A DNA stretch of 64,000 nt from Vulcanimicrobiota bacterium (GCA_963714015.1 OY970223.1:64001-128000); one strand, 5' to 3'; shown: positions 1-64,000, counted from the first letter of the stretch. Notes: generated from the sequence alone by a model not told the origin. Program-made: numbers and translations.

Positions 1-5
1 CGACG

Positions 6-1976
6 ATGGTTTCGAGCGCAATCGCCGCGGCCCTCGGCGTTCGCGAGTCGCCAAATCAACCGCCGCTGCAGACGCTCACGCAATACTTGCAGCGAAAACA
101 GCTGTTGCTGCTGCTCGACAATTGCGAGCACCTCATTGACGAGGCGCGAGTCATCGCTTCAACTATTCTGCGCGATTGTCCCGGCGTACGAATGGTGGCG
201 ACCAGCCGCGAAGCGCTGAACGTCGCGGGTGAACGGGTCTATCGCATGCCCTCGCTCGGCTCGGCATCGGCTACGCAGCTGTTTATCGATCGTGCAGCCG
301 CTCGCGATTCGCAATTTTCGCCGAACGAAAAGCAGCTGCCGTGCATTGCAGAAATCTGCCGGCGCCTCGACGGCTTGCCGCTTGCTATAGAACTCGCCGC
401 CGCTCGCATCAATATTCTGACTCCGGAGCAACTCGTAAAGAAACTGGACGAACGCTTTCGCGTACTGACGGGGGGAGATCGGAGCGCGCTGCCCCGTCAT
501 CAGACCATGCGCGCCGTAATCGATTGGAGCTACGAACTGCTCTCCGCGGAAGAACGTGCGGCGTTTCGCAAGCTCTCGGTTTTCGCCGGCACCTTCAATC
601 TGAAGGCCGCGAGCGCAGTCTGCGGCGACGCGGATTTCGACGAAGTTGCCGTCCTTGACGCCGTCGGATCTCTGGTAGAAAAGTCGTTGGTGCAGGTCGT
701 CGAGGGCGCCGGCGAAGTGCGCTACCATCTTTTGGAATCGACGCGGGAATATGCGCGTGAGAAGCTCCTCGCTTGCGGTGAATATGAAAGCGCCGCAGCG
801 GCACATGCAGCGGCGTTTCTCGCACGCGCCTCGGAGTATGAATACCTTTTCGATACTTCCCCTACGACGTCATGGTACGCCGCGGCGAAAGATGACCTCG
901 ACAATTGGCGCGCTGCATTGGAGTTTACGTTGGTAAACGGCAACGACGTGCTGATGGGGCAACGCCTGGCGGGTACGCTTCGACCGGTGTGGCTCGTGCA
1001 TGGCGCCGTCGAAGGCGGCCGGTGGGCGGCTGCCGCAGTCGCTAAAATTTCCGGCGAGACGCGCGGTGAAATTGCCGCCAAACTCTTTTTCTGCCAAGCG
1101 AGTTTGGAGTACAAGTCGCAGCGCTACGATGTGGCGCGGGTTTCGGCGGAGTTGGCGATCGAAGCGTATCGCCCGCTCGGAGACGACCTCAGACTGGCGT
1201 GGGCTCAAAACTGCGCGGCGTCCGCAACAATGTATACATCGCCGGCTCGTGCAGTAGAACTTGCACGTGCCGCAATTGAAACCGCAGGCGATGCCGCTCC
1301 GAAGCACATGAAGGGACAGTTTAGGCAGAGCCTCGGCATTGCATTGCAAGTACAAGGCGATGCGGCCTCGGCACGACGCGAGTATGAAGAGGCACGCGCC
1401 CTGTACGACGAAGCGGGATGGGAACGCAAATCCGCAACTCTCGCCGCTTCCCTCGCAGAACTGGAATTCTTTGAGGGGCGCATCGATAAGGCGCTGGAAT
1501 TCGCAAACGAATCCGTGGAAGGCTTTCTCAGATTCGACGCACACTTCGATTCCGCGCTGGCGTCGTCAAATTTGTCGGCGTACCTCGTGGCGCTCGACGA
1601 CTACGAAGCCGCTTTGGCAGTTGCCTGGAAAGCAATTGGAGTTCTGCGCGACCTTCAGGCGGCATTACCGATTGTGTTCGCGCTGCAGCACGTCGCAGCT
1701 GCGGCAGCGCTGATGCACCGGAATTCGAGCGACGCGACTGCAAGCGCACAGGCGGCGCGGCTCCTGGGGTTTGTGGATGCGCAATTTTCCGCTCATGACA
1801 TCGCTCGCCAATATACCGAACAGCAAGAATATGAAAGAGCCTTGCATGCGCTAAACGATTCTCTAGACGAAAAGGCGGTGGCCGCAGCCATGAGCGACGG
1901 AAGGACATGGAATCTGGAGAGCGCACTGAACACGGCGGAACAGTGGCTTTTGTGGTCGGCGCCGTCAAGGACGTAG
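6..1976 (+). CDS. STAND/NB-ARC-like predicted ATPase with winged helix and C-terminal TPR-like repeats; 5' end lies outside the window
   Basis: Walker B LLLLDNCEHL, ATSREAL, ICRRLDGLPLAIELAAAR, RHQTMRAVIDWSYELL and helical C-terminus; no Walker A in the window, so N-terminally truncated. Confidence 0.85.
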   Translation: MVSSAIAAALGVRESPNQPPLQTLTQYLQRKQLLLLLDNCEHLIDEARVIASTILRDCPGVRMVATSREALNVAGERVYRMPSLGSASATQLFIDRAAARDSQFSPNEKQLPCIAEICRRLDGLPLAIELAAARINILTPEQLVKKLDERFRVLTGGDRSALPRHQTMRAVIDWSYELLSAEERAAFRKLSVFAGTFNLKAASAVCGDADFDEVAVLDAVGSLVEKSLVQVVEGAGEVRYHLLESTREYAREKLLACGEYESAAAAHAAAFLARASEYEYLFDTSPTTSWYAAAKDDLDNWRAALEFTLVNGNDVLMGQRLAGTLRPVWLVHGAVEGGRWAAAAVAKISGETRGEIAAKLFFCQASLEYKSQRYDVARVSAELAIEAYRPLGDDLRLAWAQNCAASATMYTSPARAVELARAAIETAGDAAPKHMKGQFRQSLGIALQVQGDAASARREYEEARALYDEAGWERKSATLAASLAELEFFEGRIDKALEFANESVEGFLRFDAHFDSALASSNLSAYLVALDDYEAALAVAWKAIGVLRDLQAALPIVFALQHVAAAAALMHRNSSDATASAQAARLLGFVDAQFSAHDIARQYTEQQEYERALHALNDSLDEKAVAAAMSDGRTWNLESALNTAEQWLLWSAPSRT

Positions 1977-1978
1977 TG

Positions 1979-2146
1979 ATGTCAAGTCAAACTACTACCA
2001 TCCTGTACATAGTGCTGATGGGAGCCGTTGTCGTCGCGGTCGACATTCTATTTTTCCGGAATCATTTCTGGGAACGGCTGATTGTGAATATAGGAATCGT
2101 TTTGGTATTCGCAGCCTTTTATCTGCGGTTCCTGAAACGTCCATAA
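1979..2146 (+). CDS. small two-TM membrane protein (55 aa)
   Basis: ATG at 1979 just after the upstream stop; MSSQTTTILYIVLMGAVVVAVDILFF...IVNIGIVLVFAAFYLRF. Confidence 0.6.
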   Translation: MSSQTTTILYIVLMGAVVVAVDILFFRNHFWERLIVNIGIVLVFAAFYLRFLKRP

Positions 2147-2207
2147 TTCTTTATCCGGCCCATCCGATGAGACACGACGGAGAATGGCCTGTGCGGCTAG
2201 GCGCCTG

Positions 2208-2846
2208 TTAAGGTTGCCTCGGCGGCGTTTCCCATTTCTGCCGGAAGATCGTTTCGCGTAAGTCCGACAAGAGAGCGAAGAACGCTTTGCCTTGAGCGTC
2301 GTCAAGATTGAGTTCTTGTGAGGACGTGACGGAACTAAGCGTTGTGGTTACGCCGCAACGGCTGACTGTAACCGAGTCTTCGGGTCCGTCGAGATACAAC
2401 GATGCTGCCGGCCGCAGCCGCATTGCAAAAGAGCGGTCTCTTTCTAGTGCCTGCACGACGTTCTTGAACGAATCGAGTGGTTTCGTGGAAACAAACGACC
2501 CTATGATCCCAACCGCGCGATGTGCATTTAACGATACGTTGGCATGGTGCCCGGCGATGTAATACGCCGCCTCATACGTGTACCATGGGTGCTGCTGACC
2601 GACCAATGCGTACTGAGAGACTTTGATATATGTAATATCTTCATAGGCCGGCGGGGCAGCCGTATCACAAGACGCGCGCGCCGCTAACGGACAGACCACG
2701 ATAGCTGCTGCAATGAAAAGGCAGCGTACTTGACAAAAACGTGCAGATCCGCGCACGGCGTGACGGCAGCACGTAAGATAACGGGAACGGCTGCGGCCTG
2801 CGTAATTCTTGCCGATTGAGTGTCGGAGCTTCGAGCGGCATTTCAT
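2208..2846 (-). CDS. hypothetical secreted protein; true start probably near 2730
   Basis: signal-like LFIAAAIVVCPLAARA followed by a globular region. Confidence 0.5.
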   Translation of the reverse strand: MKCRSKLRHSIGKNYAGRSRSRYLTCCRHAVRGSARFCQVRCLFIAAAIVVCPLAARASCDTAAPPAYEDITYIKVSQYALVGQQHPWYTYEAAYYIAGHHANVSLNAHRAVGIIGSFVSTKPLDSFKNVVQALERDRSFAMRLRPAASLYLDGPEDSVTVSRCGVTTTLSSVTSSQELNLDDAQGKAFFALLSDLRETIFRQKWETPPRQP

Positions 2847-3463
2847 TCGATATTCGCTGCCGCTGCAATCAGTGCATGGGACGCGGCGAGCAGGACAGGC
2901 ACGGCTTCCTCGGCGGCAATCACCTGCGAGCTGACAAAGGCGCCATTTATCAGCAGCAGCAATTGTGCGGCGAGATGGTCGGGACGGCGCACGCCCAACC
3001 GATCCGCAATTCCTTTTAGCCTGCTACGAAGTTCTTGCTTGTGAGAAACAGCGACGACGCGTGCGGGATGATCTCCCTCCGGAAACTCCGCAGCCATATT
3101 CAACTGCGGACAGCCCCGATAGTTTTTCCGGGCGACGCGCTCTCCAATCCATTGCATGTGCGCGTCGAGTTCAGCATGTGCGTCGGAGCGATGGCGCTCG
3201 GCGACGTTATCCCATTGCTGCCAAAACTGTTCGTCTTCTCGCTCGAGAAAAGCCGCGATCAGATCGTCCTTGGTTCGGAAATGCCGATAAAGGCTTGTCT
3301 TGGCTACGCCGGCTCGCTCGACGACGAGGTCCACGCCCACGGCGCGAGCGCCCTCACGGTAAAACAGTTCCGACGCCGTTCTCAGGATGCGCTCCCTTAC
3401 CTGGTCGGCCACGCCCGCTTCGGGCTCGTGGACCTTCCTTATACGACTTGCCATGCTTGACAT
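2843..3463 (-). CDS. TetR/AcrR family transcriptional regulator
   Basis: RERILRTASELFYREGARAVGVDLVVERAGVAKTSLYRHF HTH; RGCP motif. Confidence 0.92.
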   Translation of the reverse strand: MSSMASRIRKVHEPEAGVADQVRERILRTASELFYREGARAVGVDLVVERAGVAKTSLYRHFRTKDDLIAAFLEREDEQFWQQWDNVAERHRSDAHAELDAHMQWIGERVARKNYRGCPQLNMAAEFPEGDHPARVVAVSHKQELRSRLKGIADRLGVRRPDHLAAQLLLLINGAFVSSQVIAAEEAVPVLLAASHALIAAAANIE

Positions 3464-3466
3464 AAT

Positions 3467-3508
3467 ACAGACCTGTCTGTTTTAATGCAACAATACGTAC
3501 CGGTCTGT
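3467..3508. promoter_or_regulatory. two candidate TetR operators between divergent genes
   Basis: near-palindrome ACAGACCTGTCTGT (3467-3480) and related ACGTACCGGTCTGT (3495-3508). Confidence 0.6.
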
Positions 3509-3522
3509 ACTGGAGAGCATCT

Positions 3523-4551
3523 ATGAAAATCGCGGTCTATGGAGCATCGGGCCACACGGCGCGCTTCGTCCTGGCGGAGTTGCTCCGGCGCGGCCACACG
3601 CCCATCGCAATCGGAAGGGACGAATCTAAAGTGACCGCGGCGGTTGCCACTCACGATGTGAAGATAGAGACCAGGATTGCCGGTCTCGACTCAGCGGAAT
3701 CACTCGATCGCGCGCTGTGGGGCGTCGATGCGGTCATCCACTGCGCAGGCCCCTTTCTCGATACGGCTCGGCCGGTTATAGAAGCCGCTCTGCGCAGCCG
3801 AGTGCATTACTTCGATCTCACTGCGGAACAGGGGAGTGCTTCTTCGACGTTCGAGCTCTTCGATGCGCCGGCACGCAAGCGCGGCGTTTTCGTGGTTCCC
3901 GCGGCCGGGTTTTATGGCGGCCTGGGCGATCTCTTGGCGACCCACGCGATGAGCGGCTGGGCACGGGCAGACCGGATCGACATTGCCATCGCGCTCGACA
4001 GCTGGTGGCCCACACGCGGCACTCGCCACACTGGGCACAGAAATACCGCACCGCGACTCATTGTTTCGGATGGGAACCTTCAACAAATGCAGCCGTCTAC
4101 GCCTGCGCCATGGAGTTTTCCTCAACCATTCGGAACGCAACAGGTCATCGAGCTGCCGTTCACCGAGACGATCCTTATGGCGCGCCACTTGCATGTACGC
4201 GAGATTCGCAACTACATGAATCAAGCTCCCCTTCGCGACCTTCGGGATCCCTCAACGCCTGCACCCGTCGCAGCGGATGAGCGTGGCCGCTCGAACCAAC
4301 GCTTTCTTATCGACGTCACGGTTCGGAATGCCGACGAAGAGCACCGCGTTACGGCGCAAGGGCGCGACATTTACGCCATCACGGCTCCAATCGTAGTCGA
4401 GGCCGTCGAGCGCATTTGTGAAAATCCGCACCAGAGTGCGGGGGCTTACGCACTTGGTCAACTCGTTGACGCATCCGAGTTCATTCAAACGTTGATACGC
4501 ATGGAAGAACTGGTCGTTGCGACGGATCGCAAAACGAAGGTCTCCTCTTGA
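3523..4551 (+). CDS. saccharopine dehydrogenase-like NAD(P)-binding oxidoreductase
   Basis: VYGASGHTA Rossmann motif, IHCAGPF, HYFDLTAEQ. Confidence 0.85.
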   Translation: MKIAVYGASGHTARFVLAELLRRGHTPIAIGRDESKVTAAVATHDVKIETRIAGLDSAESLDRALWGVDAVIHCAGPFLDTARPVIEAALRSRVHYFDLTAEQGSASSTFELFDAPARKRGVFVVPAAGFYGGLGDLLATHAMSGWARADRIDIAIALDSWWPTRGTRHTGHRNTAPRLIVSDGNLQQMQPSTPAPWSFPQPFGTQQVIELPFTETILMARHLHVREIRNYMNQAPLRDLRDPSTPAPVAADERGRSNQRFLIDVTVRNADEEHRVTAQGRDIYAITAPIVVEAVERICENPHQSAGAYALGQLVDASEFIQTLIRMEELVVATDRKTKVSS

Positions 4552-4830
4552 CCGAGCATGATGGTTCACAAGTCAGGCCGGCTCGCAAATCATCGCTATT
4601 AGCGGGGTGCGGAATTAACCGGCTTCGTCATCTCTGGTCCCAAGTGCGATCGCATGCACTATCTGCCGGAAAAGATCGAAGCGCTCGCACTTCTCCCGTA
4701 TCGCGCCGCAGCGCATACGCGCTGCTTACGTTGACGTCACCATTACAGACGCTGCCAAGCGCGTAAATATTTGCCTCTTCGCAAGATTTGGTCGTGCAGG
4801 ACGTTTGCGTAAGGCCGCTAAGAGCGTCTT

Positions 4831-6351
4831 ATGAACGCCGGCGATGCGCTTCCGAGCCGTGCGCGTCCGTTTAATACTGCGAGTCAATGGAGACTCGCTG
4901 CGGTGGTATGCGCTCTTGGCGGGTGCCTTGTGTGGCTGTTCTATGCGGCGGTCGCATCGCGCAGCGAGACGCTGTTCTGGTACGATTGGCTGCGTGTCGG
5001 TGGCCAGTTCTGGACGCTCGGGTTCGGCTTGCTACTTGCCTGGCGCCGGCCGGAATCGTATACCGTTCGGTTACTCTCGGCGGCTTTGCTATTCTATTCG
5101 CTCTTCGATGGTATTCTCGTCGTCGGCGAAGCCGTGCCCGGCGCCCGAGCTCACGGCAGCCTTATTGTTACCCTCGGGGAATTCGGTATCGCCATCAGCT
5201 CATGCCTAGTTATGGCGCAGTTCGCATCGCAGTTTGCGCTGCCCCTCAACGGGCTACGTCGCTGGTCGCTCATACTCGTTTACGCCGCCATCGTGGGCAC
5301 CGTGCTGGCCGCCGGGCTCATGCCGTTTGTTGCGGGTAGCAAATGGCTTTACGCTTTTACCGATCTCGGCCACTACGCGGTGCCGCGGTTTGCCGTACTG
5401 CTCTGTGGGATCCTCGCGATTGCAGCATCGCAGAACGAAGAACGCCAGCGTGTGGGATGGCCATTCGCATCGTTCGGAGTGCTCTACGTGGCATCGATCG
5501 GCGGATTCATCGGCGCGTTGCCCCAGGCCGTTTTCGACGCACTCGTGCGCTTAGCAATCTTCGTCATACCGATCGGCATCACGTATTCCGCGCTGAGCCG
5601 CCGGCTGTATGACGTGGGGTTCATCATCAACCGCGCCGTGGCGTTTTCGACCATTTCCGGCATCGTCATCGGGTCGTTCGTCTTGTTGGAGTGGGCGCTC
5701 GGAAAGTGGTTCGATCAGGCCGGTCGCGAGGCCGGCCTCGCCGCAAATGTTGCGCTTGCGCTCGCGTTCGGCCTCTCGCTACGCTTAATACACCGGCGAG
5801 TCGATCGTTTCGTGGACACGGTGTTTTTTAAAAAGCGTAATGAGGACGTCTCCGCGCTCAAGCGATTCGCGCAAGAAGCCGCGTTTATTACAGATCGTAA
5901 GACTCTTCTGCAGAGAACGCACGCGCAGGTGTTGGAACATTCCGAGGCGTCAAGCGTCTCGATAACGATGCTGGACGGGACCGGAGCAACCGATCCGAAC
6001 GACCCGGCGATCCTCGCGATGCGCACATGGCATGACGCCCTCGAACTGCATCGTTACCATACGGCTCTTGGCGGAGAATATGCTTTCCCCGTGTTTGGGC
6101 GTGGCTCGCTGCTCGGTGTGCTCATGTGCGGCGCGAAAAGGAGCGGTGAGGCCTTTGCACCGGATGAAATTGACGCACTTAAGGCGGTCGCGTACGGGGT
6201 GGGCGTGGCACTTGGCGCTCTCAAAGGCGCGGTCAGCGACCCGATGGAATCGATGCTAGCCGCTTTCGCGTCGCTCCGAAACGACGTCATGACTCGCTTG
6301 GATGCGCTCGTCGGCCAAGGGCGTACGCTCTCAGACGAACCACCCGAATAA
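4831..6351 (+). CDS. multi-TM membrane protein with C-terminal GAF-like domain and no output domain (paralogue 1)
   Basis: many TM helices, then RRLYDVGFIINRA...HRRVDRFVDTVFFKKR...AFPVFGRGSLLGVLMCGAKRSGEAFAPDE. Confidence 0.75.
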   Translation: MNAGDALPSRARPFNTASQWRLAAVVCALGGCLVWLFYAAVASRSETLFWYDWLRVGGQFWTLGFGLLLAWRRPESYTVRLLSAALLFYSLFDGILVVGEAVPGARAHGSLIVTLGEFGIAISSCLVMAQFASQFALPLNGLRRWSLILVYAAIVGTVLAAGLMPFVAGSKWLYAFTDLGHYAVPRFAVLLCGILAIAASQNEERQRVGWPFASFGVLYVASIGGFIGALPQAVFDALVRLAIFVIPIGITYSALSRRLYDVGFIINRAVAFSTISGIVIGSFVLLEWALGKWFDQAGREAGLAANVALALAFGLSLRLIHRRVDRFVDTVFFKKRNEDVSALKRFAQEAAFITDRKTLLQRTHAQVLEHSEASSVSITMLDGTGATDPNDPAILAMRTWHDALELHRYHTALGGEYAFPVFGRGSLLGVLMCGAKRSGEAFAPDEIDALKAVAYGVGVALGALKGAVSDPMESMLAAFASLRNDVMTRLDALVGQGRTLSDEPPE

Positions 6352-6366
6352 TGCACTGGCGCTTCG

Positions 6367-7068
6367 TTGTCCGGCATTTCGAAGCACGGCCTCTCGAGTG
6401 TACGCAGAGCGGACCGCGAAAACTCGCTGGATTCGGGCCATAACGACGTCGTGCCCAACAAATTCGAACGCCGCAATAGGATCGTGAAGACATCGCTGGC
6501 GTTAGCGGGAATCGTTGCCGTATTTTGCGCGTGCGCCAGCGGGGTGCGATCCTGGGAAGCGCGCTCCGATGGCGCGCACGTCGAAGCACGCTGTTGGAGC
6601 ATTGCGCGTGGTATGGATCGCAGCTTCCCGTGGGCGTACTTCAACGGTCCCGCATGGATGTACGTGTCCCAACGAACGATTACCGGCCGCTTACGGCTTG
6701 CGCCGGGCGAGAGGATACTCGGAGCGCAGCGTGAGTCCATGGCTCTGTTCTCACGGTTTTTAAATAGAAGGCCGATTTACAGTCCTTGCACGATTCTGCC
6801 GGCGCACCAGGTGTGGGTTGTAACCATACGTTTTTCGCGGCCACGTCAATTCATTTCCGCGCGATTCGCGCACGGAATCGCGACCTATGCGTACGACGCT
6901 ATCACGGGGAATTCGATCCTAGGCGTCATCAGGGGAAAATTCATTTCGGGACCGCCGTTTTTCGGCAAAGGCCGCTTGAGGAAGCCGAGTGAACCCGCGC
7001 CGTTAAGTTTCGGCCGTATTTTCGGTACCGGCATTGCAAGCAATTTTAAAAAAGCGAGCTTGCCGTAG
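6367..7068 (+). CDS. hypothetical exported protein; start probably GTG at 6484
   Basis: signal-like VKTSLALAGIVAVFCACA; no recognisable family. Confidence 0.4.
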   Translation: MSGISKHGLSSVRRADRENSLDSGHNDVVPNKFERRNRIVKTSLALAGIVAVFCACASGVRSWEARSDGAHVEARCWSIARGMDRSFPWAYFNGPAWMYVSQRTITGRLRLAPGERILGAQRESMALFSRFLNRRPIYSPCTILPAHQVWVVTIRFSRPRQFISARFAHGIATYAYDAITGNSILGVIRGKFISGPPFFGKGRLRKPSEPAPLSFGRIFGTGIASNFKKASLP

Positions 7069-7150
7069 ACGACAAGCCCGCTGACGAATATCCACGACGA
7101 TTTCTCGACGTTCGTGAATCGAGATCTATTACATATTTCCACTCAGTCAC

Positions 7151-7211
7151 GCGTCGTCTCGCCTTCAGGCGAACCTCATCCTAACTGGGGGCGTTTTGAT
7201 TTCACGCTAAT
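7151..7211 (+). repeat. degenerate copy R0 of the dispersed intergenic element
   Basis: GCGTCGTCTCGCCTTCAGGCGAACCTCATCCTAACT...GATTTCACGCTAA aligns with the core and both 13-mer boxes of the other copies. Confidence 0.6.
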
Positions 7212-8133
7212 TGTGACTTAAGGCCATCATCGCGGGCGGCTGCTCATCTTCGCGAATCCGATCGAGATCGGAAATAAGGTCCGGTCCCGTTGGATCCCAT
7301 CCGAGCCGTTCTCTGGTCAAGGCGCTCGACGCCGGCAGATCCGCTGCGACAAGAGGCGCGAGCCACCCAAAATGCTCTGCCGCTTCTTTATCGGTAATGG
7401 ACTTCGCTGGGACACCGGTACGCCTGCCGATGGCTTCCGCGATGTCACGAAGTTTCACGCCTTCCTCGGCCACGGCGTGATAGCGTGTCCCGGCGTCTGC
7501 ATTTTTCTCCAACGCGAGGTCGGTAAAGATGCGCAACGTTTAAAACGTGTGCGGCCGGCCAGCGATTTGCGCCGTCACCTACAAAGGCAGAGACGCCTTT
7601 CTCTTTTGCCAACCCAATCAGCATCGAGATCAATCCATGTTTGAGCGGATTGTGCACCTGCGGAAGGCGTACGACCGAAACGCGTACGCCGTGAGCCGCA
7701 ACGGCGTCGGCTGCCTCTTCGGACGCATTGCGCGGGAATTGCGCACTGGACGCATGCGGATCGACTTCCGTTGCGCTTCGGCCCTGCGTCAACGTGCCGA
7801 TTCCAGAGGTGACTAAAAACGGACGATTCGAGCCCGCAGAGCTCCCGCGCCCATCGCCTCAATAGCGCGCCGATCGATCTCGCAATTTTCTTGAAACTTC
7901 GAAAACTCATGAATGAACGCGAGATGAATGACGCCGTCGGCTTTTGCAGCGCCGCTGCGCAAGCTTTCTACATCTTCAACCGAACCGCGATGCGCCTCAG
8001 CGCCGGCGGCTGCTAGCGCATCGACCGACGAATCAGAGCGCGCAAGTCCGATTACCTGGTGACCCGCGGCGATAAGTTCCGACGTGACCGGCACGCCGAT
8101 GAATCCGGACGCTCCGGTAATAAAAACACGCAT
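7207..8133 (-). CDS. NAD-dependent epimerase/dehydratase (extended SDR), frameshifted across ORFs 7813-8133, 7445-7792 and 7207-7536
   Basis: [41 protein letters not shown] in successive frames. Confidence 0.8.
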
Positions 8134-8152
8134 TGAAGATGCCTCCTGGTGG

Positions 8153-8208
8153 GGTGATGTCAGTTTCTGTCATCACCATGATACACCTGATGTCAACCAC
8201 TGTCATGA
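8153..8208. promoter_or_regulatory. two candidate TetR operators
   Basis: GGTGATGTCAGTTTCTGTCATCACC (8153-8177) and TGATGTCAACCACTGTCATGA (8188-8208) between divergent SDR and TetR genes. Confidence 0.65.
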
Positions 8209-8226
8209 CCTGCTATACTCGTGACT

Positions 8227-8793
8227 ATGGGGAGATGGGAGCCGAATGCGCAAGGGCGCCTGATTGAGGCGGCGCTAGCACTCTATAGGGAGCGCGGGTT
8301 CGAGCAGACGACCGTTGCGGAAATCGCGAACCGGGCCGGACTCACCGAGCGCACATTTTTCCGGTACTTTGCGGACAAGCGGGAGGTGCTCTTTTTTGGA
8401 TCGGAGACGCTTCAAAGCGCTTTGATCGAAAGCCTCGAGCGAGCGCCTGCGGAGCTGCCGCCGATTGATGCCGTCGGCGTGGCGCTGCAAAGCATTTCGA
8501 CGTTTTTTGCAGATCGCCGCCCGCATTCATTGCGGCGCCAAGCGGTGATCGATGCAAATCCGGAGCTTCAAGAACGTGAGCGCAAAAAGCTCGCGTCGCT
8601 TGCTGTTGCGTTTGCAACCGCATTGCAGCAACGGGGCGCAAAAGCGTCAACCGCTACACTCGTTGCAGAAATGGGTGTCGCCGTTTTCAAGATTGCATTC
8701 GAGCGTTGGCTCAGCGATCCGGAAGAGCGCAACATCGCATACCATGTCGGCGAGTCGCTCGACGAACTGAAATCCGCAACCGCTGGACGCTAA
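8227..8793 (+). CDS. TetR family transcriptional regulator
   Basis: GFEQTTVAEIANRAGLTERTFFRYFADKREVLF. Confidence 0.92.
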   Translation: MGRWEPNAQGRLIEAALALYRERGFEQTTVAEIANRAGLTERTFFRYFADKREVLFFGSETLQSALIESLERAPAELPPIDAVGVALQSISTFFADRRPHSLRRQAVIDANPELQERERKKLASLAVAFATALQQRGAKASTATLVAEMGVAVFKIAFERWLSDPEERNIAYHVGESLDELKSATAGR

Positions 8794-8840
8794 GGTCGCT
8801 TTTCAAAGCCTTTCACTGTGTTCCTAAACTAAATCAAGCG

Positions 8841-9998
8841 TTATAAGACCTGGTAGAAGGCGAGCATCCCCGCGGCCATGTGGTCGGAATAGTGGCAATG
8901 GAAGAGCCAAATGCCGGGATTGTCGGGAACCATGTCGGCTTCGAGCATCTGCGCCGCGCCGATGTTGAGCACGTCAGTGCGGTGTCCTTGGAAGAGCACG
9001 GTATTCCCGTGCCAGTGCGGCGTGTGGAGGTTGAAACCATTGCCGAGGCTGATCACGTACCATCTAACGTGCTCCCCGCGGCGCATCACCATCTTCGGAC
9101 CCTCGCCATAGAGATAGCCGTTGATCGTGAATTTGAGGTTTCCGTCGGCGAAGCCGTGGCCCGTCAACGACACGCCGCCGCCGTCTTCGTCGAAGGCCAA
9201 CGTTTGGAGTTTGTCTTTCGATGTAAGATTCGGCGTGAATGTTCGCATGTTGCGATCGAGATACCAGCTCTGGTTCTCGTTGAACATCTCGAAATCCGCA
9301 ATGAACTCGCGGTCGACGTCTTTGGGAGTGCCGTCCGGACGCGCCATCCCCCGCCGGGAAATAATCATCGCGCCGACGAGGCCGGCATCGACGTCGCGCT
9401 GATCCTCCGTATGCGAGTGATAGAACCACACGACGGAACTCCCGTCTTCGGGCCCCGGACCGGCGCGTTCGGGCACTTGCCACGTGTAGGTGTAGATATG
9501 TCCTGGCGGAACCGCGCCGCCGATTTTGCTGGCGCCGCTCGAACCGTCGTCGTAGGCGCTGCCTTCATTCGCCTTCGTGTAAAAAACGCCGTGCGGATGA
9601 ACGCTGTACGGATGCGACCCGTTGTTTTTGAATACGACCTTGATGGTGTCGCCGACTTCGGCGTGGATGATCGGCCCAAGGATGCCGAGGTACTGCTGAT
9701 TAGCTGGGCGCGGTTTGAGGTGCTTGAACGTGCCGTCGGTGTACTCGCGATAAACGGCTTTCCAGTACTTGGCGCCGATTTCGTTGCGACTACGCACCGT
9801 ATACGCGTCGCCGATCTTCGTATAGGGCATGTTCATCATGGCGTCTTTGCCGAGGGGCGCGTAATTCCAGACGACTTCGTCGGCAGCGATGTAGTACGTC
9901 CGGACGTGGCCGCTTTGCGGCTTGGGTGCTGCGGCGAGCACGGCCGCTATGATAACGGCCAGGACCAAAAAGGGAAGAAAGAGGCTAATATAACGCAT
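8841..9998 (-). CDS. secreted two-domain multicopper oxidase, ceruloplasmin/hephaestin-like
   Basis: signal peptide; copper motifs HPHG, YHSH, HTPHWHG, HCHYSDHMAAGM. Confidence 0.9.
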   Translation of the reverse strand: MRYISLFLPFLVLAVIIAAVLAAAPKPQSGHVRTYYIAADEVVWNYAPLGKDAMMNMPYTKIGDAYTVRSRNEIGAKYWKAVYREYTDGTFKHLKPRPANQQYLGILGPIIHAEVGDTIKVVFKNNGSHPYSVHPHGVFYTKANEGSAYDDGSSGASKIGGAVPPGHIYTYTWQVPERAGPGPEDGSSVVWFYHSHTEDQRDVDAGLVGAMIISRRGMARPDGTPKDVDREFIADFEMFNENQSWYLDRNMRTFTPNLTSKDKLQTLAFDEDGGGVSLTGHGFADGNLKFTINGYLYGEGPKMVMRRGEHVRWYVISLGNGFNLHTPHWHGNTVLFQGHRTDVLNIGAAQMLEADMVPDNPGIWLFHCHYSDHMAAGMLAFYQVL

Positions 9999-10377
9999 TT
10001 CGCACCTTTCACAGCGCGGCGGCGCCATGCTGTGGTTGGATTTAGCGTGTGCGGACGATAACCTCTGACAATAAACTCACGAAGCGCGGAAGCATAACGC
10101 TACCCGCAGCGACGTCGTCGCTGAGAGCGACCGTTGCCGTTTTCGCGGAGAAACAGCAGCCCAAAGCGCGATTCGGATTTTGCCGGCGTATAGCGATGCT
10201 TGGCGGTTTTAAGCAGAGATGAGTCGCGAGTTTTGCGGCAAGGCGGCGCCCGGCGTACCGGCGGCCAGGGCCGGGTACCTTAGTAGCACGAGGTAACTGC
10301 TATGAGATTCTTTCGTATTGTCGGATTAGTGCGAGCGCAGAGCGACGGTTCAAATGCCGACGTCGAGAAGATGCAGC

Positions 10378-11179
10378 ATGAACACTGGAACGCAAAATTC
10401 ACGCCCAATCGCCGGTGTCACCGGTGCTTCCAGCGGCATCGGACGCGCGCTTGCGGAGCAGTTCGCGAAAAACGGGTTCGATCTAGTCATCGCAGCAGAA
10501 GACGAAAACATCGACGCAGCAGCGGACGAGCTTCGGGCGCTGGGATGCAGCGTCTATCCGGTTCGGGCAGATCTTACGGAAGAAGCGGGCGTGGAAGAGT
10601 TTGCGGCCGCGCTGCGGCAGTACGGTCCGCCATATGCCGTGGCAATCAATGCGGGCATCGGCAGCAGCGGCCGATTCGCCGAGACGGAGCTGGAGCAAGA
10701 GTTACGTTTGGTGGATCTGAACTGCCGCTCCGTCGTGCATTTGGCAAAGCGCGTGGTGCAGATGATGAATGGCAGGGAAGGCCGCATCCTCGTGACCAGT
10801 TCCATAGCCTCACTCGCGCCGGGCCCCTACGAGGCCGTCTATTCCGCCTCCAAGGCCTTTGATTATTCATTTGCGCTTGCATTACGTCACGAGCTTCAAG
10901 AAACCGAAATCAGCGTAACGGCCCTCATGCCCGGTCCTACCGAAACAAATTTTTTCACGCGCGCGCACGCGGAGGATACAAAACTCGGGCAAGAGCCGAA
11001 AGACGATCCGCAGCTCGGTTGCCAAACAAGGCTATGAAGCCCTGATGTCGGGCAAGGACCACGTCATCGCCGGATCGATGAAGACGAAGATCCAGGGCGC
11101 GATTATGGGCGCGCTTCCCGACAAGGCGAGCGCCGCCATGCACGCGCAAGAATCGAAACCGGGATCGGCAAAAAAATGA
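10378..11179 (+). CDS. short-chain dehydrogenase/reductase with a +1 frameshift near 11017
   Basis: TGASSGIG, NAG, YSASK; C-terminus continues in another frame to TGA at 11177-11179. Confidence 0.8.
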
Positions 11180-11945
11180 TGGAACGAAAAACATTCGTGG
11201 GCGTGGCCAGCGCTGCCTTAACGGCAGTCTTCAGTCTGGGACGGGCAGATGCCGCAAGTCCGGTCAGCGAGAAAGTCAAACGCAATCCGCAAACGGAGTA
11301 TCCGAAACCGCCATATCCGGAGCAGTCGTAGCCATGGCCCGGTCTTGCGAGCCGCATGACGCCTCGCCCCGATCACGGCGAACTCTCGTATCGCGGCAGC
11401 GGCAGGCTAACGGGCCGCAAAGCACTTATCACCGGCGGTGATTCCGGCATGGGCTCGCGCTGCGGCAGCCTGACGCGGCGGAAGTTCTGCAGTATGTCCG
11501 CTCCGCCGGACGCAGAGCCTTTGCACTGCCCGGCGATATTCGAAGCGAGTCGTTCTGCACGAACCTTGTGGATCGCGCCGCATAGCAGCTGGGCGGACTA
11601 CACATCGTCGTCAATTGCGCTGCGCGCCAGCAATCGCGCCAATCCATTGCCGATCTTACGACGGACGAGTTCGACTGGACGATGAAGACGAATCTGTATG
11701 CGATGTTCTGGCTAACCAAAGCGGCGCTCGAGCACATGGGTCCGGGTTCCGCGATCATCAATACTGCGTCGATTCAGGCCTACGATCCGTCGCCGAACCT
11801 GTTTCATTATTCAATGACCAAGGCCGCTATTGCGAATTTCACCAAAGCGATGGCCAAACAACTCGCATTAGCCGGGCGCGGAATTAGGATCAATGCGGTT
11901 GCTCCCGGCCCGATATGGACGCCGCTTCAAGTCAGTGGAGGACAC
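11179..11945 (+). pseudogene. YghA-like SDR oxidoreductase pseudogene (in-frame stop, internal deletions, 3' truncation)
   Basis: [69 protein letters not shown], then homology breaks. Confidence 0.8.
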
Positions 11946-12020
11946 CCTACCAACCTTTATCAAGGCGGGAAATTCTCCAAACCACGGACTCGCAAAGCGA
12001 GCGCGACGCCGCGGACCCCT

Positions 12021-12093
12021 CGGTGTCTATACACGCAATTTCGCCCTGATTAGTACTTTTTAGGCAGCTCGAATGAGACCGCATTAGAACGCT
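12021..12093 (+). repeat. degenerate or partial copy R0b of the dispersed element
   Basis: CGGTGTCT...AATTTCGCCCTGATTAGTACTTTTT resembles core plus box; TGAGACCGCATTAGAACG resembles TGAGTCCGCACTAGAACG of R7. Confidence 0.45.
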
Positions 12094-12095
12094 GC

Positions 12096-12140
12096 TTGAC
12101 AAGGCATACCATGCCATGTATACTGTGCCACACACACTAT
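12096..12140 (+). promoter_or_regulatory. sigma70-type promoter overlapping a candidate PadR operator
   Basis: TTGACA (12096-12101), 17 bp spacer, TATACT (12119-12124); imperfect inverted repeat ATACTGTG...CACACTAT. Confidence 0.75.
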
Positions 12141-12503
12141 ATGGTAACCACTACGGCCGTTTCTGCACCAGGGGAATCCGAACGCTTTGAGGCGCTGCGT
12201 CAAGAGCTGCGGCGGGGCTGCCTGGCGCTGGCCGTCCTGGCACAACTGCGCCGAGAGCATTACGGCTACACGTTGCGCAAGGCGCTCGACGATCTCGGTC
12301 TGGAGATCGACGAAGGCACCCTGTACCCGCTGCTGCGCCGACTCGAATCTCAGGGCCTACTCGAGAGCGAGTGGCGGGAGACCGACAAGCGCCGCAAGCG
12401 GTTCTACAAAATTTCATTGAGCGGTGAACGCGTGCTCACCATGCTCGAAGACGAATTCGCTCGCCTCAATGCGGCGCTTGCACGCATCATTCAGGAGGCT
12501 TGA
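12141..12503 (+). CDS. PadR family transcriptional regulator
   Basis: YGYTLRK...EGTLYPLLRRLESQGLL...RRKRFYKIS. Confidence 0.92.
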   Translation: MVTTTAVSAPGESERFEALRQELRRGCLALAVLAQLRREHYGYTLRKALDDLGLEIDEGTLYPLLRRLESQGLLESEWRETDKRRKRFYKISLSGERVLTMLEDEFARLNAALARIIQEA

Positions 12504-13435
12504 GTACCGTGACCACGCTTGACCGTTATCTCGCCGCCGTGCAGCAGCATCTTCCCGAATCGCTCGACGATCGGCAGGGTATCGTGGACGAGCTCGCCGA
12601 CGCCATTCATTCCGATCTAGAGGATCGACAAGCGCTACTCGGACGGACGCTTACCGATGACGAGGTCTCGCATTTCATCAAAGGCTTCGGCCATCCGCGA
12701 TCGGTTGCGGCGCGTTATGCAAAGCAGCATGGGCTGGTCGATCGTGAAATCTTCCCTTTTTATGTCGACGTCTTGACGAAAATTCTCTCGTTTGCCATTC
12801 CAGCCGAACTTCTGATTTTCACGGCAATCGCCGTTGCTACGCGTGACATGGCGTGGTTCTGGCAAGGCTTCTCAACGGCGTGGCAATCGCTGCTTCTAAT
12901 CTCGGCGATCGTAACGATCCTCTTCGCGGTCTTCGAGCGCCTTCCTCAATACGAGCACCGGCTCGGCATGCTGGGCTGCGATTGGGACCCGCAGCGTCTT
13001 CCCGCATCCTATTCAGCACATCCGTCCAACGCGCGGGCAGGCGGGTTTGCCGCATTCTTCTTCAACGCAATCGCACTGCTGCTGCTGCTTCAGATTCCGT
13101 CGTTCGGAGTCTCCTGGCTCGCGTTCGTAATGACGCCATCATGGCATCCCCTGTACGTTTTCGCGATCATCGCGACGGGCGCGACGGCGCTTACCGGTTT
13201 GCTGATCCTTGCGCTGCCGAGGGTCGCCCCTGTACGAGATTGGGCGGCCATTGCAGTCAACGCCCTCCTTATCGTCGGATGCGCTATCGCGCTGCACGGC
13301 GTATGGACGACAAGCAGCATCGCGGTCGTCGTCACGCTGGTTGCCGCAATCGCAATACTCGCGTTCTACGGTGCGGCGAGTTTTCGGAGCGTCGCCACGC
13401 CGGCGTGGAACCAAAGGCGCCAACCAGACCTCTAG
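12500..13435 (+). CDS. PadR-associated membrane protein with HAAS-like N-terminus
   Basis: LDRYLAAVQQHLP...DELADAI...GFGHPRSVAARY followed by several TM helices. Confidence 0.75.
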   Translation: MSTVTTLDRYLAAVQQHLPESLDDRQGIVDELADAIHSDLEDRQALLGRTLTDDEVSHFIKGFGHPRSVAARYAKQHGLVDREIFPFYVDVLTKILSFAIPAELLIFTAIAVATRDMAWFWQGFSTAWQSLLLISAIVTILFAVFERLPQYEHRLGMLGCDWDPQRLPASYSAHPSNARAGGFAAFFFNAIALLLLLQIPSFGVSWLAFVMTPSWHPLYVFAIIATGATALTGLLILALPRVAPVRDWAAIAVNALLIVGCAIALHGVWTTSSIAVVVTLVAAIAILAFYGAASFRSVATPAWNQRRQPDL

Positions 13436-13494
13436 AAACAGCGGCAAGGGAGCGTCGACGAGTTAAGCTGCGCCTTTGCGAACGCGTCGTCCGG

Positions 13495-13983
13495 CTACTT
13501 AAGTGCGTCGCGCAACGCGCGTCTCAGATCACCCATGCCTGGATAAACGAAGTTATCGATCTTCAACCCTGAGGAAGTATGAACCACTATAACCCGCACC
13601 ATGGTGCTGCCGTTACCGCCCGAAAGCCGCACGCGCACCTGAACCGCGCTCGTTCCACGATTGGAAGAGCTGCCGATCGCGTAAGAAGCCGGCTCGGCCT
13701 GCGCTCCGCTGAAAGGATCGAAATCGAGCATTTGCGCCTGTTCTTGACGTTCTTTGCTGACGAGTTTCTCGAGCGAAGCATAGAGCGACGGCGTTAAGTA
13801 AGCGCGTGCGCCGGAAATGTTTGTCCAATCTCCATGCGTGGCTAAATACCACGTGTAAAAGGCATTGACGACGCGAACCGCTCCGGAAGTTTGGGCGTAC
13901 GCGATGCGGCCTCCAAAAACGGCAATCGCGATCAACACGAAAGCGGTGAAGAGCGGGTGAATTCGAACGCGCATTTGCTTCAA
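13495..13983 (-). CDS. secreted DUF3828/YbjP-like protein
   Basis: signal peptide, VVNAFYTWYL, LDFDPFSGAQ, KIDNFVY. Confidence 0.65.
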   Translation of the reverse strand: MKQMRVRIHPLFTAFVLIAIAVFGGRIAYAQTSGAVRVVNAFYTWYLATHGDWTNISGARAYLTPSLYASLEKLVSKERQEQAQMLDFDPFSGAQAEPASYAIGSSSNRGTSAVQVRVRLSGGNGSTMVRVIVVHTSSGLKIDNFVYPGMGDLRRALRDALK

Positions 13984-14162
13984 CGATAGGCGCCTAAATC
14001 GGTCACGGCAAGGGCCACTTGCACTACGTCGGCGACACGCACGGAACGTTACTCAGGACGCCGCGCGGCCGTTGTAGCGTCCGTGATGTTTATACGGTAC
14101 TCCGAGCTGACTCATGAACGCCTCATAGCGCGTCCACATTCTAGACGGGCATACCCCGCGGT

Positions 14163-15953
14163 TCATATTCCGGCGTGGCGAAGCGAGTCGAGGACTTCGC
14201 GCATTAACGCTGCATCGTGCTTGAGCAGAACGTTTTCCGCGTGCATTTCGCTGAGTTCGCTGGAAAGCGCGGCGGCACGGATATGTTCGTATGCGCCTGC
14301 GGCAGCCTGACAGAGTTGCTCGAGCACGCGTTTCTCGTCACCGTCGATCGCCTCGCCGCCGGCGTGGCCGCCGTACAATACGAAGCCGCAGAGCCGGTGA
14401 CGTACGATGAGCGGTACAGCCAAAAGCGGATGCTCCAGGCCGGCGGGCAGGCTGTCCGTTCGAAGGTCCGCTATCGCGATCGTTTGCAGTTCCGCGCGAA
14501 GCGTGAGTGCGAGACGATCCCCGGATGAAAACGATTGCGCATCGCCGTGCGCCCATCCGCGCGAGCAGACGCGTTCGAACCGTCCGGCCGTAACCTCACG
14601 GAAAACTGCCGCCGATGCGAGCGAGAAAGCGTCCGCGGCCTCATCCACCAGCGTTTGGTCGACGAACGCCGCAGTTTCGGCATGCGAGAGAGCGCGCGCC
14701 TCACGCTGGACGCGCGCTTCGGCTAAGTGCCGCCGGCGGAACAGCACGCGATCGACGAACCGATCGACGCGCGCGTGAAGCGTATTGAGCCAGACACCAA
14801 ACGCGAGCGCCACAACTGCCTCGAGCACCAGTGCGATTTGCAGATGCTCCAAAAATCTGGATGAAAGAAAATCAACGAGCGCAAACGCGCCGACAACGAT
14901 ACCGGTGAGTATCGAGTACACGACTGTCCGACTGACCGCAAACGACACATCAATGACGCGGTGGCGCACGATACCGTAAGCAACTGCCGCAGCGAGTGCG
15001 ATCATAGCTAGCGCCATCATCGCGCACAATGAAAACATCACGGCTTGCTCCGTCACGGCGGCGCGCGTAATCTGATATAGCATGCGAGATGCGACGAAAA
15101 GCGCGTACGCCGCGAGCACCGGAATGATGCGCTGCCGTTCGCTGCCGACGGATGCATACGCTGACATCGCAAGCACGCAAATTGCGACGATCGTCAGCGC
15201 GATGTCAAGGTAGATTTGGTAGACCGCGACGGCTAGCGCAAGCGGCGGGACGGGGCCAAGCAAGGCAAGCGTTACATAAATCGTCTCGAGTGCTACCGCG
15301 GCGCCGATGGCCGGCGCGGCGCGGTCCAGTGCTGCAATCGCGCCGCGCGGCCGGTCGTACGGAAAACGGCAGACGAAGATGATGATTCCGGCCGCGGATA
15401 ATCCGCGAATCAGATCGACGGCAACATTCGCCAGCAAATATGCGCCCACACCGCGGTGTCCGTAATCGAAGGCTGCTGCCTGCGGAAGTGCAAAGACCAG
15501 CGTGGAAAGCAAAAATGCCCACGTCATGCGCGATGGCCGCAAGTACACGAGCGCGAGCGCGAAGAGCGCAAACAGTTGACCGACAAGATGCGAGATGTGC
15601 TGCACCGCGTTTACCGCGGGGTCCCACGCACGCGCCGGAACGGAAATTGTGCGTGTTTCGCTGCCCGGGTGCGCGATACTGAACGTGAGGCGCTGCCCTT
15701 GACGCAGCTGCTGCACGAGCACGGCGTTCGCGCGGCCCATTACCGGCAAACGCAACCAATCGATTTTGTCGCCCGCCCGCACGCCGGCGTCCGCAATTGC
15801 GCCGCGGCGCGTCACATACGAGACGGTCGTGGCATCGCTCCCGACATTCCAGCCGAGCGGGCCGTATGCGACGTTCCAAGTGCCGAGCTCAACGGCAATG
15901 CACAACCCAACGCAGCATGCGAACAGCGCTAAGATTGCCGATCGGATGGCCAT
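14163..15953 (-). CDS. PDZ-like + multi-TM + GAF-like membrane protein with no output domain (paralogue 2)
   Basis: ADAGVRAGDKI (PDZ-like), RHRVIDVSFAVSRTVVY, HARVDRFVDRVLFRRRH, LAVPLIVRHRLCGFVLYG. Confidence 0.8.
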   Translation of the reverse strand: MAIRSAILALFACCVGLCIAVELGTWNVAYGPLGWNVGSDATTVSYVTRRGAIADAGVRAGDKIDWLRLPVMGRANAVLVQQLRQGQRLTFSIAHPGSETRTISVPARAWDPAVNAVQHISHLVGQLFALFALALVYLRPSRMTWAFLLSTLVFALPQAAAFDYGHRGVGAYLLANVAVDLIRGLSAAGIIIFVCRFPYDRPRGAIAALDRAAPAIGAAVALETIYVTLALLGPVPPLALAVAVYQIYLDIALTIVAICVLAMSAYASVGSERQRIIPVLAAYALFVASRMLYQITRAAVTEQAVMFSLCAMMALAMIALAAAVAYGIVRHRVIDVSFAVSRTVVYSILTGIVVGAFALVDFLSSRFLEHLQIALVLEAVVALAFGVWLNTLHARVDRFVDRVLFRRRHLAEARVQREARALSHAETAAFVDQTLVDEAADAFSLASAAVFREVTAGRFERVCSRGWAHGDAQSFSSGDRLALTLRAELQTIAIADLRTDSLPAGLEHPLLAVPLIVRHRLCGFVLYGGHAGGEAIDGDEKRVLEQLCQAAAGAYEHIRAAALSSELSEMHAENVLLKHDAALMREVLDSLRHAGI

Positions 15954-16094
15954 ACAGCACGGTATTCGGTTGCACGGGACCTCCGCCCTACGGCCAAAGG
16001 GCGGACCAGCAACCGTGGATGATTGCACCTATTTTTTGTGCTGAATAATGATCGATCTGGATTGATCGATTTGGGAACAGCCCAGTTTACTCTT

Positions 16095-16220
16095 TGAGAC
16101 TACTTCCCTTAACGCACGGTTTTTCGTCAGTTAGGCTAGGCAGCACTAAAAGGGACGTAGTCTCATCTTTTAGGCGCATTTCACACGAACTAGCAGTCTT
16201 GGCGTGGATTTCACCCTAAC
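16095..16220 (+). repeat. copy R1 of the dispersed element, including a 16-bp inverted repeat
   Basis: CAGTTAGGC...GACGTAGTCTCATCTTTTAGGCGCATTTCACACGAACTAGC...TTTCACCCTAAC; boxes at 16179 and 16209. Confidence 0.8.
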
Positions 16221-16301
16221 GACCGGCGCCCCACCCCGAGGACCTTTGGCCCATGTCAGCCGGCGCGATGAAAGTTCAAACGCCGACGCGAAGGCTACGT
16301 C

Positions 16302-17816
16302 ATGTGGAACCGCATGCTGCCGCTTATTTCGTGGTTCCTGGGTGCTGTGGTCGTCTCGACTCAGATCGCTAATCAGATCGCCCTCTTTGCCTACGATGAC
16401 GGCCACGTCACGCTTGCGCAGAAGTTCCTCGGCTTTTACGGCTTCACTGACGCCTTATTCGCGAGCTGCGCAATCGTGATCGCGGCGTGGCTGGTCACCG
16501 TTCGTCCGGGATGGATGACTTTCTCGCTATTCCTGGCATCGCTCAACGCCGCCGATTCCTTTTTGGGAGGTCTCCCCATATCGCCCGCGGCCAGCGATGC
16601 CATCCATTTCATCTCCACGATTCTGACGCATAACGGCTTCTGGCCGGCTCTAATTATTTTTGCTCTTCGCTTCCCCGATGACAATACGCGAGGATGGCGA
16701 GTTCGTGCGGATCGCTTTGCGTTCGCAGTATCCATTGCCGCTGAAAGCTTTCTCATCGCAAACGAGCTCCACGAGTATCCGAAAACACTCCACGGCAGTT
16801 TTTCGGGCGAGTCCGTGATGGCGTATTTTTCGGCGGCATGGCTGCTGATCGCCGGCGGCATCCTCATCGCCCGTTACCGGGAGGGCGCGGGGCGCACGCA
16901 AATGCAAATCCGGCTCGCTCTTTTTGGCATGGTCGCCGGCCTGTGCTATCTCGTATACGCGATGTTTCTGATCGCCGTTCGCGTCCCGGTCGTCGGCTAT
17001 GGAACCGCATTTGGATTGTGGGCAGGATTCGGGTCGGCAGCCATTGCCATAATTCCGGCGTGCACGGCATATGCGCTCGTCAAAAGCAGTTACATCGATC
17101 CACTATTCGTCCTCAATCGAGCTACGGTATTCGCTGCGACGGCAGTCTCGCTCGGCGCGTCCATCGCCGGCGTCGATTGGCTCATTGAACATTACCTTAC
17201 AGAGACTGGAACGGCACTTGCGCTGCAGGCGATTGCGACAATCGTGCTGGCGCTCATAATGAATACGGTGCACCGGCGCATTGAGACCGTTGTGGAGCGA
17301 ACCTTGTTTCGTTCGAGGTACGACGCAGCTCGATACCTGCGCCGCCTTGGCGCATCGCTGGCCCTGGCTTCGAATGAATCCATAATCGAGGAAGCCCTGG
17401 CGATTCAGGCCTCGGAATCTTTGGGGCTCGCCTCGGCAGCGTTGTTTCGCCGCAACGGCGGCAGTGAATACACCCGCGTAGCCGCCGCCGGTTGGCGTCC
17501 AACAGATGCGGGGTGCCTGGAGGCCGACGACCAGCTCGTGCGCTTTTTGCGCTCCGCGCGCTCGCCGTTGAAGATACGGGAGGCCCGCTGGTCACGCAGC
17601 GATGTTCCCCAGGGAAGCCATGCGCCGGTGATTGCGATCCCGTTGATTGTGCGCGAGCAGATGGCGGGATTTGTGCTCTACGGCGCACATACGGATCACA
17701 GCAAGATCGATTCGGTCGAAGAGCAGCATCTGGTCGATCTCATCGATCGCGCGTGCTCCGCATTCGATCATGTAGAAAATTCGGAGCTCCGTGCATTATT
17801 AGCGACATCGCACTGA
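16302..17816 (+). CDS. multi-TM + GAF-like membrane protein with no output domain (paralogue 3)
   Basis: FALRFP, FVLNRATVF, HRRIETVVERTLFRSRY, IAIPLIVREQMAGFVLYG. Confidence 0.8.
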   Translation: MWNRMLPLISWFLGAVVVSTQIANQIALFAYDDGHVTLAQKFLGFYGFTDALFASCAIVIAAWLVTVRPGWMTFSLFLASLNAADSFLGGLPISPAASDAIHFISTILTHNGFWPALIIFALRFPDDNTRGWRVRADRFAFAVSIAAESFLIANELHEYPKTLHGSFSGESVMAYFSAAWLLIAGGILIARYREGAGRTQMQIRLALFGMVAGLCYLVYAMFLIAVRVPVVGYGTAFGLWAGFGSAAIAIIPACTAYALVKSSYIDPLFVLNRATVFAATAVSLGASIAGVDWLIEHYLTETGTALALQAIATIVLALIMNTVHRRIETVVERTLFRSRYDAARYLRRLGASLALASNESIIEEALAIQASESLGLASAALFRRNGGSEYTRVAAAGWRPTDAGCLEADDQLVRFLRSARSPLKIREARWSRSDVPQGSHAPVIAIPLIVREQMAGFVLYGAHTDHSKIDSVEEQHLVDLIDRACSAFDHVENSELRALLATSH

Positions 17817-17843
17817 AACCGTAACCAGTAGGCAATCGAAGCG

Positions 17844-17914
17844 CTGGAATGCCGGAACGCTAGAACGCTAAAACGGCGTTGTCTCACGTTTAGCGCTATT
17901 TCACTTTAACAGCC
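17844..17914 (+). repeat. copy R2 of the dispersed element (four 8-mers, core, one box)
   Basis: CTGGAATG CCGGAACG CTAGAACG CTAAAACG GCGTTGTCTCAC...TTTCACTTTAAC. Confidence 0.88.
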
Positions 17915-17934
17915 ATTCTCTCCCTACCAACCTT

Positions 17935-18480
17935 GTGAGCGCGGCACGGCTCGCGCTTGCCGCTGCAGTGCTCTACGCGGTCCTGAAGCGCCGGGTGTTC
18001 GACCTTTCGTTTGCCGTCAGCAAGACGCTGGTCTACCGATCATCACCTCGCTCGCCGTCGGCGCCTTCGTTCTTATTGCTCGAAGTGTGCGTCGCCTTGG
18101 GCTTCGGGATTTGGCTGAACGCGATGCATAACGGCATCGATCACTTCGTCGACCGCGTACTGTTCCGCCGGCGGCATCTCGCCGAGGTCACGATCGAAAC
18201 GTGCGATGCGCTGGATCTTTCGTCGGCTGCAGTATTCCGCAAAGACGGCGAACGCACTTCAAGCGATTTACTTCACTTGGATGGATTCGCAGCACGCAGT
18301 GGCAACCGCCGGTGAGAACCTTCGTGGTTCGACATGAAGTCGAGGGCTTTTTGCTTTAGGGCGCGCACAACGGCGGCCAAGCCGTCGACCCGGACGAGCA
18401 GCGAGTGCTCGAATGTTTGACGCAAGCCGCTGTCCCGACCGTACGAATATCTGCGCGCGAAAGCATTCCAGGGCGATGCA
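17935..18480 (+). pseudogene. collapsed remnant of a TM-GAF paralogue (paralogue 4)
   Basis: KRRVFDLSFAVSKTLVY, WLNAMHNGIDHFVDRVLFRRRHLAE, later AHNGGQAVDPDEQRVLE; N-terminus and internal segments missing. Confidence 0.8.
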
Positions 18481-18708
18481 CGCGCACTACGCGCCGAAAT
18501 GCCACAGCACCGCTAGACACGTTCTGATGTAGCGCGACCGACAGATGGTGCAGGATTTGCTTTGGTGCGGTCGAGCGATACGAGCGCACGCGAGAGACTG
18601 GATAAGAAGGGCCGGCCAAAAACGGCCGAGCCTTCAAAAAGCCCCGTGTTGCCAGATAGTTTTGGGTGTCTTGCGCCTCTATCTTGACATTTATAGAATT
18701 ACGAGGTC

Positions 18709-18785
18709 CTAGAACGGCGTTCTCTCACCTTTTAGGAGAATTTCACTCTAACTAGCCGTTTTTGCACGCATTTCACCCTAACTGC
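18709..18785 (+). repeat. copy R3 of the dispersed element (one 8-mer, core, two boxes)
   Basis: CTAGAACG GCGTTCTCTCACCTTTTAGGAGAA TTTCACTCTAACT (18741) ... TTTCACCCTAACT (18771). Confidence 0.9.
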
Positions 18786-18849
18786 GTTTTTTTCACGTTG
18801 CCAGTCAAGAAAATAGGGCTCCCGAACCCGCCACGTCGAAAACCCTTAA

Positions 18850-20528
18850 ATGCGGCCAAGGCATATCGCTGCCGTTTTCTGCGCGGCCATTGCGCTGATT
18901 TTTGTCCTCGCCATAGGGGCGAGTCTTCCCCAGGCGAGCGCCGGTATAAGACTGGGGATTTCACAGCGGGTCGCGCCCGATCATTTCCGCATTTCCCAGC
19001 TTCCACGGGGTAGCACCTCGGGCGCACGAGTAGGCGACGTTCTCGATACGCGGGCGCTCACCGTCGAACAGCGTTCGCGCTATTGGAACGGAGAATCGCG
19101 CGCCGGTGCGACGGTTGCGGTCACGCTGTTCCGCAACGGTAAGCCCGTGACCGTGTACGCCACGGTGCCGGCGCGGGATCCGCAGACGCAGGTCGCAGAC
19201 GACATCTGGTTTGGACTGTTGTGTTTCGGGGTCGTCGCAGGCTTGCTGCTGATGTCCCGCGGCCGCGGCAAGGCGTCGTTCACCGCAGGCCTGATGCTGC
19301 TCACGCTCGGCATAACATTAGCGCCGATCGGTGCATGGATTACGCCGGTTTGGCTAAGCGTCGCGCTATTTGAACTGGAGTCTGGTGCCAACCGGCGTTT
19401 GCGGTTTGCGCGTTCGTACTCGGCATGTTGCTATTGCGCGAGAGCGTCTCGCGTCCTGTTCGGGCATTGCTCATTATTGCGGCGTCTATTGCGATCGGGA
19501 GCGAAACCTTCGTCTGGTCTTTCGACTACGGCCTGTGGATGTTCACCGGCCACACCGAAGGCGGTCAACTGGTTTATCCGTACGCGGCCACTGCGTGGAT
19601 ATCGGTGACCATTCTGACGTTTGCGTTAGCGGCGGCTCGAACGCGAGGAAGTGATGCGGCAGCAGTCCGTACGCTCTTCGTCGCCACACTCATCGGGCTG
19701 GGCGCTATTGCTTGTACGTATTTGGCCGAGTTCCATTTGGTGCCCACGCCGCCGCGGCTGGTGTCGGCCGTATGTCAGCTCGTACTGTTCGTCGGCTACT
19801 TTTATGCCTTTTTTGCGCGCCGCCTGGTTGCACTGGATTTTGTGATCAGCCGCGCGGCGGTGTTTACCATTCTCGCGGGTGTCATTGCCGGCGTACTCGC
19901 CCTTGTTGAGAAATTCGTCGAATCATTCGCGCTCGGGCGTGAATCGATTTTCGTGGTCGAACTCGGTGCGACACTGCTGGTGGCGCTGTCGTTCCGGTGG
20001 CTGGAACGCCGCATCAGCGTCGCCGTGGAGCAGGTGTTTTACCGCGACAAATTGAGGGCCGCCGAGGCGCTGGGCGCTTTGACCGACGATTTCCCCTTTC
20101 ATCGCGATCGGACCGCGCTGGCCAATCATCTCGTCCGCGAAGTACTCCGCCAGCTGCGCGTACCTTCAGCGGTTTTGTATTTCGCGAAAGGGCACGAATA
20201 CGTCGCTGAAGGCGCTGCGGGCGCCGACCTCTTATCCTGCCCGCCCGTTGCGGATACCGATCCCGCTATTCTTCGTTTGCGATCCAAGCATAGCCCGATA
20301 GACTGCCATGATTTTCAAACACAATTGGGATCGAGCGGGTACGCGTTTCCACTCGACGTGTTGGGGCGTGCAATCGGCTGTCTATACGTTGCAGCGCGCG
20401 CAAATGGAGAAGGGCTAGATCCGGACGAACGCACATTGCTTACGCGCCTTGCGCATGAAGCCGCAACGGCATTACTTTGGATGACGGAGCACAAAACAGC
20501 CGCAGCAGATGAGGCTTACAGCACTTAG
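18850..20528 (+). CDS. PDZ-like + multi-TM + GAF-like membrane protein (paralogue 5), frameshifted near 19375-19415
   Basis: SGARVGDVL; RRLVALDFVISRAAVF, AFPLDVLGRAIGCLYV, GEGLDPDE in ORF 19425-20528. Confidence 0.75.
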
Positions 20529-20541
20529 AGCACGCAGCGAA

Positions 20542-20570
20542 GAAAAGCCCTCGGTTATTGCGGGCTTTTC
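20542..20570. terminator. bidirectional terminator-like hairpin upstream of R4
   Basis: GAAAAGCCC-TCGGTTATTGC-GGGCTTTTC. Confidence 0.7.
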
Positions 20571-20584
20571 AATTTCGCGCAAGA

Positions 20585-20682
20585 TGAGAACGCTAAAACG
20601 CCAGAACGTCAGAATGGCGTTGTCTCACGTTTTAAGCGAATTTCTCCGTAACTAGCGATTTTTGCACGCATTTAACCCAACT
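20585..20682 (+). repeat. copy R4 of the dispersed element (four 8-mers, core, two boxes)
   Basis: TGAGAACG CTAAAACG CCAGAACG TCAGAATG GCGTTGTCTCAC...TTTCTCCGTAACT (20641)...TTTAACCCAACT (20671). Confidence 0.9.
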
Positions 20683-20818
20683 CAACGGTGAAGTGCCTCT
20701 GACCACATAACCGGTTAATGGAGTTTCTCGGTTAGTAGCGCGGTTCCAGGAACGCGGCGTGCGCGCGGCCTACGCCTAGGGGTGGAATTAGGCCGTGCGT
20801 CTAAGATATTACGTTGCC

Positions 20819-22588
20819 ATGAAGACCGAGTCGCCTTCAATCGGCACTTGGAAACGATGCCTCGTAGCATGCGTTGTAATCGGTCTTGCCGCCGTGCTCG
20901 CGTCCGCCTACATTCAACGCGTGCCATTCCCCGATCTCGGTTTTGACCTGCGCGTCGACGCAGCATCACGGAATGTTTTTGTTTCTTCCGTTGACCGGGC
21001 CACCCCGGCCTGGCGTGCTGGCTTGCGTCCCGGCGACGCGCTTGCCGTTAAAGACTTGGATATATCGCAACGCATAATTTTGTCAGGCCCGACACAGCCG
21101 TCCGTAGATCCTTTGCGTGTTGACCTGCCGGTTTTACGCAGCGGCAGTACGCACAGAATTTCGTTCGCCGCCCGTGCCGACGCGGCTACATTAGAGACGC
21201 TGTTCGCCAATTACTTCGTCCTCATCGGCGACCTGCTAATGTTAGCCGTTGCGCTCCTCATCGGCACGCGCAAACCGGAAAACCGCGACGTACGGGATAT
21301 CTGTCTCGTGCTGCTGACCTACGCAGTCGGAAACGGTTTGTACAACCTGAGCCTTAACTGGGCTCCGCTTCTGATTCTGATGAACATCGCGAATTTGGGT
21401 CCGATTCTCTCTGCGGTTTTATTTGGTCTCTTCGCGATGCGTTTCGTCACCAACGTTAAGGCACGCACGCTTGCGACAGGCATCGGCAGCGCGATTTTCC
21501 TTGCGGCCAGCGTGTTGACAGTGCTCTTCCTGATGGGAGCAGCGACGGCCCGTCCCGATCCGTTCTGGCTCTCGCGATGGCCGTGGACGTCTTACTTATT
21601 CGCAGAAAGCTCTCACTATTTCTTTGCACGTCTCTTCGCGCTGATCTGCGGCATTTACGCGATCGCCGCCTCTCGCGGGGCGCAGCGGCAACGTATCGTT
21701 TGGGCGACGGCCGCGGTAGCAGTCCTGTATGGAACAGCGGTGATCGTCCAACCTCTTGTTCGGCTTGGCGTTATACCCGTGTCATTTGACGAACCGATCG
21801 TCGACGTCGGCGTCTTTCTTTTCCCAATCGGGCTTGCGTACGCGGTGCTGAAACGACGAATACTTGACATCGGATTCGTCATCAACCGCGCCGCGGTGTT
21901 TTCCGGCGTGTCGATCATCGTCGTGGGCATCTTCGTACTGGTGGAGTGGCTGCTATCGGAATGGTTCGGAAGCCTGAGCCACACGGCAAATCTGGCTATA
22001 GGCGCTGCTTTGGCACTCTTCTTAGGTTTTTCGGTGCGAGCGATTCACCAACACGTGGACCGCACTCTCGACGCGGTCTTTTTCCGAAAGCGGCATGAAG
22101 ACGAGAAAGCCATCCGAACGTTTGCGCATGAGGCCTCGTACATAACGGACCTTGGAACGCTCATCGCGCGCGCGAAGCAGACGCTCGAAGCTCATGCCGA
22201 CGCCGCGTTCGCCAACCTAGCGTTAGACGACGGCCTTGGGCTTTACGGCGACGTGAGCGAAAACGATCCCGCGATCGTCGCCTTGCAAGCATGGCGCCAG
22301 GTGCTCGATCTTCATACCGTGCAAACCCGGTTGCAAGGCGAATTCGCCTATCCGATGATCGCACGTGGCCGTCTAGTGGGTGCGCTTATCGTCGGGCCGA
22401 AGCGCACCGGTGAGTCGTACGCGCCAGATGAATCCGACGCGATCGCGCAGCTTGCACACGGGGTCGGTGGCGCGCTGGACATCCTGACGCTCAATGCGGG
22501 CGTTTCGTTAGAAACCTTGTCCGAACAACTGCGCGACTTTCGCGATACCATGGTGGCCGAGCTTCGCGCAATGCGTGCTCCGCTGTAA
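20819..22588 (+). CDS. PDZ + multi-TM + GAF-like membrane protein with no output domain (paralogue 6)
   Basis: VDRATPAWRAGLRPGD (PDZ), KRRILDIGFVINRAAVF, AYPMIARGRLVGALIVGPKRTGESYAPDE. Confidence 0.82.
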   Translation: MKTESPSIGTWKRCLVACVVIGLAAVLASAYIQRVPFPDLGFDLRVDAASRNVFVSSVDRATPAWRAGLRPGDALAVKDLDISQRIILSGPTQPSVDPLRVDLPVLRSGSTHRISFAARADAATLETLFANYFVLIGDLLMLAVALLIGTRKPENRDVRDICLVLLTYAVGNGLYNLSLNWAPLLILMNIANLGPILSAVLFGLFAMRFVTNVKARTLATGIGSAIFLAASVLTVLFLMGAATARPDPFWLSRWPWTSYLFAESSHYFFARLFALICGIYAIAASRGAQRQRIVWATAAVAVLYGTAVIVQPLVRLGVIPVSFDEPIVDVGVFLFPIGLAYAVLKRRILDIGFVINRAAVFSGVSIIVVGIFVLVEWLLSEWFGSLSHTANLAIGAALALFLGFSVRAIHQHVDRTLDAVFFRKRHEDEKAIRTFAHEASYITDLGTLIARAKQTLEAHADAAFANLALDDGLGLYGDVSENDPAIVALQAWRQVLDLHTVQTRLQGEFAYPMIARGRLVGALIVGPKRTGESYAPDESDAIAQLAHGVGGALDILTLNAGVSLETLSEQLRDFRDTMVAELRAMRAPL

Positions 22589-22623
22589 AAAAAGCGCAGT
22601 CGAAGAGTCGCCGCGCTTTTAAT

Positions 22624-22710
22624 TCGAAACGCTAGAGCGTTAGAACGTCAAAACGCTAAAACGTCAGAACGCTAAAACGGTCAAAACGGCGTTATCTCAC
22701 CTTTTAGGCG
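22624..22710 (+). repeat. copy R5 of the dispersed element (eight 8-mers and core; boxes absent), preceded by a hairpin at 22587-22620
   Basis: TCGAAACG CTAGAGCG TTAGAACG TCAAAACG CTAAAACG TCAGAACG CTAAAACG G TCAAAACG GCGTTATCTCACCTTTTAGGCG. Confidence 0.9.
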
Positions 22711-22760
22711 TCCGGCACTTCGTGTCCGCCTGATCGAAGCATTGTGTGGCGCGACTGCGT

Positions 22761-22790
22761 AAAAAAGCCCTGCAAATGCGGGGCTTTTTG
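22761..22790. terminator. bidirectional terminator-like hairpin upstream of R6
   Basis: AAAAAAGCCCTGC-AAAT-GCGGGGCTTTTT. Confidence 0.7.
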
Positions 22791-22812
22791 GTCTTAATCT
22801 TTTGGATCTTCA

Positions 22813-22928
22813 CTAGAACATTAGAACCTAAAACGTCAAAATGCTAGAACGCTAGAACGTCGTTGTCTCACCTCTTACGGGAATTTCACCCTAACTAGCG
22901 CTTTTTGCATAAATTTCGTCCTAACTGC
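22813..22928 (+). repeat. copy R6 of the dispersed element (six 8-mers, core, two boxes)
   Basis: ...CTAGAACG CTAGAACG TCGTTGTCTCAC...TTTCACCCTAACT (22884)...TTTCGTCCTAACT (22914). Confidence 0.9.
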
Positions 22929-23210
22929 GCGCGAGGCCGGTTGGTCCTGCGCCATGCGGGATGCTGGCACGAATGAAAGGTCCATTGTCGGCGCGTGTGC
23001 TTGTGGTACGCCGGCCAGCCGCCGGGAGCGTCGATGCACCGCGGATTGTTCGGCGTCGTCGGATACGTGCGCGTTTTGGCACCCGGAAAGTCGTTTATCT
23101 TGGGAACAAACACTCGGTTTATACGCGTCAGTGGAATGGCACCGAAAAGTTCCTAAACGCTTCGGATTGAAAACGAAAAGTGCACGTTTGAATGTGAACG
23201 TGTTCGCGCC

Positions 23211-23711
23211 TCAAACCCTGCCTGCGAGTAACTCATCCAGCTGCGCGAACTGTTCGGGCAGGCCTTCCGCCGAACCGGCGAGGGCTTCGTCGAGGGCCGC
23301 TTCTGTGGGGTAAAGTTCGTGTAGAATGACCAGCGTCTTGCCGGCATTTTCTTCGAACGTCACAGTGGTCACGGCGCCCTGATCGCTTTCTTCGTTCGTC
23401 CAGACGAGACGCTTGTTCGGCGTCACTTCTCGGTACGTGCCGAAGAACGCCATCGGTTGATCGAAGGCCGGATGGCGGAACACGAGGCGATACGCGCCCC
23501 CGGTGCGCACATCCATGTCGCACGAGACCAGCGACATGCCTGCCGACTTCGGAACCCACCAAATCTTGAACAATTCGGATTTGCTCCACGCTTCGAAGAC
23601 GATGTGCGCCCGGGCATTGAACGTTCGCGTCACGACGAGTTCGCGGTCGGACTTGCGTTCCACCACTGTGCGGTTGATGGTGGCGGGACTAGTTTCTTTT
23701 GCTTCAGGCAT
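23211..23711 (-). CDS. SRPBCC/AHSA1 (START-like) domain protein
   Basis: ELVVTRTFNARAHIVFEAWS...CDMDVRTGGAYR. Confidence 0.88.
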   Translation of the reverse strand: MPEAKETSPATINRTVVERKSDRELVVTRTFNARAHIVFEAWSKSELFKIWWVPKSAGMSLVSCDMDVRTGGAYRLVFRHPAFDQPMAFFGTYREVTPNKRLVWTNEESDQGAVTTVTFEENAGKTLVILHELYPTEAALDEALAGSAEGLPEQFAQLDELLAGRV

Positions 23712-24055
23712 CTGACTTCTCCTTACATTTCAAGTGCTCGACAATCTTGTCCAGCGCGTCGAAGCGTGCGCTCCAGAGCTGGCGGTGCCGCTCGATCCAG
23801 GCGGCCTCTTCTTCCAGCGCGCGCATGCCAAGTCTGCAGGTTCTGACGCGCCCGGTCTTTTCAGTAGTGACGAGCGCTGCCCGCTCCAGCACGGCAACAT
23901 GCTTCTTCATGCCCGTGAGGGTCATCCGGAACTTTCCGGCGAGGTCCGTAATCGAGGCGTCGGAGTGGGCGAAGCTGCTCCAGCACGCCGCGCCGAGTCG
24001 CGTCCGAGAGCGCGGCGAATGAAGCGTCGAGGCGGGGTTCGTTATACTGAACCAT
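23704..24055 (-). CDS. ArsR/SmtB family regulator with a +1 frameshift near 23970
   Basis: FAALSDATRRGVLEQL, then MTLTGMKKHVAVLERAALVTTEKTGRVRTC in another frame. Confidence 0.85.
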
Positions 24056-24068
24056 ATAGTTCAGTATA
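24043..24068. promoter_or_regulatory. ArsR operator palindrome overlapping its own start codon
   Basis: TATACTGAAC-CATATA-GTTCAGTATA, perfect 10-bp arms. Confidence 0.75.
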
Positions 24069-24439
24069 TAGCAGATCGAATTGCCGCGCAAGAGGCAAGG
24101 TGCTGGCCTACTAAGGGCCGGCGACGAGCCGCTCGGTCAGCAGAAGGCTATCCCCGGCTCGAATTAGCGCTCCCTCACCGCTCGCGTGTTCGGGGCTCAC
24201 GGACAAAATTCGGTGCAGTATAGGCACGTTTCGTGCGCTTACGGTAGCCCTCGAGTATGCGATTTAGCACGCTGGGCAACGCCGGAATACTTGCCAATGC
24301 GCTTGACGACAACGCCGCGGTCCTGCAAGAACTGGATATGAGCGCAGACGCGCACGGATCCCTAAGCGCTGGAACGCCCTGTAAACACAGGGCGTTTCAG
24401 CATCATCGTATGCGAATGAATTACATTTCTATGTTAAGA

Positions 24440-24552
24440 CGAATTTCGTAACTCGCGATTTTCCGTTAGTTAGGTGAGTCCGCACTAGAACGGTCAAAAA
24501 CGTCAGAACGTCAGAATGTTAAAACGCTAGAACGGCGTTGTCTCTTAACTGC
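24440..24552 (+). repeat. copy R7 of the dispersed element (inverted box, six 8-mers, core, internal deletion); hairpin upstream at 24373-24396
   Basis: AGTTAGGTGAGTCCGCA CTAGAACG...CTAGAACG GCGTTGTCTC TTAACTGC. Confidence 0.88.
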
Positions 24553-24555
24553 AAA

Positions 24556-25116
24556 CTACGGCGCAAGCGACTCCTGCGCCTCGAGGCGCCAAGCCTCGAA
24601 GGCGCTCTCGAATTGAACGCGCTTTCTGAACGGAGCATTGTACTTGCGGACATCGAATGGCCGCCTGTTGAGGGCATCGAAAACGAGGTATTCGAAATCG
24701 GCCCATCGCGGATTACTCGGATGGCGTTCACGCCATGCGTATGCGAGCGGACCGAGTCTCTTCCATACGTCCGGGGACGTCATGATAATTGGAGCGAACA
24801 AATCACGATCTGCGATGCCGTAATTTATCAGCCTTGCTGCCGTTTGATAAAACCCACCGTACATCAGCACTCGGTGATCTATGCCTTCGCGCAGCGTCTT
24901 CTCCAGCAACGCAGCATCGCGAAAGTCGCACGTTTCGACATACTCGCGGGCGGCCACCATCTCTGGAGAGTTCAGGCGCCCCATCAAATCTACGTATGTC
25001 CCGATTTGGTACGTCAGGCGCAAATGTTTGAGTTGCACGATCGCAGCGACGGCTCCGACCAACACGACGAGCGCGCCGGCAATAGCGGCAAGCGCACTGA
25101 TTTCATCCCATCCCAT
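24556..25116 (-). CDS. DUF4760-like protein (N-terminal TM helix plus helical domain)
   Basis: AIAGALVVLVGAVAAIVQLKHLR...LNSPEMVAAREYV...WADFEYL. Confidence 0.6.
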   Translation of the reverse strand: MGWDEISALAAIAGALVVLVGAVAAIVQLKHLRLTYQIGTYVDLMGRLNSPEMVAAREYVETCDFRDAALLEKTLREGIDHRVLMYGGFYQTAARLINYGIADRDLFAPIIMTSPDVWKRLGPLAYAWRERHPSNPRWADFEYLVFDALNRRPFDVRKYNAPFRKRVQFESAFEAWRLEAQESLAP

Positions 25117-25201
25117 GGGTGAACTATTTTGTCGAGGTGCATCCTTCCGCCTGGGAAGCTAAGAAGAAGCCTCGCGATGAGTCGCCAGGCTCTTGATTTG
25201 A

Positions 25202-25226
25202 CTAGAACGTCAGAACGTCAGAACGG
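25202..25226 (+). repeat. copy R8, 8-mer arm only (three units), preceded by a hairpin at ~25165-25195
   Basis: CTAGAACG TCAGAACG TCAGAACG G. Confidence 0.8.
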
Positions 25227-25324
25227 AAGGGGGAACCAAAATCCGTTAACTTCCGAACAGCATTTTGCGATGATCCTGGTGTGCGACGCGACGTACTGCA
25301 AAAGCACGCCATACGCTTGTTGGT

Positions 25325-25615
25325 CTAGCCCGCGTCCGAATCCCAGCCATAGCGGTGGCCGTCCTTTGCTAGTCCAACAATGTCCGGTATTGGAAGACCG
25401 GTTCGCTTGCGCACTTGGGTGAGCACCTCGTCGTTTGTACGATCGCCCGCAAGGGCGGACAACATCCATTTTGCGCCCCAAAGGCCACCGCGCAGATACT
25501 CCGTTTGCCGACTATCGGGATTTTCCGCAGCGTCTTGATGTAGCATCTTCACAATCTGCTCTACGACGCGGCTCGCAACGACGTTGTCGTCAACGACAAT
25601 TCTTCGCGAATTCAC
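25325..25615 (-). CDS. hypothetical protein (96 aa)
   Basis: ORF with natural-looking composition and no recognised motif. Confidence 0.4.
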   Translation of the reverse strand: MNSRRIVVDDNVVASRVVEQIVKMLHQDAAENPDSRQTEYLRGGLWGAKWMLSALAGDRTNDEVLTQVRKRTGLPIPDIVGLAKDGHRYGWDSDAG

Positions 25616-25770
25616 CGGGGTGCGCCGGAGTCCGCGGATCGGGACGCCTGCGGAAAGGCGAGCAATAGCGCAGCCGCGAGGATTACCGGCGGAATTTTCA
25701 TGAGGCTATAATACTACGGCATTGCGTCCCATTTGCGCTGGGCGCGACTGGCCGTGAGGTTTTCCGGGGC

Positions 25771-27506
25771 TCAGGATGACAAGTTTAGGGCGGTCGCCGG
25801 TGCGATGGCCTGGTAACGGGAGAGTTCGATTCCGGTGTATGCCTGGGCCGCGGACTCGCATAAATGTTCCAGCGTTTCGATCTCGTCGGGATCGAGTTTC
25901 GTGCCGCTGCGGTGGATGCCGTATAGCACGAATGCCATCAGTGAGTCGCCCTGGAAAATGGGAACTGCGACGGCCGGCGAGCCACCGTGCTCGCGGAACG
26001 GCGCTGCAACGTACGCGCGAAGATCGCCTATAGCCAGTCGCGTTCGCTCGGTCAGTAAGAATCGCACGACATCGTGATCTCGATCGAACGGCGGCGTATC
26101 GATCTCGCTCCATCCGACGACACGTACCGGGACGTAGCTCGCGCCGCGAGGTCGAAACAGCGCTGCGGCCGTGAGGTCGAACTTTTCGTACGGATCGTGA
26201 ACCAGCGCGTTGTCGACGGCTTCCTCGCGCTGGGCAACGCGCAGCGTTTTCGCAAGGCGGCGCAGATAGGACTCGGCTTCGTATTTGTGCCGGAACAGAA
26301 AGAAGTCAACGGCATACTCGAGCCAGCGGTACGTTCGATGCAGAACGAACCCCAGGCCGATCGTTACCAGCGCCTCGATCGCCATCGCGGCGCGAGCTTC
26401 GTGCAGATACGCGCTGGTGGCCCAGTCCACTACCCCGATCAGACCGACGACGATCGTGGTGATCGTCGCGTACACGACGGTGCGGCTAATGACGAACCGC
26501 ACGTCGATCACGTGCCGCCTCAGAATCGCGTACATGAGCGCGACCGGCATGACGACGGTCAGCATTGCGGCGATCGTGCCGGCACTGCCCGGCAACACGG
26601 AGACGCTGCGCAGATTGTTCGTTATAGCTCCCCAGATGATCGCAAACGCGGCCCATCCGAAACGAGCGCGTTCATGGCGCTGCATCGTAGCAAGCCGGGC
26701 GATGACGACGATGACGGTCCCCGCTGCAAAAACGTGACCAACAGTCCCGAACAAAGCGCGCGAGACCCACCAGGCGGTCTGCACATCTGCGAAGGTAAAC
26801 AGCGCCATCAGTGCCGCGGTCGCCGCCCCGGCGATCCAAAGGCCCCATAGTCGCCAAGGCTGTTTGGGACGATCCTCCGGCACGAGTAGTGCAAATAACA
26901 GCAGAAATCCCGACGCACTTGCGCCGAGAACAACGAAAGATGATTCGTACAGTGCGTACACGGCCGGTGGGAGAAGCGTCTCGTTTAAGGAGATGGCGAC
27001 GTTCGGCAGACTGAACAGGCAGTACGCAAAGAACGTCCATGTCATGGTGCCCGGCCGCCCCAACACCAGCGCGATACCACTCAAGAGAAATACCGCGTAT
27101 TCGAGAAGGCGAAGCATGGCAACGATGTCGTTGCCGTAGAACGACGCCGCGGGCGGCCGTACCGCGCCGGCGAATTGCACGTCGCGCACGCCTCGCGGCC
27201 GTTGGACGCATACCCGGATGGGCGTCCCGGCGAGGTATCCGGCGGAAATCCCATCACGTCGCGCGCGAACAGCAACGCGTGGTCCCTCCTGGATAAGCAC
27301 GAGATCACGTCACCCGAACGCAACCCCGCTGCGTACGCGGGAGAACCCCGATCGACGTCGACGACATTACGCTGGAACGCCGCGCCGGTGCGATGAAAAT
27401 GTACGCCCGTGTATACGGTCGGGGGATGGGCGAACATCGGAGAACCTACCAGCAGCAAAAATATCGCCGCCAGCGCTACGACCGTAATTGCCCGAACACC
27501 GGCCAT
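25771..27506 (-). CDS. PDZ + multi-TM + GAF-like membrane protein (paralogue 7), frameshifted near 27250
   Basis: GGGAGG RBS; VDRGSPAYAAGLRSGDVI (PDZ); RRHVIDVRFVISRTVVY; VAVPIFQGDSLMAFVLYG...KLDPDE. Confidence 0.8.
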
Positions 27507-27565
27507 CTATACCTCCCGGGACGGCTCGTGCGACGTATTCGGTAGTGCTAGGCTTGAGCCATGCA

Positions 27566-27790
27566 TCATTTCTTGCGTCGTTTCGTCTGAATCGAGGCGG
27601 TGAGAAGCGGCGGCCGCGGTGCTTTGCGCAGCGCCGGCTCCGCTGCCATAGGCTCGACGGGCGTTGGTCGAAAGTTCAAGATCAAGACGCGGATTATTCC
27701 CGCAACGGGCACTGCGAGCAACAAACCCGGAATCCCGGCGAGTTCTCCTCCCGCAAGAAGCGCTAATATGACGGCAAGCGGTGTTCTGGC
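27566..27790 (-). pseudogene. 3' fragment of an AI-2E (PerM-like) transporter gene
   Basis: PLAVILALLAGGELAGIPGLLLAVPVAGIIRV is typical of the AI-2E C-terminus; the upstream part is absent. Confidence 0.7.
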
Positions 27791-28620
27791 CTGGGGCGAA
27801 GATGAGATGGAGTGCAATCTGGGCGTGGACATTGACCGCCTGGCTGCGATGATTGAAAACGGTCATTTTCCGGTGTAAGTCTAAGTACGACTACGGCAGA
27901 TTGTGCGGTTCGATTCGCGGACGAGTTGGCCGGCAATCGCTCGAGCTGAGCAATCCCTCGTCCTTACCTAGGCTGCTCGATGTAAGTTCAGCGTCGCGAT
28001 GAGTACATGCAACGTCGTTAGTTTACATGACTTCTAAGCCATGGCGTCAAAGTCTGAAAAGCTCCATCAATTAGACTGGACTTTTTCGTTCTTATCGCAG
28101 CGGTGGTTTTGGGAACTTCGAAATGGCGTTCGGGCGGCTAAGCCATCACCCCAATTAAAGAATTGAGTCTCGGTCGTATTCACGTGAGATCCGTTGAGCG
28201 AAATGTCGTCGGACTCCATCCACGGCGTTTGCTTGCAGGTTTCACCGACATTGTGGTAGTGCGTTTCGAACATCGACCAACCTTGGCCGCCGTTGATTTC
28301 ACCGCTTCCGGAATCGTCATAAATGTCTTCCCAGATTTTTGTCCTGTAGTTACGCTTGGCCTTATTGCGGCGGCTTGACAAAATTGAAGAGCAGCAGCAG
28401 CGGTCCGTCGAGAATGTGCGGGTGATCATACGGCGGCTGGGCGAGAGTAAGTTTACAAGGCCGCTCTAGCCTCGGGTTCTTGCCGTAGCCTATCCGCGGT
28501 TTGGATTGTTCTGGAAGTCCCTAAGGTCCCTTCGATCATAGTGGCCGAATCGCTCGCCGATGAGTGGCCAACCTGCATGAGCAGAATCAAAGGCTTAACT
28601 TAACATTCGAACCCATAAAG

Positions 28621-28653
28621 AAACGGATGCCCCCGATAAACGAGGTGCATCCG
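28621..28653 (-). terminator. intrinsic terminator after rpsF-ssb
   Basis: minus strand CGGATGCACCTCG-TTTAT-CGGGGGCATCCG followed by TTTCTTT. Confidence 0.65.
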
Positions 28654-28728
28654 CTATACAAATGCCTGATGTTGTTTGAGTTTTGCCCGCTTCTCCGCGA
28701 GGAACTTAATTAATGCTTTTGGTTCCCC

Positions 28729-29157
28729 CTAGAAAGGAATTTCGTCGTCCAGATTTTCGTCCATGCGGCCGCCTCCGCCGCCGACGCCGACCGGTGCGCC
28801 GTTGTACGAGTCGCCGGATTCCTGGCGATCGCGCGGCGAATCGAGCATTTGCATCGTGTTCAGCACGACCTCGGTGGCTTTGCGCTTGTTGCCGTCCTTG
28901 TCGTCGTACGAGCGGATCACCAGGCGGCCCTCGACGAGCACGTTCATGCCCTTCTTGAGATACGTGTTGCAGGTTTCTGCCAGCTTCTCCCAAGCTACGA
29001 GGTCCACGAACAGCGTATCCTCGGGTTTGGCGTCGCGTTTGTTCGGGTTTACCGCGATGGAAAACTTGGTCACGCCGGCGCCGGAACCGACGTAGCGGAT
29101 CTCCGGATCGCGAACCAGCCGCCCTACCAAAATTACTTTATTGAACGATCCTGCCAT
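28729..29157 (-). CDS. ssb: single-stranded DNA-binding protein
   Basis: NKVILVGRLVRDPE, VEGRL, C-terminal DDEIPF. Confidence 0.97.
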   Translation of the reverse strand: MAGSFNKVILVGRLVRDPEIRYVGSGAGVTKFSIAVNPNKRDAKPEDTLFVDLVAWEKLAETCNTYLKKGMNVLVEGRLVIRSYDDKDGNKRKATEVVLNTMQMLDSPRDRQESGDSYNGAPVGVGGGGGRMDENLDDEIPF

Positions 29158-29244
29158 GATGCGTCACTCTCTTCTTCGTCTTTGAATCAAACTGCTGTGC
29201 GGGATGCTCTTAGGCTACGGCGTGCCCGTGCCAGGGGTATGGCA

Positions 29245-29583
29245 TTATTGTTGCGGCGCGATTGCCGCGGCGGCCTTTTCGGCCGCGACCGCATGTTTGT
29301 CCAGTTTAATGAGCAGCGCCCGCATCACATCCTCATTCAGGCCGAGCTGACGCTCGAGCTCGTGCGCGGCCGGCGCTTCGCTTCGGAAACGCATGACGGC
29401 GTAAATGCCCTCGCGCAGATCGTTGATCTCGTACGCCAGGCGTTTCTTGCCAAGAACCTCGAGGTTCAGAACCTCGCCGCCGTTGCTCTTTAGGGATTCG
29501 GAGATAGCGGCCGTGCGTTCACCGACCTCGTTCTCTTCGAGGTTCGGACGAAGAATATACGTGACTTCGTAGTCGATAGCCAT
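29245..29583 (-). CDS. rpsF: 30S ribosomal protein S6
   Basis: YEVTYILRP...GKKRLAYEI...EGIY...VMRALLIK. Confidence 0.96.
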   Translation of the reverse strand: MAIDYEVTYILRPNLEENEVGERTAAISESLKSNGGEVLNLEVLGKKRLAYEINDLREGIYAVMRFRSEAPAAHELERQLGLNEDVMRALLIKLDKHAVAAEKAAAAIAPQQ

Positions 29584-29806
29584 GGTAGCCCTCTACGGAC
29601 ACCCCGGTGGGGTGGCCCACCGGACGCGGCGGGCAGCGGGTTGGGGGCTCGCGCCCCGGAACCGCGATAGTCTACCACAGCGCCTAGGCCCCGGCAAGGA
29701 CAAGTGCCCATCGGCGCTGCCGGGCCGGCGCAAGCGGGCTCTCAGTGACCTTTAATCGCCCCATGGGATGCTTCATGGACCCATGGGAACACTCAAAGGC
29801 CAATAA

Positions 29807-32800
29807 ATGTCAATTGCTCGCTTCGCCGTAAACCGCCGTGTCACCGTAGCGATGATCGCGACCGCGATCATCGTGCTCGGACTTTTCGCCTTTCCGCGCC
29901 TACCGGTGGATCTGCTTCCGAGCTTCACGCCGCCGGTGGTCAACGTAAGCGTCAGCTATACCAACGTTGCGCCCCAGCAAATGGAGACGTTGATCACTCG
30001 CCCCATAGAAAACGCGGTCAGCCGCGTCGCGGGGATTCAGCAGATTAACTCGACGTCCTCCGAAGGCTCCAGCAACGTTACGGCGCAGTTTTACTACGGC
30101 ACCAACATCGACACCGCTGCGGTGGACGTTCAAGAGCAAGTTTCGCGCATCTGGTCCAGCCTGCCGAACGATCCGAACCTCTCGCAACCGACGATTAACA
30201 AGTTCGACCCGAACTCGCTGCCGGTCGTGCGCATGTACGTTACCGATCCGAACATGACGCTGCGCAACCTCGGCGACTTGTGGACGAACACGCTCTCCGA
30301 CGAGTTCTCAAGCGTCGCGGGCGTCGCGTCGGTCGGCATCAGCAACGACCAGCAGCGCGCCATCATGATCCAGCCCGACGCCGGCAAGCTCGCGGGCTAC
30401 GGTCTGACTGTGAGCCAGCTGACCTCGAGAGTAAGCCAGGAAAACCTAAATCTACCGGCCGGCATCGTGCAGATCTCGAACAAAGAGTATCAGATCCAGG
30501 CGAACGAGCTCTTTCAAAATGCGCAGCAGATCGGCAACATCGTCGTCACCACCAAGAACGGCGCGCCCGTGTTTCTGCACGACGTGGCGAGCGTAACGGA
30601 TTCGATTGAAGAGCAGCGTTCGTTCCAGCGCATCAACGGCCAGCCTTCGCTCGGCGTCTCGATCATCGCGCAGCCGAACGCGAACGTCGTTCAAACCGGA
30701 ACCGGCGTCTATAAGAAGATCGCTCAGCTCGAGAAGACTTATCCGGGCATGAAGATGTCGATCGTCTTCGATCAGCGCGGTTTTATCACCGCAGCGGTGA
30801 CCGCACTGGAGCACACGGCAATCTACGGCGCAGTCTTGGCGATTCTGATTATTTTGCTCTTCCTGCACTCCTGGCGTTCGACGCTGATCGTGGGCATCTC
30901 GCTTCCTATTTCGGTGCTGGGAACGCTCTTCGCCGCGTACATGTTCGGCTTTACGCTGAACACGATGACGCTGGGAGGATTGGCACTCGCCGTTGGCCTG
31001 ATTGTCGACGACGCGATCGTCGTCATCGAAAACATCTACCGGCACATGTCGCGCGGTCAACACGTGAAGGAAGCGGCAGAGAGCGCCGTCACCGAAATCT
31101 TCACGGCGGTCCTCGCCTCGTCGATTACCGTCATCACCGTATTCGTGCCGCTGATGCTGATCCCGGGCCTGCAGGGCCTCATCTTCATGCCGTTCGCGCT
31201 GATGGTGATGGTCGCCGTAGCGATCTCGCTGCTCGTCGCCCTGACCACGGTGCCGATGCTCTCGACGATACTGCTGCGCGACGAAAAACCGCATACGAAC
31301 GGCCATCACAAGGGCGGCTACGCGAGATTCGTCGCGAAATTCGACCAAACGTACGAACGATTTGCCGCCTGGTATCGTAAGCGCCTCGCATGGTCCGTCG
31401 ATCATCCCGGCCGGGTCTTGGCAACCGCCGGCATTATCCTGATCGTCACGCTGCTGGCGCTGCGATTGGGAGCGGTGAGCACCGAAATGTTTCCAGCCTC
31501 AAACTCGCGTTACGTGCGATTCAATCTGCAAATGCCGGCCGGTACTGCCCTCAACGTCATGAACGGCGTGGCGCGCGAGGTAGAGAATCGCATCCGGAAG
31601 GATCCGCGCGTTTTGGACGTCGGCGCGCAAGTCGGCAGTCAAGGATACAGCGCGACGGCCGTCTCGAACGTCGCCAATTTGGCAATCACCCTCAAACCCC
31701 TCAGCAGCAGCGCCGTCGCTCAGTTCGTGCAGCAATGGCAAGGCGCGCTCAACGGAAGCTTCGGCGGCGGTAAACGCGGCGCGGGCGCCGCGCCTCGCAA
31801 ACCGAATCCGAAATTCGCGCAGATGCGCAAAATGTTCGGTCCCCCGATTCCGGGTTTGATGGCCTTCGGTCATCCGATCGACATTTTGCAGCAGATCATT
31901 GCTCGCGGCCAGAACGCTTTGGATATCCAGATCTACGGCGGCGACATGAACCAGCTGTACAACATCGCTCAGGATCAGGTAATTCCGAGGCTGCAGCAAG
32001 TGTCGGGTCTTACTCGTCCCAACACCAGCATCACGCCCTCGCAGCCCCTGCTGAACATCTCGGTAAATCGAACGTTGGCCGCGCAGCTCGGTCTGTCTAC
32101 GCAGTCGATTGCGCAGACGATCGACACGGCGACGGCAGGCAGCACGGCGTCGTTCTTCCAGGTCAACGGAACCGAGTACCCGATCATCGTGCAGCTTCCC
32201 GCGGATCAACGCCGGTCGCTGCAGACGATCGAGAACCTGCAGGTGCCGGTCTCGAGCGTCGGTTCCGCGTCGGTAGGAGCGGCGTCGAGCGGCCCATTCG
32301 TCCCCAGCGCGTCGGGCGGCACCGGCGCAAGCAGCGGCGGAGGCGGCTTGACGCAATCGAGTTCCAGCGCACCTGGTCAAAGCTTTACGCTGCAGACGCT
32401 GCCATTAGGCGAGGTCGCCGATATCTCCACCGGCGTAGGCCCCTCGCAGATCACGCGCCAGGATAAACAGCGCGAGATCGACGTCACCGCCGACTTGACG
32501 AACACGACGCTCGGCAGCGCCGTACAAGCGACGACGCGGATCATGAATTCAATTGCGCTTCCGCCGGGCTACTACTGGGGCTTCGGTCAGTCCGTCACCC
32601 AGCAGGGGCAGACGTTCAGCAGCCTGGGACTTATCGTCGTCTTGGCAGTGCTGCTCATCTACATGCTGCTCGCCTCGCAGTTCGAATCGCTTCTGCATCC
32701 GATCGTGATCATGATGGCGGTGCCGCTCTCGCTCGCCGGTGTCGTATTGGCGCTGGTGATCACGCAACGGTCATTCGGCCTGACGGCCTTCATCGGCTTG

Positions 32801-33196
32801 CTCATGCTGGTCGGTATCGTCGTCAAGAATGCGATTCTCGTCGTGGAGTTCACCAATCAGCTGCGTCATCGCGGACTATCCGCGCGCGATGCGGTGCTGC
32901 AAGCCGCGCCGCTGCGGCTGCGGCCGATCTTGATGACCACGCTGGCGACCGTCGGCGGCATGCTTCCGATCGCGGCCGGCATTGAAGCGGGAAGCGAGAC
33001 GCAAGCGCCGCTCGGTACGGTCGTCATCGGCGGTTTGCTCTGTTCGACGATGCTCTCGCTCGTCGTCATTCCGACCCTGTATCTGTGGGTAGCGAATCAC
33101 ATCGAGCCGCGTTTCGGCAAACACGCCAAGGGCGGAAACGGCCGGCCGCACGTTCTGGAAGCGCCGCCGCATCCGGAACCGGTCCATACTTCCTAA
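29807..33196 (+). CDS. RND family (AcrB/SwrC-like) efflux transporter permease
   Basis: VDDAIVVIENI, VVKNAILVVEF, RLRPILMTT; 12-TM layout. Confidence 0.93.
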   Translation: MSIARFAVNRRVTVAMIATAIIVLGLFAFPRLPVDLLPSFTPPVVNVSVSYTNVAPQQMETLITRPIENAVSRVAGIQQINSTSSEGSSNVTAQFYYGTNIDTAAVDVQEQVSRIWSSLPNDPNLSQPTINKFDPNSLPVVRMYVTDPNMTLRNLGDLWTNTLSDEFSSVAGVASVGISNDQQRAIMIQPDAGKLAGYGLTVSQLTSRVSQENLNLPAGIVQISNKEYQIQANELFQNAQQIGNIVVTTKNGAPVFLHDVASVTDSIEEQRSFQRINGQPSLGVSIIAQPNANVVQTGTGVYKKIAQLEKTYPGMKMSIVFDQRGFITAAVTALEHTAIYGAVLAILIILLFLHSWRSTLIVGISLPISVLGTLFAAYMFGFTLNTMTLGGLALAVGLIVDDAIVVIENIYRHMSRGQHVKEAAESAVTEIFTAVLASSITVITVFVPLMLIPGLQGLIFMPFALMVMVAVAISLLVALTTVPMLSTILLRDEKPHTNGHHKGGYARFVAKFDQTYERFAAWYRKRLAWSVDHPGRVLATAGIILIVTLLALRLGAVSTEMFPASNSRYVRFNLQMPAGTALNVMNGVAREVENRIRKDPRVLDVGAQVGSQGYSATAVSNVANLAITLKPLSSSAVAQFVQQWQGALNGSFGGGKRGAGAAPRKPNPKFAQMRKMFGPPIPGLMAFGHPIDILQQIIARGQNALDIQIYGGDMNQLYNIAQDQVIPRLQQVSGLTRPNTSITPSQPLLNISVNRTLAAQLGLSTQSIAQTIDTATAGSTASFFQVNGTEYPIIVQLPADQRRSLQTIENLQVPVSSVGSASVGAASSGPFVPSASGGTGASSGGGGLTQSSSSAPGQSFTLQTLPLGEVADISTGVGPSQITRQDKQREIDVTADLTNTTLGSAVQATTRIMNSIALPPGYYWGFGQSVTQQGQTFSSLGLIVVLAVLLIYMLLASQFESLLHPIVIMMAVPLSLAGVVLALVITQRSFGLTAFIGLLMLVGIVVKNAILVVEFTNQLRHRGLSARDAVLQAAPLRLRPILMTTLATVGGMLPIAAGIEAGSETQAPLGTVVIGGLLCSTMLSLVVIPTLYLWVANHIEPRFGKHAKGGNGRPHVLEAPPHPEPVHTS

Positions 33197-33203
33197 CAAG
33201 CTC

Positions 33204-33230
33204 AGGGGCGCGAAAGCGCCCCTTATTTTA
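33204..33230 (+). terminator. terminator hairpin between convergent genes
   Basis: AGGGGCGC-GAAA-GCGCCCCT followed by TATTTT. Confidence 0.75.
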
Positions 33231-33963
33231 GGAAGAAGTAGGCCGACATTCCGGCTCCGATGCACAGCACGACCGCGCGCGTGGCGCGCGACGGTATTTT
33301 GCGAAAGAACCGCGCGCCCGCGTAGCCCCCGGCCATCGCAAAGATGGCCATCAGCAGCGCGACGGGCCAGTCGATGACTCCCGCGATGAAAAACGGCACG
33401 ACCGCCACGCCGTTTATCGTGACCGAAAGCAGATTCTTCACGCCGTTCATCGCGTTCATGTTCGGCAAGCCGGAGAACGAAAGAATCGCCAGCATCAAAA
33501 TTCCCATGCCTGCGCCGAAATAGCCGCCGTAAATTGAAACTGCGAACTGCAGTGCGAGCTGGGCCGGAGAATGCACGTGCTTGCGCGTTCCGGATGTAAC
33601 CAGCAGCGGGCTAACGGCAAACACCAGCGTGGCAAAGAGCAGCAGCCACGGAACCATGCGTTCGAAGGTTTTCGGCGGCGTATGCAGCAGCAGCACCGCG
33701 CCCGCAAGCGATCCGACTAGGCTGATTGCCAGTGCCGGTATGATGACGGAGCGGTATTTGAGAATCTCTTCCTTGTAGCCGCGCGCACTCGCGAGCACGC
33801 CCATCCACATGGCCGTGTTGTTCGTTGCATTCGCCGGTATCGCAGGCACGCCGGCAAACAGCAGCGCGGGAAACGTCAGGAAACTGCCGCCGCCCGCCAC
33901 GCTGTTGATCGCCCCGCCCGCAAACGCCGCGCCCAGGAGCAGCAGCCAGTGCGGTTGGATCAC
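33223..33963 (-). CDS. TauE/SafE family sulfite exporter
   Basis: AGGAINSVAGGGSFLTFPAL, ANATN, YGGYFGAGMG. Confidence 0.9.
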   Translation of the reverse strand: MIQPHWLLLLGAAFAGGAINSVAGGGSFLTFPALLFAGVPAIPANATNNTAMWMGVLASARGYKEEILKYRSVIIPALAISLVGSLAGAVLLLHTPPKTFERMVPWLLLFATLVFAVSPLLVTSGTRKHVHSPAQLALQFAVSIYGGYFGAGMGILMLAILSFSGLPNMNAMNGVKNLLSVTINGVAVVPFFIAGVIDWPVALLMAIFAMAGGYAGARFFRKIPSRATRAVVLCIGAGMSAYFFLK

Positions 33964-36174
33964 TCGTTCATCGCCGTTAGGGCGATACTCTGCTCACCAC
34001 GACAAGCTGAGGAAGAGCGGGCTTCGCGTTTAGTCACGCGATAAACGCGGCGCACGTCTTTGAGCGTTTCGAGTTTGCGCAGAATTTGATGAAGGTGGTC
34101 GAGATCGCGGATTTGGACGGTCAGGCTCACGAGCGCATGCCGATCGCGCTTGACCCGCGCGGTGACGGAGCTGACCTGCGTCTTGAGCTCCGCGAAGACC
34201 GCCATCACGTCTTGCAGCAGACTGCGGGCGGTCGAGCCCTTCGACTTCGATGTCGACTGCGTGCATGATCTCCGTCTTGCCGATCCACGAAGCTTCGAGC
34301 ATCCGTTCAGGCGTTGCAGTCATGTAAGCAACGTTCGGGCAATCGGCCCGATGCACCGAGACGCCTTTGCCGATCGTTACGTAACCGATAATCGGGTCGC
34401 CGGGCACCGGGCTGCAGCATTTCGAGAGCCGCACGAGAACGTCGTCGACGCCGGCGATGCGGATTCCGCTGGTCTTGCGCGCAACGCGGCGTGAAACGGA
34501 CGGCGGCCGCGTAATCGGTTGAAACTCGACGACGTTATTGGCTTTGAGTTCGTCTTTGATGCGGTTGACGACCGCTTGCGCCGACTGATCGCCAAAGCCC
34601 ACGGCGGCAAACAAATCGGTGGGCGTCGAATAGTTCAGACGGGCGGCGATGCGTTCGATGACTTCGCCGCTAAGAGTCGAGAGGCTGATATGCTGCCGCG
34701 CGAGTTCTTTTTCGATCCCTTCCTGGCCGGCAAGAACGTTTTCTTCGCGGCGCTCTTTGCGGAACCACTGTTTGATCTTGTGCTTCGCGCTGCTGGTCTT
34801 GGCTATAGAAAGCCAGTCGAGCGATGGGTGACCGCTGGATTTGTTGACCAGGATCTCGCAGATGTCGCCGTTCTGCATCGAGTGATCGAGCGGTACGATC
34901 CGCCCGTTTACGCGGGCGCCGACGCAATGATTGCCGACGTCGGTGTGCACGTAGTATGCAAAATCCAGCGGCGTGCCGCCCGCCGGCATGCTGAACACGT
35001 CGCCGCGCGGCGAGAAGACGAAAACCTGCGAATCGAAGAGATCCAGCTTGAGGTTTTCCATGAACACGCGCGAGTCGCGCATGTCCTTTTGCCACTCCAG
35101 CAGCGCGCGCAGCCAGGAAAGTTTGTTCTCGAACTGGTCCGCCTTGCCGCCTTCTTTATAGCGCCAGTGCGCCGCAATGCCGTATTCGCTGGTGCGGTGC
35201 ATCTCCCAAGTTCGAATCTGAATTTCGAGCGGTTCGCCTTCGGGGCCAACCACCGTAGTATGCAGCGACTGGTACATGTTGGGCTTGGGCATCGCGATGT
35301 AGTCTTTGAAGCGTCCGGGGAGAGGCGTCCAGAGCGCATGAACGGTGCCCAGTGCAGCGTAACAGTCTTTGACGGAATCGACGATGATGCGAATCGCGGT
35401 AAGATCGTAGATCGTCGCGAAGTCCCGGCCCTTCTTCATCTTCGCGTAAATTGAATAGAAGTGTTTCGGCCGGCCTTGAATTTCGGCGTTGATGCCCAGT
35501 TCTTTGAATTCGCCGTTGAGCCGCTCGATTGCGCCGGCCACTGCCGTTTCGCGTTCTTGCCGCGTCTTGGCGACGCGCTCGACGATCTCGCGGTAGCCTT
35601 CGGGATCGATGTACCGCAGACACAGATCCTCCATCTCCCACTTGATCTTCCATATCCCGAGACGATGCGCGATGGGCGTGTAGATATCGAGCGTTTCCCT
35701 CGCGATGCCCTGCTGTTTTGCGGCCGGCAAGCTGCCCAGAGTGCGCATGTTGTGCAGGCGGTCCGCGAGTTTGATGATGATGACGCGGATGTCTTTTGCC
35801 ATCGCCATGAACATCTTGCGCAGATTCTCGACTTGCGCTTCTTCTTTGGATTGGTACGGAATGCGAGTCAGTTTCGTCACGCCTTCTACGAGGCTGGCGA
35901 TCTCCTCGCCGAACTCGGCGGCAACTTCTTCGGTGGTGACGCTCGTGTCTTCGACGACGTCATGCAGCAGCGCGGCGGCGATCGTTTGCCGATCCATCTC
36001 CAGGTCGGCCAGGATACCGGCAACGGCGAGGGGGTGCTCGATGTATGACTCGCCCGATGCGCGGCGCTGCCCCTCGTGCGCGTGGTCGGCAAGCTGGTAC
36101 ACGCGCATAAGCCACGACCCGTCGAGGGACGGGTCGTAGGCCTTCACCTTGTGGACCAGCTCACCAATCATCAT
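33960..36174 (-). CDS. relA: bifunctional (p)ppGpp synthetase/hydrolase (Rel), with an apparent +1 frameshift near 34221 in the ACT domain
   Basis: HD domain LLHDVVED, ADRLHNMRTL, RPKHFYSI, YQSLHT, EIQIRT, TGS and ACT domains. Confidence 0.95.
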
Positions 36175-36271
36175 GCTTCCGGTTATCATGCCACAGACCG
36201 GGGCTCGGACGCAAAATATTTAGGTGGAACCCACCGCTTGCGATTGGGGTCGGAGCCTCGCGCAGCGCGTT

Positions 36272-36733
36272 TTACTCGAAAAATATCGCCGTGATTAGAC
36301 CCTTGGGGTCGAGGCCGAGATCCATGTCGATCGCCCCGCGGTCGCAGGTCATGTGGTAGACGTAGAGATCGCCTTGTTTTGAATGACTGATGCCGCGGAA
36401 GGCTACGCTCTGCAACGCGCCCATGTTGGCGAGCGTGGCCGAGCCTCGAGAGACGACGTCGTCCGTGATCTCCTGGTTTATCTGCTCTCCGTACAGACTG
36501 CGATTGATCTGGCCTTGCTGCCACGCGAGAAACTGCTGTACCGCGATCTTATGCACTCTGGGGTCGTCGGCGGCCGGCTGCGGCGACGGAATGGGCGGCG
36601 CTGTGTCGGCGGCCGGCGCCGAGGGAGAAGGCGCAGCGGTTGCGCCGGTCTGTTGGGCCGGTGCACCGGTTTGAATGAAGACTACGGCTGCAGCCCCGAG
36701 GACCAGCGCGAAAGCAGTTCGTTTTAGCGGCAT
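36272..36733 (-). CDS. hypothetical secreted protein
   Basis: signal peptide, Pro/Ala linker, small domain. Confidence 0.65.
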   Translation of the reverse strand: MPLKRTAFALVLGAAAVVFIQTGAPAQQTGATAAPSPSAPAADTAPPIPSPQPAADDPRVHKIAVQQFLAWQQGQINRSLYGEQINQEITDDVVSRGSATLANMGALQSVAFRGISHSKQGDLYVYHMTCDRGAIDMDLGLDPKGLITAIFFE

Positions 36734-36754
36734 AGCGGGTTCCCCGGCGTGAGC

Positions 36755-37267
36755 TCAGTATTTGATGAAAGTAGTAACGTCGACGCCCATCAAAGCGTCG
36801 CGCCCCTTGAGCGCTTCCAACTCGATGAGAAACGCGAAGCCCTCGACCGAGCAGCCCAGCCGCTCGAGCAGGCGGCGTGTCGCGGCGGCCGTGCCGCCTG
36901 TAGCGAGCAGATCGTCTACGACGAGGACGCGGTCGTCGCTGCCCAGCGCGTCGGCGTGGATCTCCAGAGAGTTGGTTCCATACTCGAGTGCGTAGGACTC
37001 GCTCAACTTGTCATACGGCAGTTTGCCCGGCTTGCGAACGGGGACGAACCCTGCCCCGATGGCGTACGCGAGCGGCGCGCCAAGCATATAACCGCGCGCC
37101 TCAATCCCCACGACGTGGTCGATCTTGCGGTTACGATAGGCCCCGACGAAGAGATCGATTGCCGCCTTGAAGCCTTGCTTGTCCTTCAGAAGTGGGGTAA
37201 TGTCTCGAAAAAGAATCCCCGGGATCGGAAAATCCGGGATGGCGCGTATATACGTCTGGACGTCCAC
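36755..37267 (-). CDS. apt: adenine phosphoribosyltransferase
   Basis: IPDFPIPGILFRDIT, GIEARG, VDDLLATGGT. Confidence 0.97.
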   Translation of the reverse strand: MDVQTYIRAIPDFPIPGILFRDITPLLKDKQGFKAAIDLFVGAYRNRKIDHVVGIEARGYMLGAPLAYAIGAGFVPVRKPGKLPYDKLSESYALEYGTNSLEIHADALGSDDRVLVVDDLLATGGTAAATRRLLERLGCSVEGFAFLIELEALKGRDALMGVDVTTFIKY

Positions 37268-37345
37268 CGGGCGGGCATTCTAGGAACACTCTATGCTGCC
37301 TTTTCGTTGATCGTGGGAACGCTTCAGGTGGAGGAAGGCGAGGAG

Positions 37346-37651
37346 ATGAAGCAGCGAGTCCTTGCGGCCGCACTTGCGGTCCTCATGGCGCTTGGGACCA
37401 CCGGCTCGGCGTTGGCGAACGGCAGAGTCAGGACCCGCAACATTCTCACGGCGCTGGGAGCCGTCGCGGCGTTCTTGATTCCCAACTACAACCACAAATT
37501 GCGCGAAAAGCGAGCCGAGGAGCAGCAAGTGCGCCGCCGGCAAGCAGCGTACCGCGACTGGTACGTCCGAAAATACGGTTACTATCCCAGCCAAATGGAA
37601 TTCGCCCACTGGTACAAGCAGACGTACGGAGCAGTTCCGCAAACATCATAA
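37346..37651 (+). CDS. hypothetical exported or membrane protein
   Basis: AGGAG RBS; MKQRVLAAALAVLMALG signal. Confidence 0.6.
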   Translation: MKQRVLAAALAVLMALGTTGSALANGRVRTRNILTALGAVAAFLIPNYNHKLREKRAEEQQVRRRQAAYRDWYVRKYGYYPSQMEFAHWYKQTYGAVPQTS

Positions 37652-37652
37652 G

Positions 37653-38528
37653 TTGTTCAAGCACGAAACCGCTCGCGTGATCCGTCGAGAGTCACCCGCG
37701 CAAACCGGGTGGCTCTCGGAGTTCTTAGAGGACAACCGGCGCAGATTCATCGTCGCGCTCGCAGCGGCGATTGCCGTTCACGAGGTGATCGCCGGAATTT
37801 TTCCGTGGCATAGCCGTTCGGTTCTCGAGCCGTCCGTGGAGACGATCACGATTGCGAAGATGATTCGAATAGAACATCGCGCCACTCCGACTCCCGCGCC
37901 GACGCCCCGGCCGACGCCAAAACCCGTCGTGCATACCAAGGTCGTTGCCGAAACGCACGTTCGCCCAGCGATCGTCAATCCGGGCAATCCGTCGCAACAC
38001 GCCCGGATCAAGCGCGTTGCCTCGGCGCGTCCCCTGGTTCGCACGCGGTTTCACAGCAAACCGGCCGACATCCACGTTCCAATGGGCGGACAGGGCGCCG
38101 GAACGAGCAAGGCGGCAAAAGTCGAAACGGGCGGCCTCGGAACGACCGGCGCCGGAACCGGGCAGAGCGGCAATGCGAACGGTACCGGCGGCGCACCCGA
38201 GGGTCAGGAACCTTGCGGTTACGTCGAGTTTCAGCCGACGCAACAGCCGACGATCGATTCGTCCACCGGTCGAATCTGGGAGCACGTTTCGGCAACCGTG
38301 CATTTCCCGGACGGAAGCGCGCAGAACGTCATACTCGATTATCCGTGGTACTTTCCAAACCGTGCTTCGGATCCGTTCTTCCCGGAAAACTCCAATTTAC
38401 CGGCCTTGTTCCAACAGCCGCCCGTAAATCAACGCGCGTCCGAGCCGGCGGTGGTGCAGTACATCATGACGCACAGTGACGCACAAGGGTTCACGAAGTT
38501 AAGGGATTGCCCCGGCGGAACGCCGTAG
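37653..38528 (+). CDS. membrane-anchored Pro/Gly-rich protein with a TonB-like layout
   Basis: TM helix with His (AIAVHE), PTPAPTPRPTPKP linker, Gly-rich stretch, C-terminal domain. Confidence 0.55.
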   Translation: MFKHETARVIRRESPAQTGWLSEFLEDNRRRFIVALAAAIAVHEVIAGIFPWHSRSVLEPSVETITIAKMIRIEHRATPTPAPTPRPTPKPVVHTKVVAETHVRPAIVNPGNPSQHARIKRVASARPLVRTRFHSKPADIHVPMGGQGAGTSKAAKVETGGLGTTGAGTGQSGNANGTGGAPEGQEPCGYVEFQPTQQPTIDSSTGRIWEHVSATVHFPDGSAQNVILDYPWYFPNRASDPFFPENSNLPALFQQPPVNQRASEPAVVQYIMTHSDAQGFTKLRDCPGGTP

Positions 38529-38536
38529 AGGTGCGC

Positions 38537-39241
38537 ATGAAGCGCTCCATCGTAGTTGCGGCTGCATCTCTGGTGCTTTGCGGCTGTTCCGGCAGTATAA
38601 CCGACGACGGCCGAGCATTTACCGAACATGCTCACCGCACGTTCGCCGCGGCGCAAATTCACGCGCTGCGCGTCGACAACGTGACGGGCTCGATAACGGT
38701 TACCGGCACCAACGCGCCGCAAGCCTGGATCGACACGACGAAGTTCGCCGGACATCGCGATTCACTCGATAACACGCAAGCCATAGTCGAAAACGACGAC
38801 GGCCAATTATACGCGCATACGAACTACGTGAAGACGAGCTGGTTCGGCAGTCGCGGAGGAGGCGTCGACTACTCCGTGGGCGTCCCATCCGGAACGTCAC
38901 TTCATCTAGCGAACGTCAGCGGGCCGATTACGATTCGCGATGTGAGCGGCCCACTCGATATTCAGGAAGTGAGCGGGGCCATCAGCGCTTCGCTGGGCCG
39001 CGTTGCCGGCGAACGGGACATTCGCATCAACACGGTTAGCGGCGGCACGACGCTGCAGATCGCGCGCAACAGCGACGTAACCCTGGACGTAAAGACCCTA
39101 AGCGGCGACATTACGGCGTTCTTCCCGCTTACAAAAGACAAAGGAGTTGTCGGACAACGCGTCCACACCCACTTAGGAAATGGGAGTGCCTCCATCGACG
39201 TCAATGCCGTCAGCGGAGCCGTCATGGTCAAGCCGCAATAG
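38537..39241 (+). CDS. DUF4097/adhesin-like beta-repeat lipoprotein
   Basis: lipobox-like LCGC; repeated VSG units. Confidence 0.75.
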   Translation: MKRSIVVAAASLVLCGCSGSITDDGRAFTEHAHRTFAAAQIHALRVDNVTGSITVTGTNAPQAWIDTTKFAGHRDSLDNTQAIVENDDGQLYAHTNYVKTSWFGSRGGGVDYSVGVPSGTSLHLANVSGPITIRDVSGPLDIQEVSGAISASLGRVAGERDIRINTVSGGTTLQIARNSDVTLDVKTLSGDITAFFPLTKDKGVVGQRVHTHLGNGSASIDVNAVSGAVMVKPQ

Positions 39242-40424
39242 ACGAAGCGCGGTGCAGCAGCATCTGCTGCGCGGCCGCAAAGATTCGCTGAGCGGCGGCG
39301 CGCCGATAATTCGTTTCGGCCGCGGGCGGCGGCATGAAGACCGTCATTGCGGCGTTCGCCTCAAAGACGACGATGTTTCCCTGTCCGTCAAGGCCGAAAT
39401 CGACGCCGCCGTAATCCAGTCCTAAAGCCGCGGCGATCGCTTCGAGCGACTGCACCGCCCGGTTTCCCAGCGCGTCACGCATATTCGACAAAAAATGCTC
39501 TTCCTCGGCGCGCTCCGCCTCGCCCATTTGCGCACTGAAGTAGTGGACTTTCCAATTTTCGGAAACCGCGAGATGCGCCGGAAAGACGGCGCCTTCAACG
39601 AACATGGCGCGATACTTGCGAAATCTTCCGTCCGTGCGACGCGTGTCGACGAACTGCATCGCCAGTACGTCCGAACCGGGCAGTGCCGCAAGCGCTTCTC
39701 GCAGATGTTCGGCGTTTTGCGCCATGACGAAGTGCTTGCCGTTGTGGTGCCCCGGCGCGCGCAGCAGCAACGGAAAAACCAGACCCGACTCGTGCGCACG
39801 GTCTGCCGGTGACGAAAGCAGAGAGTCGCGCGGGATCAGCGCCATCGCGGGCGTCACGACGCCGCGAATAGATCGTAAGCGCTCCGCGCTCGGGAGCCGT
39901 CCGGTAGCGCGAATGCGTTGCGTCGGATTGACGATGGGCGCCCGCGTTTGCGATAGAATCCAGTCGGTCAGATCCAAAGCGGGACCGCACAAGTCGGGGT
40001 CCGCGATGCTGTTGAACACGACGTCGTGCGGCGGGAGGGCACGCGAGCGGTTCCAATACTGAATTGCAATGGTCGTCGTCTCGAAGACTGCGGTATCCAA
40101 AAATGCGTCGGTGGCGGTCAAGCCGTCCACTAATGCGGAACCTATCTGCAAAACCCGAACCGGCGATCCGCTTCCGGTGTAACGCGCGACGTAGGAATTC
40201 ACCGGTTTATATGCAGCTCGAACGTGTTCGACCGCTTCCGGAAATTTCGTCATCGCCGTGAGCAGTTGCGCGTACTCCAAATGCGCGCCGAGCAGATTGG
40301 GCTCTAAGGCCAGCGCGGTTTCGAAATGCGCACACGCCTCCGAATGCCGGTTCAGCTTAGACAGCACACTCGCAAGTTCGGCGTGGATCACCGGATTTCG
40401 CCCGTGATGCGCAACCGCAGACAA
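39228..40424 (-). CDS. TPR + ATP-grasp-like protein
   Basis: N-terminal TPR; FPLLLRAPG, FRKYRAMFV, LDYGGVDFGL...VVFEANA. Confidence 0.7.
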   Translation of the reverse strand: MSAVAHHGRNPVIHAELASVLSKLNRHSEACAHFETALALEPNLLGAHLEYAQLLTAMTKFPEAVEHVRAAYKPVNSYVARYTGSGSPVRVLQIGSALVDGLTATDAFLDTAVFETTTIAIQYWNRSRALPPHDVVFNSIADPDLCGPALDLTDWILSQTRAPIVNPTQRIRATGRLPSAERLRSIRGVVTPAMALIPRDSLLSSPADRAHESGLVFPLLLRAPGHHNGKHFVMAQNAEHLREALAALPGSDVLAMQFVDTRRTDGRFRKYRAMFVEGAVFPAHLAVSENWKVHYFSAQMGEAERAEEEHFLSNMRDALGNRAVQSLEAIAAALGLDYGGVDFGLDGQGNIVVFEANAAMTVFMPPPAAETNYRRAAAQRIFAAAQQMLLHRASSIAA

Positions 40425-40581
40425 AAGCAGACTCGCTTGCCTGCTGATGCCGTCCTTCGGCGGATAGGCTCTGCGCGGCCTCGGCGAGGCCTACGGCGTC
40501 CTCAAGTTGATGTGCCACTACTCATCAATCGGCTCCACGCACGAACGCATTGAGCTGTGCCCGGACGGGTACCACAATTGC

Positions 40582-41043
40582 ATGCTTCTGCAGACCTTGG
40601 CCGCAGCGGCAATGCTTGCGGCGTCGACACCTTCGCCGGCTGCCGTGGTGGATGCAACGATGGCCGGCAGCGTCAGTTCCGCCACGGCGAAAGTAGGCGA
40701 TAGTTTTACATTCACAACTGTCCAACCGGTTCAGGTGAACGGCTTGCATATTCCGGCGGGGACGCTCGGCCACGGCGTCGTGACCGCGGTCTCTGCCGCA
40801 GCCGGAACACACCGAGGCACGCTGTCGCTGCAGCCGCAGTACTTAATCCTCGCCGGCGGAACGCATGAACCCGTGCAGGCCGTCGACTCGACCGCGTACG
40901 CGGCTCGCAGGCATCTCTTTCCGTTTCCGGTTCCGTTACCGGGAGTGATCTTAATCGGCGGCGTTCAGAACCCGGGTTCGGATGTAACGATTGGCCCCGG
41001 TACGCATTTCCGAATATCGATACTTCCAAATGAAACGCACTGA
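40582..41043 (+). CDS. hypothetical secreted beta-rich protein
   Basis: signal peptide; VSSATAKVGDSFTF...IPAGTLGHG. Confidence 0.6.
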   Translation: MLLQTLAAAAMLAASTPSPAAVVDATMAGSVSSATAKVGDSFTFTTVQPVQVNGLHIPAGTLGHGVVTAVSAAAGTHRGTLSLQPQYLILAGGTHEPVQAVDSTAYAARRHLFPFPVPLPGVILIGGVQNPGSDVTIGPGTHFRISILPNETH

Positions 41044-41150
41044 CAGGAGATTTACTCGCACACGTCCGCCTGCTTCCCCGCCTTTTCATTGGTTCCGTTC
41101 GTCGTGAATAGCCGAGCAGCCCGATGCAATCGGGAGTATGGGAGGCTACT

Positions 41151-42359
41151 ATGGAATCAGTTCGTCAGTCAGGGCAGCGGATCGTCGAATTCGGCATCTA
41201 CCGAGACGGCGACAACAATTTGGACCAGTCGCAAGGCGTAACGTTGCGGCAAGCGCTTCAGAGCAGCGCCAAGGATTCGGGGATTGAGTACACCGTCCAG
41301 GATACGACGTCGATCGGCACGGGGGAATTGCGCACCGATTCGTTCACGATAGCCGACGGCGGCGTCGGTCAGGCCGCAATTGATTCACCGCATGACATGG
41401 CGTCCGAAAAGAATCTGGCGCACTTCGTCGCGCACGTGCTCGACAACGCAGAGAGCAGCGGCGCGAAGCAAACGTGGATCGAACTGACGGATCACGGCGC
41501 CGGTGACGGCGGCGGGCTCGAAGCGGACAGCGCCCGCCAAATCATGCCGATGCCCAAGATGGCGCAGGCCATCGCCGACGGCGTAAAGCTGCACGCGCAA
41601 GAACACCCTGAAGACGCCGGACGCAACGTCGACGGCGTGGTTGCCAATCAGTGTCTGATGTCGAGCCTTGGCTTTGCGGACGCACTCTCGCATGCCGGCG
41701 TAAAATATTTGGCCGCCAGTCCGGAAACGATGGTTTCACCGGGAGTCCCCAGCAGCGTCGCCGACGCGATCGTCAAACACTCGGACGATCCGCAGGGCAT
41801 GGCGAACGCGCTCGTCACCGACGTAATGCATCAGAAGTACGGCGCCGGCGACCAGACGTGGGGCCCCGCAGCGGCGTTCGACGTTTTGGATTTGGACCGC
41901 AGTAAGATGAAGGGCGTCGAGCACGCCGTCAAATCGTTGGACGACGCCATAGCGGCGCGTGGCAACGACTCTGCCGAGATTCGTGCCGTTCGTGAAGACG
42001 CGCGTTCCGTTGACGGCATGGTCCGGTTTCCTGAATCCAAACCCAACATGCCCTGGCACGCAGACCGGCCGGCGATCGCGCTCTACGACGCGCTCGCTAG
42101 AGATTCGCGCTTGGATCCGACGCTGCGGCACGACGCAGCGGCGGCAAAAGATGCAGTGTCCAGCGTCGTAATCGCTCACAAAGAGAGCAAGAGCTTCGCG
42201 CCGTTCGGCGGATCGAGCTATTCCGATGCTGCGGGTCCTACGACGCACTTCCCGGTCAAGCCGGCCCAAATCGATCCGTGGGCGCCGCGGGTGAGCGAAA
42301 CGAACAACCGCTTCTTCAAAGAGACGGACGCAGCGGCCGCAGAGCGCGTCGTCGCATAA
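41151..42359 (+). CDS. clostripain (peptidase C11)-like cysteine peptidase
   Basis: DGDNNL, TDHGAG (His), NQCLMS (Cys), YLAASPET. Confidence 0.65.
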   Translation: MESVRQSGQRIVEFGIYRDGDNNLDQSQGVTLRQALQSSAKDSGIEYTVQDTTSIGTGELRTDSFTIADGGVGQAAIDSPHDMASEKNLAHFVAHVLDNAESSGAKQTWIELTDHGAGDGGGLEADSARQIMPMPKMAQAIADGVKLHAQEHPEDAGRNVDGVVANQCLMSSLGFADALSHAGVKYLAASPETMVSPGVPSSVADAIVKHSDDPQGMANALVTDVMHQKYGAGDQTWGPAAAFDVLDLDRSKMKGVEHAVKSLDDAIAARGNDSAEIRAVREDARSVDGMVRFPESKPNMPWHADRPAIALYDALARDSRLDPTLRHDAAAAKDAVSSVVIAHKESKSFAPFGGSSYSDAAGPTTHFPVKPAQIDPWAPRVSETNNRFFKETDAAAAERVVA

Positions 42360-42407
42360 CGCCGCTTGCAGGATGACCTTTAGCGGTACACAGAAACGAA
42401 AGCGTCC

Positions 42408-42846
42408 ATGAATCCGCAGCCGACGACCGGTGAGATCCTCGAAGTGCTGCTCGACTTCCGCGACGCCGTTTCGAACCGATTCGACTTCGTCGATCGGACG
42501 CTCGCGGAACATTCTCGCGTATTGGAGCAACACTCTCAAACGCTGAACCGCCACGATCGCAAGCTCCAGTCGATTGACTTTCGGCTGGAGGGGGTCGACG
42601 AGCGGCTCGACACAATGGACGAGCGTTTCGACGGAGTCGATCGGCGGCTCGACAAAATGGACGAGCGTTTCGACGGAGTCGATCGGCGGCTCGACAAGAT
42701 GGACGAGCGTTTCGACGGAGTCGATCGGCGGTTCGACAAAGATGGACGAGCGTTTCGACGGAGTCGATCGGCGGTTCGACAAGATGGACGAGCGTTTCGA
42801 CGGAATGGATCGGCGGCTCGAGGTAATGGGGCAATACAGACGATAG
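42408..42846 (+). CDS. coiled-coil protein built from 14-aa repeats, with a +1 frameshift near 42740
   Basis: MDERFDGVDRRLDK repeats; reading frame resumes in ORF ending at 42846. Confidence 0.7.
42590..42822 (+). repeat. 42-bp coding tandem repeat, about 5.5 copies
   Basis: ATGGACGAGCGTTTCGACGGAGTCGATCGGCGGYTCGACAAR units start at 42615, 42657, 42699, 42742 and 42784. Confidence 0.95.
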
Positions 42847-42851
42847 CGGTT

Positions 42852-43259
42852 CTAATGCAAGACGATCGCTACTGCCAGCAAAATTGCCGCGGCGTCTTCG
42901 ACGATCGCTGCAGGAATCGCATGAATCGCCGAGATGAGCCGCTCGCGCATAGCAAATCCGACATACGTTCCCGCGGCCGCTCCGGCGATACCGAGAACGG
43001 CACCCAGACTCGGGACGTCGCCGGCCGCTCCCGCGAGCATTGCCCCGCAGAATCCGCCGCTGAGGATCCGGACGAAGGGCGAGGGGAACGACGTTCGCGG
43101 GGGCACGTTGGGCAGCGCGTCAACGACGTACTCGCCTACGGCACAGGCCGCCAGCGCTAGTCCAACCCAGCCGCCGCGCAGAGCCAGATAAAGCACCGCA
43201 GCCGGGGTAAAAACCCTTAGGCCGGCTACGAACCCGATGGCGAAGGCAAGCAATACCAT
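42852..43259 (-). CDS. DUF4126-like small membrane protein
   Basis: IGFVAGLRVFTPAA, GEYVVDALPNVPPRT, AIVEDAAAI. Confidence 0.7.
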   Translation of the reverse strand: MVLLAFAIGFVAGLRVFTPAAVLYLALRGGWVGLALAACAVGEYVVDALPNVPPRTSFPSPFVRILSGGFCGAMLAGAAGDVPSLGAVLGIAGAAAGTYVGFAMRERLISAIHAIPAAIVEDAAAILLAVAIVLH

Positions 43260-43311
43260 CCGTTGATTGTGCCAGACCGAAACATCCGCGGTCGCCGACC
43301 GATATAGGAAG

Positions 43312-43653
43312 ATGATGCCTGCACCCCCTGTCCTGTTCTCCGCGATGAAGAATTTCCGGCGCGTGATGCCGCTGATGCGCGACCTTCGGGTGCCGTTCGG
43401 CCTCAAAGCCGGAACGGTGGCCATGGCGCTGCTCATCATCTCGCCGCTGGACATCTTCGGCGACATTCCGATTCTGGGTTTGCTCGACGACGCGGTCTTG
43501 CTGACGCTGCTCGCCATGCTGTTCGTGAAGATTGCCGCGCGCGCGATCGAGCGCAACGTCACGCCGCGCCCGGTCACGCGGCCGAATAACGGCTCCCAGC
43601 CGTCCGGCAGCACGGTGCAGCTCCCGCCTGCGCGGCCGATCCGAAAAGCCTGA
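43312..43653 (+). CDS. YkvA/DUF1232 family protein; start uncertain
   Basis: ISPLDIFGDIPILGLLDDAVLL. Confidence 0.75.
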   Translation: MMPAPPVLFSAMKNFRRVMPLMRDLRVPFGLKAGTVAMALLIISPLDIFGDIPILGLLDDAVLLTLLAMLFVKIAARAIERNVTPRPVTRPNNGSQPSGSTVQLPPARPIRKA

Positions 43654-43662
43654 GCCTTCCGG

Positions 43663-45669
43663 CTACTTCTCGAGTACTACGCGCTCGGGATAGATCGGGC
43701 GATTGATGATGCGCTCGAGCGTTTTGGCGTCCGCGGTGAGAATCAATTCGCAGAAACGGGCAAAATCTTCCCGCGCCGCTTCACCTTCGGCAAAGCGTTC
43801 GTTTTTGGTCAGATCCACTTTACCGTTGACGGCGCGAAACCGCAAATAGCGGCCGTCGTCGTCGATCCCGCTTTCCAGGAGCCCTTCGTCCTCGAAGATT
43901 CGTGCCGCTACGCTAACGGTGCGATCGTTGGCCTTGTCCAAATCGAGCGTCCGAGCGATATCGGTAAACGTCATGCGCAGCTCGCCGCCTCGCGCCAATT
44001 CGCGCATGCCCTTGTACAATTCACGAAGGACCGCGATGGTCGGCGTCTCTTGATCGATGATGAACTCGTTGATGCGGCGATCGCTCGGGCCGAACAGCAA
44101 ATGAATCTGCGCGTCAACGCCGTCGCGTCCGGCTCGACCTGCCTGCTGGTTGAATTCGGTAAAGTCAAAGTTCAGATGATAGAGCACGACGTTCCGAACG
44201 TCGGGCAGGTCGATACCTTCTCCGAACGCTGAAGTCGCAACGATGATACGCAGGGCTCCGCTGCGGAACATGGACTCGACTTCAGCCCGCTCGCTCGAGG
44301 GCATCCCGGCGTGGTAGAACATCACCTCGTCGCGGTAACGGCGGCGCAGCGCCTCGGCGGTCTTGGTCGCTTCGCTGCGCGAATTGCAGTAGACGATACC
44401 CTTTCCGGTTGCGTCGTCGAAAAGATCGGTTAGGTACTTCACTTTGTCGCGCGTCGCGCGTGCATCGACAACGTGCAGATTCTCGCGCACGGTCGGATCG
44501 ACGACCCATGCATCGATCCGCAGATCCCGGACGATCTGCTTGAACGAATCGTCGCCCGCGGTTGCCGTAAGCGCGAGCACCTGCGCGCCGCCGAACGACG
44601 CGATCGTCGCTCCGAGTTTGCCATACGCTGGGCGGTGCTTTGACTCGAAGATGTGGTGCGCTTCGTCGACAACCAGAAACGAGGGCGAGCTTCGGCCGGT
44701 GAATGCCTCACGATGAAACTGCAGAAATTCGGGCGTTGCCAAGACGATGTCCCAACTGCCGCTCGCCAACGCCTCGTTCAGCGCTCTGCGTTCGTCCGCG
44801 CCGATCGATCCGTTCGCGCGAAGAATGCGCAGTCCTAAGGAGTCGAGGCGCCGCGAAAGCGCGTCGAATTGGTCGTTCGCCAGCGCCCGGAGCGGATAGA
44901 TGACCAGCGTCTTTTGCTCGGATTCGAGTGCGCGGTATACGGCCGGATACTGAAAACAGAACGACTTGCCGCGGCCGGTTCCCATTACGGCCAAGGTATT
45001 TCTTCCCGACTCTATGCGCGCAAGCACGGCAAGCTGCGGGTCCCGCGCACGAGCATCGCCCAGAAGCGCCCTGCGAACCGTTTCGTGATCCGCTTGCGCC
45101 CGCGACTGGACGGCGAACGCGTCGGGAGGCCGTTGAACCTCGCGTTCGACCCGAATGTTCGCACCGAAGTTTTTGACTTGGTCAGTGCCTTTGAGCGATG
45201 ACGTTCCGCCGGTGACGTGCTCGATGCGGGCTCGATAGCGTCCCCCAGCATCGATAATCGGCGCCAGGTGCTTGGCTATTTGCCGGCGCAGAAAGCCCAG
45301 CTGAAGCGCACCGTAATACACCGCGACGGCGTTTTCGTCGACCGGATTTTGCGGCTGACGGCGCAGTTCCAGCTCCAGTCCCGGAACCAGGCCCGCAATC
45401 GTATCTTGACGTCCCTCGAATGAGACCCCGACAATCTTTGTGGGAAACGAATCGCGTTCGCCGATTCCCGCAAAGGGATCGCGCTGCAAAAACTTCGCGC
45501 TTTGCGCGAACATGCTCTCGACGAACGATTGTGTTTCAGGGGAGCGCTCCGCCCCGGACGGCGCAGCGCCGGATGACGCGTCGAAAGACTCGAGCAGTCT
45601 TTCGAAAGCCGCCTCCGACTTAGTCGGAGGCGGCAGAGGTTTATTGGCGGTCCGGCTGCGCCGATTCAT
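43663..45669 (-). CDS. HIRAN domain + RecQ-like DEAH-box helicase
   Basis: TKIVGVSFEGRQ...NPVDENAVAV...LGFL (HIRAN); MGTGRGKS, VDEAHH, ALTATA, QQAGRAGRDG. Confidence 0.85.
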   Translation of the reverse strand: MNRRSRTANKPLPPPTKSEAAFERLLESFDASSGAAPSGAERSPETQSFVESMFAQSAKFLQRDPFAGIGERDSFPTKIVGVSFEGRQDTIAGLVPGLELELRRQPQNPVDENAVAVYYGALQLGFLRRQIAKHLAPIIDAGGRYRARIEHVTGGTSSLKGTDQVKNFGANIRVEREVQRPPDAFAVQSRAQADHETVRRALLGDARARDPQLAVLARIESGRNTLAVMGTGRGKSFCFQYPAVYRALESEQKTLVIYPLRALANDQFDALSRRLDSLGLRILRANGSIGADERRALNEALASGSWDIVLATPEFLQFHREAFTGRSSPSFLVVDEAHHIFESKHRPAYGKLGATIASFGGAQVLALTATAGDDSFKQIVRDLRIDAWVVDPTVRENLHVVDARATRDKVKYLTDLFDDATGKGIVYCNSRSEATKTAEALRRRYRDEVMFYHAGMPSSERAEVESMFRSGALRIIVATSAFGEGIDLPDVRNVVLYHLNFDFTEFNQQAGRAGRDGVDAQIHLLFGPSDRRINEFIIDQETPTIAVLRELYKGMRELARGGELRMTFTDIARTLDLDKANDRTVSVAARIFEDEGLLESGIDDDGRYLRFRAVNGKVDLTKNERFAEGEAAREDFARFCELILTADAKTLERIINRPIYPERVVLEK

Positions 45670-46984
45670 CGTGCGGCGGCAGCGGCTGCTCCGGTTCGAA
45701 CTCGTCCAGGTTCAAACTGATCTCTTCATGTCCCTGATCCATCGCGGCTTCGTGCAGTCCCGAACGTTGAGCGTCGAGCGGATCGATCTCTTCATCGTAC
45801 GACTCCGGCGCTTCCTCGATGACAGTCGTTGCCGTGGGCGACGCCGAGTCCGTCCGTTTGCGTTTGTATCTTGTGGGCGCGGCCGAAACGGGACGCGGCG
45901 TCTTGGCCTTCTCCCGTCGCGCTTTGCGCGCCGCGACGATGTCTTCGCGCGCAATGCCGGCATGCGATCCGAGCGCCTTGCTCTCGGCAACGCTGCGCGC
46001 CGAACGCGTACGATCCGAAGACAACCCGGCCGCCCGCTTACGCGCGGCCTGCACGAGCTGACGTTTGCGGAACCCGAGCACCAGCGGCGCCGAGAAGAAA
46101 ATCGAGTGGTAGCCGCCGGAGCAAATGCCGACCAGCAGCGCGAAGGCGAAGTTCTTGAGCGATCCGCCGCCCAGCGCCAGCAGCGCGACCAAGGTGATGA
46201 CGACCGTCGCCAAGGTGTTGAACGAGCGGGTCATCGTCTGCAAGATCGACGTGTTGACGATCTTCTCGTAGGGCGCGCCCGCCATGACCTTCGTGTTCTC
46301 GCGAATACGGTCGAGGATGACGATCGTGTCCATGACTGAGTAACCGATGACGGTCAGCACGGCCGCCAGGAACGCGTCGTCGGCCTTCTTGCCGGCCATC
46401 GCGTAGATGCCGACCATCATGAACGCATCGCGAACCAGCGCGATGACGGTGACCAGACCGAAGATGTAGTTCCATCCGAACCGGAACGCAATGTAGATGA
46501 ATTGGATGACAAGCGCGATGACGAGCGCTTCGATCGCCTTGGTCAAATATTCGCGCCCGAGCGTCGGACCTACGGAGGTAATCTGCGATCTTTGCCGGTC
46601 CACCGGTGCGAGTTTGCCGAGCGCCGTCCACAGTTGCGGCGTGCTGTTGCCGAAGGCGACCTGCGTCTCTTCGACGTCGTAGCGCATCCAGCCGTTGCCC
46701 GTCTGATTGCCGACGGTGCGGAGTTCCATATCGGTGACGCCAAGCGAATTGAACGTCGATCGGACGGCCTGCTGCGTAACGGGCTGCGTGAAGTTCACGC
46801 TGATCGACGTGCCGCCCGTAAACGAGAGGCCGAGCTGCATCATCTTGCCGGGCTGAAAGCCGTGGCCGCCGGCAAAGCCGTGATAGAACATCGAACCGAG
46901 GCCGGCCGCAATGAGCAGAGACGAGATGAGAGAGACGGTACGAAACCATCCGACGATGTTCCAGTTCAGTCTGCGGAAAAACAT
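45641..46984 (-). CDS. secF: protein translocase subunit SecF
   Basis: GLSFTGG, VGPTLG, VIGYSVMDTIVILDRIREN. Confidence 0.95.
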   Translation of the reverse strand: MFFRRLNWNIVGWFRTVSLISSLLIAAGLGSMFYHGFAGGHGFQPGKMMQLGLSFTGGTSISVNFTQPVTQQAVRSTFNSLGVTDMELRTVGNQTGNGWMRYDVEETQVAFGNSTPQLWTALGKLAPVDRQRSQITSVGPTLGREYLTKAIEALVIALVIQFIYIAFRFGWNYIFGLVTVIALVRDAFMMVGIYAMAGKKADDAFLAAVLTVIGYSVMDTIVILDRIRENTKVMAGAPYEKIVNTSILQTMTRSFNTLATVVITLVALLALGGGSLKNFAFALLVGICSGGYHSIFFSAPLVLGFRKRQLVQAARKRAAGLSSDRTRSARSVAESKALGSHAGIAREDIVAARKARREKAKTPRPVSAAPTRYKRKRTDSASPTATTVIEEAPESYDEEIDPLDAQRSGLHEAAMDQGHEEISLNLDEFEPEQPLPPHDESAQPDRQ

Positions 46985-46987
46985 CGG

Positions 46988-48337
<1,350 letters not shown>

Positions 48338-48441
48338 TGCATACCATAAGAAAAAGCGGTGCCCGCCACATGGGCGGGTCAAACCCTAAGAGTCTAACAG
48401 CCCGGGGTTGGACCGTCAAATTGGGGCCTCTCGGAATTCTC

Positions 48442-50505
48442 CTAGGCCGCCTGCGGCCCTTGTGCTCCTTCCTTAAAAGGATCATCCTTAACGATTCCGG
48501 CCGGAACGATTCGCACTTCCGAGGGCACCTCGGCATAACTGCAGACGTTCAGACGCAAGCCTGAACGAAGGAAAAAGTCGGCGAGCAACGGGCGAACGGA
48601 TCCCGTGCAGAGCAGCATCCCGTGCCCCTCGGGAAGGGACCGTGCATAGGCCGCAGCTTGGTCGCGGATCCAAAGCGCTGCCTCCGGTTCCACTCCCAGC
48701 GGGCCTGCGTGAAGCGACTCGGCCAGCCGCCGCTCGAGCTCGGGGTCCAGGAGCAGCGGCTCGACCGTCTCGACTCCCCGCCGGCGGAGCTGGGCCGGAA
48801 GCAGCACCTTTCGTGCCGCTTCGGCGAGGTCGCGAGGATCGCGGCTCGTCGCGCAGGCTTCGATCATCGCTTCGAGCACCGCCACCGGGTCGCGCGGCCA
48901 AACGCGCTCTCGAAGAAGCAGGCCGAACGCTTTCTGCACCGCGGCCAGCGGGAGCGCGTCGGTTCCGACTTCTTTTACGACGGTCGGAACGCTGACGCGC
49001 AGATGTTCGAGCAACGTTTGCAATTCTTGCCTACCCAGCAGCACCGCCGCATAGCTGCGGGCGACTTCGGCAAGGTGCGAGCCCGCGACGGAGATCGGAT
49101 CGAATACGAGCGCGCCTTCTTCCAGTGCCGCCTCACGGTGGTCCGGCTCGATCCACTTGGCGTTCAATCCGTAGACAGGCTCGAGCGCGGCAATTCCATC
49201 CAGACGTTCCAGCACCGCGTCGTCGGCGACGGCGAGCATGCGCGTCAGATCCAGCCATCCTTCACCGGCGAGCTCATCGCGAACGCGAATGCCGTAGGTA
49301 TCCGGATCGCGCGCCAGATCGTCGCGCAGTCTCACGCCGGGCAAAACGATACCGATCTCGGCCGCAAGCGCGCGGCGCACTTCACCGACGCGATCGAGCA
49401 GTGCGTCCGCAAGCGGAGGGGCGAGAAGTTGCGCGAGGTTCGCGCCGATTTCGATGCAGACCGCGTCGACGCCGACCAATCCTAACGCGAGTTCCGGACG
49501 GCGAATCGCTTGGCGCTTCGCGAGTTCGCGCTCCTGTCTTGCGCTCTGCAAGACGAACTGATTGCGCTTTTGCGCAAAGTGGGCGGCGGCGAACGCGCAC
49601 GTACCCAAAACGATGAACACCGGCCGAGGCAACGCCGGAACGAGCGCAAGTGCAAAGAGCAGGCCGCCGGCCACCCGCAGGATCTCCGGACGCGCGAAGA
49701 GCTGCGCCGCCAAGTCGGATCCGAGCGAGCCGTCCGAAGCGACGCGAGTGACCATCATGCCCATCGCCGTGGAGATCAAGAACGCGGGCAGCGTCGTGAC
49801 CAGCGCGTTGCCGATGGTAAGCAGGGCATAAGTGCGCAGGGCATCGGACGGCGCCATGCCGTGGTAGACCGCACCCACGATCACACCGCCCGCCAGATTG
49901 AGCGCGACGATGATCAGCGCTGCGATCGCATCGCCCTTCACGAACTTTCCGGCGCCGTCCATTGCGCCGTAAAAATCGGCTTCTCTTTGCACCAATTGGC
50001 GCTTCGCGCGCGCGCCTTCCGCATCGAGAACGCCGGCGTGCACGTCGGCGTCGATGGCCATTTGCTTGCCGGGCATTGCATCGAGCGTGAAGCGCGCGGC
50101 AACCTCGGCGACACGCCCGGAACCGCTCGCGATCACGACGAACTGGATAGTGATGAGGATCGCGAATACGATCAGACCGACGACAAGATTTCCGCGCACG
50201 ACAAACTCGCCGAACGCAGGGATGATCGCGCCGGCGCCTCCGGGTTCGTGACCTTGCGTAAGAATCAAACGCGTTGCGGAAACGTCGAGCGAAAGGCGGA
50301 ACAGCGTTGCCATGAGCAGTGCGGGCGCAAACGCGGAGAACTCCAGTGGTTCCTCTACGGTTACGCTCAGCAGCAAGACGAGCGCCGACGCGAAGACGTT
50401 GACGCCGAGCAGCAAGTCCAATAACGGCGGCGGCAGCGGAACGATCAGGATAGCGACAATCGACAGGAGCACCGCCGCAAAAGTATACGTTGGAATGCGG
50501 TTCAT
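48442..50505 (-). CDS. flhA: flagellar/T3SS export gate protein FlhA (FHIPEP family)
   Basis: RVAEVAARFTLDAMPGKQMAIDAD, FYGAMDGAGKFVKGDA. Confidence 0.93.
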   Translation of the reverse strand: MNRIPTYTFAAVLLSIVAILIVPLPPPLLDLLLGVNVFASALVLLLSVTVEEPLEFSAFAPALLMATLFRLSLDVSATRLILTQGHEPGGAGAIIPAFGEFVVRGNLVVGLIVFAILITIQFVVIASGSGRVAEVAARFTLDAMPGKQMAIDADVHAGVLDAEGARAKRQLVQREADFYGAMDGAGKFVKGDAIAALIIVALNLAGGVIVGAVYHGMAPSDALRTYALLTIGNALVTTLPAFLISTAMGMMVTRVASDGSLGSDLAAQLFARPEILRVAGGLLFALALVPALPRPVFIVLGTCAFAAAHFAQKRNQFVLQSARQERELAKRQAIRRPELALGLVGVDAVCIEIGANLAQLLAPPLADALLDRVGEVRRALAAEIGIVLPGVRLRDDLARDPDTYGIRVRDELAGEGWLDLTRMLAVADDAVLERLDGIAALEPVYGLNAKWIEPDHREAALEEGALVFDPISVAGSHLAEVARSYAAVLLGRQELQTLLEHLRVSVPTVVKEVGTDALPLAAVQKAFGLLLRERVWPRDPVAVLEAMIEACATSRDPRDLAEAARKVLLPAQLRRRGVETVEPLLLDPELERRLAESLHAGPLGVEPEAALWIRDQAAAYARSLPEGHGMLLCTGSVRPLLADFFLRSGLRLNVCSYAEVPSEVRIVPAGIVKDDPFKEGAQGPQAA

Positions 50506-51497
50506 CGGGCTCCCTGGAGCGCGACGACGATCTCGGCGACGGCGACATACGTTTCGCGCGGAATGAAATCGCCGCTGCGGGCAGCGCCGTAGAGAGCGCG
50601 CGCGAGCGGAACGTCCTCGATAACCGGCACGCCGTGAAGCGCCGCGAGCTCTCTGACGCGCAGCGCGGCTTCATCAGCGGCGCGCACCAGCAGTCGCGGC
50701 ACCGGAACATCGGGAGGACGGTACTCGAGCGCCACTGCGACGTGCGTGGGGTTCACGACGACGAAAGCCGCGTCTTTGACTTTGGCAAGCGAACCGCGCG
50801 AGATCTGACGATGCAGCGATCGCCGGCGCCCGCGCGCGGCCGGGTCGCCGTCGTTCTCCTTTTGGTCGCGTTTGAGCTCTTCGTGCGACATGCGCAGCCG
50901 CTTCCTCCAGCGCTCCAGTTGCACGCCGTAGTCTCCTGCTGCAAAGATCGCGCCGACGACGCATGCGGCGATGCAATTGTGGATCGCACCGGACCAGGCT
51001 GCTTCCCCGACGCTGCGCAGGTCCCCCGAGTGCAGCGCCGCCGCAAAGATTGCACCGAACACGGGGACGATCGCGCAAGCGGACGCGGCGACAGCCACTC
51101 CCGCGCGTGCGACCGTGACGAGCGACTCGCGGGAAAAAGCACGCTTGAGATTCTCCACCGCGTTGAGGCGCTCGGTTTTTATGCTGATGGCGCAAAAGCG
51201 AATGCCTCCGGTTTGAACTGCATTCGCGGCGAGGGCGGCGGCGCCGGCACAAGCCGGCGGCAGAGCGGCGAAGGCGATCGTGCGAACGAATGCGGCGACG
51301 TCGACGATTCCGTGCGCGGCTGAAGTCAGCATTGCGGCCGCCGCGGCGCCCAGTTGCTGAATCGCCCAAGCTGCCGCGGCCAAACCGGTACCGAACGCAA
51401 CCGCTCCGGCCAGTTCGGTCGAGCGAGCGGCGTCGCCCTCGCGCTTGGCCTTCTCCATGCGCGAAGCGGTCGCTTCAAATGGTTTTTCTTCGGCCAC
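50502..51497 (-). CDS. flhB: export switch protein FlhB
   Basis: EKPFEAT...KAKREG, LRMSHEELK, NPTH autocleavage motif. Confidence 0.92.
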   Translation of the reverse strand: MAEEKPFEATASRMEKAKREGDAARSTELAGAVAFGTGLAAAAWAIQQLGAAAAAMLTSAAHGIVDVAAFVRTIAFAALPPACAGAAALAANAVQTGGIRFCAISIKTERLNAVENLKRAFSRESLVTVARAGVAVAASACAIVPVFGAIFAAALHSGDLRSVGEAAWSGAIHNCIAACVVGAIFAAGDYGVQLERWRKRLRMSHEELKRDQKENDGDPAARGRRRSLHRQISRGSLAKVKDAAFVVVNPTHVAVALEYRPPDVPVPRLLVRAADEAALRVRELAALHGVPVIEDVPLARALYGAARSGDFIPRETYVAVAEIVVALQGAR

Positions 51498-51498
51498 G

Positions 51499-52218
51499 TC
51501 AATGCGCCGGCAAAAATGGAATTTGCAGCCACGGCGCGGCGCTCCGATCGAAAACGATCGGAATGCTAAGGAGCGTGGCGCATACGGCCGTGCCGAAGAC
51601 GAGCGGAAATGAAAGCGTGAACGTAGCGAAGCGAGGAATGACGCGCGAGAGCGCCGCCAGCGTCACCTGCACCACAAAGGCGAGTGCGATCGCAGGAGCG
51701 GCTACCAAGAGTGCGGCTTCCACGATCGAAAGCGGCAGCGCCGCGGCAAATTCGTACACGTCGCGCGATGCCGGAAGAACCCCCGGCGGCACGCTTCGAA
51801 AGCTCTGCGCAAACGCGTAGAGGGCAACGCGGTATCCGCCGAGCAAAAAATAGCCTGCGGTGAAGACCATCGACCAGATACGACCGAAGGCGGACGCAGC
51901 GAAGATCTGAACGTTCGGCATGCTGCCGCGGATCCCGACGTAATCGTCGAGCGCGCGCCCGCCGGCATAAGCACCGTCGTAAAGTATCGACGCGCCGATT
52001 CCGATCGCGGCGCCCACGGCAAAATCGCTCGCCGCCGATGCAGCAAGAAGTATTCCGTCAACGTGCCGCGCCGGCTGCACCGCCGGCGTGAGCGCCGCTG
52101 CAAGCAGCAGAGCGAAAGCAGCTCTTACGGCAGACGGCACGCTTGGGTGCGAGAATCCCGGCGCTCGGAAAACGAATCCGGCGCAGCGAGCGAAAACGAG
52201 TAGTGCGGTTGCCGTCAC
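51499..52218 (-). CDS. fliR: export apparatus protein FliR
   Basis: LVFARCAGFVFRAPGF, LSRVIPRF; position between fliQ and flhB. Confidence 0.85.
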   Translation of the reverse strand: MTATALLVFARCAGFVFRAPGFSHPSVPSAVRAAFALLLAAALTPAVQPARHVDGILLAASAASDFAVGAAIGIGASILYDGAYAGGRALDDYVGIRGSMPNVQIFAASAFGRIWSMVFTAGYFLLGGYRVALYAFAQSFRSVPPGVLPASRDVYEFAAALPLSIVEAALLVAAPAIALAFVVQVTLAALSRVIPRFATFTLSFPLVFGTAVCATLLSIPIVFDRSAAPWLQIPFLPAH

Positions 52219-52481
52219 AGGTGGGTAAGGCTGTCGAGCTGAGTGATGACGTCGTTGAAGAGTCCGGCGCACAGATGCATCCCGAACGATCCCGCCAGCG
52301 CCACCATGATTCCGACGCCGAGCAGCTTGGGCAGCAGCGATATCGTCTGTTCCTGAATCTGGGTAGCCGCCTGAAACACTGCGACTGCGGTGCCGATGAG
52401 GGTTGCAACAGCCAGCACGGGGAGACACAGGAGCGCCGCGTCCATGAGCGTTTCGCGCAAGAGCGCATCGAATGCCGCCAT
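52215..52481 (-). CDS. fliQ: export apparatus protein FliQ
   Basis: [18 protein letters not shown]. Confidence 0.92.
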
Positions 52482-52572
52482 GCCGCCAAGATACGCGTCG
52501 AAGATTTCCGCTTTGCTACCGGTCCGTTGTCGTTGCAAGAGTCGCGCCGCGCTTGGACAAAAGAGGGAGGCG

Positions 52573-53931
52573 ATGAACTGGCGCTTTGTGATTCCGGCAG
52601 TGAGTTTAGCGTTGCTGCCGGCCTGCGGAGGCGGCGGTCCGGCGAGCGTGGGAGTTCCCGGACCCACGCAGACGCCCACGGCAACGATCCCGCCTTCGCC
52701 CTCTCCTGCTCCCGCCGGAAAAATCACGCACGTCGTCATCATCATTCAGGAGAACCGCTCGCCGGATAATCTCTTTCAAGGCCTTCCGGGCGCGGATATC
52801 TCGAGCGTCGGACTCGACTCCAACGGCAACACCGTACCGCTTCAGCCGGTGAGTCTTACGGCACCGTACGATCTGGATCACACGCACACCGGTTTTCTCA
52901 CCGAATTCAACGGCGGCCAAATGAACGGATTCGACAAAGAGAAATCGAGCTGTCCTTTGCATAACTGCAATACGGTCACCGCATACGGTTACGTACCCCG
53001 CTCGGAGACCGAGCCGTACTTCCACATGGCGCAGACTTACACGTTCGCGGATCGCATGTTCCAATCGAATGCGGGGCCGAGCTTCCCGGCACACCAATAT
53101 TTGCTGAGCGGCACCTCCGCGGTTTCGACGGGCAGTAATCTCTACGCTTCGGAAAATCCGGTGTACGCAAACGGCAACAAGGGAGACTGCGACGGCGATC
53201 CCAATTCCCGCGTCACGCTCATCGACATTCTGACCGGAGTCGAAAACGCAACCCAATTCCCGTGCTTCGATCATGCGACGATGTTCGACGTGATGGATCG
53301 AGCGGGCGTATCGTACAAGTACTATACGTCCACGGTCGACGGGCTGTGGGGAGCGCCGGATGCGATATCGCATATCCGGTTCGGTTCCGATTGGGCGCGG
53401 GTGGTCGAGCCGGACAAGCAGATCTTCAGCGACATCACTGCAAATACGCTGCCCGCGGTTTCCTGGGTAATACCGACTGCCGAAGAGAGCGATCACGCCG
53501 ACGGCAATGACGGGACTGGTCCTTCCTGGGTTGCCTCGGTCGTGAATGCCGTCGGTCAGTCGCAATACTGGCCGAACACTGCGATCTTTGTGACGTGGGA
53601 TGATTGGGGCGGATGGTACGATCACGTCAAACCGCAGCAGTTCAATGCGTACGAGCTGGGGTTTCGCGTGCCGCTCATCGTCATCTCACCGTATGCTCGC
53701 CCCGCTTACGTTTCGCACGTGCAGCATGAGTTCGGCAGTATCTTGCATTTCACGGAAGAGCAGCTGGGCCTCTCCTCGCTCGGATTTACCGATGCGCGAG
53801 CCGACGATTTGAAGGACTGCTTCGATTTTTCGCAGCCGCCGCTGGCTTTTCACACGATTCAATCGCGTTTCAAAGCAAGTTACTTCATCCATCTTCCGCC
53901 CTCGAACAAACCGGTCGACACCGATTTTTAA
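52573..53931 (+). CDS. phosphoesterase family lipoprotein (phospholipase C/acid phosphatase)
   Basis: lipobox [42 protein letters not shown]. Confidence 0.88.
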
Positions 53932-53940
53932 ACTCCGCGT

Positions 53941-54850
53941 CTAGGGCGGAGCGCCTTCCAAAACTCTGAAGGCTCGCCACGCCGTTGCGGCAAGCAGCGC
54001 GCTCACGATCGCGCGCGTAGCCGGCGATTTATTGAGCGTGTAAAAATGAATGCCCGGAGCGCCGCGCTGCAGCAGATCCGTGCATTGCAGCGTCGCATAG
54101 GCGACGCCGAGTTCTTCGATGGCCTTGGGCTCGTCGCGTCGGACCTGCAGTTCCGCGAGCAATTTCGGCGGGATGGTGGCACCGCACATTGCGGTAAAAC
54201 GCTGAATCTGTTCGAAGTTCGTGATCGGCATGATCCCGGGCAGAATGGGGACGTGGATGCCGGCGGCGCGGGCGCGATCGACGAACTGGAAGTAGCGATC
54301 ATTTTCGAAAAACAGCTGCGTGATCAAAAATTCGACGCCCGCATCGACCTTGCGCTTGAGGAATTGCAAGTCTTCGTCTAGACTCAGCTGCCTCGATGTG
54401 CTTCTCCGGATAGCACGCTCCGCCGATACAGAAATGGTAATTGCGCTCGATCATCGCGATGAGATCGGAAGCATGCTCGAAGCCGCCGGCGGGCGCTTTG
54501 AAAACGGCCGTGTCCTTCGGCGGGTCGCCGCGCAGGCCAAGCACGTTCTCGATTCCGGCGGCTTCGAGGTCGTTGAGAACGGTGCGCAAATCCGCGCGGG
54601 AGCTGCCGACGCACGTGACGTGAGCCATGACGTTGATGCCGATTTCGTTCTGAATATGTTTCGAGACTTCAATCGTGCGGGCTCGCGTCGAGCCGCCCGC
54701 ACCATAGGTCACCGAGACGAACGCCGGACGAAGTTCGCGTAAAGTTTTCGCAGCCTCAATGAGATGGACGTAAGCTTCGTCCGTGCGCGGCGGAAAGAAT
54801 TCGAATGAGAAAAACGGCCGTTGCCGCGCCAGCGTCTGGCTGATTCGCAT
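53941..54850 (-). CDS. metF: 5,10-methylenetetrahydrofolate reductase, with an apparent +1 frameshift near 54385
   Basis: FSFEFFPP, SVTYGAGGS, LRGDPP, ITQLFF, IHFYTLN. Confidence 0.93.
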
Positions 54851-54861
54851 AAAATCGCCTC

Positions 54862-55518
54862 TTATCGAAACGTCGAGACGAGGCCTCCGCAGACGAGCGC
54901 CCAGCCGTCGACCATCACGAAGAGCAGCAACTTTGCCGGAAGCGAAATGACCGGCGGGCTAAGCATGAACATGCCCAGACCCATCAAGATGGAAGCGACG
55001 GCGAGGTCGATCGCTACGAACGGCAGATAAAGCGCGAACCCGATAGCGAACGCGTCCCGTAGTTCGCCTACGACGAAGGCCGGTACCAGAACGATCAGCG
55101 GCACGGCTCTCACGGGCTCCGCCGGGCGGCGCGCGACCCGTTCGAACAGGCTCACGTCGCTCAAGCGCGTTTGGCGCAGCATGAAATCGCGCAATGGGGC
55201 GGTCGAGCGGCTCAGAAAAACGGACTGAGAGATCCGGCCTTTGGAATACGGCGTTACGGCATCGGCGGAAATCTGCGCTATCGTCGGCGACATCACCACG
55301 AACGTGAGCGCAAGCGCTAGTCCGGTCAGAACGCTGTTCGGTGGAAGCGCCGCGGCTCCGATCGCCGAACGCACCAGTGAAAGCACTACGACGATCCGCA
55401 CGAACGAGGTGGACATCACCAAGACGAACGGTGCAATCGAGAGCAGCGTGAGCGCGGCTAGAACGTCTAGCGGAAGAGTGGCGTTGGCGTGATTGGCTAT
55501 CTTGAGCAGCGCGTCCAT
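54862..55518 (-). CDS. fliP: export apparatus protein FliP
   Basis: MSTSFVRIVVVLS, LPFVAIDLAVAS, PAKLLLFVMVDGW. Confidence 0.92.
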   Translation of the reverse strand: MDALLKIANHANATLPLDVLAALTLLSIAPFVLVMSTSFVRIVVVLSLVRSAIGAAALPPNSVLTGLALALTFVVMSPTIAQISADAVTPYSKGRISQSVFLSRSTAPLRDFMLRQTRLSDVSLFERVARRPAEPVRAVPLIVLVPAFVVGELRDAFAIGFALYLPFVAIDLAVASILMGLGMFMLSPPVISLPAKLLLFVMVDGWALVCGGLVSTFR

Positions 55519-55551
55519 GGCGCTACTCTAAGGCGCCGATGTTGCCGCAGT

Positions 55552-55836
55552 TTAGCCGGGTTTTTGAATCAGTTCCGTAACGCGAACGCCGAAGTTCTCG
55601 TCGATGGCCACGACCTCGCCGCGCGCGACCAATTTGCTGTTCACGAGCAAGTCCACCGGACCGCCGGCCAGACGATCCAACTCGACGATCGAACCCGTGC
55701 CCAGCTTCAAGATCTCGGAGACGGCCATCTTGCATTTGCCGAGTTCCGCCGTAACTTGGAGCGGCACGTTCATAAGCAGATCGAGATTCTGTTGATCCGC
55801 CACCAAGGCGCCGTTTCTTTTTTGTTCAGCCATCAT
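55552..55836 (-). CDS. fliN: C-ring protein FliN
   Basis: [17 protein letters not shown]...[16 protein letters not shown]. Confidence 0.92.
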
Positions 55837-55845
55837 CGTCGTTGT

Positions 55846-56634
55846 CTATCCTTGTAACGGGCAGCTTTGGAGACGTATTGCGTGGTGCTCCCCAACGGCG
55901 CCGCACTCGCCGCGTCCGATGACGGACGCTCCGAGCTTGAGCAGACCCGGTTCTCCTATCCTAGTGTTCATCGGCAGGATGACGCCAGGGCGTAAGTCCA
56001 GGAGTGCGGAGGCAAGGATGGTGCCATGGAGTACGTCGACCGTGAGCTCGACCAGGACGTCGGCAAGATTCTCGGGGGCCAAGCGACCGGATGGCGCCGC
56101 GGCAGGGTCGCGGGCCACCGCCACGCCGATTCTCAGCGGCGCCGGCTGCTCGACGAGCATTTCAAAATATGTGGTAAAGCCGCCGATGGAATCGATCGGC
56201 TCAGGTGCGGTCGGGTTTGGTCCGCACACGGCCGCTAAGGAGCCCGCGAGAGCCCTCAGCGCGCGGACGGTGACCTCGCCTTCGAGGCGGGATAGCGGCC
56301 GATCGCCGGCAGGCTGCTCGCCGAAAGCGGCGGCTGCGAACGCCAGCGCGTCGGCGGGCCGCAAGACCAAAGCGGCGTCGTTTACGGATCCGCGGACGGC
56401 GTAAAGGTATGCGTCCGCGGAGATTGCGGCCCAAGCGTCCGGGTCCGGAACGAGCGGTTCGAGCAGCCGCAGCGTCACCGGAGTTTTCAAAAGGGAGCAA
56501 AGCGCTTCTCGAACGCCGTTCGCTACGACGCAGGCTGCACTGACCGGAAGCGAGGATCGCCGCTCGAATACGGCGCGGCGAACACCGCTCTCGCGTTCGT
56601 CGGGCAATGCGTTTTCGAACGCGAGAAACCTCAT
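55846..56634 (-). CDS. divergent FliM-like C-ring protein (C-terminal SpoA domain)
   Basis: LADVLVELTV...LLDLRPGVILP...GRGECGAVGEHHAIRL; lies upstream of fliN. Confidence 0.6.
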   Translation of the reverse strand: MRFLAFENALPDERESGVRRAVFERRSSLPVSAACVVANGVREALCSLLKTPVTLRLLEPLVPDPDAWAAISADAYLYAVRGSVNDAALVLRPADALAFAAAAFGEQPAGDRPLSRLEGEVTVRALRALAGSLAAVCGPNPTAPEPIDSIGGFTTYFEMLVEQPAPLRIGVAVARDPAAAPSGRLAPENLADVLVELTVDVLHGTILASALLDLRPGVILPMNTRIGEPGLLKLGASVIGRGECGAVGEHHAIRLQSCPLQG

Positions 56635-57347
56635 TTCAAAAGGTCCATCGCAATTTTTTCGGCGCCTGCGCCGGCAACGTTAGCCGCGCGAATCGCATCC
56701 AGCGCAATGTAAGCTTCTTGCAGGCGATCCAAGCCCAGATCGATATCGATCGTTCCGGCAGCTTTGTATCCGGGCGCGAGTTTGCCGAAAGCACTGTCCC
56801 CCGGCTTACCGGTGTGCGGAAAGATTCCGGCCGGCGCCGCAAGATGCCGCGTATCGACGCGCTGAAGCTTGGTTCCGGGAGCGAAGCGCGCCAGAGCGAT
56901 TCGCCCGACGGAAATCCTTTGAAGCTCGGCTCGTCCCGTCCGCGGATCGACGGCGCGACGATCGTAGACAACGGTGCCGTCGGCGTCGACCCGTGCATTT
57001 ATGCCCACACCCAACGCGACGTCCACCGGATCGGCATGCAGCGCTTCCAGCGCCGCACCCTCGCCGGAATATCCAAGCACGGCATTTCCGTTCGAGTCGA
57101 CCAATTTTCCGTCATGAAAAGCGAACGTGCCGTCTTGCGTGAACAGCGTCTTGCCGTTTTCGCTCGCAACGACGAAGTAACTCTGCTCCGGAGCAGTCGC
57201 GCAAAGCCCGTCTGTCGCGGGCAACGGGCGCGCCGCCCGCGCAACGTCGCTCATTTCCGGGACCGCGCCGGGTACATACGCCCGAAGTACGTCTCGCTCG
57301 CGCGCCGCAATTTCGTCAATTGCGCGAGCAGTCGCTGCCGTCAGCAT
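56631..57347 (-). CDS. divergent FlgE/FlgF/FlgG-type hook or rod protein
   Basis: YFVV...TLFTQDGTF...GKLVDSNGNAVLGY, GRIALARF, C-terminal coiled helix. Confidence 0.65.
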   Translation of the reverse strand: MLTAATARAIDEIAARERDVLRAYVPGAVPEMSDVARAARPLPATDGLCATAPEQSYFVVASENGKTLFTQDGTFAFHDGKLVDSNGNAVLGYSGEGAALEALHADPVDVALGVGINARVDADGTVVYDRRAVDPRTGRAELQRISVGRIALARFAPGTKLQRVDTRHLAAPAGIFPHTGKPGDSAFGKLAPGYKAAGTIDIDLGLDRLQEAYIALDAIRAANVAGAGAEKIAMDLLK

Positions 57348-57901
57348 CCGGCCTCGGCGCGCGTCTCTGCGTTCAAACGAATGCCGGAACGGGCAAGTGA
57401 GTAGCGGGCCTGCGCCAGCGCAGCGGCAACCTGCGCATTTGCTCTGGGTGCGCACACCGCCACCAAATCGACGCGCTTCCCGCGCGAACGCAGCAGAATT
57501 TGAACGCGGCCGCCTTCGCCTTCAATTGCGAACGCCGCCTTGTTCGGGAGCGCCGCCTGTTTTGAAAACCTGCGCGCAATCGCTTTTGCAAGCGGCGATC
57601 GCGGCAATCGCCGATCGGCGATTTGCGAGCTCAAACGCGTAGCTGCGTTTGACTTTTGAGTGCGGTTGCACCAGGCGCGCTCGGCATCGGTCGTCGACTG
57701 GGTAGCGTGATGCTCCGATTTGCCCTGGACTTCGGATAATGCGCAAGTCGGCGCTTGCGGACCGGCGGATTTTGCAGTACCAGACTGCTCGCCCCGAGAG
57801 CCGTAAAGCGCGGAGTACCACGCCTGGGAAAGCGCGCGCCGGTCGTACGATGCCACCGGTGCGCTCAGAACGCTGAATCCTAATTGCTCGTCGATCGTCA
57901 T
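57341..57901 (-). CDS. short FliK-like (T3S4 domain) protein
   Basis: C-terminal GRVQILLRSRGKRVDLVAVC...AALAQARYSLARSGIRL resembles FliK-C; sits where fliK is expected. Confidence 0.45.
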   Translation of the reverse strand: MTIDEQLGFSVLSAPVASYDRRALSQAWYSALYGSRGEQSGTAKSAGPQAPTCALSEVQGKSEHHATQSTTDAERAWCNRTQKSNAATRLSSQIADRRLPRSPLAKAIARRFSKQAALPNKAAFAIEGEGGRVQILLRSRGKRVDLVAVCAPRANAQVAAALAQARYSLARSGIRLNAETRAEAGC

Positions 57902-57946
57902 GCCCGGAGCATAGCGAGCCGCCGTGGCGTGGCGGCTTCGAGAATG

Positions 57947-59491
57947 TTATTGAAACATTTCCCCGGGGTCTTGCACGCGCTGACGATAACGCCCGTCGTC
58001 GAACGCTGCGGATTTGAGCGCATACATCTTGGAATTGGCTTCATCGAACGTGATGACGAAGTTTTTCAGTACGCCCATGCCGATGTTCCCTGCGTCGAAG
58101 CGGTCCGCGAAAGCGCCGCGATCGCTCATGATGATGTTCGCGTAGCGGTTATAGAAATGGAACGGCCCGAAATCGAGTTCGTCGATGTAGCCGAAGGACG
58201 CCCGTGCAGAACCGCCGACTCCGTAGTCGTTAGCGGCGCGTTCGCGATCTTCCAGGGGGACGACGTACGGATGCGCTTGCATGAAAGGCGAGTACAGCAG
58301 CAACTCCGTGCTGTTTCCGGTGTCTACGACGAACGTTCCATCAATGCGGTTCACCGATCCGTCCAACTCGACCAGTTGGCGGTCGTTGTCGATGCTGAAG
58401 GCGCTGCCCTTGGGATCCAGCGTGCCGGGTTTTCCGAACGTCATGGTGCGAGCGACCGGATCGATCGTCACCTCCGCGGAGGCGAAGAACGGATAGCCGA
58501 GCACGCCGTCCGCGCCGGTGGCAGCGCGCAGGTCCAAAACCGATACGGAATGGACCGGGAGAGCAGCGCCCCCGATCTGAATCGAATTCAGAGCGGCAAA
58601 ACCCAGGCCGCCGACCCGTTTGGCGCCCGCGACCTCCAAATGGCCCTGGTACTGCAATCCTTGCTGCGCAGCAACTTGGGTATCCAATGCAATCATCTGC
58701 GCGCCGGTGTCGACGAGAAACCGGTAATCGCGCGTTCCGACGCGGACCTGTACGAAAAAGTGCCCCTGCTCCTCGTGCAGCGGAACGGTGACGGGTTTGT
58801 CGGTTTGAATCACCGTGGAGACCGGAAGCGCGAACACCTTAGGATCGACCGCGCCGTCGATTACGACGTCTTTGATCAAGTGCGTGAGATCGTACACGCG
58901 ATCGCCGTTGGAGTCGACCTCGCGCATTGCAACCAGCGTGCCGCGAATTACCTGATAGTCGTAATAGTCTTCGGTGGATACGCCGTCATCTTCGTCGTAC
59001 GCGACGCGATCGATCATGAAGGTCTTTGCGTCCAGATACAATGTCTCGGGTTGACCGCCGGGCGGCGCAACCTCGATGGCGTACGTCGATCGTCCGTCGG
59101 GCAGCGTGGCTGCGTTTTTGAGCGTATCGTATCGAGGCGTCGAAACGAAAGACTCGGAATCCACGAAATCTTCGGTCAGCTGCCGTTTCGCCAGAATTCC
59201 GTGCAGTTCGCGCACGTCACCCGTTTCATTTATCGCGTACTCCCGATCGTTCAAGCGCAATGAGGCCGTCGTGTGTGAGACGGTTTCGTCGTCCTCACGC
59301 GCGTCGCTGCCCATCGACCACCGCCGGAAAGAACCGGTGAGATCGCCGGCAACGATAGGCCCCGAGATCTCGATGGATCGGGCGGGATGCAGCGGCAGCG
59401 CGGCCATTGCGGCGCGCCGATCTTGCAGAATGGTTTGTAAAGAAAGCGTCTGTGCGCGCGCGGGCGCAAAGGTCAGTGCGGCGATCGCCAC
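57947..59491 (-). CDS. secreted aspartyl protease with two retropepsin-like domains; start approximate
   Basis: FLVDTGA and FVVDTGN motifs, GVLGYPF, GNIGMGVL. Confidence 0.82.
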   Translation of the reverse strand: MAIAALTFAPARAQTLSLQTILQDRRAAMAALPLHPARSIEISGPIVAGDLTGSFRRWSMGSDAREDDETVSHTTASLRLNDREYAINETGDVRELHGILAKRQLTEDFVDSESFVSTPRYDTLKNAATLPDGRSTYAIEVAPPGGQPETLYLDAKTFMIDRVAYDEDDGVSTEDYYDYQVIRGTLVAMREVDSNGDRVYDLTHLIKDVVIDGAVDPKVFALPVSTVIQTDKPVTVPLHEEQGHFFVQVRVGTRDYRFLVDTGAQMIALDTQVAAQQGLQYQGHLEVAGAKRVGGLGFAALNSIQIGGAALPVHSVSVLDLRAATGADGVLGYPFFASAEVTIDPVARTMTFGKPGTLDPKGSAFSIDNDRQLVELDGSVNRIDGTFVVDTGNSTELLLYSPFMQAHPYVVPLEDRERAANDYGVGGSARASFGYIDELDFGPFHFYNRYANIIMSDRGAFADRFDAGNIGMGVLKNFVITFDEANSKMYALKSAAFDDGRYRQRVQDPGEMFQ

Positions 59492-59510
59492 GGCAAGCAG
59501 CGCCGTAGCG

Positions 59511-60098
59511 CTACGGAGTTTTGTACTTTGCGTAGCTTTGCATGACGTTCTGAACGTAATTCTGCGTTTCGGCATAAGGCGGAACTCCGCCATACTTCTC
59601 CACGGCCCCAGGCCCTGCATTGTACGCCGCGACCGCGAGAGGCACATCGCCGTGGAAGCGATCGAGCAAGCCGCGCAGGTAACGCGTGCCGCCCGAGACG
59701 TTTTGGGCCGGGTCATAGGCGTTGGACACACCGAGCTCCGCCGCAGTGGACGGCTCGAGCTGCATCAATCCTTGGGCACCGGTCTTCGAAGTGGCGTTGG
59801 CGTCGAATCCGGATTCGTTCGCGATAATCGCCTTGACCAGTGCGGGATCGACTCCCCAAGCGGCGGCATTTGCGCCCGCGAGCTGCGCGATCTGCGGCGG
59901 CGGTACGATTGCCGGCACCTGCGCGGACGACTCTTGCTGCTGAGCCGTCAGCACCGGATCTTGTTGATTGTCCATCGCCGTGGACACGAGCTGCGCGAAA
60001 GATGAAGACGGGCTCGGGCCGGCAACGCCCGGGTCGATCTGCTGCGTGATCTCGGAGATTCGCCGCGTTACGGCGGCAAGGTCGGCGGTGATGTCCAT
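59511..60098 (-). CDS. lytic transglycosylase (SLT domain)
   Basis: AIIANESGF, GAQGLMQL, AAYNAGPG, ETQNYV. Confidence 0.93.
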   Translation of the reverse strand: MDITADLAAVTRRISEITQQIDPGVAGPSPSSSFAQLVSTAMDNQQDPVLTAQQQESSAQVPAIVPPPQIAQLAGANAAAWGVDPALVKAIIANESGFDANATSKTGAQGLMQLEPSTAAELGVSNAYDPAQNVSGGTRYLRGLLDRFHGDVPLAVAAYNAGPGAVEKYGGVPPYAETQNYVQNVMQSYAKYKTP

Positions 60099-60102
60099 AC
60101 GT

Positions 60103-61335
60103 TCACCTCAAGGTATCGGCAAGGGCGGCTAGCCCCGATAGGGTTTGTTCAGGCGGAATCGGCCGCTCGTCTTGGCGCAGGAAGTCTTCGAGCACCGGCT
60201 CGCATGCCGCGGCTCGAAGGGCGCCCGCGCCGGCCGGCATGATGCCGAGGTCGCGAGCATCGCGGGTTCGTGCAAGGGCCGCCAAAGCAGATCGAACCAC
60301 CGAGGCGCAATCCTGATGCTCGCGTTCCGTAACCAAGTGCATCGTGCGGCTCGCACTGGCCAGCGGATCGATTGCCGGAAACCGTCCCGCGCGAGCCAGC
60401 TCGGCGGAAAGCTGGACGTGCCCGTCGAGCAGCGATCGAGCGGCATCGCTGACCGGATCGCGCTCGTCGCCGTCGGAGAGAATGCTTGCGATGAGCGTTA
60501 TCGAGCCGGCCGGGCCGGTTCCCGCCGCCTCGAGAAAGTGCGCCATCTGCGCGAAGACGCTGGGCGGATATCCGCCTCGCCCAACGCTCTCTGCGCGCAG
60601 AACGCCGCTCTCGCGTAAAGCCGATGCAAAGCGCGCGAGGCTATCCAAAACCAAAAGCACGTGCAAACCTCGCCCGCGCAGCGCGCTCGCTTGAGCGATT
60701 GCCACGTGTGCGGCGCGGATGCGTTCGGCCGCGCTCCTGTCGCTGGTCGCGCAAACGACGGTGGCGTTACCCGGCGCGACGCGCATCCACTCCTCGGCCT
60801 CTCGTCCGCGTTCGCCGACGAGCGCTACGACGACGGCATCCGCGCAAACGCCGCGCACCAGCATGTGCAGGAGCGTCGATTTCCCGGCGCCGGGCGGACC
60901 GAATAATCCGACGCGCGCGCCGCGGCCGATTGTCAGCAGCGCGTCGATCGTACGAATACCGGTCCAGAGCGGTTCGCGTATTTCGGATCGCGCCGAAGGA
61001 AGCGGAACGTCCGCATTGACCGGCGTGGGAAGTCCGCGCAACGCTCCACGTTCGTCGAGCGGTTTGCCGTAAGGATCGAGTGCCCGGCCCAGAAGCATCG
61101 TTCCGAGAGGCATTACTACGGATCGAGGATCGCTCAGAACCGGATCGCCGGACGCCACGCCTTCGCAATCTCCGTGAAGCATCACGTCTGCGCGCGCGTC
61201 GTGCAATGCGACGACCGTACCGGTCACTTTGCCGCGGGCAGTCCGTACGAGAACGCCTGCACCGAGCTCGGCCGCAGGAATCGACGCTTGGACCAAGCCG
61301 CCGCACGCCGAGAGCACACTGCCCCGAGCGATCAT
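60103..61335 (-). CDS. fliI: flagellar/T3SS export ATPase FliI
   Basis: GPPGAGKSTL, VGERGRE, LDSLARFA, GYPPSVF, LDGHVQLS. Confidence 0.9.
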   Translation of the reverse strand: MIARGSVLSACGGLVQASIPAAELGAGVLVRTARGKVTGTVVALHDARADVMLHGDCEGVASGDPVLSDPRSVVMPLGTMLLGRALDPYGKPLDERGALRGLPTPVNADVPLPSARSEIREPLWTGIRTIDALLTIGRGARVGLFGPPGAGKSTLLHMLVRGVCADAVVVALVGERGREAEEWMRVAPGNATVVCATSDRSAAERIRAAHVAIAQASALRGRGLHVLLVLDSLARFASALRESGVLRAESVGRGGYPPSVFAQMAHFLEAAGTGPAGSITLIASILSDGDERDPVSDAARSLLDGHVQLSAELARAGRFPAIDPLASASRTMHLVTEREHQDCASVVRSALAALARTRDARDLGIMPAGAGALRAAACEPVLEDFLRQDERPIPPEQTLSGLAALADTLR

Positions 61336-61811
61336 GCAAAATCCCGCAGAATCGACTGTAAGCGAACGCCGAGCGTCGCTTCGATCGATCCGCTGCGCAG
61401 TTCGAGGACCGCATCGCCGGGCAGCAGCGCGCCGTCTGCGACGACGGGTAGACCGCAGTTTACCAGCGTTGCTTCACTCGGATGCAGACGGACGCGCAAC
61501 GGATCGTCGTTGAAGAAACGCGCCGAAAGACGTTGCACGATTGCATCTATGTCGACGGACGTTATCTGCAGCTCCCGGGCTAGAACTTCAGCGGCCAAAT
61601 CCGCGCAAATCTGCCGCACAGCATGGTCTACGCCTTCGGCAACGGCGGCTTTGAACAAACGCACGCCGCTAAGCAAAGCTGCGGTCTCTCCGGCATCGCC
61701 TTCATCCTCACGTGGAGGTGGCGCCTGCGGGAACGGTTCAGTTTGAGCGATGCCGGGCGCCGGTTCCCGCGGCCTGACCATCGAGGCCAGCGAGCGAAAC
61801 GTTTCAGGCAT
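61332..61811 (-). CDS. fliH: short FliH/SctL-like protein
   Basis: LRVRLHPSE...DGALLPGDAVLELRSGSIEAT; directly upstream of fliI. Confidence 0.75.
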   Translation of the reverse strand: MPETFRSLASMVRPREPAPGIAQTEPFPQAPPPREDEGDAGETAALLSGVRLFKAAVAEGVDHAVRQICADLAAEVLARELQITSVDIDAIVQRLSARFFNDDPLRVRLHPSEATLVNCGLPVVADGALLPGDAVLELRSGSIEATLGVRLQSILRDFA

Positions 61812-63270
61812 GCGTTATGAAGCGCTCGGCATCGGGCAGTAGCGGCGAACCAGGACGATGCATGCGCCGAATGATCGCGCTGCGTTCGTGCTCCGGATAC
61901 ATTTCCAGTACGGCGGCAGCCGTCGCTGCGGGAAGGGCGCTGATGATGGCCGCGGCCGTATGCGGCGGCTCGTTTTCCAGCGATGCGCGTACGCCGGCCG
62001 GCGGAATGTCGCGCGATTTCTCCGCAGCGCTTGCGATTGCGGCGCGTTGACCCATCGCCTGCAGCGCCGCCGACAGCGGGCGGGAAGCATAACGCATTCC
62101 GATTGCAGCCCCGGCTGCGAGAATGAGCGCAGGCAAGACCGGAACGACGGCGCCGTACGCCAGCCACCAGCCGTCTTTTCTTGCCAAAGGCGTTCGAGTG
62201 AAATTCATCGCCTGCACTTCCAAGACGTCGCCGCGGCGCGGATCGATGCCGAGGGTGGCGGCTGCCAGAGCGCGGACGGGGACGATGTCCGCGATCTGCG
62301 CAGAGTCGACGAAGACCGCAGCAGTTATCCTCGCAATGCGTCCTCCTTGCGCGGATGTGGTCTCTTCACTCGTATCGCTTCCGCGATCGAGGTCCTGAGC
62401 GGATTTCTCGTAGCGCTTGCCGCCGTCGAAATAGTGCTCGTCTTGAGTGTTTGCCGCGATCGGCAGCGCCGATAAGGGAACGCGCCGAACGTTTCTTCGC
62501 ATCACGCTGCTGCGGTCGTATTCGATGTGCACGCGAACCAATGCCGCTCCCGCTCCAAGCGTCGAATCCAAGGCGCTCTGCAGCGAATGCTGCAAATCCG
62601 AGGCGCCGGCGTCCGATGCTCCTTCCTCCAGCGCAACGCCGCGATCGTCCACGATCTTCACGTTGCGCGGATCGAGTCCGGCAACGCTCGCCGCAACGAA
62701 CGAGCGAACACCGCCGACCGCTTGCGCGGAAAGCCGCGCACCGGGCTGCAGCGTCAATCGCACGCTGGCCGTCGCCGCGCTCGACGCGTCGTCGGCATAA
62801 TACCCTTCCCGCGCCGGAGCGATAATGACGCGCGCATCCTGGATGCCTTGGATTCCGCGCAGACTCAGTTCGATGTCGCCGGCCAAACCGTCACGCGTCT
62901 GGGCGTCAATCACTGATTGTGGGGTTAGCGCGCCCAGTTTCCCAAGAACGTCACTGGTGCCTTGCACATGCGCATGGGGCGTACCCGCCATAGACAGCTT
63001 CAGCAAAAGATCGCTGCGGCGCGCGCCGTCGATGAGCACGTTGTCGGCGGAAGGCGTGAAGGGAACGTTCCAACTCGCTAGGCGTTCTTCGACTTCACCG
63101 AGCTGGTCCGGCTGCAGGGCGCCGGCGAAGAGCGGAACGCGCTGCGAATGCGTTAGAACTCCGGCTGCGATGCTGACGAAGACCAAGGCGATGCAAGCTG
63201 CGGCCGTCAGCTTTCGCGTGCGCGCAGGCAGGGTGTTCCAGCGCGCGAAAAGCGCGGCCGCATCGGTCAC
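61804..63270 (-). CDS. fliF: MS-ring protein FliF with a fused C-terminal FliG middle-domain-like segment
   Basis: IQDARVII, ATASVRL, VAASVAGLDPRNVKIVD; C-terminal LENEPPHTAAAIISALP...ERSAIIRRM. Confidence 0.82.
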   Translation of the reverse strand: MTDAAALFARWNTLPARTRKLTAAACIALVFVSIAAGVLTHSQRVPLFAGALQPDQLGEVEERLASWNVPFTPSADNVLIDGARRSDLLLKLSMAGTPHAHVQGTSDVLGKLGALTPQSVIDAQTRDGLAGDIELSLRGIQGIQDARVIIAPAREGYYADDASSAATASVRLTLQPGARLSAQAVGGVRSFVAASVAGLDPRNVKIVDDRGVALEEGASDAGASDLQHSLQSALDSTLGAGAALVRVHIEYDRSSVMRRNVRRVPLSALPIAANTQDEHYFDGGKRYEKSAQDLDRGSDTSEETTSAQGGRIARITAAVFVDSAQIADIVPVRALAAATLGIDPRRGDVLEVQAMNFTRTPLARKDGWWLAYGAVVPVLPALILAAGAAIGMRYASRPLSAALQAMGQRAAIASAAEKSRDIPPAGVRASLENEPPHTAAAIISALPAATAAAVLEMYPEHERSAIIRRMHRPGSPLLPDAERFITHA

Positions 63271-63274
63271 CTCG

Positions 63275-63544
63275 TCATACCTGCATGTTCAGTATCGACG
63301 TCAATGCCTGCGCGGTGCGTCCGGCGGCGGCGCTCGCAACCGACAGTGCGACGTCTGCGCGGGCACGCTCGTACACTGCGGTTTGAAGATCGCCGGCACC
63401 CGACGCGAATGCATCTTCGGCGCCCTGCGCCGTCGTGAAAACCGATCCGAGATCATCGAGCAGTTTGCCGAATGCACTTGCGTCCGAGGCGTGCAGAGGA
63501 GCAGCCGTTTCCGGAGCATCGGGGAGCAGATTTTCGATCCTCAT
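63275..63544 (-). CDS. fliE: hook-basal body protein FliE; reads in frame with flgC in this assembly
   Basis: AFGKLL...GDLQTAV...ALTSILNMQV C-terminus. Confidence 0.8.
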   Translation of the reverse strand: MRIENLLPDAPETAAPLHASDASAFGKLLDDLGSVFTTAQGAEDAFASGAGDLQTAVYERARADVALSVASAAAGRTAQALTSILNMQV

Positions 63545-63877
63545 CAGCTTGCCCATGTCGATCGTGCGCTCGGCCAGGCGTTTTCCGGCGTCGAAAACCG
63601 AAGCGTTCGCTTCGTATGCCCGCGTGGCATTGAGCACCGCCACCATCTCAGTGAGAACGTCGACGCTGGACCCGCGATCGACGTGCGCGCCCGCGTAGAC
63701 CACTTGCGGTGATCGGCCGTCGGCTTGCACGAGCCGAAAATCCGCAATCAAACGCGGATAAGAGCCTTTGGGTCCCGCCGCTTCGGCTGCCGCGACGTTC
63801 CGCGCCTCCACGTCCAATGCGGCGCGTTGTGCGTCCATTCCGCTTGCGGCGGTCGCAAGCAAACCGAGGCTATCCAT
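63545..63877 (-). CDS. flgC: basal-body rod protein FlgC (short, divergent)
   Basis: AASGMDAQRAALDVEARNVA, VDVLTEMV...RAYEANASV. Confidence 0.82.
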
Positions 63878-64000
63878 TGCGCCGACCGCGATACGCTGCT
63901 ACATTCAACATAGCGTTTAGGGTAGTGCGCGAATATGGCAAACAAAGATCGCAATGATTTCCGGAGTATGACCTCGACGTCGATCTTATTCTTAATGGGT

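Follow-up and report, generated by a model that had tools for sequence, protein, structure and literature searches.

CIMEs, with ICEs, reportedly exemplify integrative elements that accrete in tandem at a single att site. Accretion of this kind has also been described, in the parts of the accounts drawn on here, for ssrA islands of Dehalococcoides (PMC3146451) and tycheposon islands of Prochlorococcus (10.1101/2020.12.28.424599). GInts insert preferentially at the end of ssb; according to the cited sections, their attL overlaps the ssb stop codon and leaves the protein unchanged, imperfect direct repeats of ~10–17 nt are present, a ginABCD operon (three tyrosine recombinases and a small protein) lies at the 5′ end of the island, and the cargo spans 2.5–70 kb (PMC5385486). 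SE and Tn554-type transposons, as the cited part describes them, likewise use multiple tyrosine recombinases and a small protein, and leave a 6-bp spacer as a footprint (PMC10214605).

The array described here, from an uncultured soil bacterium, shares its target with the GInts: it lies at the end of ssb, overlapping the stop codon and leaving the product as it was, and imperfect direct repeats (TTCCTTTCTAG, TTCCGTTCTGA) flank Unit A, the unit nearest that gene. It differs from the cited GInt sections in that the window (the whole 64,000-nucleotide stretch of DNA that was analysed) holds no gin-like gene, in that its units measure 0.1–3.5 kb rather than 2.5–70 kb, and in its arms of ~70–150 nt with repeated motifs and its amplified 8-nt cores, which do not figure in those sections (PMC5385486). 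The arms are also unlike the ends of the GInt-like elements that we found in relatives. With the accretion systems, as far as the cited excerpts go, the array would have in common that successive integrations push older elements inward, that partial target copies stand at the joints and that integrase-less remnants persist; it is distinguished by its target, the stop codon of a protein gene, by mostly single-gene units, by at least ten joints within 18 kb, by conserved arms and by the lack of a detected integrase remnant. As expected of CIMEs, integrase-less units lie between att sites of an element type that targets the same ssb site. Judged by the partial description at hand, SE and Tn554-type transposons resemble it in being target-specific, in taking a short spacer along as a footprint and in their inverted end motifs; they differ in the 6-bp length of the spacer, and that description reports no integrase-less cassette arrays.

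Results

Ten heterogeneous copies of a modular element

Between its positions 7152 and 25225 the window contains a modular element in ten copies, all on the + strand, and no further copy was found in the 3.56-Mb genome (G000). The element joins a core octamer, YYARAACG (8 nt), often amplified three- to eightfold, to arm modules containing repeated TTTCAC-N3-TAAC motifs. We refer to the modules as the U arm, the core octamers, B, C and D. The initial annotation had listed ten copies in one orientation and none in the core half of the window; inspection of the sequence and alignment bore this out, with every site holding at least one module and no copy to the right of 25241.

At the distal end, R1 (7152–7212) is a degenerate B-C-D without an octamer array, supported by alignment and by an nhmmer match ranked sixth genome-wide (E = 0.11). 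R2 (12036–12092) consists of a U arm, recognised by eye against the U arm of relative G007, and one core octamer, TTAGAACG (12085–12092), without B-C-D, and thus forms a U-core junction; 3′ of it stands a promoter-like TTGACA-17-TATACT site followed by a PadR gene (Pfam). R3 (16105–16224; E = 1.7e-19), upstream of the gene at 16302–17816, combines a partial U arm and a single degenerate core with a full B-C-D, while R4 (17844–17916; E = 0.026) has four octamers, B and part of C. R5 (18604–18786) begins with a remnant termed X (18604–18708), continues with a single core (18709–18717) and ends with a full B-C-D; the remnant corresponds to a GInt-like left end, is 81.6% identical to positions 10418–10531 of locus L030 and contains a minus-strand terminator. 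R6 (20585–20686), preceded by a terminator-like hairpin, has four octamers and a full B-C-D. Of the arm modules, R7 (22624–22710; E = 0.16) keeps just B, next to about eight octamers with period-16 and period-24 super-repeats; the ~100 nt between it and R8 (22813–22929; about six octamers and a full B-C-D) form an empty unit, which has a terminator hairpin but lacks a gene. R9 (24425–24552) comprises a U arm, six octamers and a B that runs straight into the end of D; compared with the copy in L093 it is internally deleted. R10 (25202–25225) is a core alone, of three octamers, whose reverse complement reads ..LPF-stop, and from its sequence it looks like a displaced older ssb end. A full core plus B-C-D arm is therefore confined to R3, R5, R6 and R8. 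Because module make-up differs from copy to copy, the copies are better regarded as heterogeneous joints than as ten equal repeats.

Searching the entire genome (3,562,638 bases) with a B-C-D profile, a check that the initial annotation had proposed, gave seven nhmmer matches at E ≤ 10, all on the + strand and confined to window positions 7152–22929; four are the training copies (E 1e-19 to 1e-20) and the others are R4, R1 and R7. Tandem octamer arrays of at least two units number 16 genome-wide. Six lie at 17860–25225, comprising all five arrays of three or more units and one of two, and the remaining ten are scattered two-unit matches.

The array is anchored at the ssb stop codon

The array ends at ssb (28729–29157, − strand), whose product ends ..DDEIPF-stop and is 86% identical by tblastn to the G007 SSB, a homologue with a Pfam SSB match. 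The array has the ssb stop codon as its first core: reverse-complemented, the octamer YYARAACG gives the final codons of ssb, (P)F-stop, and the core reads CCG TTY TRR (P-F-stop) on the minus strand. The initial annotation had allowed for an enzyme to the left; the anchor proved to be on the right, at the ssb stop at 28729 that the 8-nt core copies. Gene order to the right of ssb is conserved in relatives. At least 25 loci have a conserved gene on the distal side at ~1.7–9 kb from ssb; in the window's genome this distance is 52.7 kb.

The array also begins at the ssb stop in G007, G043, G068, L029, L030, L074 and L093, and in the first three ..EIPF-stop directly adjoins an octamer or U-core. 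Read on the ssb strand, 78 of 98 octamer units from 26 arrays contain a stop codon (TAG 34, TGA 31, TAA 13), a count that takes in two arrays that look unrelated; TGG, a non-stop codon one step away, occurs in only two of the 98.

Anatomy of the joints

The B-C-D arm lies on the ssb-distal side of the core and consists of GCGTTGTCTCAC followed by two ATTTCAC-N2-TA-N-CT sites 30 nt apart. In complete sites a U arm in inverted orientation faces it across the core, which is bracketed by inverted GTGAGAC / GTCTCAC half-sites, an arrangement like that of a tyrosine-recombinase site. Against a recombinational origin, the left inverted half-site is missing from most copies in the window's genome. Across 27 copies, the C and D motifs change together and fall into two classes, CCTAACT or AGTATCT.

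From these motifs, the arms would act as protein sites rather than as RNA. Structured RNA (riboswitch, sRNA or leader) was ruled against by RNAalifold, which returned an energy of 0 and no consensus structure for the 27 copies, and by Rfam, which gave no match across the window.

Units between the joints

The initial annotation had described intervals holding one gene, a decayed gene or nothing, and this description held with adjusted boundaries. Single genes fill the intervals at 16302–17816, 20795–22588 and 24556–25116. The first belongs to a membrane/GAF paralogue unit (16238–17814, +) whose DNA is 83% identical to L030 18835–20414 and 82.5% identical to G001. The decayed gene is a paralogue fragment at 17935–18315 (+; 126 aa) matching residues 355–478 of the protein encoded at 14163–16028. 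The paralogue unit at 18850–20528 (+) is made up of two overlapping ORFs in different frames (18850–19608 and 19425–20528), probably through a frameshift or an assembly error. The next paralogue unit (20795–22588, +) encodes 597 aa with a weak PDZ match and GAF-family relatives. A three-ORF unit follows (22954–24114), with ORFs of 119 aa (+) and 126 aa (+) and an AHSA1-like ORF at 23211–23711 (−), and then a DUF4760 unit (24544–25217, −; gene 24556–25116).

Unit A (25226–28728) contains a GAF paralogue (25771–27300, −; Pfam) and small ORFs. A 13-nt inverted repeat (25229–25241 and 28717–28729) that occurs once per strand in the whole genome marks its two ends, and the imperfect direct repeats on its flanks are repeats of the ssb end.

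Conservation and variability in relatives

Eremiobacterota relatives, including other genera, carry the same arrays downstream of ssb in the same orientation. Applied to 80 ssb loci, the B-C-D profile gave 17 matches in ten loci, every one downstream of ssb and on the strand opposite to it; the exact B motif occurred 13 times in that orientation and never in reverse. Whole-genome BLAST of G137, G139 and G140 returned strong matches only adjoining ssb. Among 79 loci fetched in a metagenome scan, nine held true copies, and in four of the five long ones ssb lay no more than 6.4 kb away, oriented as predicted. Two observations go against anchoring at ssb: L149 has no ssb within 8 kb, and G120 carries an octamer array with an ..AEIPF-stop remnant ~300 kb from ssb.

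Gene content and order between the repeats vary, as the initial annotation had suggested should be checked: G001, of the same genus, has one unit in common only, and the MCO and PadR units are swapped in L033. The DUF4760 unit is 93.3% identical in DNA to L074 10453–11124 and 94.1% to L093 13873–14481, against 67–72% for rpsF-ssb and a neighbouring core gene of those genomes (67–70% for the rpsF-ssb region), and the match stops at cores or repeats. Judged from sequence, this unit is horizontally spread. Three types of junction were seen, U-core-ssb at the proximal end, U-core-BCD internally (G068) and X-core-BCD at R5, which fit a model of accretion. Circular or excised forms of a unit were not seen; contigs from public runs cover the locus only sparsely.

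Relatives with tyrosine recombinases at this core

No cognate recombinase was found in the window's genome, where tblastn at E 1e-3 detected no homologue of the GInt-like genes. No tyrosine recombinase (PF00589) lies in or near the window, and the nearest PF00589 and PF00239 matches are more than 1 Mb from the array. Of the earlier proposal that an enzyme would act in trans or lie to the left, only the first half survives.

The initial annotation had also suggested looking for recombinases next to the copies, and some relatives do carry them. In L029/G104, L030, L061 and G135, GInt-like elements fill exactly the space from the ssb stop to a distal core, and older units lie past them; they are flanked by CCGTTYTRR, and each encodes PF00589 proteins of 430 aa and ~550 aa together with conserved ORFs of 360 aa and 249 aa. 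In L029, L030, L061 and G135 the tyrosine-recombinase operon is at the ssb-proximal end and the cargo behind it. For a third recombinase in these elements, a PDB profile search gave no match and an AF2 model reached pLDDT 34; NCBIfam integron-integrase models matched the relatives' recombinase at E 0.0036 at best. Of 121 genomes sampled from the family, two were found to have the large GInt-like recombinase; it was not found in any of the six with octamer arrays, and none of 74 ORFs (≥ 270 aa) from 17 element-bearing loci is a tyrosine or serine recombinase. The GInt-like ends, X and Y, are unlike the U and B-C-D arms, and these enzymes are therefore not obvious partners of the arrays.

Discussion

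Probable serial integration at the ssb 3′ end

We consider it likely that the repeats represent att-type junctions, left at the ssb 3′ end by integrase-less units that integrated in series. That they are recombination junctions of an accretion or gene-capture platform had been suggested by the initial annotation, and the suggestion is strengthened by their restriction to one locus and one strand, by their presence at the same place in other genera, by the identity of the DUF4760 unit (93–94% against 67–72% for core genes) and by the tyrosine-recombinase elements at the same core. According to this model, small DNA units would integrate one after another, site-specifically, at the ssb 3′ end, most carrying one gene and none an integrase. 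The crossover core would copy the last ssb codons and be flanked by putative binding arms for the recombinase and accessory proteins, and each new unit would restore the ssb end and shift older units away. Such displacement by newcomers would account for the single orientation of the joints and for the decay of the array with distance. The joints would have been made by site-specific recombination, and units without a recombinase may have been moved in trans by an enzyme that is absent from the window's genome. Classical tyrosine recombination does not multiply the core and so leaves the octamer arrays unexplained; these may have arisen by out-of-register recombination or by slippage at the core.

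More tentatively, Eremiobacterota may have a gene-capture platform comparable to an integron, with an anchor at the ssb stop, single-gene cassettes, composite att sites and a recombinase acting in trans; we regard this extension as possible but doubtful. Its att site would combine an ssb-stop core between inverted half-sites with phased arm sites of two specificity classes. A recombinase present only rarely and transiently, of the GInt type or another, would insert, excise and reshuffle the cassettes, and amplified cores would place stops in all three frames, serving as multi-register landing pads that restore the SSB tip. The array resembles an integron in its single anchor, its row of mostly single-gene units, its sites in one orientation at the unit ends, its content that varies between strains and its presumably newest units near the anchor. 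It differs in that there is no IntI beside an attI, the sites do not fold as attC-like hairpins, gene orientation varies rather than being shared by the cassettes, and the anchor lies in an essential gene.

Alternative explanations

It seems unlikely that the copies are shared promoter or operator regions of a duplicated membrane/GAF family, with the octamers and TTTCAC-N3-TAAC motifs binding a regulator. Four units and three further nearby genes are paralogues of one such family, seven members within 27 kb at 22–39% amino-acid identity, and part of the repetition could therefore reflect duplication. Four B-C-D copies lie 30–130 nt upstream of paralogous genes and co-directional with them, the motifs resemble protein-binding sites with helical phasing, and the arms are conserved far better than the proteins. 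However, the same arm stands beside unrelated genes, and the DUF4760 gene, a RibD_C gene (G007) and a TonB receptor gene (G068) converge on its D end; the orientation of the arm tracks ssb and not the neighbouring gene. Regulation would also not explain why the core copies the ssb stop or why the R7–R8 unit is empty, and a sigma-70 scan, which may not suit this phylum, found no site in the elements and two in the region against 3.8 expected.

An origin without any dedicated recombinase, in which the ssb 3′ flank was duplicated in tandem by unequal crossing-over and units were swapped between genomes by homologous recombination, is also improbable. Conserved repeats would here serve as portable homology: at 70–150 nt and 70–88% identity they could support RecA-dependent exchange, the super-repeats of R7 point to unequal exchange, and a recombinase is missing here and from most array-bearing genomes. 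Against this stand two features with the anatomy of a recombinase site, namely the inverted half-sites around an 8-nt spacer in complete sites and the 13-nt terminal inverted repeat of Unit A with ssb-end repeats on its flanks, as well as the core shared with recombinase-bearing elements and the stops kept in 78 of 98 cores.

A locally multiplied MITE/REP-like or HUH-transposase (RAYT/IS200-type) element is very improbable. In its favour, a complete site forms an extended imperfect palindrome, the short G007 core hairpin folds as ssDNA with z = −2.6 and −3.2, and a target duplication is one way to read the 8-nt unit. Against it, copies of the window's genome show no folding advantage over shuffles (z = −0.7 and −1.2), inverted repeats are lacking at the outer ends, and four whole genomes hold no copy outside the region downstream of ssb and only one orientation throughout. 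Dispersed copies in both orientations with TIRs and TSDs were not encountered in the genome scans, in keeping with the earlier view that random MITE insertion fits less well. pdif modules consist of dif-like 11-6-11 sites in alternating orientation; a pdif/Xer origin does not fit, all cores here having one orientation and no palindromic core being found elsewhere in the window's genome.

Implications

If serial integration is correct, the ssb end, which GInts are known to target in Proteobacteria, would also host long arrays of tiny integrase-less units. Integron-like collecting at the ssb stop would be new in this form, and would provide a second, independent cassette-array route to accessory genes beside integrons, in a phylum with almost no genetics. 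The anatomy of the site (core, two half-sites, phased arms and two classes) could be used to seek the missing enzyme, and octamer arrays after ssb would provide a simple marker of variable regions in metagenome-assembled genomes. The stop kept in the cores would be a rare case in which the coding need of a target gene is visible in mobile DNA.

A modular element restricted to one locus

A repeat finder returned several overlapping repeat families between window positions 16156 and 25223, and Tandem Repeats Finder detected period-8 arrays in the window at 17855, 20587, 22644, 22813, 24499 and 25204. Read on the + strand and aligned, the ten sites (R1–R10) proved to be copies of one modular element. 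An optional U arm on the + strand is followed by a run of tandem octamers (YYARAACG), between one and about eight per copy, and then by a B-C-D arm, reading GCGTTGTCTCAC..TTTTAGG, then ATTTCACCCTAACTAGC and, ~30 nt on, CATTTCACCCTAAC. The module set is full in R3, R5, R6 and R8 and partial in R4, R7 and R9; R10 consists of cores only, R2 of the U arm and one core, and R1 of a decayed B-C-D arm. Period-16 and period-24 super-repeats were detected in R7 (Tandem Repeats Finder).

The window spans positions 64001–128000 of one contig of 3,562,638 bases. A B-C-D profile run against the whole genome matched seven places only, all on the + strand and all within window 7152–22929, and a regular-expression search located octamer arrays of at least three units genome-wide only at window 20585–25225, with a two-unit match also at 17860. 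The roughly ten same-strand copies described in the initial annotation are confirmed, and the whole-genome profile scan that it proposed confines the matches to one locus and one strand. Because the copies are strictly local, a dispersed MITE or REP family is ruled out.

Two other candidates were dropped: a structured RNA, since no Rfam family matched the window and RNAalifold predicted no structure from 27 copies, and an attC-like site, since ssDNA folding of the copies in this genome was not significant. A sigma-70 promoter scan detected none in the elements, using a consensus that may not suit the promoters of this phylum, and no dif-like or palindromic core was found elsewhere in the genome. 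A 42-nt tandem repeat of about six ATGGACGAGCGTTTCGACGGAGTCGATCGGCGGCTCGACAA-like copies (42570–42821), situated in the window's core half, probably encodes a repetitive protein segment.

The core octamer is the end of ssb

A full element copy was found in G007, a genome of another genus (E 6e-13), and weak matches in two further genomes, G023 and G036 (E 0.11 and 0.84), on which nothing here depends. About 700 nt beyond the G007 copy lies an eight-unit octamer array whose reverse complement starts exactly at the ssb stop, where ..EEEIPF-stop is encoded CCG TTC TAA. Since this array begins at the ssb stop, the octamer corresponds to the final 8 nt of ssb. In the window, ssb (28729–29157, minus strand) lies immediately right of the last copy. 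Gene order to the right of ssb is kept in G007, G068 and G072, and their left sides have nothing in common; in at least 25 related loci a conserved gene follows ssb at a distance of ~1.7–9 kb, but here it is 52.7 kb away. Octamers reading TAG, TGA or TAA on the ssb strand account for 78 of 98 units in 26 arrays and TGG occurs only twice, a tally in which two arrays look unrelated and units within an array are mutual copies, so that no statistical test applies.

The four-octamer pattern was present in 6 of 121 sampled family genomes, and its reversed control in none. One relative (G068) carries at least six copies in one orientation, the series ending where a U-core junction meets the ssb stop. 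An iterated profile gave 17 matches in 10 of 80 ssb loci taken with 10-kb flanks, all of them downstream of ssb, on the opposite strand. For the exact B motif there were 13 occurrences in this orientation and zero in the other. Whole-genome BLAST of five further genomes produced strong matches only adjoining ssb (G137, G139 and G140), weak matches only in G143 and none in G142. A 16-mer scan of metagenomes led to 79 retrieved loci. Nine were true copies, five of them long, and in four of these five ssb was no more than 6.4 kb away and in the predicted orientation. Seven viral contig matches to the 16-mer contained no true copies by nhmmer.

There were two exceptions. Metagenome locus L149 has no ssb within 8 kb, and G120 has an array with an ..AEIPF-stop remnant ~300 kb from ssb. 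The latter (L024, G120:C6:13700–33699, at ~10002–10040) is a four-unit octamer array following a six-codon ..NAEIPF-stop remnant on the same contig as ssb; the array may have been translocated, or a second ssb may have left it as a relic.

A terminator hairpin, GCCCTGCAAATGCGGGGC, follows the ssb cores of the same-genus genome G002 (L108, G002:C152, 530–700), whose contig stops 320 nt past ssb. The hairpin also occurs at window 22762–22790, inside the empty R7–R8 unit, in the opposite orientation relative to ssb.

Architecture of complete sites and joints

Complete sites in G007 and G068 open with two direct motif copies and an inverted one (..GTGAGACA..); the core and GCGTTGTCTCAC come next, followed by two more direct copies at spacings of about 20 and 30 nt, such that the core is flanked by inverted half-sites. 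A core between inverted half-sites is the layout of tyrosine recombinase sites. The joint nearest ssb reads U-core-ssb and those further inside the array U-core-B-C-D, which is what repeated integration of U-core-B-C-D circles into the ssb end would leave. Among 27 aligned copies the second motif half falls into two classes, CCTAACT or AGTATCT, and the C and D sites within one copy are always of identical class.

Unit A (25226–28728), the unit nearest ssb, is bordered by a 13-nt inverted repeat unique in the genome. On one flank of the unit is TTCCTTTCTAG, which forms the present ssb end, and on the other, at R10, is TTCCGTTCTGA. The ssb end codons are CCT TTC in this genome versus CCG in both same-genus genomes, which would fit an ssb end brought by the latest-arriving unit.

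Units are shared between divergent loci

The DUF4760 unit (24544–25217, R9 to R10) matches L074 10453–11124, where it directly follows the ssb octamers, at 93.3% DNA identity and L093 13873–14481 at 94.1%, whereas in the same genomes rpsF-ssb is 67–70% and the adjoining 1129-aa gene 67–72% identical. The similarity stops at the cores. The unit with gene 16302–17816 matches L030 at 83% and G001 at 82.5% identity, and the multicopper-oxidase and PadR units recur in another relative (L033) with their order swapped. In G001, a member of the same genus with an SSB 94% identical, the 16302 unit, accompanied by a reduced core-B-D remnant, is the only one common to both genomes in the ssb-proximal 25 kb. 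Gene content between repeats varies among relatives, a point that the initial annotation proposed to check.

By Pfam and BLASTP, paralogues make up most of the genes between copies. One family of ~500–620 aa with a C-terminal GAF-like domain and 22–39% mutual identity supplies seven proteins or fragments (4831–6351, 14163–16028(−), 16302–17816, 17935–18315 (fragment), 18850–20528, 20795–22588 and 25771–27300(−)), and the names of their relatives come from Eremiobacterota lineages. The elements might on this basis be regulatory repeats of duplicated paralogues, a reading we consider improbable. Proteins this divergent cannot account for upstream DNA that is 70–80% identical, so the arms either are constrained or spread separately.

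The product of 16302–17816 resembles the PEP-CTERM histidine kinase PrsK over its membrane and GAF portion (TIGR02916, E 9e-12) but has no kinase domain, and related 566-aa PDZ_6-positive proteins lie directly downstream of ssb in L074, L081, L086 and L092. The variable region also holds a decayed NAD-binding epimerase-like gene broken into three ORFs (7207–8133(−)) and a decayed short-chain dehydrogenase fragment (11356–12053(+)) adjoining an intact copy (10354–11037). DDE transposase genes (DDE_Tnp_1, rve) are inserted in the variable regions downstream of ssb in three relatives, at L023 16743–18275, L149 13206–14678 and L062 4030–5172. Contigs from four public runs cover the window in short, sparse pieces (best word share 0.26), among which no joint at a core was found; at 23499–24392, contigs from three public soil runs stack to a depth of 12–33 versus about 0–4 elsewhere, and other organisms may commonly carry the ORF at 23734–24114 or the sequence beside it.

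Recombinases at the ssb end of relatives

The initial annotation found no integrase in the window and placed any enzyme in trans or to the left; the absence holds, and the left side does not, as no PF00589 or PF00239 match lies within 1 Mb of the window. In four relatives (L029/G104, L030, L061 and G135) a conserved gene set begins ~120 nt past the ssb stop. It encodes a 430-aa PF00589 protein, a ~550-aa PF00589 protein with a strong NF041502 (NCBIfam) match below that model's cut-off, a 360-aa ORF that may be a GinC-like third recombinase (AF2 model pLDDT 34; no match in a PDB profile search) and a 249-aa ORF, and terminates at a distal core beyond which lie older U/B-C-D units. GInts, a type of tyrosine recombinase island, reportedly prefer the ssb end for insertion, with attL overlapping the stop (PMC5385486). 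The gene sets match GInts in their ssb-end position and recombinases, but incompletely, and the ends of these GInt-like elements are unlike U or B-C-D arms. R5 retains 114 nt of their left end.

The large GInt-like recombinase occurs in 2 of 121 family genomes, neither of them an array genome, and the genome of the window has no homologue of the GInt-like genes. No recombinase was detected among the six ORFs of the G068 array or among 74 ORFs of 17 element-bearing loci, a scan that took 74 of 106 candidates and excluded every ORF from L023 and L024 (27 in total) as well as five overlapping L149 ORFs; seven L023 ORFs were scanned separately for recombinases.

The sole strong tyrosine recombinase of the window's genome (359 aa) is at 2.40 Mb and is probably Xer; the cumulative GC skew is lowest near 0.70 Mb and peaks near 2.40 Mb. 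The relatives G139, G140 and G141 each carry a single Xer-like gene of 312 aa, which in G140 is the only PF00589 match of the genome.

Both GInt targeting of the ssb end (PMC5385486) and the stacking of elements at a single att site (10.1101/2020.12.28.424599) are already known; Table S3 and further supplements of the former, with ssb-inserted GInts and their att sequences, may be relevant to the core sequence. Our literature searches found no description of ssb-anchored cassette arrays without an integrase, of rows of at least ten mostly single-gene units lacking one, of conserved composite arms in two specificity classes or of 8-nt cores that reproduce a stop codon and are amplified; none of these features was found for Eremiobacterota, nor any paper on their mobile elements at ssb.

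A proposed mechanism of array growth

RecA-driven duplication and exchange, with no dedicated enzyme, is an unlikely origin of the array. A local element of HUH or MITE type is less credible still. No single rival, regulatory repeats included, covers jointly the core at the ssb stop, the orientation rule and the presence of recombinase elements at that core.

We propose instead that units form circles, which a recombinase supplied in trans then inserts at the ssb-end core by site-specific recombination. Each integration would restore P-F-stop and push the previous joint outward, resulting in a one-way array whose oldest members (R1–R3) are the most decayed. Classical recombination does not account for the tandem octamers, and our guesses at their source are replication slippage or an out-of-register exchange between sites with several cores; the R7 super-repeats would favour unequal exchange. 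According to the model, every core must be capable of terminating ssb, a requirement that would account for the retention of stop codons in the cores.
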